Below are positions 1 through 64,000 of a stretch of 64,000 nt of DNA, piece by piece; the first letter of the stretch is position 1; every line of letters begins with the position of its first letter. The DNA is from Blastocystis sp. Blastoise (taxonomy: Eukaryota > Protista > Bigyra: Opalinata). The position numbers and the translations under genes are program-made. The DNA lies in assembly GCA_039096225.1 (NCBI GenBank), contig JBBPEB010000013.1, forward strand, positions 1,488,001 through 1,552,000, written 5' to 3'. The notes beneath the pieces were generated by a model. That model saw only the letters and a program-made list of their open reading frames with translations, had not been told where the DNA came from and made no database searches.

Positions 1-3000
1 TACAAATGAATGGGTAATTTCTCAATATAGTTCTATTATAGAAGATACATCTATTGAATCTATTAAAGATATTAGTTCTGAAACATATGCTACATTTACT
101 AAAGATATAAATAATAAAGCTTCTGTTACTATTCATTTTAATGAATTATACTTTATTAATTATATTAATTTAGAATTATCTTCTAATATTAATAGTGATG
201 TTACTATATCTATATTATCTAAACTTAATATAAATAATAAACTTTATTCTAATATATATTCTATTGAAACTACTTCTAATTCTTATAGTTTACAATTTAC
301 TAAGAATATTCTTATAAAAGATATTATTATTGAATTTACTTTTAATAATTGTGATACTATTAATCTTTATAATATTATATTTAATGGAAAGAAAGCTTCT
401 GAAAATGCTATGGTATTCTTTGTTCCTGAAAATGTTAATAAATGTGTTTATACTTCTGATATTATTGTTACTTATGTTAGTTTATGTACTCCTGATATTT
501 CTTATATGTTTACTGATATGAATAATGTATATCCATGTTTCAAATTCCCTAATTCAGATTTTGCTTATTATAATATTCCTTTAACTATTCATTATGTTAC
601 TGTTGATCAATATACATCTAATGTTGTTGTTAATAATTATCATAATGAATATTTAACTTTACGTGGAAATGATCTTAATTCTGAATTTGATACAATTAAA
701 TTTGTTAATTTTGAATGTAATGAAGATGCTGTTGGTACAGGTTATACTTTAAATAATAATGAAATTTTATTAAGTTTTACTTCATCTATTAATTCTAAAT
801 CTGATGGAAAAATAAAATTATGTTATTGTTTTAATAATGAAGTTTGTACTAAAGTATTAACATTATCTACTTATGAAGCTTCTATTAAATATGAACAATT
901 TACATTACATCTTTATGATATTACTAAGATTTCTACTATTGATCAATCATCTTTATCTGTTTATATTAAGAATGAACAAACATATGTTTTTGAAGGTATT
1001 GGTATTCATTCTTGTACTACTGAAGATTCTATTAATTGTGATCATATTAAATTTACAAAGAATTCATGTTTTGATAATAATAATGTTGTTGCTGTTACTA
1101 AGAATAGTGCTACTTATTCTTTTGATAAAGCTTATAACAGTAATATGTTATGTTATAAATATGCTAATTTAGATTATGTAAGTTCTTTTAATATTTATGA
1201 AAATATTCAAGTTCGTTCTGTAGAAATTATTTCTATATATCCTAAATATTTACGTGAAAATATTGAAAGTACATTATATTTACTTCATAATTCAATTATT
1301 AATAAAGATTCTATTGCTTTAACTAATAAAGAACATTCTTGTGATGATACAACAATTGAATATCATACTTTGAACCTTATTAATAATGATTTATATGCTA
1401 TTACTTCTGTAATTCTTAATGAAAATATTAATCGTATTTGTGTTAAATTATTAGATAATAATAATGCTTATGTTGTTGATCAATTTAATATTAATATTGG
1501 TTTTACTGATATTACATATTCTCCTTCTATTATAATTGCTAGACAAAATAGTGTTATTACTTTCTATAGTGATAATATTGCTCCTTTAAATAAAGTTAAA
1601 TTTGTTTTAAGTGAATCTTGTGAAGATGAATCTGTTATTGAACCAGTAAATGTATATTATAATAATAATAATAATCAATTACAAGTTAATGTTTTATTTA
1701 ATATTGGTTATTCTTCATTATCTGTATGTTATCTTGATAATGAAAATATTGGTTATCAATTATTATCTCAAAAATTACGTGTAATATCTATTACTGGTAT
1801 TAAAGATCGTACATTTGTAGTTAGACGTGTTCCTACTACAATTATGATTGAAGGTGAAGGATTTTCTAATCAAGATTCTATTGCTTGGATTAAATCTGAT
1901 TTATCATGTGATTTTATCTCTATATCTTCATTTACTACTGTTTCTAGTATAAATGATGAACATACTATTGTTACTTTTGATAATGTTATATTACAAAATA
2001 CAGGTATTTTATACAAAGGTTGTTATAAATTTGGTTCTTTAGATATTATTTATTCTATAGATAATACTTTATTATCTGTAAAAGATTTATTATCTATTGA
2101 ACCTACTGAATGGGTTGTTGGTTTAAATATTCCTTTTATAAATTCTCAACGTACAAATAAAATATCTGTTAATGGTGTATTATTAGGTAATGATATGATT
2201 AAATTTGCATATGAATCATGTTCTATTGATAATGAATTTGATAGACAATCATCAATAGTTAATAATGAAGTAGATAATACTTTATTATTTGTAAAAGATG
2301 GTCGTTATAAAGTTTGTTATAAATTTGAAAATGGTGATGAATGGTATGATATGACTTATTATAGTACTAATTCTATATATATGGATATTAAATCTTATTA
2401 TATTGAAAGTTCTGATAAGATTAATGATAGAATAATTGTTTTAACTCCTCAATCTCCTATTGTTACTGAAACTATTACATTAGTTGGTTCCCTTGAATAT
2501 CTTAATCAACCATATCAATTCTCATTTGTTTATATAAATGATGAATGTAATGAAAATTCTGTACATACTATTGATTCTATTAATGGTTATTCTATTACTT
2601 ATACTTTTAATGAAGCTATTGAAGATAAATATAAATTATGTTTCTATTATAATAATGAATGGAAATCTACATCAATTACTATTACTACAAAAGATCTTAA
2701 ACATATACATTATAGTGGTTTTACTGATACAATTTATGTTACATCTACTATTCCTGCTACTATTACTTTTGAAGGTATTAATATTGGTAATGGTGATTAT
2801 GCTAAATTTGTATTACCTAATTCTGATTGTAATGATGTTAATAATAATCTTGTAAGTTCATTTATTAATAATGAAAAGAAAGGTACTTTTGATTTATCTT
2901 CAATATATTATAAGAATACTTTATCTTTATGTTATAAATTTAAACAATATAATGATGAATTAGATCAATTTATTGAATATAATAACTTTACTCTTACTGT

Positions 3001-6000
3001 TGTATATATTAATGATGTATATATTAATTCTATATCAATTCATACTATGCAACATATACTTAAGAATGAAGAAGCTATATTTAAATTTACTGGTAATGGT
3101 TTATTACCTGAAGATCAATTCTATTTTGTATTACCAAATAATGATTGTAATATTGATAATAATAGTATAATTTATAATATGACTGAATCTCATGTAATTC
3201 CTATTACTATTAGTCAAGGATATGATGAATTAAATATTTGTTATATCTTTAAGAATTTAGTTGTTTATAAATTAGAAAATACTATTATTAAAGTTGTTAG
3301 TCTTGATTCTATTAGTCATAATGAATGGGTTTCATATATTTCTGTACCTAATCCTAATATGAAATTACCTAATGGTGATTCTAATATTCCTATTAGTATA
3401 TCTGGTACTTCACTTAATATTCATGATGAAACTATTAAATTTATACCTATTATTGAAAATTGTAATACATATATTTCTCTTATAAGTACTCTTGAAGGAT
3501 CTAATGATAATACTTCTATTATTAGTTATATATTTACTAATCCTACAACATATAAATTATGTTATAATCATAATTTCTATGGTTGGAGAGAATATGAAAA
3601 TATAACTATAAGTATTAATCCATTATCATTATCATCTACTACTGGTGAACAATATATATTTATTTCACCTAATCAAGTTTCTTATGATTTACCTATTAAT
3701 ATTAATGGAAATATATTATTATTTACTATTAATAATAAATATAAATTAGTAAAATCATCTCAAGATTGTGTTATTGATTCATTAAATGATGGTATAGAAA
3801 CTGGTTTAATAAATAATAATGAATATAATACTATTTTATCTCTTATTCCTAATGATTATTTATTACCTCAATATATATGTTTCCAAGTTGGTTTATCTAA
3901 AAATATTATTGTTGATGGTATTAGTATTATTCAACGTTCTATTTCTAGTATATCTCCTTTACAAAGTTTAGTTGGTGGTATTCCTGAATATACTGAATTT
4001 AAATTTATTGGATCTATCTCTGAAGGTGATTCTATTAAATTTATACAAGGTAATTCTAATTGTGATAGTACTAATGAAGAAGATATTATTACTCCTTATG
4101 TAACTCTTAGTAATGATAAATCTATTAGTGTTAAATTTAATAAAGGATATCTTGATGTAGCTGTTTGTTTTAAATTCTTTAATAAACAAGAACAATATAA
4201 ATTAGATTATGAACATATTAAATTATTTAAATTACAAGAAATTAATCCTCATATTGTTGTTAAGAGTAAGACATCTCGTATTGATTTAGATATTGAACCT
4301 CAATATGATTTATCTAATACAATTATACGTTTTGTACCTGAATCTTCTACTTGTGATAATTATCTTGATACAATTGATGATATAATTTCTTATAATAATG
4401 ATAATAATAATAATTATGTTAATATACAAAATATTCCTCGTACATTTGTTACTAATGAAGATTATAAAGTATGTATGAAATTAGTTAATATTGATAATTC
4501 TGATTATGTTATATATAATACTGATAATACTCGTTTCTCGTTACATGGTGTAAGAATTATACCTGAATATATTATTGGTTTATATATAAATAATGTTGAA
4601 ACTTTAACATTTACATATGAAGGATTAGTTAATGATAATGCTAAATTTGTACATTATACAAATGATGAAGATATTACATGTACTGATGAAAATGCTCTTG
4701 TTACTAATTCAACAAATACACTTGGTCAATTTAATATTATTTATAGAGAAGCTATTTTAACTCCTAGTAATGAATTTAGATTATGTTACCAATTTGCTAA
4801 TAGTGAATATTATAGATATAATGATATTAAATTACAAATATTCCCTGCTAATGGTAAATTAACAGTTGAAGAAATTGTATTTATTATGATTCATTCTATT
4901 GATTCTGATGATTTATTTACTATTATGAATAAGGCTTTAACTAATGATTTAGTTAGAGATGTAACTGATATTTATAATGCTACTAGAGAAACTATTTTAT
5001 CTCATCCTTCTTTAGCTACAAAGATTATTAATGGTTTACTTGTTGGTCCTGAAGGTTCTACACCTCTTGCTAACATTCAATATTCTTATGTATGTGAAGA
5101 AGTTGCTAAGTCTCTTGGTGAAACAGAAATAGCTACTATTGATAATATTTATGATGGTGCTAAAGCAATTGCTATTGTTTATAATCGTCCTTATTATGAT
5201 ATGTCTATACAACCTATAGTTTTCTTACGTAATATTATTTATTTACCTTCTTATGATTCAGATATCCAAAAATCAAAGGCTTTCTTAAGAGGTTGGAGAT
5301 CTATAGGTGAAATGTCTAATGAGGTTGAAGTTAAACCTGGTGATGAAAATGTATCTCTTAATTTTGTTGATGGTACAAATGCTACATTTAGTTATCCTTC
5401 TATTACTTCTTCTAAATATCAATTATTACAAGAAGATGCTTCTAATACTATTAAGGTCGTTTTAAGTGCTATTAATTGTTACATGGTTTCTACTTTACGT
5501 GAAGGTAAATGTTATTATGTAATAATTAATAATGATATTGATTATGTTTTCCCTCAAAGTAATCCTCCTACTTTAAGATATCCTAAACGATCTGATATTG
5601 ATACATCTTGTGTTAAGAAAGATAATGAAACTGAAGAATTTACTCAAATTTATGCTGGTACTGATTGTATTGTTACTTTAGGTGATGCTTCTTTAACATC
5701 TACTACTTTTGGTATTGTTGGTACTAATGATGAAACTCCTTCTATTGCTCCTACTCCAAGACCTAATGATATTACTAATATAATTATTATATTTATTATC
5801 ATTATTTTATTATTAACTTTAATTGTATTTATTGTAATTTTAACTTTCTATTGTAGACGTACTGGTCCTCTTCCTGATAAGAATGAAGATGCTATACAGA
5901 AACAACTTGAAGAACTTAAGAAACAAAGAATTATTTTACCTGTTGCTAAACAAGAAACTGTAGCTGAAACTGTAGTTATTGATCAATATGCTAGTTTTGA

Positions 6001-6796
6001 TGATGATTATCAATTATCATCTGCTAATCTTGCTAAATATGCTTATGATAAAGCTGCTCATTCTGCTGATTTAGCTTCTATTAATGCTGGTAATGTTGCT
6101 AATATACTCGAACAAAAGCCTATATCTGATATACAAACAAGTGACATAGCTGATCCTATTGAATTTAATCAATATGTTGCTCAATGTGTTGAAAAGTATC
6201 CTACTATCTATAAATTAGCTGAATCTGCTGCTAATAATGGTATAGATGCTGCTATTATAGATAAAGATCAAAAAGATATAGAAGTTGTTCCTATTATTCC
6301 TACTGAATCTATTGAAATCATAAATGATTCCACCATAGAAGTTAATCCTTCTGAAAATGAACCTGTTATGAATAGACCTATCGCTGTGGTTAATCGATCG
6401 AATGATGAACCCACTCCAATTTTAATTGGTGAAAGCCAACCTGTTAGAGATCAAAATGAAGTTGTAGTAGTTTCTCAAGAAGAACCTATTATAACATCAT
6501 TACCGCACGAACATCCTAATGTTCAACCTGCGTTTGATGAACAGGCTGCCGCTGAATTAGCTCATAATGCTGAAGAGAGCCGTCGTATTGCTATTCAAGC
6601 TGCTTCTGCTTCTCTTGAACAAGCTAATGTTGCTGATTCAATGAGCGATTCCTTATCTCTTCATAACAGTGAATATGGTGAAATATCAGATGATATTAAT
6701 AATTCTGTAGAAATTAATAATAACAATTCTGCTCCTGTACAAGTTGTCGAGTCTCCTTCTAGCTCTAATAATAAGAATCCTATTGCTGAGAATTAA
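1..6796 (+). CDS. 3' part (~2,260 aa visible, 5'-partial) of a duplicate copy of the giant surface protein gene
   Basis: The frame is open from base 2 (TNEWVISQ...) to TAA at 6796. The 410..6796 translation matches the C-terminus of the 22797..48095 ORF. The ATG at 410 is internal. Confidence 0.93.
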   Translation, partial: TNEWVISQYSSIIEDTSIESIKDISSETYATFTKDINNKASVTIHFNELYFINYINLELSSNINSDVTISILSKLNINNKLYSNIYSIETTSNSYSLQFTKNILIKDIIIEFTFNNCDTINLYNIIFNGKKASENAMVFFVPENVNKCVYTSDIIVTYVSLCTPDISYMFTDMNNVYPCFKFPNSDFAYYNIPLTIHYVTVDQYTSNVVVNNYHNEYLTLRGNDLNSEFDTIKFVNFECNEDAVGTGYTLNNNEILLSFTSSINSKSDGKIKLCYCFNNEVCTKVLTLSTYEASIKYEQFTLHLYDITKISTIDQSSLSVYIKNEQTYVFEGIGIHSCTTEDSINCDHIKFTKNSCFDNNNVVAVTKNSATYSFDKAYNSNMLCYKYANLDYVSSFNIYENIQVRSVEIISIYPKYLRENIESTLYLLHNSIINKDSIALTNKEHSCDDTTIEYHTLNLINNDLYAITSVILNENINRICVKLLDNNNAYVVDQFNINIGFTDITYSPSIIIARQNSVITFYSDNIAPLNKVKFVLSESCEDESVIEPVNVYYNNNNNQLQVNVLFNIGYSSLSVCYLDNENIGYQLLSQKLRVISITGIKDRTFVVRRVPTTIMIEGEGFSNQDSIAWIKSDLSCDFISISSFTTVSSINDEHTIVTFDNVILQNTGILYKGCYKFGSLDIIYSIDNTLLSVKDLLSIEPTEWVVGLNIPFINSQRTNKISVNGVLLGNDMIKFAYESCSIDNEFDRQSSIVNNEVDNTLLFVKDGRYKVCYKFENGDEWYDMTYYSTNSIYMDIKSYYIESSDKINDRIIVLTPQSPIVTETITLVGSLEYLNQPYQFSFVYINDECNENSVHTIDSINGYSITYTFNEAIEDKYKLCFYYNNEWKSTSITITTKDLKHIHYSGFTDTIYVTSTIPATITFEGINIGNGDYAKFVLPNSDCNDVNNNLVSSFINNEKKGTFDLSSIYYKNTLSLCYKFKQYNDELDQFIEYNNFTLTVVYINDVYINSISIHTMQHILKNEEAIFKFTGNGLLPEDQFYFVLPNNDCNIDNNSIIYNMTESHVIPITISQGYDELNICYIFKNLVVYKLENTIIKVVSLDSISHNEWVSYISVPNPNMKLPNGDSNIPISISGTSLNIHDETIKFIPIIENCNTYISLISTLEGSNDNTSIISYIFTNPTTYKLCYNHNFYGWREYENITISINPLSLSSTTGEQYIFISPNQVSYDLPININGNILLFTINNKYKLVKSSQDCVIDSLNDGIETGLINNNEYNTILSLIPNDYLLPQYICFQVGLSKNIIVDGISIIQRSISSISPLQSLVGGIPEYTEFKFIGSISEGDSIKFIQGNSNCDSTNEEDIITPYVTLSNDKSISVKFNKGYLDVAVCFKFFNKQEQYKLDYEHIKLFKLQEINPHIVVKSKTSRIDLDIEPQYDLSNTIIRFVPESSTCDNYLDTIDDIISYNNDNNNNYVNIQNIPRTFVTNEDYKVCMKLVNIDNSDYVIYNTDNTRFSLHGVRIIPEYIIGLYINNVETLTFTYEGLVNDNAKFVHYTNDEDITCTDENALVTNSTNTLGQFNIIYREAILTPSNEFRLCYQFANSEYYRYNDIKLQIFPANGKLTVEEIVFIMIHSIDSDDLFTIMNKALTNDLVRDVTDIYNATRETILSHPSLATKIINGLLVGPEGSTPLANIQYSYVCEEVAKSLGETEIATIDNIYDGAKAIAIVYNRPYYDMSIQPIVFLRNIIYLPSYDSDIQKSKAFLRGWRSIGEMSNEVEVKPGDENVSLNFVDGTNATFSYPSITSSKYQLLQEDASNTIKVVLSAINCYMVSTLREGKCYYVIINNDIDYVFPQSNPPTLRYPKRSDIDTSCVKKDNETEEFTQIYAGTDCIVTLGDASLTSTTFGIVGTNDETPSIAPTPRPNDITNIIIIFIIIILLLTLIVFIVILTFYCRRTGPLPDKNEDAIQKQLEELKKQRIILPVAKQETVAETVVIDQYASFDDDYQLSSANLAKYAYDKAAHSADLASINAGNVANILEQKPISDIQTSDIADPIEFNQYVAQCVEKYPTIYKLAESAANNGIDAAIIDKDQKDIEVVPIIPTESIEIINDSTIEVNPSENEPVMNRPIAVVNRSNDEPTPILIGESQPVRDQNEVVVVSQEEPIITSLPHEHPNVQPAFDEQAAAELAHNAEESRRIAIQAASASLEQANVADSMSDSLSLHNSEYGEISDDINNSVEINNNNSAPVQVVESPSSSNNKNPIAEN

Positions 6797-7176
6797 TGAA
6801 CTCATCATGTAGAATAATTTTTATTATTGTTTCTTAATCCTTTTCTATATATATTATCAATTCCTATTCTTTTATTTTCTATTTAAACCTCTTTATACTG
6901 TAATTCCCTATTCTTTCTATTTTTCTCATTTTATAAATATATATATATATATTTTTTTTTATAAATTATATTATACTGTTTTTATCTTAGTTCTTTTTAT
7001 TTACCCTTTATATTGTAATTCCCTTTTCATCTCTCTTTTTATTTATATATAAATATATATATATATGTATTGTTATATAAATATTTTATAAATAAATATA
7101 TATAATATATATATATATTATCATGTATAACTTCAATATCTCCTATATATTTAAAAAAAAAAAAAAATTAAAAAAA

Positions 7177-8126
7177 GTCATAGAAAAAAAAAATTAAATT
7201 AAAAAAAGGTCATAGAAAAAAAAAAATTTAAAAAAATATATATATATAGGAGAAATAATTGAAGATATTAATAATAAATTTAGAAAATAATGATGCTATA
7301 TTATTAAAGATTATTATCATGAATTGTTAAATCCGGAATAACTCTTCATGATATATATTCTATATATTTATATTTATATATATATGTTTAAGATTTAGTT
7401 TATGAATTATATATTATGTAATGGTCTTCTTATAATTTAATATGTTAAGTATATGTATACTGTGTATTTAATTATTTCTAGATTATTTATATGAATGTAT
7501 AATTCTAATAGCTTTTTCTTATATATATATATATATATATATTTAAATATATGTATATATAATTGTATTTTTTTCTTTTTTTTAAAAAAGAATTATATCT
7601 TTTTAATAATTTTTTAATATTTTTAGTATCATTATTTATATATATTTTTATTATGTCTTTATATAATTATTCAATATTTGTTGTTATATATTATGTATAT
7701 ATATATATATTTATTATATATTTATTATATATATATTTATTATATATTTATATATTATGTATATATTTATATATTTTTATTATGTTGAGATATCATTATG
7801 TTGAGATATCATTAAGTTGAATATCTTATCTTATATTTATTTTTTATATCTTTTGTATTATATTCTTTTTTATGTCTAAAATCGTATTATAAGACAGGGT
7901 TCTTGTATAATATAGTTTTAGCTTCAAAAGAAATAATGTTTCAGGTTTTATGATATTTATCTATTCATAGTTTATATATAAATTATTCTTGTTGCATCAA
8001 TAATTATATATAGATGATTTAAAGAAATGTAGATATCATAAATATCCATATTCCTATAGAAAAAAAAAATTTAATAATCCCATAGAAAAAAAAAAGTTAA
8101 ATAACTCTCCATAGAAAAAAAAAATC
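7177..8126. repeat. Five dispersed (C/T)ATAG-A(10-11) motifs in two clusters (7177-7226, 8053-8124), mirrored in the right arm
   Basis: gtcatagaaaaaaaaaa occurs twice; cctatag, cccatag and tccatag each precede an A-run. Confidence 0.6.
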
Positions 8127-8739
8127 TATATGATATATATAGTTACTATGTGAATAGTATTATATATATATGTATAGGCGGTTCCTAAATCCTTTCTGTA
8201 ATTTTCCCTCTTCTCCTTTTTATACTTCCAAATAGTTTAAGATTATATAGATGCAATAATCTTATTCTATTTTCATATATATTAGTTTTTTTTTTATAAA
8301 TAAATAATTTATATATATTTTGTATTATTTATTAATACAATATATATATATATATTATTTTTATTCATATTTATACTTATATTTTTATATTTATACATAT
8401 ATATAATGTAGTTTTATATTTTGTTTATGGAATTTTTTTATATGTTTTGCTTTTACTCCATATATATTATATAATAAGATTGTTCTTCTTTATATAATAA
8501 TATGTCAGTATTTATTTTTATGTAGTTTTTATATTTTATAGTTAAGTTAGTTAAAAACTGACTTTTAATAAAGAGAATATTTATAATTATTTATATTATC
8601 TCTTTTTCTTTTGATTGATTCTGTATTATTATGTATATTATGTATTATATTATTATATCGATCAAATGATAATGAATATATATTTATAAAATAATTTATA
8701 AATATATAAAGTTATAAATTTAAAAAAAAAAAAAAATTA

Positions 8740-9194
8740 AAAAAAATTAAAAGAAAAAAATATCGTATATATTTTTTATATTTATATTCATTTATTTTTA
8801 TTTATTATTTATTTATTTATTTATATAGTTGCCTTGCGTTTCCATTATAACTTAGAGAAAAAAAAAATTAAAAAAAATTAAAAGAAAAAAAAATATCGTA
8901 TATATTTATATTTGTATTCATTTATATTTATTTATATATATACTTGCCTTGCGTTCCTACTAGATTTTAAACAAAAAAATCATTAAAAAATTAAAATTAA
9001 AAGAAAAAAAATATCTTGCCTTGCGTTCCTACTAGATTTTAAACAAAAAATTAATCAAAAGATTAATCAAAAAAATAAAATTAAAAGAAAAAAAATATCT
9101 TGCCTTGGGTTACTATTAAATTTTAAACAAAAAAATTAATCAAAAAAAAAATCAAAGAAAAAAAAAATTAAAAAAAATTAAAAAATAAAAAAAA

Positions 9195-9230
<36 letters not shown>

Positions 9231-9250
9231 ATTTTATAGTGTCGTTGCCT
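8740..9250. repeat. Array of 4-5 degenerate ~70-85-bp units (A-tract-GAAAAAAAATATC|TTGCCTTG(C/G)GTT...), some with intron-like inserts
   Basis: TTGCCTTGCGTT/TTGCCTTGGGTT at 8829, 8944, 9016 and 9100, and a TGTCGTTGCC variant at 9240. The core cctactagattttaaacaaaaaa is repeated. Confidence 0.88.
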
Positions 9251-11833
9251 GACAAAAAAAAAATCAAAAAAAAAAAAATATGTCGTCCTTATGTGTGTTT
9301 TCCTTTGTATACTTTCTATTTTGTCAGGTGCCTAGTTGATAACAATAAAAAATTCCATAACAAATAATAAACTATTTTTTTGTATTATATATATTATAAG
9401 TATATTTATAAATGTATCTATGAATAATTGTCTGATTTATTAATTTGTTTTGTTTATATGAACTATGTTTTTGAAATGAAAATTTATTTTATAAGTATAT
9501 ACACTGGTGTATAGCTTTTTGTCTTTTATACCAAGATTCCTCGTAGATTTATACAAAATATATATATATATATATTTTTTTTGTTTTTTTTAAATATCAA
9601 TCGAGATAATTTATATTAAAAATAATATTTTTTTTGAGTGCTTTTATAGAAAAAGATTTCAGTATATAAACTTGTGTAAAAGAAGACTTTTTTTGTTCTT
9701 TTTTATTTTTTCAGTTGTATTCATAAAATATTATTAATTAAAAGTTTATTATACACTGCATAAAAACAAAAGAAGATAATTATGACATAAATATGAAATA
9801 TTGTTAACTTAAATTTTTATAATTTCCGTTGAAGATTTAATATTTGTCAAAATCAATTGAATAATATTTTATGCAAGTATTTTAAACAAAATAAATATAT
9901 TAAAGAGAATATATGAGAAAATTATTTTATCATTTTGCAATTGTCTATTTATATGAGTAATTCTTTCTTGTTTATTAAAAATAATCATTGTATAGTTCAT
10001 TATATTATATTTATTATAATAAATAGATTTTTCTCTTTTTATACAGTTTTTCAATCAGTTTATACATAAAAAATAAACTTCTCTAAAATTACTTTATTTT
10101 ATTTTATTTAAAGAATTTCTTTTGATTTCCTTAATTTTATTTAAATTTGTTATAAATTAAAAAAATTTAATATTTTAAGTTTATCAAGTTGATTATTTTT
10201 CATTTATTTTCAATATATTAGTTATATCAGAATGTATATATGACTTTATATTAGTAAATATTTTAATATTTATTTTATATACAAATATTTTATCAGTAAT
10301 TATGTTTCTTTCATTTATTTTTAGCATTCATAGGTGTCACAAAAAGTTTTAAAATTTTATTTCAGTTGAATTAGTCTCTTTAAAAAGTATATTAATATGA
10401 ACTATAATGATGTTGTTTCATTTTTATTTTATTTATTTAGATTATAATTGATTAAGATGTTTAGAATTGTTTTTATGATAATGATAGATTATTTCAAAAC
10501 AAAAACAAAAACAAAAAAAATCAAAGCAAAAAAAGATGAGAATGAGAGACAGTCATTTTTGTATATATTAATTATTATTTTTTATTATTTATTTATTTTA
10601 TTTTATTAAATATTTTTAATACTTTATGGCTGTTTATTAGTCTTTAAATAGTATTTTAAATAAACATAAGATTTTCTTCCTATTTATTTTTTATGTATTA
10701 TATATAATTATTTTTATTATTTTTATTAATATTATTTTGAATATATTAAATAATATTATTTTATATAATATTTTTGTTTTTAATTTATTCTTTTACATTT
10801 TTTAATATAGATTTATATGTATAAGTTTTATAATATTTATTCTATTTATTGTTTATATAGTATTACTGGATTACTTGAACAAATATCTGAAGATTTATTA
10901 CTACATGTTATTGTATATAAATATTTTATTATTATTACTTTTTATTATTTTTAAATATATATATATATTTTAATAATAATATTAAATTTATAATATGTTT
11001 TTTTATATAATATATTATTCTATATATAATAATATATACTATTTATATATAGTTTCTTTATGATAATAGAAATAAGATTATTTTATTTTATTCTATCGGT
11101 AAAGACATAAAATGGTTTATTCCTTTTATTAAAAGTATTTAAAGAATAAGTATATCAATGAATACTTTACAAATAGATTATTCTTATTTTTTTGTATATA
11201 TATATATATATTACCATTATTATATATATTTAAATCTTATTATTGTATATTTAATACTAGTTTTATTATTATTGTATTTATTATATAGATAGATATGAAT
11301 ATAGATATAGGTAGAATTTCTTTCGACTGTAATAAAAGTGTATATTTCTATAATATCTGAATTATCTATTACGATCTCATTTTAATTGTGATTTATATCA
11401 AATAAAAAATATTATTATAAACGTATATATATATATATATATATTGATAATATTGATAATATATTTATATTATTATATATAGCTATTATAGATGTTTAAG
11501 TATCATTAAAAGAATGTAGTGAAAAAGTGATGATGAACAAACAAAAGATCTCCTTCTTCTAGTTCATTTCTTTTAGGATTCAACATACTATTATGTATAT
11601 TATTAAATATATATTACTATTATTATTCTTTATATATAACCATTTATATTGTTTTATATAATAAAATCCATTATAACTCTATCTATCTATAGTTATATAT
11701 TTATTAAAGTAAATACAGAGATATTATTTATACATATTAAGTATAGAATAAATAGTATTTTGAATAAACAAACAGAATTGAAGATTAATATATATTATTT
11801 GCTTTCTGGTACTACTATTTCTCCCACAGTATA

Positions 11834-12216
<383 letters not shown>

Positions 12217-13204
12217 ATATATAACTTTATATAATTATATATATTTAGAATACTATATCTATTATATCTATTTATATATAGATATTATTCTCATGAATTT
12301 CCTTTATTTTTTACCTCAGGATTTTATTATATAATCAGATATATAATAATTCTTGAACAGAAATTATTTAATTTATTTTTATATTCTTCTAAAACATCTG
12401 ATATATATATATATATAGATTATATATGTTTCTATGGATTATATAATATAACTATATATAAATATGTTTATCCTAGACAATAAACCTTTATTAGCTCATT
12501 CTTATTATTATATATATTAATATATATTCTTGTTTTTATATCTTTTTTTTATTAAATTAACCAGACAAAAGTTTTTCTTTCAATTCTCAGTATTCTGGCG
12601 ATTTTCTCTAAACCAGATGGCTTACTATTTTTTTTTAAAGACATTTAAATACGACATAAAAATGGATTTTCTTTTTTATTAATTAATTAATTTTTGTAGA
12701 GATTAAAAATATTTGGGGTCTCGACTTAGCAACAAAAGTGATTTGAAAATGCTTTAATACAAATATTTTTTCAAAATAAAATCTAAATTATATATTAATA
12801 TTATAATATAATAAGAAAACAATAAAATGAAACATATATATTATATTTAAGGAGTTATTATTTAAAAAATAATATTCTTGTGAAAACAGTATTCATATAC
12901 TTGAATCAAAAATATATTCTTGGGAAAACATCAAAGAAAAATATGACTATTTTAAAAAACAATTATAAATTGATTAAATAGATCATTTAAATATATTATA
13001 AATATAAAAATAATAATTTTATTATAAGAAATTGTTATTCTAGATCGAAAGAATATAAAATATTAATAATATAATAATTAGTAAATTTATTTTATTTTAT
13101 ATATATAATATATGCATATTATATTAATCTATATACACTACAGAATAGATTCTAAGAAGAAAATAAAAGAAATTAAACTGTTTAAAACGATATAATACGG
13201 CACT

Positions 13205-13652
13205 ATGAATACTACTCCGTCAACAAGCTTGATATTTCTACCACAGCCTATTAATAAACTAGAAGAATGTCAAATTAAAAGTAATGTAACAGATTCAAGA
13301 AATATTTCATCTTCAAAACCTTCAATACCTAAAAAACCTACAATAATCAAACGAAAACGTGGAAGACCTCCAAAAAGGAAACGTGGTCCAAAATCAAAAG
13401 AAGGTAATTAATTAATCAACTATTTATATATTATATTTATAATATTTAATTTTATTATTTTATTTATTTTATTATTTTATTATTTAGAAACTGAAGTATC
13501 AAACAAAACAAATAACCTAACAATAAAAGACAATAGAAAAAGTATTTATATATATATATATATTTTTTTTTATTGATTATAATTCTTATTCATTATATTA
13601 ATAGTATATTATTTATTATATTATAAATTATTTATGTATATATTTTATGTAT
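13205..13652 (+). pseudogene. Truncated copy (exons 1-2, AT-hook only) of the hAT-like gene, cut inside intron 2 by the palindrome junction
   Basis: Mirror of 16429-15982: exon 13205-13403, intron 13404-13487, exon 13488-13541, then intron sequence running into the antisense 3' end of the full gene. Confidence 0.82.
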
Positions 13653-13700
13653 AATTCAAAAAAGCATAAAGAGAGACTACAATTTTATATCTTTGACTAT

Positions 13701-16429
13701 TTATAAACCTATTGTAGATTGATGAAGGATTTCCTTTTTAATAGGATCATTACTGTTCATGTAAATTATTGTTTGATTATATTCATTCTTATCGGACATA
13801 GATTTCCTTTGGAAGGTTAAGAATCTTTTGTATTGTGAGCATAATCTTTCTAGATAGGTTAGATTGCAAGGATAATGTTTATATTTGAGTGCTATAGAAC
13901 ATATAGTAGGAAAATCACGAACATTCGAATTGAAAAAATGTATATAATCCTTTTTGTTTATACAAAGGTATTTATTCTTACAGTTACAGGATAGAGAGAA
14001 CGTACGACACTTATGTAAATACTGATTAAACTCCTCTTTAGGAACTGAATTAAATAATGTATATTTGGTTAGATCATAAAGAGGAAGTTGAGCAACATAA
14101 TAAGGATTGAACAATACTGTATTCTCATATAGAATTCTATATGGTTCCTCTTCAGTATCGTGGGAAATAAAATACATTTCAACTTGAAGTTTTGCATTTG
14201 AAATAGCTATATATATATATCGTATATATAATCGTAACATTAATAGAGAATTTGTAATATAAAATATCATATGAATATAGTATACTATATAACTTAGTAA
14301 TAACAACATATATAAATTGATATAGGGAAGAGCAAAAACGTATTATATATAAACAAAAATAAAATAAAAAGACTACGATTATTTATATAATATAAATATA
14401 CATTTCTTAATTTTATCATCTATGGACTGATCACTATTTATAGTGGTTTCAAGAGAACATAACGACATATATATATTTTCAATAAGAATTTTGCTATTAC
14501 AAATAACATTAGAATCAGATGATATTATACTAATTATATCATGAATTTCTATATAAATAGAATCTAAAATCTTAAAAGCATCTCTGATTTTCTGTTTTAC
14601 ATCATCAGTTAATAAATGACAAAAATCGTCAAATTGAGAAATTTTGTCTTTATTTTGTAATATAAAAGAACATATGTCGTCAAAATAGAGTTTATAATAG
14701 GAATAGCAACTCATCCATGAATCCCATCTAGTTGATATAAACAAAGGCCAATCAGTTGGTGTCCAAGAAGATTTATGTAAGAAATGCTTCAATAAATTAA
14801 AACATCGAAAATTATTTCGAATTTTCTTGTTGCAAAAATCCATAAACTTACTACAATCATCAAAACCAGAAATTAATTCATTTCCAATCAAATCCAGTAT
14901 ATGGCACAGACAGCCGATCCACGTACAGTCCGAACTCAATACTGCAAATCGCTTAGCTACATTAATCATGGAATCAGAGTCATCACTGTTAAACACTTTC
15001 ATTCTCACAGGATTTATTCTAAAGTTACAAAATACGTCTAATAATATTGAACATATAGTATCACTAGAGTGATCTTCAATTTTGTACATACCTATATATT
15101 AAATACATTAGCTACTTATATTAATGAATAAATGTTAACTACTATTGTCATAACTACTACTACTATTAATGACAGCTTTAGTAGTAGCAGTAGGTAACAG
15201 TAATAATATATGCAAAGAAATAACATTATCAGTAGTAATAGAAATAATATAATTATAATAGTATAAATAGAAGCAGTACGAGTTGAAGTAATAGAAGTAA
15301 TTACAGTAATAGATACAGTAATAATTCGAGAAATTATTTAAAAACATGATGATTTGTATACATAATAAGAATCATAATAATATTATACATAAATGTATAC
15401 CTAAAAAGAAGTAAGGCTCATTTTCATATTCTCCATTTAGTTTCTTGACCATAATTGAGACTACACTTTGATCTTTGATATTCTTTGTTTCGTCAATACA
15501 TAACGAGATTTCTTCATTATATAAGTAACCAGATATTCTATCCATAAAAACACTAGCTAGACCTGGTATATAAGTATTAATAATCAATGGATCTGATGGC
15601 AGCATTTTGGCCTCTTGTGCATCATTGCAGGGTTCAACACGCTTTTCATCTGTTTCATATAATGGCATGGCTAACCCTAACGCCAAGCAATTCATGAGAG
15701 ACTGATATATAAAGTAATTATCGTTTGCCTTTTCCATTTTACGCTTTCGTTCTTTTAACATTTGAATAACCTTTTCATTGTGAATACGAGTTGCAGAGTT
15801 GATATGACGACTAGAAGTAATATGTCTCCTTAAGGTAGACGTTTTACAACTAACGGCCTTATTGCAGGCCTTACAAACCAATTTATTCTTGATATATTGA
15901 ATTGGAGTAACAAGATGAGGTAGACATTTAAATAAAACTTTTATTTTTTCTTTTCTTTTTAAAGCAACTACTATGTAATACATACATAAAATATATACAT
16001 AAATAATTTATAATATAATAAATAATATACTATTAATATAATGAATAAGAATTATAATCAATAAAAAAAAATATATATATATATATAAATACTTTTTCTA
16101 TTGTCTTTTATTGTTAGGTTATTTGTTTTGTTTGATACTTCAGTTTCTAAATAATAAAATAATAAAATAAATAAAATAATAAAATTAAATATTATAAATA
16201 TAATATATAAATAGTTGATTAATTAATTACCTTCTTTTGATTTTGGACCACGTTTCCTTTTTGGAGGTCTTCCACGTTTTCGTTTGATTATTGTAGGTTT
16301 TTTAGGTATTGAAGGTTTTGAAGATGAAATATTTCTTGAATCTGTTACATTACTTTTAATTTGACATTCTTCTAGTTTATTAATAGGCTGTGGTAGAAAT
16401 ATCAAGCTTGTTGACGGAGTAGTATTCAT
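13701..16429 (-). CDS. hAT-superfamily DDE transposase or transposase-derived protein (~672 aa) with N-terminal AT-hook and CGGBP1/BED-like zinc finger
   Basis: Five exons joined at GT-AG sites stay in frame: 16429-16231, 16146-16093, 15970-15401, 15091-14402 and 14206-13701, totalling 2019 nt. Motifs appear in hAT order: KRGRPPK (AT-hook), CKAC-x12-H-x5-H, ISLCIDETK (1st D), FNSDDSDSM (2nd D), WIGCLCHILDL (CxxH), ISTRWDSW (RW) and YLERLCS (E, cf. sERxFS). Confidence 0.85.
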
Positions 16430-17418
16430 AGTGCCGTATTATATCGTTTTAAACAGTTTAATTTCTTTTATTTTCTTCTTAGAATCTATTCTGTAGTGTA
16501 TATAGATTAATATAATATGCATATATTATATATATAAAATAAAATAAATTTACTAATTATTATATTATTAATATTTTATATTCTTTCGATCTAGAATAAC
16601 AATTTCTTATAATAAAATTATTATTTTTATATTTATAATATATTTAAATGATCTATTTAATCAATTTATAATTGTTTTTTAAAATAGTCATATTTTTCTT
16701 TGATGTTTTCCCAAGAATATATTTTTGATTCAAGTATATGAATACTGTTTTCACAAGAATATTATTTTTTAAATAATAACTCCTTAAATATAATATATAT
16801 GTTTCATTTTATAGTTTTCTTATTATATTATAATATTAATATATAATTTAGATTTTATTTTGAAAAAATATTTGTATTAAAGCATTTTTCAAATCACTTT
16901 TGTTGCTAAGTCGAGACCCCAAATATTTTTAATCTCTACAAAAATTAATTAATTAATAAAAAAGAAAATCCATTTTTATGTCGTATTTAAATGTCTTTAA
17001 AAAAAAATAGTAAGCCATCTGGTTTAGAGAAAATCGCCAGAATACTGAGAATTGAAAGAAAAACTTTTGTCTGGTTAATTTAATAAAAAAAAGATATAAA
17101 AACAAGAATATATATTAATATATATAATAATAAGAATGAGCTAATAAAGGTTTATTGTCTAGGATAAACATATTTATATATAGTTATATTATATAATCCA
17201 TAGAAACATATATAATCTATATATATATATATATCAGATGTTTTAGAAGAATATAAAAATAAATTAAATAATTTCTGTTCAAGAATTATTATATATCTGA
17301 TTATATAATAAAATCCTGAGGTAAAAAATAAAGGAAATTCATGAGAATAATATCTATATATAAATAGATATAATAGATATAGTATTCTAAATATATATAA
17401 TTATATAAAGTTATATAT

Positions 17419-17807
<389 letters not shown>

Positions 17808-20389
17808 TATACTGTGGGAGAAATAGTAGTACCAGAAAGCAAATAATATATATTAATCTTCAATTCTGTTTGTTTATTCAAAATACTATTTATTCTATAC
17901 TTAATATGTATAAATAATATCTCTGTATTTACTTTAATAAATATATAACTATAGATAGATAGAGTTATAATGGATTTTATTATATAAAACAATATAAATG
18001 GTTATATATAAAGAATAATAATAGTAATATATATTTAATAATATACATAATAGTATGTTGAATCCTAAAAGAAATGAACTAGAAGAAGGAGATCTTTTGT
18101 TTGTTCATCATCACTTTTTCACTACATTCTTTTAATGATACTTAAACATCTATAATAGCTATATATAATAATATAAATATATTATCAATATTATCAATAT
18201 ATATATATATATATATACGTTTATAATAATATTTTTTATTTGATATAAATCACAATTAAAATGAGATCGTAATAGATAATTCAGATATTATAGAAATATA
18301 CACTTTTATTACAGTCGAAAGAAATTCTACCTATATCTATATTCATATCTATCTATATAATAAATACAATAATAATAAAACTAGTATTAAATATACAATA
18401 ATAAGATTTAAATATATATAATAATGGTAATATATATATATATATACAAAAAAATAAGAATAATCTATTTGTAAAGTATTCATTGATATACTTATTCTTT
18501 AAATACTTTTAATAAAAGGAATAAACCATTTTATGTCTTTACCGATAGAATAAAATAAAATAATCTTATTTCTATTATCATAAAGAAACTATATATAAAT
18601 AGTATATATTATTATATATAGAATAATATATTATATAAAAAAACATATTATAAATTTAATATTATTATTAAAATATATATATATATTTAAAAATAATAAA
18701 AAGTAATAATAATAAAATATTTATATACAATAACATGTAGTAATAAATCTTCAGATATTTGTTCAAGTAATCCAGTAATACTATATAAACAATAAATAGA
18801 ATAAATATTATAAAACTTATACATATAAATCTATATTAAAAAATGTAAAAGAATAAATTAAAAACAAAAATATTATATAAAATAATATTATTTAATATAT
18901 TCAAAATAATATTAATAAAAATAATAAAAATAATTATATATAATACATAAAAAATAAATAGGAAGAAAATCTTATGTTTATTTAAAATACTATTTAAAGA
19001 CTAATAAACAGCCATAAAGTATTAAAAATATTTAATAAAATAAAATAAATAAATAATAAAAAATAATAATTAATATATACAAAAATGACTGTCTCTCATT
19101 CTCATCTTTTTTTGCTTTGATTTTTTTTGTTTTTGTTTTTGTTTTGAAATAATCTATCATTATCATAAAAACAATTCTAAACATCTTAATCAATTATAAT
19201 CTAAATAAATAAAATAAAAATGAAACAACATCATTATAGTTCATATTAATATACTTTTTAAAGAGACTAATTCAACTGAAATAAAATTTTAAAACTTTTT
19301 GTGACACCTATGAATGCTAAAAATAAATGAAAGAAACATAATTACTGATAAAATATTTGTATATAAAATAAATATTAAAATATTTACTAATATAAAGTCA
19401 TATATACATTCTGATATAACTAATATATTGAAAATAAATGAAAAATAATCAACTTGATAAACTTAAAATATTAAATTTTTTTAATTTATAACAAATTTAA
19501 ATAAAATTAAGGAAATCAAAAGAAATTCTTTAAATAAAATAAAATAAAGTAATTTTAGAGAAGTTTATTTTTTATGTATAAACTGATTGAAAAACTGTAT
19601 AAAAAGAGAAAAATCTATTTATTATAATAAATATAATATAATGAACTATACAATGATTATTTTTAATAAACAAGAAAGAATTACTCATATAAATAGACAA
19701 TTGCAAAATGATAAAATAATTTTCTCATATATTCTCTTTAATATATTTATTTTGTTTAAAATACTTGCATAAAATATTATTCAATTGATTTTGACAAATA
19801 TTAAATCTTCAACGGAAATTATAAAAATTTAAGTTAACAATATTTCATATTTATGTCATAATTATCTTCTTTTGTTTTTATGCAGTGTATAATAAACTTT
19901 TAATTAATAATATTTTATGAATACAACTGAAAAAATAAAAAAGAACAAAAAAAGTCTTCTTTTACACAAGTTTATATACTGAAATCTTTTTCTATAAAAG
20001 CACTCAAAAAAAATATTATTTTTAATATAAATTATCTCGATTGATATTTAAAAAAAACAAAAAAAATATATATATATATATATTTTGTATAAATCTACGA
20101 GGAATCTTGGTATAAAAGACAAAAAGCTATACACCAGTGTATATACTTATAAAATAAATTTTCATTTCAAAAACATAGTTCATATAAACAAAACAAATTA
20201 ATAAATCAGACAATTATTCATAGATACATTTATAAATATACTTATAATATATATAATACAAAAAAATAGTTTATTATTTGTTATGGAATTTTTTATTGTT
20301 ATCAACTAGGCACCTGACAAAATAGAAAGTATACAAAGGAAAACACACATAAGGACGACATATTTTTTTTTTTTGATTTTTTTTTTGTC

Positions 20390-20855
20390 AGGCAACGACA
20401 TTTTTTTTATTTTTTAATTTTTTTTAATTTTTTTTTTCTTTGATTTTTTTTTTGATTAATTTTTTTGTTTAAAATTTAATAGTAACCCAAGGCAAGTATA
20501 TATAAATATATATAAATGAATATAAATATAAATATATAAGATATTTTTTTTCTTTTAATTTTATTTTTTTGATTAATCTTTTGATTAATTTTTTGTTTAA
20601 AATCTAGTAGGAACGCAAGGCAAGATATTTTTTTTCTTTTAATTTTAATTTTTTAATGATTTTTTTGTTTAAAATCTAGTAGGAACGCAAGGCAAGATAT
20701 TTTTTTTTCTTTTAATTTTTTTTAATTTTTTTTTTCTCTAAGTTATAATGGAAACGCAAGGCAAGTATATAAATAAATAAATAAATAATAAATAAAAATA
20801 AATGAATATAAATATAAAAAATATATACGATATTTTTTTTCTTTTAATTTTTTTT
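20390..20855. repeat. Mirror copy of the TTGCC repeat array with a different insert pattern
   Basis: GGCAA cores at 20391, 20491, 20619, 20691 and 20760. Confidence 0.88.
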
Positions 20856-22796
20856 AATTTTTTTTTTTTTTAAATTTATAACTTTATATATTTATAAATT
20901 ATTTTATAAATATATATTCATTATCATTTGATCGATATAATAATATAATACATAATATACATAATAATACAGAATCAATCAAAAGAAAAAGAGATAATAT
21001 AAATAATTATAAATATTCTCTTTATTAAAAGTCAGTTTTTAACTAACTTAACTATAAAATATAAAAACTACATAAAAATAAATACTGACATATTATTATA
21101 TAAAGAAGAACAATCTTATTATATAATATATATGGAGTAAAAGCAAAACATATAAAAAAATTCCATAAACAAAATATAAAACTACATTATATATATGTAT
21201 AAATATAAAAATATAAGTATAAATATGAATAAAAATAATATATATATATATATTGTATTAATAAATAATACAAAATATATATAAATTATTTATTTATAAA
21301 AAAAAAACTAATATATATGAAAATAGAATAAGATTATTGCATCTATATAATCTTAAACTATTTGGAAGTATAAAAAGGAGAAGAGGGAAAATTACAGAAA
21401 GGATTTAGGAACCGCCTATACATATATATATAATACTATTCACATAGTAACTATATATATCATATAGATTTTTTTTTTCTATGGAGAGTTATTTAACTTT
21501 TTTTTTTCTATGGGATTATTAAATTTTTTTTTTCTATAGGAATATGGATATTTATGATATCTACATTTCTTTAAATCATCTATATATAATTATTGATGCA
21601 ACAAGAATAATTTATATATAAACTATGAATAGATAAATATCATAAAACCTGAAACATTATTTCTTTTGAAGCTAAAACTATATTATACAAGAACCCTGTC
21701 TTATAATACGATTTTAGACATAAAAAAGAATATAATACAAAAGATATAAAAAATAAATATAAGATAAGATATTCAACTTAATGATATCTCAACATAATGA
21801 TATCTCAACATAATAAAAATATATAAATATATACATAATATATAAATATATAATAAATATATATATAATAAATATATAATAAATATATATATATATACAT
21901 AATATATAACAACAAATATTGAATAATTATATAAAGACATAATAAAAATATATATAAATAATGATACTAAAAATATTAAAAAATTATTAAAAAGATATAA
22001 TTCTTTTTTAAAAAAAAGAAAAAAATACAATTATATATACATATATTTAAATATATATATATATATATATAAAAAAAAGCTATTAGAATTATACATTCAT
22101 ATAAATAATCTAGAAATAATTAAATACACAGTATACATATACTTAACATATTAAATTATAAGAAGACCATTACATAATATATAATTCATAAACTAAATCT
22201 TAAACATATATATATAAATATAAATATATAGAATATATATCATGAAGAGTTATTCCGGATTTAACAATTCATGATAATAATCTTTAATAATATAGCATCA
22301 TTATTTTCTAAATTTATTATTAATATCTTCAATTATTTCTCCTATATATATATATTTTTTTAAATTTTTTTTTTTCTATGACCTTTTTTTAATTTAATTT
22401 TTTTTTTTCTATGACTTTTTTTAATTTTTTTTTTTTTTTTAAATATATAGGAGATATTGAAGTTATACATGATAATATATATATATATTATATATATTTA
22501 TTTATAAAATATTTATATAACAATACATATATATATATATTTATATATAAATAAAAAGAGAGATGAAAAGGGAATTACAATATAAAGGGTAAATAAAAAG
22601 AACTAAGATAAAAACAGTATAATATAATTTATAAAAAAAAATATATATATATATATTTATAAAATGAGAAAAATAGAAAGAATAGGGAATTACAGTATAA
22701 AGAGGTTTAAATAGAAAATAAAAGAATAGGAATTGATAATATATATAGAAAAGGATTAAGAAACAATAATAAAAATTATTCTACATGATGAGTTCA

Positions 22797-25700
22797 TTAA
22801 TTCTCAGCAATAGGATTCTTATTATTAGAGCTAGAAGGAGACTCGACAACTTGTACAGGAGCAGAATTGTTATTATTAATTTCTACAGAATTATTAATAT
22901 CATCTGATATTTCACCATATTCACTGTTATGAAGAGATAAGGAATCGCTCATTGAATCAGCAACATTAGCTTGTTCAAGAGAAGCAGAAGCAGCTTGAAT
23001 AGCAATACGACGGCTCTCTTCAGCATTATGAGCTAATTCAGCGGCAGCCTGTTCATCAAACGCAGGTTGAACATTAGGATGTTCGTGCGGTAATGATGTT
23101 ATAATAGGTTCTTCTTGAGAAACTACTACAACTTCATTTTGATCTCTAACAGGTTGGCTTTCACCAATTAAAATTGGAGTGGGTTCATCATTCGATCGAT
23201 TAACCACAGCGATAGGTCTATTCATAACAGGTTCATTTTCAGAAGGATTAACTTCTATGGTGGAATCATTTATGATTTCAATAGATTCAGTAGGAATAAT
23301 AGGAACAACTTCTATATCTTTTTGATCTTTATCTATAATAGCAGCATCTATACCATTATTAGCAGCAGATTCAGCTAATTTATAGATAGTAGGATACTTT
23401 TCAACACATTGAGCAACATATTGATTAAATTCAATAGGATCAGCTATGTCACTTGTTTGTATATCAGATATAGGCTTTTGTTCGAGTATATTAGCAACAT
23501 TACCAGCATTAATAGAAGCTAAATCAGCAGAATGAGCAGCTTTATCATAAGCATATTTAGCAAGATTAGCAGATGATAATTGATAATCATCATCAAAACT
23601 AGCATATTGATCAATAACTACAGTTTCAGCTACAGTTTCTTGTTTAGCAACAGGTAAAATAATTCTTTGTTTCTTAAGTTCTTCAAGTTGTTTCTGTATA
23701 GCATCTTCATTCTTATCAGGAAGAGGACCAGTACGTCTACAATAGAAAGTTAAAATTACAATAAATACAATTAAAGTTAATAATAAAATAATGATAATAA
23801 ATATAATAATTATATTAGTAATATCATTAGGTCTTGGAGTAGGAGCAATAGAAGGAGTTTCATCATTAGTACCAACAATACCAAAAGTAGTAGATGTTAA
23901 AGAAGCATCACCTAAAGTAACAATACAATCAGTACCAGCATAAATTTGAGTAAATTCTTCAGTTTCATTATCTTTCTTAACACAAGATGTATCAATATCA
24001 GATCGTTTAGGATATCTTAAAGTAGGAGGATTACTTTGAGGGAAAACATAATCAATATCATTATTAATTATTACATAATAACATTTACCTTCACGTAAAG
24101 TAGAAACCATGTAACAATTAATAGCACTTAAAACGACCTTAATAGTATTAGAAGCATCTTCTTGTAATAATTGATATTTAGAAGAAGTAATAGAAGGATA
24201 ACTAAATGTAGCATTTGTACCATCAACAAAATTAAGAGATACATTTTCATCACCAGGTTTAACTTCAACCTCATTAGACATTTCACCTATAGATCTCCAA
24301 CCTCTTAAGAAAGCCTTTGATTTTTGGATATCTGAATCATAAGAAGGTAAATAAATAATATTACGTAAGAAAACTATAGGTTGTATAGACATATCATAAT
24401 AAGGACGATTATAAACAATAGCAATTGCTTTAGCACCATCATAAATATTATCAATAGTAGCTATTTCTGTTTCACCAAGAGACTTAGCAACTTCTTCACA
24501 TACATAAGAATATTGAATGTTAGCAAGAGGTGTAGAACCTTCAGGACCAACAAGTAAACCATTAATAATCTTTGTAGCTAAAGAAGGATGAGATAAAATA
24601 GTTTCTCTAGTAGCATTATAAATATCAGTTACATCTCTAACTAAATCATTAGTTAAAGCCTTATTCATAATAGTAAATAAATCATCAGAATCAATAGAAT
24701 GAATCATAATAAATACAATTTCTTCAACTGTTAATTTACCATTAGCAGGGAATATTTGTAATTTAATATCATTATATCTATAATATTCACTATTAGCAAA
24801 TTGGTAACATAATCTAAATTCATTACTAGGAGTTAAAATAGCTTCTCTATAAATAATATTAAATTGACCAAGTGTATTTGTTGAATTAGTAACAAGAGCA
24901 TTTTCATCAGTACATGTAATATCTTCATCATTTGTATAATGTACAAATTTAGCATTATCATTAACTAATCCTTCATATGTAAATGTTAAAGTTTCAACAT
25001 TATTTATATATAAACCAATAATATATTCAGGTATAATTCTTACACCATGTAACGAGAAACGAGTATTATCAGTATTATATATAACATAATCAGAATTATC
25101 AATATTAACTAATTTCATACATACTTTATAATCTTCATTAGTAACAAATGTACGAGGAATATTTTGTATATTAACATAATTATTATTATTATCATTATTA
25201 TAAGAAATTATATCATCAATTGTATCAAGATAATTATCACAAGTAGAAGATTCAGGTACAAAACGTATAATTGTATTAGATAAATCATATTGAGGTTCAA
25301 TATCTAAATCAATACGAGATGTCTTACTCTTAACAACAATATGAGGATTAATTTCTTGTAATTTAAATAATTTAATATGTTCATAATCTAATTTATATTG
25401 TTCTTGTTTATTAAAGAATTTAAAACAAACAGCTACATCAAGATATCCTTTATTAAATTTAACACTAATAGATTTATCATTACTAAGAGTTACATAAGGA
25501 GTAATAATATCTTCTTCATTAGTACTATCACAATTAGAATTACCTTGTATAAATTTAATAGAATCACCTTCAGAGATAGATCCAATAAATTTAAATTCAG
25601 TATATTCAGGAATACCACCAACTAAACTTTGTAAAGGAGATATACTAGAAATAGAACGTTGAATAATACTAATACCATCAACAATAATATTTTTAGATAA

Positions 25701-28700
25701 ACCAACTTGGAAACATATATATTGAGGTAATAAATAATCATTAGGAATAAGAGATAAAATAGTATTATATTCATTATTATTTATTAAACCAGTTTCTATA
25801 CCATCATTTAATGAATCAATAACACAATCTTGAGATGATTTTACTAATTTATATTTATTATTAATAGTAAATAATAATATATTTCCATTAATATTAATAG
25901 GTAAATCATAAGAAACTTGATTAGGTGAAATAAATATATATTGTTCACCAGTAGTAGATGATAATGATAATGGATTAATACTTATAGTTATATTTTCATA
26001 TTCTCTCCAACCATAGAAATTATGATTATAACATAATTTATATGTTGTAGGATTAGTAAATATATAACTAATAATAGAAGTATTATCATTAGATCCTTCA
26101 AGAGTACTTATAAGAGAAATATATGTATTACAATTTTCAATAATAGGTATAAATTTAATAGTTTCATCATGAATATTAAGTGAAGTACCAGATATACTAA
26201 TAGGAATATTAGAATCACCATTAGGTAATTTCATATTAGGATTAGGTACAGAAATATATGAAACCCATTCATTATGACTAATAGAATCAAGACTAACAAC
26301 TTTAATAATAGTATTTTCTAATTTATAAACAACTAAATTCTTAAAGATATAACAAATATTTAATTCATCATATCCTTGACTAATAGTAATAGGAATTACA
26401 TGAGATTCAGTCATATTATAAATTATACTATTATTATCAATATTACAATCATTATTTGGTAATACAAAATAGAATTGATCTTCAGGTAATAAACCATTAC
26501 CAGTAAATTTAAATATAGCTTCTTCATTCTTAAGTATATGTTGCATAGTATGAATTGATATAGAATTAATATATACATCATTAATATATACAACAGTAAG
26601 AGTAAAGTTATTATATTCAATAAATTGATCTAATTCATCATTATATTGTTTAAATTTATAACATAAAGATAAAGTATTCTTATAATATATTGAAGATAAA
26701 TCAAAAGTACCTTTCTTTTCATTATTAATAAATGAACTTACAAGATTATTATTAACATCATTACAATCAGAATTAGGTAATACAAATTTAGCATAATCAC
26801 CATTACCAATATTAATACCTTCAAAAGTAATAGTAGCAGGAATAGTAGATGTAACATAAATTGTATCAGTAAAACCACTATAATGTATATGTTTAAGATC
26901 TTTTGTAGTAATAGTAATTGATGTAGATTTCCATTCATTATTATAATAGAAACATAATTTATATTTATCTTCAATAGCTTCATTAAAAGTATAAGTAATA
27001 GAATAACCATTAATAGAATCAATAGTATGTACAGAATTTTCATTACATTCATCATTTATATAAACAAATGAGAATTGATATGGTTGATTAAGATATTCAA
27101 GGGAACCAACTAATGTAATAGTTTCAGTAACAATAGGAGATTGAGGAGTTAAAACAATTATTCTATCATTAATCTTATCAGAACTTTCAATATAATAAGA
27201 TTTAATATCCATATATATAGAATTAGTACTATAATAAGTCATATCATACCATTCATCACCATTTTCAAATTTATAACAAACTTTATAACGACCATCTTTT
27301 ACAAATAATAAAGTATTATCTACTTCATTATTAACTATTGATGATTGTCTATCAAATTCATTATCAATAGAACATGATTCATATGCAAATTTAATCATAT
27401 CATTACCTAATAATACACCATTAACAGATATTTTATTTGTACGTTGAGAATTTATAAAAGGAATATTTAAACCAACAACCCATTCAGTAGGTTCAATAGA
27501 TAATAAATCTTTTACAGATAATAAAGTATTATCTATAGAATAAATAATATCTAAAGAACCAAATTTATAACAACCTTTGTATAAAATACCTGTATTTTGT
27601 AATATAACATTATCAAAAGTAACAATAGTATGTTCATCATTTATACTAGAAACAGTAGTAAATGAAGATATAGAGATAAAATCACATGATAAATCAGATT
27701 TAATCCAAGCAATAGAATCTTGATTAGAAAATCCTTCACCTTCAATCATAATTGTAGTAGGAACACGTCTAACTACAAATGTACGATCTTTAATACCAGT
27801 AATAGATATTACACGTAATTTTTGAGATAATAATTGATAACCAATATTTTCATTATCAAGATAACATACAGATAATGAAGAATAACCAATATTAAATAAA
27901 ACATTAACTTGTAATTGATTATTATTATTATTATAATATACATTTACTGGTTCAATAACAGATTCATCTTCACAAGATTCACTTAAAACAAATTTAACTT
28001 TATTTAAAGGAGCAATATTATCACTATAGAAAGTAATAACACTATTTTGTCTAGCAATTATAATAGAAGGAGAATATGTAATATCAGTAAAACCAATATT
28101 AATATTAAATTGATCAACAACATAAGCATTATTATTATCTAATAATTTAACACAAATACGATTAATATTTTCATTAAGAATTACAGAAGTAATAGCATAT
28201 AAATCATTATTAATAAGGTTCAAAGTATGATATTCAATTGTTGTATCATCACAAGAATGTTCTTTATTAGTTAAAGCAATAGAATCTTTATTAATAATTG
28301 AATTATGAAGTAAATATAATGTACTTTCAATATTTTCACGTAAATATTTAGGATATATAGAAATAATTTCTACAGAACGAACTTGAATATTTTCATAAAT
28401 ATTAAAAGAACTTACATAATCTAAATTAGCATATTTATAACATAACATATTACTGTTATAAGCTTTATCAAAAGAATAAGTAGCACTATTCTTAGTAACA
28501 GCAACAACATTATTATTATCAAAACATGAATTCTTTGTAAATTTAATATGATCACAATTAATAGAATCTTCAGTAGTACAAGAATGAATACCAATACCTT
28601 CAAAAACATATGTTTGTTCATTCTTAATATAAACAGATAAAGATGATTGATCAATAGTAGAAATCTTAGTAATATCATAAAGATGTAATGTAAATTGTTC

Positions 28701-31700
28701 ATATTTAATAGAAGCTTCATAAGTAGATAATGTTAATACTTTAGTACAAACTTCATTATTAAAACAATAACATAATTTTATTTTTCCATCAGATTTAGAA
28801 TTAATAGATGAAGTAAAACTTAATAAAATTTCATTATTATTTAAAGTATAACCTGTACCAACAGCATCTTCATTACATTCAAAATTAACAAATTTAATTG
28901 TATCAAATTCAGAATTAAGATCATTTCCACGTAAAGTTAAATATTCATTATGATAATTATTAACAACAACATTAGATGTATATTGATCAACAGTAACATA
29001 ATGAATAGTTAAAGGAATATTATAATAAGCAAAATCTGAATTAGGGAATTTGAAACATGGATATACATTATTCATATCAGTAAACATATAAGAAATATCA
29101 GGAGTACATAAACTAACATAAGTAACAATAATATCAGAAGTATAAACACATTTATTAACATTTTCAGGAACAAAGAATACCATAGCATTTTCAGAAGCTT
29201 TCTTTCCATTAAATATAATATTATAAAGATTAATAGTATCACAATTATTAAAAGTAAATTCAATAATAATATCTTTTATAAGAATATTCTTAGTAAATTG
29301 TAAACTATAAGAATTAGAAGTAGTTTCAATAGAATATATATTAGAATAAAGTTTATTATTTATATTAAGTTTAGATAATATAGATATAGTAACATCACTA
29401 TTAATATTAGAAGATAATTCTAAATTAATATAATTAATAAAGTATAATTCATTAAAATGAATAGTAACAGAAGCTTTATTATTTATATCTTTAGTAAATG
29501 TAGCATATGTTTCAGAACTAATATCTTTAATAGATTCAATAGATGTATCTTCTATAATAGAACTATATTGAGAAATTACCCATTCATTTGTATCAATAGT
29601 AGTAAAAGTAGAACACATAGATTCACCTAAACCACTACCAATAAATGATAACATATTATTATAATTTATAACAATAGGTTTATCTGAAGTAATAGATTGA
29701 AGAGTAGAAGCATAAAGTTTAATATCTTTATATTCATGAACATATTGATTATCAAATTTATAACATAATTTATAATATCCATTATTAGATATAGGTAATG
29801 TAATAATAATCTTAGAATCTTTTACTTTAGAATAATTATCAATAGAACCACCACAGTCTAGATAATCTTCAGGTAAAAATATAGCAAAATCATTATCACT
29901 AATACCAGTACCAAATAATGTAACTTCAATAGGAATATTAGAAACTATAGCATCATTTGATTCAATAGAATTAATTTCAATAGCAGATAAAGTAATATCA
30001 TTGAAAAGAGTCCATTTATTATTAATATTAATACATAATTTATAATTATAACCAGCTTTAGTAAATATAACATTACCAGTATTATTTTCACTAATAACTA
30101 AGTATGAATTACCAGAAACACTATTAGCTAATATACAATCTATATCTGATGAGACACCACTCTCAACAAACATAAATTCTTGATTAGGATTAGTAATAGG
30201 TTTATTATTATTATCAAGAATATAGAATATCTTTTCAACACCAACAATAGCAGTATTATTAGAAAGAGAACCTATATCATCAATTGTAGATATAGTCTTA
30301 ACAAATACTTGAATATTATAACTAGCATGGAATGATTTCTCATTAGGATATTTAACACATAAATATTTCATTCCAGAAGTTATTAACCATGTACTAAAAG
30401 TTAATTTAGTATTATCATCAATATCTTTTCGTAATATAATACCAGTATCTAAATCATTTTCACATAATATATTTTCAGAAACAAATTTAACACGAGTTTC
30501 TTCTATATATTCACCAATAAGAATAAATGTATTTCTAGTATTAACATATACTTCATTAGGAGTAATACTAGCAAATCCACTAACTTTTATAGTAGATATC
30601 ATTAATTTATAATCATCATCTTTATGAGTCTTTAAACATATTCTTAAATTATCACTTATATCATAAATAGAAGCAATAATATGAGAATCATCATTAATTG
30701 TTATTTCATAATTATTTATAGAATTAATACGAGCAAATAAATTATTATCATTAGAATTACAATCATCACCAGAAAGTAAAAATTTAACATTAGAATTAGC
30801 TAAACCATAACCAATAAAAGTAATATCAGTAGGAGAACCAGCATAAAGTTCTTTAGGAATAATATCTTCATAATGAGTAGAACTTATACTAAGAGTAATA
30901 GAATCATAATATATAGGTATATCTGATAAAGTCTTAAATGTATAACATAAATGATAAACTTTATTATTATCATTAGATGTAAAATTATAATAACCAAATA
31001 ATTTATTATCTATAATTGATTCATAAGATATTTCATCTTCATTATTAATACTATTACAATCATTACCTAAAATAAATTTAGCTATATCTCCTTTATTAAG
31101 ACCACCACCAATGAATCTTATAGGAGTTTCTACTTCATATGAAGCAAAAGAAGGAGATATACTAACAATACGACTAATTGTAAGATCATAAATAGTATTA
31201 ATCTTTGTATTATCATTATAAATATAACATAATTTATAATGATAATAATTAATATCATTAAATAATACAGTCATAATAATTTCATTTGTATTTTCATAAT
31301 AACGATCATTATTATTATTATCTGAAAGAGATAATTTTAAGCTACCATAGAATCTTAATCCATCTTCACAAGTATGTTCAATAGGTACAAAATATGCTTT
31401 ATCATTAATTTCAGGACTATTTACAGACAATATAATATCATATTCAGTATTCCAAGGAATTATAGAAGGAGTTAAGCCATTTACAGAATAATTAATAACT
31501 TCAACTTTCATTGCACCACCAATAAATAAGAAGTAATTATCATAAATAGATTTATATTGTGAGAAATAATAACAAGTAGCATATATACCATATTCGGTAA
31601 AGATAGGTTCAATAGACATATTACTATCTATTGTATATATAGTATTATCTATAGTATTACATTCAGATAATTTCATATTTTCATGATAAGGTATAAATTT

Positions 31701-34700
31701 AACATGATCACCAACAGAAACATCATTATTATTATTATTATTTATATTATTATAACCAGTATATTTAAATATCTTAGATTTATTAATAATAATAGTATTT
31801 GTACTAACAGATTGAATATCAATAATTGATGTAGTTACAGAAGGAATAAATGAATAAGAAGATTCACCAAATTTATAACATATACCAAATAAACCACCAT
31901 AATTAAATTTAGTATATGCAGTAGATGAACAATGATCAATTTCAACTTCTTCACCTTCAAAACTATTACAATCTTCACTTGTAAATGTATTAAATTGATT
32001 ACTAGGTATAAACTTCACTTTATCCTTTACCATTGAAATATTAATATCACTATTAATAAATGATAATTTAAGACCTCTTAAAATAATCTTATTACCACCA
32101 CAGTTATTAAGAATTAATTTAAGATATCTAGTATTTATCTTAACGTCTTTAGTTTGATAACCATTATAATTTTGTATATAATTATCTAATGTAGCAACAG
32201 TAAAGAAAGGACCAGTAATTGAATTACTTATTTGTAATTTAATTGATTTAATAGCATTTTCACCAAAAATTGTATCAATAGTTAATGAAGAAATTGATTT
32301 CTTTTCTTGTAAATCTAATATAATCCATGAATCTTCTATAGTAGATATACTTTGAGTACATTTATTATAACCACCTTGAATAAATGTATAACTCTTATCT
32401 ATATTATAAGAGAAAATATTTTGTATATCTTGTTTATTATTATTATCATCATCAATTATTTGAGATATATAATCACATGTATTTTCTATCCATTTAGTAT
32501 TATAAATTGTTTCTTTATTTTGACATAATTCATATTTAGGCATACTAGACTCACTAGAATAAATAAATGTTAATGGTAAATATTCATTAATGAAATTTCT
32601 ACCAGATTCTATATTTTGTCCACGAATACCATAAAGATTTCTTACATCATAAACTGATATAGATAATAAATTAGAATTAATAAATATATAATTATTATCT
32701 ATAGATAATCTATGTTTATAACATAATTTTGAATTAGAAATAACTTGATTAAACATAATACTAAATTCTTTATTATTATTAACAATACCATCTTGTTCTA
32801 AAGTTAATTGATCATCTACATTATTACAATCAGTAGAAGTAGATTTTACAAACATAACTTTATCACCAGAAGAAATACCTTTAGAACCAATAAATTTATA
32901 TGTTACATATGTATTAAGAGGAGCATATGTAGGATAAATTGCTAATATTTCACTAACATAAACATTTATATTAGGATAATATATAAATTCATCAATATCA
33001 TTAAATTTATAACATAATTTATAAGTTTGAATATTTTGTTGATCTTGACTAGGGAATATAAATAATGCACTATCAACACTTATAGTTTGTTGAATACTAG
33101 AATCATTAGAACAATTATCATCTAAAACCCATTTAGCTATATCACCAGTATTAACACTATTAATATAACCATTAAAAGTAATCTTAGATTCTACATTAGC
33201 CACCACACCAATTGTAGAAGGAGCTAAAATTTCTTTAACTTTAATAGAAGTTGTTGATAATAAAGTCCATACATTATTATAATTAATACAAAATTTATAT
33301 TCAGAATCAAAACCATTATTAAATATTATATTAGCTTTCTTATTAATTACATTAAATTCTTCAGAATTTTCAGAACAATCATTTCCATTAGGAATATACT
33401 TTATTAATATAGTATCAGATAAATCTAATACAGAACCAGATATTGTTATAGTAATAGTATTAGGAGCATAAGTAACAATATTAGATGGTTCAATATTAAT
33501 TTCAACATCATAAACTTGAATAGAAAGTATTTTCTTAAAAGATTCTTCATTAGCAAATTTATAACATACAGATAAAGATAAAGGAGAAACATCAATATTT
33601 ACATTAGGAATAGTAACACTTGTTAAAGTAATTATAGCACTAATATCAATATAAGATGAATCAGTACATTCTTTATTACTTTCTATAATCTTATAACTAT
33701 CACTATTAGTAAATCCATAACCTTGAATTAATATATTCTTTGATATATTCTTATATAATATATTAGTATCTTGATTTATTATACCAGAAGAATATGTTTC
33801 ACCAATAACTTCATAATTACTTGTTTCACTTATATATAATTTCATTATAATAGGACCAACAAAATTAACAATACCACAATATTGATCATTATCATTATTA
33901 TTTTGATAATTAAAGTTTACAAATTCATTAGAATTATATAATGATTCAACTCTTATAAAAGAATTTATATTAGGATTTTCTACATCCATATTTATACAAG
34001 TATTTTGATTTACAATCATTGATTTTATTATAACATTATTATAACCCATAATATAATAATTTTGTTCTTTAATAAATAGAGTACCTTGATAATAATAACA
34101 TAATTTAAATGATGAAGCAGAAGATGTATTCATAATAACATAATAGTAATCATCTTGTTCATTATACATAATATTTTCTAAATTATCAGTATTACATTGT
34201 TCTTCATTATTAACAATACTAAATTTATCAAATGTTGATACAGATAATCCTTTAAATATTGATATAGAATTACTATTAATATCTCTACTTATCTTATTTA
34301 CAAACATTTCATTATTCAAAATATTTACAGAAGGAATAGATACAGTTATTGTAATAGGAGATTTAATCATAATTTGATTATGTAATTTATAACATATAGA
34401 AAGTATAGAATCATCAGAAATAGTATTAGGAATTGTAAAATGAACATTATTTTCTTTATCAATTATAGAAGTACTAATAATATCTTCACAATTATTATTA
34501 TTAACTATATTAACAATATCATTTTCTTCAATACCATAACCATTAATATGAATAATAGATTCTTGTGATTTAGTAACAAATTGAGGTTTCATTGAAGTTA
34601 TTTCACTTGAAATTATACTTAAAGAATCAATCATAATCCATTTATTATCCATAAGTAAACACATAGAATATAAGCCAGCAGATAATTTAACTGTTACAGA

Positions 34701-37700
34701 ATTATCAACATAATTAGCTAATTTATAATTATTATTACAATCTTGATTATTTTCATTCTTATTATATAAACGAATATAACTATTATAATTTGTTAAACCA
34801 GTAATAGATATAACCGTTTCTATATTAGCATTAATAAAATTAATTGATGATTGAATATTATAAATATATATCTTAGGAGTATTAAGTAATACAACCCCAC
34901 CACGAGCTATATAACATAATTTAGCATAACCAGGCTTTATAAATTCAATAGTTGATGCACCACCAACAACTATAGATTTTGTACTAACTTGATTAATTTC
35001 ATCTAAACATTCATCATCATTATTAACATTATCATTAACAAAATAGAAAGATTCTATATATTCTAAAGAAGAACCTTCTAAATTTAATTCATATGATAAA
35101 CCAACATTATAATTATTATTATTATTATTATTTATAATAGAATAACCTGTAACATCAATTATTTGTAACTTATTATTAGGATATAATTTAAATGGCTTAT
35201 TACCATACTTAAAGCATAACATAGCATTATTAACACCTTCAGTAAATATAAATGTATTTGTTAAAGTACAAGAAGATATTATACCATTATTATTATTCAT
35301 AGAAATAGAAGGTAATAAATCACAATCATTATCATTATTTGCATTAATAACATATTTTATTGTATGATCTATAGGCATTACATAACCATTAAATTGAATA
35401 CTATTAAAAGTTATTTGATTTTTAGCAGATACTTCATCAAGATCATTTGCAAAATTATCAATAAATTCTAAACGAATCTTATTTGTAATTAAAGGTATAA
35501 TAGTATGTACTTCATCTTGACTAATTATACTTATAATTTCTTCAGAATATATATATTCATCATTATCATTTATATAATATACTTTTATAGTCTTAGGAGA
35601 AGTAGATATACCAACACCATAATAAATTGATATACTATTAATAGTATATTTATTTATTAAATTAAATTCTATAATACTAAATTCATCTTTATTTAATGAC
35701 ATATTAATATCAGAAGTATCTATTAAATCAGATAAAGTATAAATATTTTGATTACAATGTTCACAATTAACACGTACATCATTTATAAAATTATTATTAT
35801 TATTAAGATTTATAATATTTGTATTAGGACAGAAAATATTCATATTATTACCATTAAATTGAATATCAATAGGTTTATTCTTAAGACCTATAATTTCTGT
35901 ATTAGATTCAATACTTACAATTGGTATATTAATATTATAATATAACCAATTAGAATTTTCATATTGTACACAAATACCAGATTTTATAGTATCTTTATAT
36001 ATTATAAATGAACCCATATTCTCTTTAATAGTAACAATATTAGATATACGATAAGATTCTATACAATAATTATTTGTTATTATAGTTTCATCAGATGAAT
36101 CAACAAAGAATATATTAATTAAAGTCTTATTCATATAACCTTCACCATCAAATGTAATAAGTTCATTATTATTTTTAATAATATATTCAGGTTCTTCTAT
36201 AGAATTCATCTTTACAACAGATAAACTTATATCATTATAATATGAATAAATTGAACTATCTTGTCTCTTAACACACATAATCAAATCAGTATATACTTCA
36301 GTAAATATAAATGTAAATACATTATTTTCAGGTATTTGAGTTATATGTAAGAAATTATCAATAGAACATTCAATACTTTCTGCTAAAATCCAACCAACTT
36401 CTTCAATATGCTCATCAATAGGGAATTCTATAGTCTTAGTAATATTAACAAAAGCAATATTAAGGAATTCTGAAGAAGTAATATCATTAATTATATTATG
36501 TTCATTTACTTGAATATTAATAGAATCAATCTTATAATATTTATTATTTATATTATAACATAATACTAATAAATCAGAGGGTACTCTAGGATTATATATA
36601 AAGCTATCATTTATTATATTTATAGGATTATATTGAATAGCTAATTCATCATTACAATCAATTGTAATAGGAACAAATTTAATCATATCATTATCATGTA
36701 TATTATTTCCATTTATTGTAACATTATATTCATTATTTATTGTAAATATAGTTTCACTAATTGATTGAATATCATAAATATTTAATATAGATGAAGTAAA
36801 TATAGCATTTTCTTCATTATTTAATTTATAACAAATATTTACACTATTATAAGTATTATCTATATTAATATTTATATTATGATTTGAATCTACTATATAT
36901 GTATTAATAACATTATCAATACAACTATTAGATGAAACTAATATAATAGAATCATTTTCATTTAATCCATTAACAGAAATAATATTTTCTTTATTAGCTA
37001 AAATAGAATCTTGACTTAATTGTATATCAATTGTTTGCATTCTTCTTAATCTATTATTATTATTGTTAATAGTACTAGTATTACTAGTAGTACTATCATT
37101 ATCATCATTATTATTATTAAGAGATTTTATTACAAACACATTTGATATAGAAATAGACTTTGGTAAATTCCAAATAGTACATATATTTACTTCAGTATCA
37201 ATATCAACATTAGGTAAATTAACATACCATAAATCATTTTCTTTTATAGCATCAAATGATTTAGATATACAACCATTTGTTGAAAAATAAAGAGATTCAA
37301 TATATTGAATATAATTAGAATAAATTGTTATATTAGATAATTTATTTGATTCTAAAGTAGATAAACTATAACTAACTTCTATATTAGATATAGATATTTC
37401 ATTATGTTTTATCCAATAATTATTATTTACATTCTTAACACATAATTTAGAATTATTATTTATTATAATATTATTATTCATATTAATCATACCAGTACAA
37501 GGAATAATAGGAATACTATTATCATCATTACATTGAGAATTATCAGTTGTTAAGAAATTTACATAATAATTAGGTTCACTTATAGAAGGTAAAACATATA
37601 CTTTAATATCATTAATAACTTGATCTTTATTTAATATATTAATTAAAATATATTTACCAAGAATAGCCATATTATTTTCAGAAATAATATCATACCAACC

Positions 37701-40700
37701 TTCATTTTCTTCAGTTATATTAATAGTATTATCAAAGAATAAATATTTACCAGATGAAATACTTTCAGAAATATATATTTTCATAGATTGTACTTCATTA
37801 CTATGAATACCTAAATAAATTGATATCTTATAAATAGATTGTATACTATCTAAAGATAATTGAATAAATGAATTATCTTCAGTAAATTTAATAGAAGTAT
37901 ATTTATTATTATCTATAAGATAATTATTATTTTCAGTATTACTACTAATAATACCATTAATATTACTTTCAATTAATGTTATACTTGACATATCACATAT
38001 ATCATCTATAATAATTTGTTTATTAGTATTTTGTAATAAATTTATCTTCTTATTTTCAGGTATAGATTCAACTTCAATTGATAAATTATCATAATATATT
38101 ATATTTGAACCTTTAGAATAACAAATATAATAATTACCAATAGAAGTAAATTGTAAACGAGCAATCTTACCATCAAATGATGATATAATTATATTATCAT
38201 TAGAACAATCATTTTGTATAGGACTAAATAATAATTTATCACTTTCATCATAATTAAGAACATTTAATTCAATATAAGATATTTCATTAATATAAGTCTT
38301 TTTAGTTATTAATTCAAATATACCAGTAGGTTGAATTGTATAATTACTATATAATATCCATGAATTTGTATTAAATTTATAACATAATTTATAATTATTA
38401 ATTAATTCATAATCAATAGTATTAATTGTTATATGAGCTTCATGATTATTATCAATAATACTTAAACCAATATTCTTATTATTATTTATATTACAATTAT
38501 TATTAGGAGTATACATAACTTGATCATTCTCTTTAATACCAATACCTTCAAATTTTATTATATTTTCTTTATTTAAATTAAGTATAACATTTTCAGGACC
38601 AGTAATACTAGCAATAGATATAGCTAATTCTTCATATTTCTTATATTCATCATTATCACCAAATTTATAACAGAAATCATATTCATTAGAACCAATAACT
38701 TGTAAAATCCAATCATAAGAACCAGCAATACGAATTTGTGCAAATGGTTCTTCAATATCACATGATTCACCTTTAATTACATAACGAGCAGTACCAATAA
38801 TATAATTAAGAGTACCAATTAAAGGTATATAAATATCATTAATCTTATTAGGTTCATTAGATGTAATAATACCATTAAAGAATTTTGTAGTATCAATACG
38901 TATAGATTGTTCTTCAACAATAAACTTTGTATCTAATGTAACTAATTGAGGTAAAGATGAAATAAAGAAATATATAGTATATTCACCAGAATATTCAAAT
39001 TTAACAGTAGATAAATGACCTTGTTCATCAATAATACTAGAATCAATAGAATATGAAATACTATCACTATCTAAAGTAAATCTAACATAATCATTAATAC
39101 TTAAATAATAATTATCATCTAATATAGTATATAAATTAATATCTACATTATTTAACCAAGTATATCTATTTAATTCAATAGAACTATAAATATCAACACT
39201 TAAACTCATTGGAATATATTCAATAGATTCTTTATATAAAATACATAATTTTATATTTCTAGATGCTTTAGTAAATGTAACACTTGTTTCTTCTTCTAAT
39301 AATAATTCAGTAACTTCTTCATTATTATGTAATACATTTATACCAGTTTCATCACAAGTATCACGTACAAACTTTAATTTATCACCATTTATTACAAGAC
39401 CATTAAAACTAATTATCTTTTCAACATTCTTAACAAATGATAAAGTAGAAGAAACTTCAATACCACGTACATTTATACTAATATCAGGTCTTACAATAGA
39501 TCCAGTATTATATTTATAACATAAAGAATATTGTGCTGATGTTGTAAAAGTATATATAATACCATTAATATTATATGGTACCCAAGTATTACTAGCAACA
39601 TTAGAACAATCTTCATTATTTAATATAAAAGTAAGTGAATCTTTAGTAGATAAACCACTACCTCTAATATAAAAAGTAGTCTTAACATTAACTTGAGCAT
39701 ATGTAGGTTCAATTGAAGATAAACCTAATATATTTACAATATAATCTTCATAAGCAACATAATTATTATTATTATTAAATTTATAACAAACCATTAATTT
39801 ACTTTCAGATTGAGAATTAAATAATAAATCAATTTGTTTATTTTCATTTACATTATATTCTAAACTATTATCTTGACAAGTAATATCAGTTATAGGTACT
39901 AAACGAATCTTATCACCAGATTTAATACCATAACCTTTAACATCAATAGTATAAGATTGTAATGCAGCAATATCTTTTATTTCTTGATTATTTATACTTA
40001 ATTGTTCAAATTTTTGTATCCAAATAGATTTATTAAGAGATTTAGTTATACCTAAATTCTTTAAAGATATTTCAAATGGTTCATCACTAACAGGTATAGT
40101 TATATCAACTTCATTTGTAGTAATAGGAATAATAATAGGATCACTAACAGAAGAAGATGTAAATATAAGTGAATTATCTTTAGTTTGAGTAATAGGACCA
40201 TTTATAGTAAATTTAATAGTTTTATATGTATTTTCAGTAATAACAGTATTTATATCATTATAAGATATACTATGTTCATTAACAAAAATTGTTAATGAAC
40301 CAACATATTCAGATGTTCTAGCTATAATCGAATTATAACAGAAATAATAAATAGTATCTTCATTTATATTAAATGCAGGTAAAGTTTCTATATAAGTAAA
40401 ACCAGTTGCTTCATTATATTTAACCTTCTGGAAATCATGTAAAGTACAATCAGTTGTAGTACCAATAGACCAATAATCATCTTTATCTAAATTAGTACCC
40501 ATAAATGTAAATGGTTGATTATCAATTGAATATTCATTAGGATAACTATAACCAGAAATCCAAGAATTAATAGAAAAACCACTTAAATTAACAACTTTAA
40601 TATTACTAGACATAGCATATTTATATATAGAATCAGTAAAACTAACACAAATAGATAATAATGAAGAAGATTCATCAATAGGTAAAGTTACAATACCATT

Positions 40701-43700
40701 AGTTAATGGTAAATATTCTAAACCTTCTGTATAACAAGAAGCAGATACAGCAAAATATGTATGGGTTTCATCACAAGATGGACTTTCACAAATAATATTA
40801 TTAAATGTATGTACACCTTCAGTATTCGATACAATTGCATTCATCTTTGATCCAAAACGGACTTGACGTCTTGTTATTATAACAGAATTATCATCAGAAT
40901 ATTCACCTTGATTATATTTATAACAAACTCTATATTCACTATTAGAAATTGTATTAGTTATAATAAAATGAGATTCAGTAAGACTATCTACAATAATAGA
41001 AACTTCATCAATTAATGATACATCATTACAAGAATTTGAAACAATTTTTACTTTATCATATTTTGATATAGATGAACCAATTATACTAAATTGATTATCA
41101 GTACCAACAGGAATAAAGAATGATGGAGATATAGTAATTTTATTAGATTCAACAGATATTATACTTAAATTAGAATCATAATATATATTATCATTTAATA
41201 ATGAATATTTATAACATATCTTATATGTACCACTATGTGTTAATAATATTTCATATTCATTATCTATATTATTATTATAAATAGTAACACTAGATAAATC
41301 AATATTTTCACAATTTTGATTTGATAATGTAATAAATAATGAATCATTTTCATTTAAGAAAATACCTTCAACATTTATCTTTGATAATATATTAGTATTA
41401 ATTTGATTAGGAGTAATAGAAGATAATTGAATAATATTTAATTTATCATTTAACATATATTCTTGTTCATCAGAATATAAAGCACAAATATTCCATTGAC
41501 CAGCTATAAGATTAACTCTAAAAGTAATTATATTAGGTAAAAGAGTTGTAGCAGTAGCAGTATAACCATCAATACATTCATCAGATTGAGTTAAACGTAA
41601 TCTAACATTATTCATATTATTACCATTAAATGATACAATACTAATAGAATTATAAAGTATATAATCTTTTTCTAATTCAACATAATTAGTAGGTATAACA
41701 AGATTTAATAAATCATAAGTAGAACCAGGGAATTTATAACATAATAATACTTTTTCTACATTCTTATTAATACGTATACTAGTTATTTTATTAACTAATA
41801 TAGAATCATCACTAACTATTGTATTTATATTAGAACAATCAAGTGATGTAGCAGAAATATCATATTTTATAAATCTTATTTCAGTATTATCAGGATATGT
41901 ACCATCAATATATATTTGTTTATATAAACCTATAGGTATATATTTTTCATTACCATCAATAAATTTATAACTAGTAATACTATTAACACTAACAATATTA
42001 TTATATCTATAAAATTGATTTTCACCATAAAATTTATAACAAATATTAAATTCTTCATTTGATGGTAATAAAGCATAAGTAGATGCTTCACAATCATTTA
42101 TATCAATAGTATTAATAATTTCAGAAGAAATAGATGTATTACATTCAGAACCTTTACTAATAATCTTCATAATACTATTATTAGAACATTCAGAACTAAA
42201 TATAGATATTTTACCCATATGCATATTAGATACATTATCTTTTGAAATAATTAAACGAATAGATTGAGTTTGTTTTCTAATAGTACCACTAGAAATATAT
42301 TCATTTATTATATTCTTACGTTGAATTTCACCAAAAGTATAATATTGATTATCTTTAGAATAACTAATTATAATATTATCTACAGATTCTTCATCCATAA
42401 AATAAAATTTAATTTCATCAATTAATTGACATCTAGCTAAATTAATTTCTATAATAGCTTCATTATTCATAATATTTATATAATTTGTATTATCTTCATA
42501 TAAATTATCTATAATAGATATATTATCCATATTACTTATAGTAGTACCAGAAATTAAACTATTTATCCAATAACTATCTTTTGTAATTTCATTAGAAACT
42601 GAACAAATAGAAGAACCTATACCAGTACCACTTACTGTTATCTTACTATTATATATATTATTTATATCAAAAGCATTAATAATTTCTATATTATCTACAG
42701 AACGAACTGATAAAGTTATATTAGAATATAATTTATAATTAAATCTATTAAATGCATAACATAATGGTATGTTTAAACCAGGTTTAATAGCATTAACTTC
42801 AGCTTGATTATCTTCATTTATTATAAATATATTACTATAACGACTACTAGCATCAGAACAATTATCACCAAAGAAACCAAAATCACCAGAATGAATACCA
42901 ATACCAGTAAATGTTATAAGTTCTATATTATTATATGAAATATATGTATTAGATGTTCTTATTACAGAATTAACACTTAAAATAACATTATTATATTTTG
43001 ATTTTGTATTACCATTACTTTGATAAGTACATAATATTGAACTACCTACAATTTCATTTATTGTCATAGTAAATTTATTATTATTAACACGTACAGCATT
43101 AATAATAGGACTATCACAAGAATCATAAGTAAATGAAACTAAATCACCATCAACTATAGCAGAATTATTATTTTCTATTTCAAAAGTAGTTTCATAACCA
43201 ATTACAGTAGATATATTACTACCTTCTAAATCAATTATAAATGATGGTATATTAACTTCAATATTAATATCAGATATATAAACTAAATTATTAATATAAT
43301 AACAGAAATAATAATTTGTAGGTAACATATTAAAATTAACTAATGCAGTCTTTTCATTTATATTACTTATAATAGCATTTACACTATCACATTGTTCACC
43401 ATTTGGTACAAAATGAATAATATCTTCATTAATTATATTATTACCATTAAAAACAATAGACATTGGTATATTATAAACAAGTGTCTTTGGATTTATATCA
43501 GAAATACTAGTAACCATAAATGATATACTTTGAGCAATATAATCATTAAGACCACTAAATTTATAACATATATAAATATTCTCTGGTGTATTAATAGGGA
43601 AATTTACATTAATATTATATTTATTATTTTCATAATTAACTATTATATCATTATTATTATTATTAATACTAATAATATTATTATTACAATCTATAATATC

Positions 43701-46700
43701 TTTATTTTCAGATGATACAAAACGTATATAAGAATTTTCATTAGTATTTAATCCAGAAAGACCAATACCTTCTAATATTAAATTATTATCTTGAGAAACA
43801 AATATACGATTAGGAGTTATTTTAGTAACAGAAGGATAATTACAAGTAAGAATTGTTTCACTAACTTTAATATATTTATTTTGATTCTTAAAATGATAAC
43901 ATATTTGTCCAGAAAGTGGAGTAGTAAAAGTAATAATAGAACCATATTGATCTTCATTATTAATAGAAAGAGTTGTAATATAATAAATATCACTAATATA
44001 TTTAGTTTCATCAGAACAATCTTGATAACTTGTTATAAATACAAATGAATCACCTTCTTCAATACCAGAACCTGTAAATAATAAAGATTTAGGGAAATTT
44101 ACAGCAAATTCAATATTTGTTTCATCAAATAAATTAATAGAACGAACACTCATTTTAGCTCTAGTAATAGTACGACCAGATAATCCACTAAAAGAATAAC
44201 ATATTGTCATATCAATACCATTAGGAATATTTTCACTTGATATACCAAAACCATTATCATAATTATTTATATTAATATATTTATCTTCAGATATATTTTC
44301 ACAACCAAGTTTTTCATTATCAAATGATATCTTATCATTTATACTTAAACCAATACCATAAATATATATTATTTGTTTTGTATTTTCTAATATATCAAAA
44401 GGTATTATATTAGATATAATAGGTTCTTTTACTTCTATTATAAATTTAGACATAGTTGCAACATTATCAATATTATTAAATTTATAACATAATTTATATT
44501 GACCAATATCACCATTAAATATTTGATTAATAGAATAATTTTCATCAAGTTTATTTAATATAATATTATTATTACATTCATCATTTATAGGAATAAAAGC
44601 AGCTTCATCATTTTGAGATAATATATATCCATTAAATGTATATTTTTGAGATGATCCAATAGGAATTTCTTTAAGACCTTCAACACTAGTAATATCATAA
44701 ACAGATGCTTCATACCAAGAAATATACATCCAATTATTATTTCTATATAAACATAAAGAATATAATCCTTGTTCATTAAATGTAACACTTCCTGACATAG
44801 AACAAACACCTAATGTACTTTGAATACCAGCTTTAGTACAATCAATTTCTATATTAGAATTAGATGATATATTTTGTTCTTCTTGTTTAATCCATTTAGT
44901 ATAAATAGGAGAACCAATATTATTATCTTGACATTCAGTAGCTTTTATTCTCATTTCAAATATACGAGTAAATTCACCACCTTGATTAGAATTAATCTTA
45001 AATCTATATAATTTACCATTAGTACGGAAAGCATTATGATAAAGTAATGAAGAAATATAACCAGGTTCATTTACTTTATTAAATTCAATAGTAACAATTT
45101 CTTTCCATAATAATAAATTACCATATAATGATGATTCTAAAGTAATTGATAAAGGATCTAATTGAGTACCAGTAAGATAAATATCAAATGAAGAAATAGA
45201 CATACAATCATTAAATTCTACAATAAACCAATGAGGATAATTAATATCATTATTATTACAATTATTTATATTTATACCATTATTATTATTATTATTATTA
45301 TTAATTGAACCAAATATAAGACCAGTTTGTTCATTATGATCAAATAAATTACTAACTGAACCAGATAATCTAGAACTTAAATGATCACAATCATCATAAG
45401 TAATAGGTTGTTTTTCAATACCAGGACAAGTATTTGTATTACCTTGAATAAATGATAAATCAATATTATATTCATTATTAGCAACAAAAATTAGTGTATC
45501 ACTAAATGAAGTAACTTGAAGATTTTCATATATAATATATTTAGAATAATTTATAAATTCATAACAAATATATAAATTATTATAAACACCATCTATAGTA
45601 ATACTTGACATAGAATTTATAACTATACTAGAACTTAAAATATCATTACATGTATAATCTTTTGTAATATAAACAATATCATTATCTTGTATACCAATAC
45701 CATTAAATGTTAAACTAATAGGCATTTTAGATATAGCAACAAAATCATTAATAGATTCAATACCTATAACAGTCATATCAAATATAGAAACTTTACCACT
45801 ATAACCATCATTAGTATATATATAAGCAAAAGTCTTAGGAGTAATAATATCATAAGAAACAATAGATTCTTTCATTTCAATACTACCACATATAATATTA
45901 TTATCATTAATAAATTTAACTGATTCAATAAATGAATATTTAGAATTAAGTATAATATTTTCTGAAGAACCAACTATACCCTTAAAATGATATATATTTT
46001 CATTATTATTATTATTATTAGAAATATAATAAATACAATTATTATTATTATTATCAAATATAGGAGTTGAAGCATTATCATAATCAATAAAATCTACAAA
46101 TAAACATGCTTTACCAATAAATTCAATACTATTATCAGTAGTAAATGTTAAAGTCATACTACTAGTAGTTGATTGAACGCTCTCGGTTATACTCATAATT
46201 TTATTATGTGTTTCATTATCTAATATCCAATAAAATTGTAAATTAGATAATGTAAACGAACCATAAACACTGACCTTAAAGGTTTCTAAATAATTAGAAT
46301 CTACGATAAAATCAAATTGGTCATCAGATTTAGCATAAGATGATATTGAATTTAATTTATAATCGTTGTTTATGATAACATAATCCATATCTTCACTCTT
46401 ATAACATATAACATATTCACCAGAATAATGAAGAATAATATTATAAATAATATATTTTTCATTATTATATTCAATATTATATATTTCAGATTCAGACATT
46501 TTACAATCATGATATGTATCAGCAAGATTTTTATTTAAAAATTTTATTTTATCATTTTCTTTAATACCTTCACCTTCAACTTCAACTAAAGGATATATAG
46601 AATCAGTTAAAATATTATTTATAGATAAACCATTAAATGATACAAGATTAATATATTTACCAGTATTAATAGTATTAGATAAACTAGGAATACTATAACA

Positions 46701-49700
46701 AATATATAATTGTTTATTTACATTATCATTAATAGTTACAGTAAAATAATATTCTAAATTAATATTTTCAACTAATGTTTCATATATAGGATTATCACAA
46801 TTTGATGAACTTTGAACAAGTTTTATACTATCATGAGTATCAAATCCATTACCACTTAAATATATTCTTGTAGAAGCAGTAATAAATATAGAACTAGGTT
46901 GAATTTCTTCTAAATTAAAAGCATAAACTTGTTTAGTACTTGTAGGTATTTGTTTAATACGACAACCATCATAATTTTCAATTGACATACAATATTCTAT
47001 AATATATATACCACTATCAATTGATGTAGTTTCTACTTTTATACTAACTTGAGCATTAACATTATTATTACTATTTGATAATATAGAAGGATTAATCCAT
47101 TCAGTTACTTTATTACTAGATAATTCAGAATCAATTAAACGAATCTTATCATTTGAATTTATACCAATACCATTAAATGAAAACATACTATTATAACCTT
47201 TTATTAATCTATTTTGTGTAAATATAGGAAGTGAACGATAATTTAATATTATAGAAGAATCTAAAATATAATCAACAATTGTATTTTGACTTGATTTCTT
47301 ATATAATGTACAAATATTAAGCTTATTATTTATTATAGAAGGTGATTTACCATCATAAATAAGTTCATATTCATAGGTATCACTTGAAGCACTATAAATA
47401 TTACTATTTATAGTATTACCTAATATTATATTATTTTCATTATCTTTTATACAAAATTTAAATTCATCAATATAAGTATTAAATTCTAATAACATTGTAA
47501 GATGTTCACCTTCAATTAAAGTATTACTATAAGAATTAACCATACCAAAAACATCTAATTGAATATTCTTATATGGAACATAATAATTAGAATTTTCAAA
47601 TTTATAACATAATATTAAATTAGAATAAGATTGTTTAGTAGCACTAAATATAAATTTATTATCTATACATTCAGATTGTATAATACTATTATCAAAATTA
47701 CAATTCATAGTAGATTCTATCCATTTCATTATTTCACCATTTTGACTATTATTTACTATAATATTAAAATCATTATCTTTACTAGCATAATAATTATTCT
47801 CAAATAATAATGATTTTTCATTAAATGTAATTGTATTAAGAGATATCCATTCATTATTTATAAAATAACAAACATGTCCATTTATAAGTTTATTAATATT
47901 AATAGTAGTACTATCATCAATAATATAATCAAAATATACTTTACCAGGTAATATTTGTACAAGAGTACTACGAATTATAGGATTACCTGTTGTTGTACAT
48001 TCATCATCTTGTTCAACAATTTGAATCATTTCATCATTATATATACCAACAGTACCAATAAATGACATTGATAATTGTTTTTCATTATTATTCATAATAT
48101 CAACTATAGGATAATTATCACTTAAAGATTGAATAGTAATTGTATCATATAAATTAATAAAAATATTATCATAACGAATATAAGATCCAGATGTAGTATA
48201 TTTATAACATAAAATTACTTTATTTCCATTATAACTACTAAATCTATATTACTATTACTATAATAATGATTATTTTGTTTAATTATATTATATTCAGTAT
48301 GTATAGCATCACAAGTTTCACTTTCTAATATAAATTTAAACATATTATTATTACTTAAACCAAAACCTTCAATTTCTAAATTAGTTTGTTTAATACTATT
48401 TTCAGAAGGTAATAAAAGTTGTTTATACCATGAATTAATATCTAATTTTGATATATCAGAAACCATAATTAATTTAGAATAAACTATATCACCATATATA
48501 CTAATATAATGTAAATCATAATTACCACCATATATTAAATTAAATGTACCACTAAAAGAATCACCTATAATAATAGTATCACTAATATAATCAGAATTAT
48601 CACAATTAACAAAATAAACTTGATCTAATGAAGTCATAAAATTTTCAGGAGCATCAAATGTTAATGAAAAAGATTCACCAGCAATAAAACTAGTAGGAGG
48701 ATTAAGTAATGTTATACCACCTAATACATTTAATATATAACTATTTAATAAAACAAAATTATCTTCAGGTGTAAAACGAGCACATATATTATATTTACCA
48801 TTCTTACTAATAGTAATAGATTTTGAAGCAGTTCTTAAATCAACATTATCTTCACAATTATTACTTGTTATAAATTTAAATATAGGTAATGTATTAAAAC
48901 CACTAATATATGTAAATTGTTCAAATAAATATGTAGATCCTTGTACAAATGTTGATGTCTTAGGTTCAATTATTACTTCATTAAGATAAACAATAGATTG
49001 ACTATTTATTTTATGTATTTCATCATAATAACCACAAATATATAATGGTTTATTATAACCTTTAGTAAATGATAAAATATATAATCCATTATTATTATTT
49101 ATTTGTACATCAGAATAAGATATTAAACAATCTTCATATTCAGATAAATAAACATTTAAAGTATATAATTCAGAACTTTCTATAGATATACTTCCTGTAT
49201 TTACTTGATTAACAATAAAACTATAAGTATTTTCACCAACATTCATTAATTCTTCATCAATAGATATTAATGATGTTCTAAAATATATAATAGATCCTAT
49301 AGGTTTATAACAACCAATTAATACACCACTTGTAGTAAAAGGATAATCAGTCATAACTTCACCATTTATAACATCAAAAAGAACTTCTACAGAATTACAT
49401 GATTTTGTACGACTAACAAAACCTATTGTACCATTTAATAAAGTAGCACTAATTATTAAAGGACTATCTAATTTCATATTAGCCATCCATTCACTCTTAT
49501 TAAGAATTACATCATTATTATTTATAGATATAAACTTTTGATTTATATCATAATATATATTATAATCAACAGAATAACAAATCTTATATGTACCAACAGC
49601 AATATTCATATTTTCATTAGTTGATACTAATTTATCATATAAATAAGAAGGATAAGTTATATTAACTAAATTAAATAAATAACCATCTTCATTACAATTA

Positions 49701-52700
49701 TTATTATTTAAAACTAATTTAATAGAATCAGTATAACTAGCAGAAAATATAGATGTTAATATACTAAAAATAACATTTTCAGTATTAGATGTTACAGTAG
49801 GTTCTAAAGATACAATATTTCTTACTGATAATTTAATATTATTTATTTCATAATAATCATTATGAGAACTAAATTTATAACATAAATGATATTGTTCATT
49901 ATTAGCATTTTCAAATAATACATTTATACTATTATTAGAATCTAAAGAATAAATAGTAACATTTTCATCACAACTTAATTGAACAAACTTTAATTCATCA
50001 TTTATATTAAGATTTAATCCATTTAATATAATAGAAGTAATTTCATTAGTAAATACTATATTTCTAGAAATACTATTTATAGAACCAAAACTAACATGAG
50101 CATTATCTATATGTTGAATAGCAGTATTACCAACTTGAACACAATAAGTATATTCACCATCAAAAGCTTCTGTAAATAATAATTTTGCATGTAATGTTAA
50201 ACCATTTAATTCACTTTCTAATTTTTCTAATTCAGAACTAATATCACATGTAGTCTTTGTAATATATACACTAGATATTTCATTAACATAATAAAATGGA
50301 CCTTCAATAGAAATATAATAAGGAGTATTTAATAATACAGTAGTACTTATAGGATTTATAGAAACACTTAAAGACTTAATAATTACAACACTTTCAGGAA
50401 TATTAAATCTTTCTTCATAACTAGGTATTTCTAAACATACAACTACATTATTATACATTGTATTAAATATTATATTATTAAATGTCCAAATAGAATTTAA
50501 TTCTATAGAATCTGTTATTTCATTTATTAATTCACCATTATTACAATTATTCTGATAAAATGATAATTTCATATTTTCTTCAGCTATATCACCAATAACT
50601 TGTACAGATGTACTTACTTGAGGTACAATTGTAATAGGCTTCTTATTTGCAATATATATATATTTAACATTAAATATATCTTGTAATTTATATAAAATAG
50701 ATTCACTAGAATGTTTATAACATATAACTCTATTATCACCTCTCATTAAAGTAATTAAAGTACTATATTCATTATTTTCATTCTTTGTAATAATAAAAGC
50801 ATTACGTTTAATACTAGAACAATCATTTTCACCATTATCTAATACATATATTATATCTTGTTCAGATATAATTGAACTTGTAATTGTTATCATCTTAGGT
50901 ACATTTTCAATAAATAATGTATTTGATAAAGTAATAGAATCAATTGTATTTACAGCAATTGTAGATTGAACATAAACATATTCATTAGATAATTTATTAA
51001 ATTGATAACAAATATCATAAATACCATTATTTTCTATATTTAAAGTAAAACGACTAATATTATCAATTATTGAAATAGGATAAATAATACCATTATCATT
51101 ATCATTATTATTACAATTATGATTATTATCAGAAATAATAAATTTTATATGATCACTATTTGTTATACCATAATAATTATTAAATGTAACAATAGTATCA
51201 ACATCTTTTATAAAACTTATTTGAGATAAATTACCCATAGATAAAACAGATAATTTAATATTAATAGGTAATAAAATAGATGATCCAATAAATTTATATG
51301 TAATACTAGCATCTTCTAAATAATTATTAAGAGAAATTGTAGCTTGACCTACTTTACCATTATTACTAGATACAATATTATATATTTTATTAAAACCATT
51401 ATTACTACTTATAGTAATAATATCATCATTAGATATATGATTACCATTAAATTCAATAACAAAAGAATTATACATACTTTCATATCTATTTATTTCACCA
51501 TCATATATAGAATTACCAACTCTTAAATTTAATTGATAATCAATATATTGATTAAGATATGTAGATTTATAACATAATTTATAATTACCAGCATTAGGAA
51601 TATTAATAATAACACGTTTATTTAATATATTATACTTATATAAAACAGTAGAAGTACAAGATTCATTAGGTTCAACAAATAAAACTTCATCATTATTAAT
51701 AATATAATCAGCATTAAAAAATAATATCTTATTATAATTAGCAATAGCAAAATCAATAACTTCACCTTCATTAGTACTAATAATATCAGTATCTAAAATA
51801 GATAAATTAAATATATCAGGATAAGAAACATATATAGGAGTATTTTGAGTATCTTGCATCTTAACACATAATTTATAAGTAACAGATTCAGAAGTAAAAT
51901 ATATATTATCTACTTTACCATTACAAGAATTTATCATTCTTTCAGGATTAACTTGAATAACAGAATCAGCAGAACAATCTTCATCTAAAGAAACATATTT
52001 TATTGTATGTATATTTTGTTCTTCATTACATAATTCATCATTAATTATACCAGGACCATAAAAAATAATATTTAATGAATCAATACCATTTTCTTTTTGT
52101 TGTTGTTTTTCTATACGAATAGGACCATAAACAGAAATAGTATCAGGTAAAAGTGTATATATATTTGAATTCTTAAATTTATAACAAATAGAATAAGAAG
52201 TAGAAGGAACACATGTTAATTCAGTTAATCCATTAGAACCAACAGTATTAATACCACAACCACCAATATCAGAAAGACAATCATCTTCATTATTAATATT
52301 TGATATTAAACGTACTTCATCACCTTCCATACCATTTGTAAATATAATAGAAGTAGGTATATATGCATTAAATGTATTTATAGAAATAGAATCAATCATA
52401 AGAGAATCCATAGTAATACCAGGATAAGATATCCATCCTTCACCACGGAAATTAATACATAATCTTAAATTCTTAGCAGATGTAGTAAATTTAAATGTAG
52501 CTTCTATATTAGAATCAATAGTCTTAATATTATTTTCATCATTAACAGCATGTTCTTCAATACATGTTAAATCATAAGGTACCCACATAGCTAAATCACC
52601 AACTTGAGCATTAATAGCTAAGAAATGAACAGTTATATCATGATTAACAACAGCAGATATACTACCAGCAGCATGAGTATGATAACCATATAAATCTACT

Positions 52701-55700
52701 ACAGTTATAAGAATATGACTCATTAAAATATATTCATTATTTTGTTTATAACAAAGAGCTATTTCTGTTCCAGGAATATTAAAAGTAAAAGTAGCTTTTA
52801 ATTCATTATTTAAAGTAGTTTCTTGAGAACCATGTAATGTTTCACTAATATTACTATCACAATCATATATACCATTTACTTTACCAATAAATTTTACATA
52901 ATCTCCTTGTTTAAGATTAATACCAGTAAATTGAATTGTTTTAGATTGATCACCAACAAATATACCTTCAGTTATTTCAGATACACCAAATGATGAAATA
53001 ACTATCGATTCATATAAAGTCCATGAACTTAAATAAGATATACAGAACTTTAATGTAGAAGAAGGTACATTCTTAGAAGTAAATATAGCAGAAACAGTAT
53101 TAGTATTAATACGACTAACTTCAGAATTAATACCATTTTCATTACAATTATTAGAAACTAATTTAATAAAAGGTAATTGTTCAGGAACAAATGCAGGAGA
53201 AGATAATATATATGTATTGGTTTGACCAATAGAGTAATAGTTATTATTATTGATATTATCAATAGTAAATTCTTGTACTGTAACATAATCTAAACCAATT
53301 CTTTCAGAAAAAATTGCTGATTTATAACATAATAAATAATCACCATTATTAGAAATAATAAGATTACTATTTAAAATCACTTTATCATCAGTAAGAATTG
53401 AATTATGTACATTACCTACATTAACACTTGCTATAATTGTAGACGATTCACAATTATCTTCAGAATTTACAGCATAAATCATATCAGAAACACTTAATCC
53501 ATAACCTTCAATCGTAACCTCACCAACAACCGTACTCACAAACGTACCAAGATTAAGTGTTTCAATATAAGATATACTAAGATCATAACTATCATAAAGA
53601 ATCCATGCAATATTTGCAAATTTATAACATAAATGAGCATTCGTAAAATAACTATCATATTGCATCTCAACTTCTTTAGACTCAGTTAACATATATACTT
53701 TACCTTCAATAGCATTTTCTATATCACATATAGAACCATCTTTTACATACATAAATTGATCTTCAACAGAAGAACCTTCACTAGTAAATGTTTGTGTAAA
53801 AGGAATACCTTTATAAGCATTATGAATACTAACACTATTCAATCTTGAACCTATTGTTTCAATAATCTTATTAAAAGGAACAATTTGTTGACTATCCATA
53901 TAATTAATAGAAAACGAATAAGATCCAGTAATAGGAATTAGAATATCAGAATAATATTTACCATTTAAAGCATAAACATTAAACGAATAAATAGTAGGTT
54001 CACCTTCAGTTACACTTTCAACTAAATTAACTTTAATATTCTCAGATAAGTTAATACCTTCAAGTGTATAAGTTGAATAGATACCAGTAGGAATATTATC
54101 AGATCCAGTAATACTTAAAACATATTGTACTTTCATAAAAATAGAATAATTAGAAAAAGATTCTTCATTACCAATCTTTACACACATCATCCAATTATTC
54201 ATATTTTCAGTAAAAGTAGCAACAAAAGAAGTACATCTATCAGTACTTATAAGAATTCTATTAACATCTTCACAATTAGAATCTCTTGGTACAAAAGCTA
54301 AAGTAATCATTTCATTATCATTATTATTATCATCACATGTAACAGGAAGAATACCAGAAGTAGTTAAACTAAAAGTATTTTCAACATTAGCAACTGTATA
54401 CATAGGAGATAATGAAAGAATACCACGAATACCAAGAGTAAGAGTAGTATAAGCTTTCCATTGAATACCATCAACAGAATAACAAATATAATATGAAGAA
54501 GCTAAATCAGAAGTATAATCAAAAGTAATATCAAAGGAATCACTATCAAGAATTGTAGTATAAATCTTAGAATTACAATCCTTACTAAAAGGAGCAAATC
54601 CAACAGTATCACCTTCTGAAGCACCAGTAAGTACAATAGAATTAACTCTACCAATAATTAAACTATTAAAATCATTAACAACTTTAACAGAACTAACTTC
54701 AATAACTTGGAAAGAATACTTCAAAGAAATTTGTTCACCAGATGAAAAAGTATAACACATATATATCTTAGGATAAGCATTACTAAATGATAATTCAACA
54801 TAAGAATCTTCATTATTAAGAGTAACAGAATAAGAAGTAATTTGGTCAGCACAACCTTCAACAGAAGAAACTATAAGCTTATCATTTGATGATAAAGTTT
54901 TTCCTGATGAAAATGTTATAGTCTTATGATCACCAACCAATATCTTATCATTTATAAATGTATTATAAGTTAAACCAACAGTATTAACTTGAATAGAAGT
55001 ATCAATCCATTCATCAATATTATCATATTTATAACACATCTTTACAAGAGGAGCTATAATTTGAGAAATAGTAACATCAGCTTTAAATAAACCATCTTGT
55101 TCATCAATATATATAGTAAATTGTTCATTACTAGCATTACAAGTTTCATCTTGTTTAACAAATGAAATTTGTTCACCAGCATGTAAACCATATCCTTGAA
55201 TAGTAACAGTCTTCTTAGAATTTTGTATTAATTCATTAGTATTCAAAGATTGAATTCTTCTTAAATAGATAACAATATTACGATAATTAACATCAACATT
55301 ATTATTTGCATGTTGATAAGCAACAAAAACGGAAGTAGCACCAGAAAGAGAAGTTTCATCTATAGTAAAAATAGGATTACCATTAACAAAAGATACAAAA
55401 TCACGACCTATTAAAACAGAATCGCAAGCATCATTTAAAGAAGATGGTAAACAAAGATTAGCAAAATCTCTTTCATTAAGACCTAAACCAGACCAATTAA
55501 ATTGAGTAGGTTGACCTAAGAAATAGTTAGCAGAATTATAAGTAATTTCTTTAGTAGATTTAAGCCAACGAAGATCTAATTTATTCTCATCACCAGATTT
55601 TAATACACATTCATGTTCTTCTCCATCCACAAAACATAAGCAAGGATAGAAACTAACAGATAAAACAGTATCATCCGAAAAAGGTTGTAAATTAACATTA

Positions 55701-57452
55701 GCAGCATTGTTACTAATAACATAACCATTAGCGAAGTTAGCATAACATTGGGCAAGAGTTTGAGCAAACACAAGTCTATCACCATCAGAAATACCACTAC
55801 CAGAAATAATAACAGAACTCGTATAACCAACAAGGAAAGTTCTTCTATTTAAACCAGTAAAATCTTTAACAACAAGTGATTGTTGTATAGAAGATATAGT
55901 ATTATCTGCGAAAGAAACACAAATAGGATAACTTAAATCATCTTCAAGTCTTCTATTCATATTCATTTCAACACCATTATCAAATATAGAAGCTTCTTTT
56001 TCTATAAGAATATGTACCATATTATCAGTCTTAACATCGTTAATACATAATGAAGCATATTCAGCTTGATTAGTAAACGTACTTAAAAGAACGTGTTGAG
56101 AACCAATAGAACAAGGATAAAAAGAAATATGATTAACATCATAAATCTCATTCTTAACAATAGTACTTGCAGGCATATTCTTACAAATATTCTTAGGACA
56201 AGAAAAAGCAGCATCTATAACTTTATCCATTACACTATAATGTAAACGAAGTTTTAAAGGATTTTTATTCTTAAAAGTAATATCCCATAAATAGCCATTT
56301 AAATCTTCTTCGAAATAGCTAGACTCAGTAATAATAACATCATATCCAAAACCATTAAACATTTGAATCATCTCAGAAGTAGATGAAACAAAAGAAACAG
56401 GAACAATATTATTATCAATTTCTAAAGCAAAAACTGAAGCTTCTAAGAGTGACTTTTCAGATTGTTTTGAAGCAAATCCGAAAACAAACTTAGTAGCATC
56501 GACACTTTCACTTTTAGAACAAGTCGATTTACGAGAATCAATCCAATAAATTTCATTCTTACCATTTACATCATAATTATCATTAGCCAGTTGATAACCA
56601 TGAAGTTGAATTTCTGATATCTCAGTTACTTCAGGATTACCCCAATTGCTTGAGGCAACAATCTTAAAGTATCTACCAATAACAGTATGAACCTCAGTTA
56701 AATGAGATAAAATTCTCCAACCTTCATTATTATCATTTGCTTCATAAGAAATCCATTGATTCCAAGGACCATAAACAGAATCCAATGAATAATAGATTGT
56801 GAAATTCTTAATAGAAGCAGCAGAACGGTCGTTCCAAATCTTTAAATCATCAACAACTGAAGGGTTTTCTAAATCAAAAACAATCCAATTATTGAGACCT
56901 TCACATACTTTACAAGAAGCATCGTTACAATCGGAAGAATAACTTCTAGCGTCGTCACAAGATTTATTAGATCCTGATAAACAACCAGAACATTTTCTAC
57001 CATAACTAGCTTGGTTATAAAGATAATGCTTACCATAAGCATCTTCTAAGACTTGGCAATTTTCTTCACCATAATCGCATCCATTTTCAGCAGTTCTATG
57101 AGACCATACAAACTTGGTAGAAACGGCTCTATCAAATATGGAATAAACGTGACCACTAAAATAAGGAACAGGACGGGAAGCATGACCATCGCTTCCAAAT
57201 CCCCACTTAGACGTCGATTCGGCAAGAGGTCCCCAAGATTCTCTTTCGAAATCACTAGGAAACCAATGAGGAACACTCATACTTTTAGGGCAAGAAACGT
57301 GTACATCGTTGAAGATAAAAGGAGATACCTGACCCACCTTTAAGGCACCAGACGCACACCAAGCGAAAAAAGCAATAAAACTATAAAAACAAAATATTAA
57401 AATTTTTTAGAAATATATTAATAAAAATATTTATAAACAAATAGAAGAGCAT
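22797..57452 (-). CDS. Giant (~11,530 aa) type-I membrane/surface protein: signal peptide, ~100 Ig/IPT-like Cys-paired repeats, ~7 discoidin (F5/8C)/CBM32-like domains, TM helix, acidic cytoplasmic tail; one 1-nt frameshift at ~48241
   Basis: Exon 1 (57452-57439, ATGCTCTTCTATTT), a 58-nt GT-AG intron (57438-57381) and exon 2 give MLFYFFIAFFAWCASGALKV. The 3040-aa and 8432-aa ORFs share the repeat (G.G...D.vkFv...C...yklCYkF) and join if one T is added at 48240-48242. TM IIIIFIIIILLLTLIVFIVILTFY is followed by CRR at ~23735-23815. The repeat count is estimated from length/period. Confidence 0.88.
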
Positions 57453-59893
57453 TTCAACATAGGTATCGATAGATATCCTTTTCAGAAATATATTCTTCTT
57501 ATAAAACAAATAAAAAATTAACTACAAAACTGAAAAAAAGACACTGCTAACATGTTCCATATGGAGCAAAAACAGTAAATTCCTACTCCATTGAGTAAGT
57601 ATTGTCAGAATTTCTCAGTATACAAACAATCAACAGCATAGCAACAGCTAGAGCTTCATGTTTTAGTTATACAAAAACAGCAAAAAGAATGGACAGCGGA
57701 CAAAGAAATGGACATACATGATTGAAATATCAAGCATTATTCAGGATTAGCAGACAAAAGCAAAATCTATAGAGAATTCAGTAAATTAGTCAATGATCAG
57801 TTTTAAAAAGACAAGAAAAAGCTACCCTATCATAGGGGAACACTTCTTTACGAAATATAACATATATACATACCTATTAATGACTTTGATTGTTAATGCA
57901 AATCAAAATATGGGTGACTGATAAGAGACTTTTACTCTCAATCAGTAGAAACCAAACCTGATTAACTTCCGCAAACATTCCCGTGAAACTATCGGCTCAA
58001 TTGCCCTATTTTCGTATATAACGTGGAACCATTCATCAATTATAACGACTTTTTTTTACAAATATTTTGTTCATCAAATAAAATCGCATAAAAAAAGTAG
58101 TTCATCAAATAATAAACCATACAAAATGACGCACCAACAATATTTCAAAGCTTCTAGAAGAATTATGTTTAGTGATCGATTTTTTGATAACCATAATTCC
58201 ATGATTTCTATAGGAAAAAAACAGATGAATGGTCAATTAACCATAGAAATTTTGACGTGTATCTCATTTTTATCTCGATAGTGGAAACCCAATGACGAAG
58301 CCTCTTTCATATCATTTTTTTTCCCTGGATTATTTTGATAAACCAAAAAAAAACGTTTTAACCACAAATTTTATTCCGTTGAGTTACACCTGTTTTGAGA
58401 AACACAAAACAATAATGAACAAAGTAGATTTCGAGGAAAACTATTGAATTTTCTTTTTTAAACTGAATTCTCATCTTTTTCTAGTTTCAAAAACTGTCTA
58501 TATTTATTAAAAAGGAAGAGATTTACGCATGAAATTACATGTGATTCAAAAATGAGATAACAAATGAAATGAAAGAGTTTCTCGTTTCTTCTTACTTTTT
58601 ACTTTTTAATCACTTTAAATATCAATTATTTCATTCATATAACTAATATTATATTTATAAAGCCATATTGTACTTAAAATTATCAAAATTATACTGAAAA
58701 AACCAATTAAGATCCAACGATAATCACATCTTTATTCTCAATATAACTATACTTAATACTCATTATATATATAAATATATATATTAACGTAATAAAATCC
58801 ATTATAGGACATAATGAAGAAAAAATATCGTCGAATTCAACCTATCAAAGAAAACATATTAATAGCAAATTTTCAAAGTATTTATATTCTATAATCACAT
58901 CGTATCCAATTTATATTCAAATAAAAACATGCAAGTCTATTTGTCAATTATGAAGTCTATCAATACTTGTCAATTCAAACAAATATAATAAGATAAATCT
59001 ATAAGAATTATAGTTGACAAAGTATTTTATTAAAATATTCAAACTGTAACAATCTACATTCTTTATCTTTCATAAAGATCCTATATATTTTCTATATATG
59101 CCGAAAAACTTATGTTATTATTGATAGAAGTACTTAAAAGTCAAAATAAATAATTATTTTGTTTGACATTTTTTTTTTTTATGTTATATATGTTAAAATG
59201 ATTACTCAAGTTAATTATTTCTTATTCTCAATATAATACTCATTTTTATAAAAATTATATCAAATATATTACTCGTCTAAAAGTCAAAAAATATTACTTA
59301 TTACAAATTTTCTTTCAAAACTACTCTTTATATACTTTTTTAAATTACTATTTTACAAATACAATGAATTTATTAATTTGAAAAATAGTTTTGACTATAA
59401 TATATCATACTTTATAATATCTATGTATATTTACTTTACATTTCTAAACTATATTATTTTTATTTCCTTAATCTATAGATAAATATTATTATATGAAGTA
59501 TTTCATATTGAATAGTTCATACCACAATGTCTTTTTTTGCTAATTTCTGATTCATTTCTTGGTTGGCTATTTTAAAAGTGTACCTATGAAACGTATTCAA
59601 CAATTATTATAAAGAGAAAACTTAAAGCAAATATATTATATAGTTAACACGAAAAAATAATATCGTGTTTTATGGATGAAGATTTTATGATATCGTTTTG
59701 TAATTCTTCAACGTGTAGATAGTATAACACTATGATTTTAAAACAAATATCGAAAGTTGAATATATATTCTTTCTCGATACTTGTCTCGATTTCCATTAT
59801 TGATTTTAAATCGAATAAGAAACTAACTATTGCCTATTTATCTTCCAATATATCAGAATACAACAACATACTCAAAAAAAAAACAAAAATCAA
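57453..59893. promoter_or_regulatory. Divergent intergenic/promoter region between the giant gene and the zf-4CXXC gene
   Basis: The two starts are head-to-head (57452 on -, 59894 on +). 57460-58600 is richer in GC and CpG than other non-coding DNA and has TGACG at ~58127, 58254 and 58293. No element was validated. Confidence 0.4.
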
Positions 59894-62800
59894 ATGAAAA
59901 GGTATTTGTTGAATTTATAATATATATATATTTTCTTAAAAAGTATCTAAAATATATCGATTAATTTATTTAAATAGATTATAAAATTTTATTTATATAT
60001 ACTATATATAACATAAATATTATATATATATTGATTGAAAATATTAAAGAATATTATTTATTTATCTGTATTGTCTAGATATTCTGAGTTATCTGATGAT
60101 GATGTATCACTAGAGACTTTAGGAAAGATGAACGAAGTAGATCAACATCAGTTTTTAAATGCTCATAAATTACAGTCTGATCTATCGAATGTAGAGTCTC
60201 TCCTCTCGAATTCTTTAGGTCATATACAAAAAAGATCTAAGAAAGAGAGATCTATAGGAATTAATATGATTCGACGAAGTATTGATATTGTCCATAATGA
60301 TGCTGAAGAACAGAAACAATTAACAAATACTATTACTGAATCCTATTCTGATAAACGTATTCTATCTATATATATATATACATATATTATTTATAATACT
60401 TTATTTACATATATATTCTTTTATAATATTCTATATAGTCTCCAAGTCCTATGTATATTTTTAATAGGTTTTATATTATTAGTATCAAATATATTCTAGG
60501 AATCCAAAAATAATAATCTAGAAATAAATCAAGATTCAAATAGAGATGTATATTTATTCATTTTATATATATGTATATATATATTTAAAAAAAATAAAAA
60601 TCTATAGAATCTTCTATTTCAATATCCTTTTTCAGATAGTAATTGTATGATTCTTTATTATCCATTACTTATATATATATATATAATAGCTCCAGATAAT
60701 GATCTTTATTCTTCTTTTAATTATCCTTCGTCACATACTTCCTTCGATTTCTCATCCCTACCTTACGAGACATCTTCTCCTATCTACAATCATCAAGACC
60801 TCAACTCCTTCTCCTTCTCAAACACATTATCTGACTTTACTTCCTTTCCTCCCCTCCCTAGAGAGTCTTTTGATGCATCTTCTTCATTAGTAGAAAAATC
60901 ACTTCCATCATATACATTCAATTCGGATATCAATCAAACTACAAGCAAGAATCAAATACAAAATAATAATTCATCTAGTATTTTGTCATTCTTTTATTAT
61001 ATTATATATATAATTTTTTTATTATATAAATTATTTATTTATATATTATTTATTTTTAATATAATATAAACCATTAATTATATATATATATATAGAAGAA
61101 ACAGAATTATCTTCAACTATGAATTCTCTCCCACTTTTCCCTCTATATTCCTCTTCATCTCTCTACACTCCTCTTCAGGATCCATTAAATACATTACCAT
61201 CAAATACTTCTTCTTTTCCTAATGGAAAACAATCGAAAACTCAAAATGAAAAAGAAGTATTAATAACTTCAAAAGAATCTCCTCAACTTTCATCACTTCT
61301 TTTTCCTTCTTCATCTATCTCTCCTCCTCTTAACAATAATTCTGATTTCTTTTCATCTTATCCTTCTATCTCTTCAAGAAATCAAGATCCAATAAACAAC
61401 AATAAAGAAAACTTATTATCAATAGACAATACGACTTCTAAAGATTCATCGAACTCACAAGAATTTCAAAAGAGAACTTCATTTAATAATATTAATGATA
61501 ATATACAAATACATAATCTTCCTACTATACAATATACTACTCATGATCCTGTCAATTCTACATCTCTAATATCATTTACTCATAATATACCTAAAGATTC
61601 ATTACAGCAAAATACTCAATTATATGATCCACTTCAATCTCCAAAAGATCTTGAACTATCAACTTCAAACATTAAGACAACATCTATTCTTACAAATAAA
61701 CAAAATACTAAGAACTCAAAGAAACTCTCTACACAACAAGGTAAAACTCTACTACATTTATTAATCTATTTATTTTTCTTTTATAGATACTATTTTATCA
61801 TTATTTTTTTTTGTAGAAAATTTTATTATATTTATAGTTTATAATTAATATTATTATTATTTATATTTTATAATTAATATTATTATTTATTCTCTATAAT
61901 TAATATATTAATATAATTTATATTTTATAATTAATATTATTATTTATTCTCTATAATTAGTATATTATTATTTATACTCTAGAACAATCTTCATATACTA
62001 TGAAATATAAAGATTCCTCTAATTTACCACTATATACCCAAGGGAATCCACAGAGTTTAAATTATATTCCTATCAATTCAATGAATACTTTCAATAACTT
62101 GACAAATACTATTTCTCAAAGAATAAAGTCCAAAGAATTCACTGATATCAATAATAAAGATACAAGCATATATATATATATATATATATTTACCTAATTT
62201 ATATTATTAATTAATATATTATTTTTATTTATATATATATATGTAAACAAATAATTCATTATCAATTGATTTCTTTAGATATATATTCTCAGAATACACC
62301 CCCAAAACAAAAGTCTTCATATATACAACAGAATGAATCTCCTTTGAATGTACGTCATCTCCTTCTTCATACTTCAGAAACAAAAGATTATTCGAATTAT
62401 ATAAATAATCCACTTGATACTTCATCAACACAGAATATCTCTATTAAATCTATAACGAATAATAATAAAGACAATAATGTTAATGATAAACAAAATAATG
62501 TTAATAATATAAATTCAAATTATATTACATCTTTACAAGGTACAAATAGAACAATTACAAATAGTAAAACAAATAAAAACATGAATGAAACTAACTTCTT
62601 TATGTCTCCAAAAGGATATGTTGATCTGAGAAGTACTGTTGAAAGAGGTATATATTATATTAAACATAATATTTCTATTTCTTCTAATTATAAACAATCA
62701 TTCTATTTATTATTATTATTATTTTTTTAATCTTTCTCTATTTATTAATAGAATATTATATAATAAATATATTTTCTTCTTCTAGTTCTATCTCAGCCAT

Positions 62801-63255
62801 TCGATATAGTTCCTTCTTTATCTCGACCTCCTAAACATCATTCTCTTCGATTACTTCCTAAGGAAGATAGTGATGAAGAATATCAATTACATTCTAAATC
62901 AACAGGACATAAAGCGTTGTATATTCTTATTTATATATATATAAAGAAAATTCTTTCTTTCTTTCTTCTATAAAATATATATTATATTTATATACTTTTT
63001 TTCTATATATATATATATATATATATTAGTTCTATGTTTAAACGTGATGGAACAGTATTGAAATGGTGTCATCAATGTAAAGCACGTAAACGTGATGTAA
63101 TTGACTGCAAGAATTGTGGTAAAAACCGACATGGATCAGGTAATAGGTATCTTATATATTTATTATATATTTATTTAACTATTATCTATCTTTTATATTT
63201 GAATACTTTTATATATAATAAATAAAATAATAAATAAATATAAACTAATTTATGT

Positions 63256-63332
<77 letters not shown>

Positions 63333-63860
63333 TATTTAGATGTGTCCGATCTTATTGTCGTAAATGTCTATATAAACATTATAACTTAGTATATTATATA
63401 TAGATTTTTTATCTTATTTTTTCTAAACTAACTTTATAGAATATTGATGAGTTGAGAAAACTAAAAGATGGCTGGTTATGTCCTGGATGTCAAGATAAAT
63501 GCAGGTATATATATATATATATATTTATTTATTTATTTATTTAAAACTTATATGAATATCTCATATTATATATATATATTATTTATTTAAAACTTATATG
63601 AATATCTCATATTATATATATATATTATTTATTTAAAACTTATATGAATATCTCATATTATATATATTTATTATTACTTAGTTGTGCTGCTTGTATTCGA
63701 AAAAGATATAAAGATCCAAGAGATATCCCAGAAGAAATGCAACAGAAACGAAATTCAAGATTCTTTTCTACAAATAAAAAACTATTACAACAAGTATATT
63801 ATTATTATTATTCAATCAATCTATTTATTTTAGTTAGATAATAATGTGCAAGCTACTTAA
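59894..63860 (+). CDS. Multi-exon nuclear protein with a Ser/Asn-rich N-terminus and a C-terminal zf-4CXXC_R1 zinc finger (CDCA7/JMJ24-type family)
   Basis: ATGAAAAG|gt at 59894 splices in frame to ag|A TAT TCT at 60079. Exons ~63030-63146, 63340-63388, 63440-63504 and 63682-63793 give WCHQCKARKRDVIDCKNC...RCVRSYCRKCLYKHY...GWLCPGCQDKCSCAACIRKR. The middle exon boundaries and the last exon are approximate. Confidence 0.82.
61840..61980. repeat. Intronic degenerate tandem repeat (ttataattaatattattatt-like)
   Basis: ataattaatat(t)att recurs about 5 times. Confidence 0.6.
63259..63327. repeat. (AT)n microsatellite in an intron
   Basis: Read directly from the sequence. Confidence 0.95.
63533..63670. 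repeat. Three tandem copies of a ~45-bp unit (atttaaaacttatatgaatatctcatattatatata...) in an intron
   Basis: aaaacttatatgaatatctcatattata occurs at ~63544, 63589 and 63635. Confidence 0.9.
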
Positions 63861-64000
63861 TATTCATAAAAAATAATTATTTTGTTTTCTTTTTCTTTTC
63901 ATTTAAAAGCTTATTTATTTATAATAAGAATTATAAAAATTTTAAAAAAACTAACAAAACAAAAGAAATAAATGAAAATATTTTTAAAGTACTCTAAAAA

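Follow-up and report, generated by a model that had tools for sequence, protein, structure and literature searches.

The 64,000-bp window analyzed here (G000:C16:1488001-1552000), which is internal to a 2.16-Mb contig of the tortoise isolate Blastocystis sp. Rus-B (“Blastoise”) and not a contig end, is part of a palindrome that spans around 103 kb as assembled and has a single hAT transposon with long terminal inverted repeats (TIRs) at its exact center. The explanation that we favor, with a confidence only somewhat better than even, is that this palindrome arose as a one-off inverted duplication by fold-back or template switching that was seeded by the 1.1-kb TIRs of this central transposon.

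Self-comparison of the window and its flanks delineated 2 inverted arms of ca. 50.4 kb that enclose a spacer of 2,329 bp. The left arm extends from window position -36755 to 13652 (C16:1451245-1501652; 50,408 bp, with positions 1-13652 inside the window) and the right arm from 15982 to 66372 (C16:1503982-1554372; 50,391 bp, with positions 15982-64000 inside the window), with no strand assigned to either. A preliminary description of this DNA had reported a palindrome at 1-29592, with arms of at least 13.65 kb (1-13652 and 15982-29592) on either side of the spacer (13653-15981), and had called for the left arm to be followed to its end; doing so (the arm ends at -36755) confirmed the giant palindrome and revealed it to be larger than claimed. 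Both outer arm ends can be placed to the exact base and give way to left and right flanks of unique DNA that are unrelated to each other, with no homology past the arm ends (local score of 42 compared to a mean of 33 and a maximum of 51 for shuffled sequences). At the outer junctions, we found neither scorable microhomology nor any remnant of a target-site duplication. Genome searches detected exactly 2 copies of the arm and a single copy of the spacer. A dispersed repeat of ca. 110 bp at the arm edges, considered as a possible MITE terminus, was rejected because its matches are AT-only sequence overlapping at many offsets and therefore represent low complexity rather than an element.

The central transposon occupies positions 12558-17076 on the minus strand (ca. 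4.5 kb) with the termini TTAACCAGAC.../...GTCTGGTTAA, and outside the 2 copies in the window this terminus was not found anywhere else in the genome. Its right TIR (15982-17076, minus strand) comprises the upstream region of the transposase gene, exon 1 encoding an AT-hook (16231-16429), and most of intron 1 (15971-16230). The left TIR (12558-13652, plus strand; 1,095 bp) is an inverted copy of this promoter region and AT-hook exon (13205-13402) and faces into the transposase gene from its 3' end. Between them, the unique spacer (13653-15981) is the interior of the transposon and carries, on the minus strand, the zinc-finger/D1 exon (15401-15970); the exons for the DDE and hAT C-terminal parts span 13704-15091 and include a single intron near 14209-14403. 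The stop codon at 13701-13703 is followed by 48 bp of 3' sequence up to one spacer edge, while the other edge lies 11 bp upstream of position 15970, where the zinc-finger exon has its acceptor, just as had been noted before.

Several lines of evidence identify the central element as a hAT transposon on sequence grounds, in agreement with the transposase type proposed in the preliminary description. The family profile of its transposase aligns over nearly its full length to Hermes (6dww, 2bw3, and 4d1q; E 6.6e-10), and a 12-sequence alignment shows conservation of D226, D293, and E606 together with C317, H320, R378, and W379, i.e., of the DDE residues and the CxxH and RW motifs, so that the enzyme looks catalytically intact. 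Exons were searched singly, and the only joined protein that we used was the publicly annotated model of 654 amino acids (KAK8807322.1). At the level of single exons, searches against solved structures gave no match (only the family profile reached Hermes), and Pfam returned weak hits short of the cut-offs for zf-BED (E 0.005) and Dimer_Tnp_hAT (E 0.12); the latter domain scored E 0.012 in a paralogue on contig C26 and reached E 1.3e-10 in less closely related members of the family. Exact look-ups of the central exons in public assemblies gave nothing on record. The element shares with Hermes- and Ac-type hAT transposons the DDE triad, the CxxH and RW motifs, a putative C-terminal hAT region, and a putative zinc finger on the N-terminal side. 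It is unlike them in its TIRs, which measure roughly 10-25 bp in usual hAT elements and ca. 1.1 kb here, where they contain the promoter together with the AT-hook exon (exon 1) and the larger part of intron 1. With its 5' end located inside the TIRs, the element therefore bears a second, convergent copy of this 5' end.

The key to interpreting the palindrome is a paralogous element of 4.8 kb on contig C3 that has TIRs of 1,081 bp with 99.7% identity, both of which contain the promoter and the AT-hook exon. Its inner TIR edges lie at matching spots, one immediately before the zinc-finger exon and the other 67 bp past the stop codon, and the first ca. 60 bp of its TIR are clearly homologous to the window sequence from 12558 onward, with similarity ending at that point. 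This copy is flanked by a perfect 8-bp target-site duplication (ATCGAATT), as is typical of Hermes- and Ac-type elements, and no inverted repeat or palindrome was detected outside its ends. Judging from this shared layout, the spacer edges of the palindrome are the inner edges of the transposon’s own 1.1-kb TIRs, and the inverted homology at these edges is older than the duplication because the C3 element has the same TIRs without any larger palindrome. The earlier suggestion that the spacer edges had been set by the rearrangement itself or by the hairpin chemistry of the transposase is thus not supported. Related long-TIR elements on contigs C24 and C28 are 99% identical to each other, so that the family moved recently. 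The inverted partners of the C24, C28, and C26 copies are 12, 39, and 19 kb apart, respectively, which results at least partly from nested insertions, and the inverted repeat near the gene on C26 measures only 86 bp. A broader “system” for palindrome formation around such transposases, as previously envisaged, is not supported by these observations, given that the C3 element, the only paralogue whose outer flanks were read, has no palindrome and that the C26 copy has nothing but its 86-bp inverted repeat.

The sequences flanking the window element add to this picture, since its adjacent 8-mers TTATTAAA and TTTAATAA are not directly repeated but are reverse complements of each other, which means that the element has no target-site duplication. 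If one flank was replaced by an inverted copy of the other, then the absence of this 8-bp duplication is expected. The same observation bears on the idea that the transposon was inserted into the center of a palindrome that already existed, an idea for which its location exactly on the symmetry axis would speak. Such an insertion should have produced a direct 8-bp duplication in place of these non-identical reverse complements, and a chance hit on the exact axis would be improbable, so that we regard this scenario as extremely unlikely.

It would be more tempting to attribute the palindrome to the transposase itself, as the preliminary description suggested, i.e., to a hAT-type cut at the element end that was processed via a hairpin on the flanking DNA or via sister-chromatid or reversed-ends transposition, and not via host repair at the TIRs. 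The apparently intact catalytic center would permit this, the palindrome junction is indistinguishable from the element terminus, and the initiating break could naturally have come from cleavage at this terminus. Furthermore, alternative transposition of maize hAT elements generates inverted duplications of 0.3-3.2 Mb (bioRxiv 10.1101/2020.01.07.897926), and the Ac/Ds cases resemble the Blastocystis palindrome in the physical association of a hAT element with a big inverted duplication of adjoining genes. However, in maize it is an excision footprint that lies at the center, and the outer border is marked by transposon ends accompanied by an 8-bp duplication (bioRxiv 10.1101/2020.01.07.897926), whereas the arrangement in Blastocystis is the reverse, with an intact element at the center and clean borders. 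No element sequence was found within 3 kb of either outer border, nor do the 2 borders share a common 8-mer, and the signature of Ac sister-chromatid transposition is therefore missing. A replicated flank hairpin, in turn, would leave a palindrome with neither a spacer nor a central element. We therefore consider an origin through transposase chemistry quite unlikely, and the presence of a transposase at the center of a palindrome need not mean that its chemistry was involved.

Each arm carries an Hsp70 gene, a few small open reading frames, a gene of ca. 11,500 codons, and non-coding sequence. The product of the giant gene is a predicted type I membrane protein with F5/8-type-C domains, and its presence once per arm bears out the claim that a giant surface-protein gene had been duplicated. 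The left copy (-27802 to 6793, plus strand) is a single open frame of 11,532 codons, and its 3' part inside the window (1-6793) encodes a single transmembrane helix ca. 340 residues before the C-terminus. The right copy (22800-57406, minus strand) consists of 2 open frames because of a 1-bp difference, located in a T run at 48242. Within the set length limits of our search, no homologue was found for the last 2,000 residues of the giant protein. The nearest Hsp70 (90% identity) is encoded on a 7-kb metagenome contig together with bacterial genes and was of no use for synteny, and a metagenome scan with the arm’s outer end gave no match.

The arms are 99.8-99.9% identical (ca. 99.9% when counting substitutions) and differ at 68 sites, which comprise 37 isolated substitutions, indels mostly in microsatellites, and 5 blocks of 44-52 bp; blocks of 46 bp at 8897 and 45 bp at 9195 and an indel at 12746 are among the variants specific to the left arm. 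These differences look like biological variants and not like homopolymer noise alone because 16 of the 37 isolated substitutions are transitions and because in-frame indels of repeats and synonymous Hsp70 changes are among them. Their distribution is uneven, with a cluster in the outer 8 kb and a stretch of 11.5 kb without any. This pattern could reflect an older palindrome with arms kept near-identical by gene conversion, as in the palindromes of sex chromosomes, under selection that favors 2 copies. In line with this reading, Hsp70 is intact in both arms, and each copy has heat-shock-element-like motifs nearby in its own unique flank. However, this reading would have to accommodate the frameshift in one copy of the giant gene and the lack of leftover homology past the arm ends, and we think it very unlikely as the main explanation; it would not conflict with a TIR-seeded origin.

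The palindrome might also be an artefact of assembly, either because Flye traversed a single 50-kb copy per haplotype twice through the TIRs or because a heterozygous rearrangement was flattened. The arm differences would then be heterozygous sites that polishing had fixed differently in each arm. The Rus-B genome shows a strongly diploid k-mer signal and was assembled from Nanopore R9 data of a xenic culture using Flye --meta, followed by racon, PolyPolish, and POLCA (PMC10690189). A substitution difference of ca. 0.07% would be plausible heterozygosity, and the location of the frameshift at 48242 in a T run fits this view as well. On the other hand, the arms stop at the same base and meet 2 different unique flanks inside the 2.16-Mb contig. 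Nanopore reads should also easily span a 4.5-kb element, so that no reads would support an erroneous path joining the arms. Chimeras of Nanopore template and complement strands would yield palindromes without a spacer and not ones centered on a natural repeat. The preliminary description had further raised whole-genome amplification as a source of fold-back chimeras, but the libraries were prepared by ligation for Nanopore and PCR-free for Illumina without any amplification step (PMC10690189). Taken together, we judge an artefact to be unlikely, albeit with an appreciable residual probability.

Our preferred reading remains the TIR-seeded fold-back, in which the element would have inserted first and ca. 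49.3 kb from one side would then have been duplicated as an inverted copy on the other. A break or stalled replication fork beside the element may have exposed one TIR as a single strand, which could then pair with the opposite TIR so that the 2.3-kb interior forms the loop. The paired TIR would have primed synthesis outward along the opposite flank until, 49.3 kb away, a second switch or end-joining rejoined the copy to the chromosome. Two points weigh against this reading: the outer junctions carry no scorable microhomology or target-site remnant that would document the second step, and the usual outcome of fold-back events is a dicentric chromosome or a terminal deletion, so that an interstitial product requires an additional step.

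If the assembly is right, this locus would be a clean natural case from a gut protist in which long transposon TIRs seeded a 100-kb palindrome and doubled the genes for an 11,500-residue surface protein and Hsp70. It would thereby tie transposon architecture to gene amplification via a mechanism for which most examples come from yeast, from cancer, and from constitutional rearrangements in humans. One might go further and speculate that, in this Blastocystis lineage, hAT elements with long TIRs repeatedly seed such palindromes, possibly with breaks made by their own transposase, and that neighboring surface-protein and stress genes are doubled in this way and kept identical by conversion, but we consider this generalization improbable. 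Anyone using this genome should verify how many copies of the 50-kb segment exist before reading gene counts or synteny from it.

Among known systems, origin-dependent inverted-repeat amplification (ODIRA; PMC4689423, PMC10766183) resembles our proposal in that template switching of replication forks at short inverted repeats yields inverted copies. Its product is an interstitial inverted triplication (PMC4689423), and this direct-inverted-direct arrangement differs from the 2 arm copies in the Blastocystis genome. Closer parallels are the constitutional fold-back inverted duplications published for humans, which have spacers of a few kb (median 3.4 kb) and in some cases lie between opposed Alu or LINE copies (PMC3907307), and the single-strand annealing of inverted repeats near a break in yeast (PMC6103520). 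These share with the palindrome described here large inverted arms, a spacer that is single-copy and measures a few kb, and spacer edges at pre-existing inverted homology. In contrast to them, the 49-kb arms are interstitial in Blastocystis and joined to unique DNA on both sides without an adjoining terminal deletion or translocation, and the seeds are the 1.1-kb TIRs of one transposon.

Self-comparison of the window together with 50 kb to its left and 10 kb to its right (negative positions lie left of the window) revealed a palindrome of ~103 kb. Within the window, its arms (1-13652 and 15982-29592) lie inverted on either side of a single-copy spacer of 2,329 bp, just as the preliminary description of this DNA had stated, and the leftward extension to the arm end that it had called for gave a full left arm of 50,408 bp (window -36755 to 13652) and a full right arm of 50,391 bp (15982 to 66372). 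Both arms stop at the same base, beyond which their sequences are mutually unrelated; no homology was detected between the outer flanks, whose local alignment score of 42 falls below the highest score of shuffled sequences (maximum 51, mean 33). A search of the whole genome (33.3 Mb in 34 contigs) found only these two copies of the arm, and the window (C16 positions 1488001-1552000) lies inside this 2.16-Mb contig and includes no contig end. The spacer starts 48 bp past the stop codon of a gene on the minus strand, and its other edge lies 11 bp short of the acceptor of that gene's second exon.

The exons of this gene were searched individually rather than as a newly built spliced model. Taken alone, the window exons gave weak Pfam matches (zf-BED, E 0.005; hAT dimerisation, E 0.12). 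With the DDE exon as query, exhaustive HMMER searching recovered the public model of the gene from Blastocystis sp. "Blastoise" (KAK8807322.1, 654 aa) along with distant relatives. An alignment of these proteins keeps D226, D293, E606, C317/H320 and R378/W379 (window-protein numbering), and its profile matches Hermes transposase over nearly the full length (E 6.6e-10), with these residues aligned to the catalytic and CxxH/RW motifs of Hermes. Judged by this match and pairing, the centre gene is a hAT transposase that looks intact, which bears out the earlier assignment.

Paralogues with DDE-exon identities of 49% (contigs C3 and C26) and 37% (C24 and C28) were found in the same genome. The C3 copy has an inverted repeat of ~1,082 bp (99.7% identity) that encloses a 2.6-kb interior and carries an AT-hook exon in each of its two halves, and its inner edges, one a short way upstream of the zinc-finger exon and the other 67 bp past the stop, match the layout in the window. 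Immediately outside its termini (TTGACCAGAC.../...GTCTGGTCAA), 8 bp (ATCGAATT) are perfectly repeated in direct orientation, as is typical of a hAT insertion. In this copy, the one paralogue whose outer flanks were covered, no inverted repeat was found past the termini, which leaves the suggestion of a transposase-based amplification system unsupported. Over its first ~60 bp, the C3 repeat shows clear homology to the window from position 12558 inwards (TTAACCAGACAAAAG...), and similarity stops at that boundary. The window element is thereby placed at ~12558-17076, and its terminal inverted repeats (TIRs) of 1,095 bp hold its promoter and exon 1 along with the greater part of intron 1.

The preliminary description had taken the spacer edges to be set by the rearrangement. 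The C3 copy, with the same inner edges and an 8-bp repeat but no palindrome, instead shows them to be native inner TIR edges, so that the near-coincidence of the spacer with the catalytic part of the gene is the element's own design, without any role of the rearrangement. Because the TIRs contain the promoter and the AT-hook exon (window 13205-13402, plus strand; 16232-16429, minus strand), the transposase gene has a second copy of its 5' end, which converges on its 3' end and could be a source of antisense or hairpin RNA.

In the C26 copy, the whole upstream repeat is kept and its inverted partner by the stop codon measures only 86 bp, at the same inner edge. The copies on C24 (249914-263284) and C28 (361084-401586) belong to a related long-TIR hAT element with nested insertions, and their 99% identity shows that this family has moved recently. 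A ~9-kb insertion separates the DDE and zinc-finger parts on C24, and on C28 the TIR is 39 kb from its inverted partner. There, the expected place of the hAT C-terminal exon is occupied by a ~1.1-kb repeat (C28 398143-399257; 196-1310 of the fetched stretch L034) with a central perfect hairpin of 160 bp (L034 657-816), at least 15 copies of which, 81-97% identical, occur on C10, C15, C16, C23, C28 and C34.

From outside inwards, each arm carries an Hsp70 gene, a few small ORFs, a gene of ~11,500 codons and ~6 kb of very AT-rich, non-coding DNA adjoining the centre. The product of the giant gene contains F5/8-type-C domains, its N-terminus is hydrophobic, and its single transmembrane helix lies ~340 residues ahead of the C-terminus, features that make "surface protein" a fair description. 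The gene forms a single open frame of 11,532 codons in the left arm; its right-arm copy is broken into two frames (22800-48248 and 48218-57406) by a 1-bp difference in a T run (window 48242 versus -18638, C16 position 1469363), which stems either from a true, pseudogenising frameshift or from a homopolymer error of Nanopore sequencing. The Hsp70 gene is intronless, of cytosolic type and starts 253 bp from the arm end. Two heat-shock elements, a canonical one of three units (GAAnnTTCnnGAA) and another of two, are found just beyond the left arm end, upstream of the Hsp70 copy there, at window -36806 to -36766 (3195-3235 of the left-flank stretch L009), and only a two-unit motif is present in the right flank near window 66388; the left copy may thus be in its native promoter context. 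The left flank contains a methyltransferase-like gene and the right flank an alpha-L-fucosidase-like gene. A 7,159-bp metagenome contig (ENA ERZ8810629 NODE_5781) encodes an Hsp70 90% identical to that of Blastocystis alongside genes of bacterial type (HD domain, Spore_YtfJ, ribosomal L28) and is probably chimeric.

The published assembly of the tortoise isolate Rus-B (33.3 Mb, 33 contigs) was built from ligation Nanopore R9 reads with Flye 2.9.2 --meta and polished with racon, PolyPolish and POLCA; PCR was avoided in the Illumina library, k-mers gave a strongly diploid signal, and a palindrome goes unmentioned (PMC10690189). No whole-genome amplification was used (PMC10690189), and we therefore dropped the amplification chimera that had been proposed as an alternative. 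An assembly artefact would mean that a single segment had been falsely doubled, and polishing of a diploid genome could then have fixed heterozygous sites differently in its two arms, so that differences between the arms are no proof of two copies. Neither exact protein look-ups nor a metagenome scan yielded an independent contig. Yet the two arms end at identical bases and there join different unique flanks within the contig, the centre is formed by a natural repeat that Nanopore reads readily span, the library was prepared without amplification, and the differences look biological: of 37 isolated substitutions, 16 are transitions and 17 are A/T changes (in many cases within AT-rich stretches), both substitutions between the Hsp70 copies are synonymous, and repeat indels are in frame. 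This internal evidence favours a real structure, and we consider an artefact unlikely, if far from negligible. Structurally, the inner arms differ most in microsatellite length at 12024-12069 and in a TTGCC-based repeat array (window 8897-9240 versus 20400-20696), where the presence and absence of three 44-46-bp blocks alternate between the arms.

The 8 bp beyond the left (TTATTAAA) and right (TTTAATAA) termini of the window element are reverse complements of each other without direct duplication, which suggests that one original flank was replaced by an inverted copy of the other; from the element ends, the palindrome extends 49.3 kb outward. Fold-back inverted duplication classically starts from inverted repeats already present around a loop of a few kb, and the most likely origin of the palindrome is such a fold-back, seeded by the transposon's own TIRs. 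After a break with resection, or at a stalled fork, next to the element, one TIR would anneal to the other within a single strand and prime synthesis back along the same flank, leaving the loop single-copy. The initiating cut could have been made at an element end by the transposase. At the second junction, 49.3 kb out, neither scorable homology nor a target-site remnant was found, and how the inverted copy was reconnected there can thus only be inferred.

Of the preliminary interpretation, a fold-back amplicon centred on a hAT element stands, without its rearrangement-made spacer edges and its system. Among other routes, a replicated flank hairpin would yield a palindrome lacking a spacer or internal element, and ODIRA produces triplications, against only two arm copies here. 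Sister-chromatid transposition of maize Ac yields inverted duplications whose centre bears an excision footprint and whose outer border has the element ends along with an 8-bp duplication (bioRxiv 10.1101/2020.01.07.897926); this signature was looked for, and the pattern here is the reverse. The palindrome would be a new case of a known type of rearrangement, in which an unusual long-TIR hAT element probably served as the seed. In yeast, inverted repeats near a break steer repair into the fold-back route (PMC6103520), and human inverted duplications, some of them edged by opposed Alu or LINE copies, bear the same mark of a few-kb single-copy spacer (median 3.4 kb) between inverted arms (PMC3907307).
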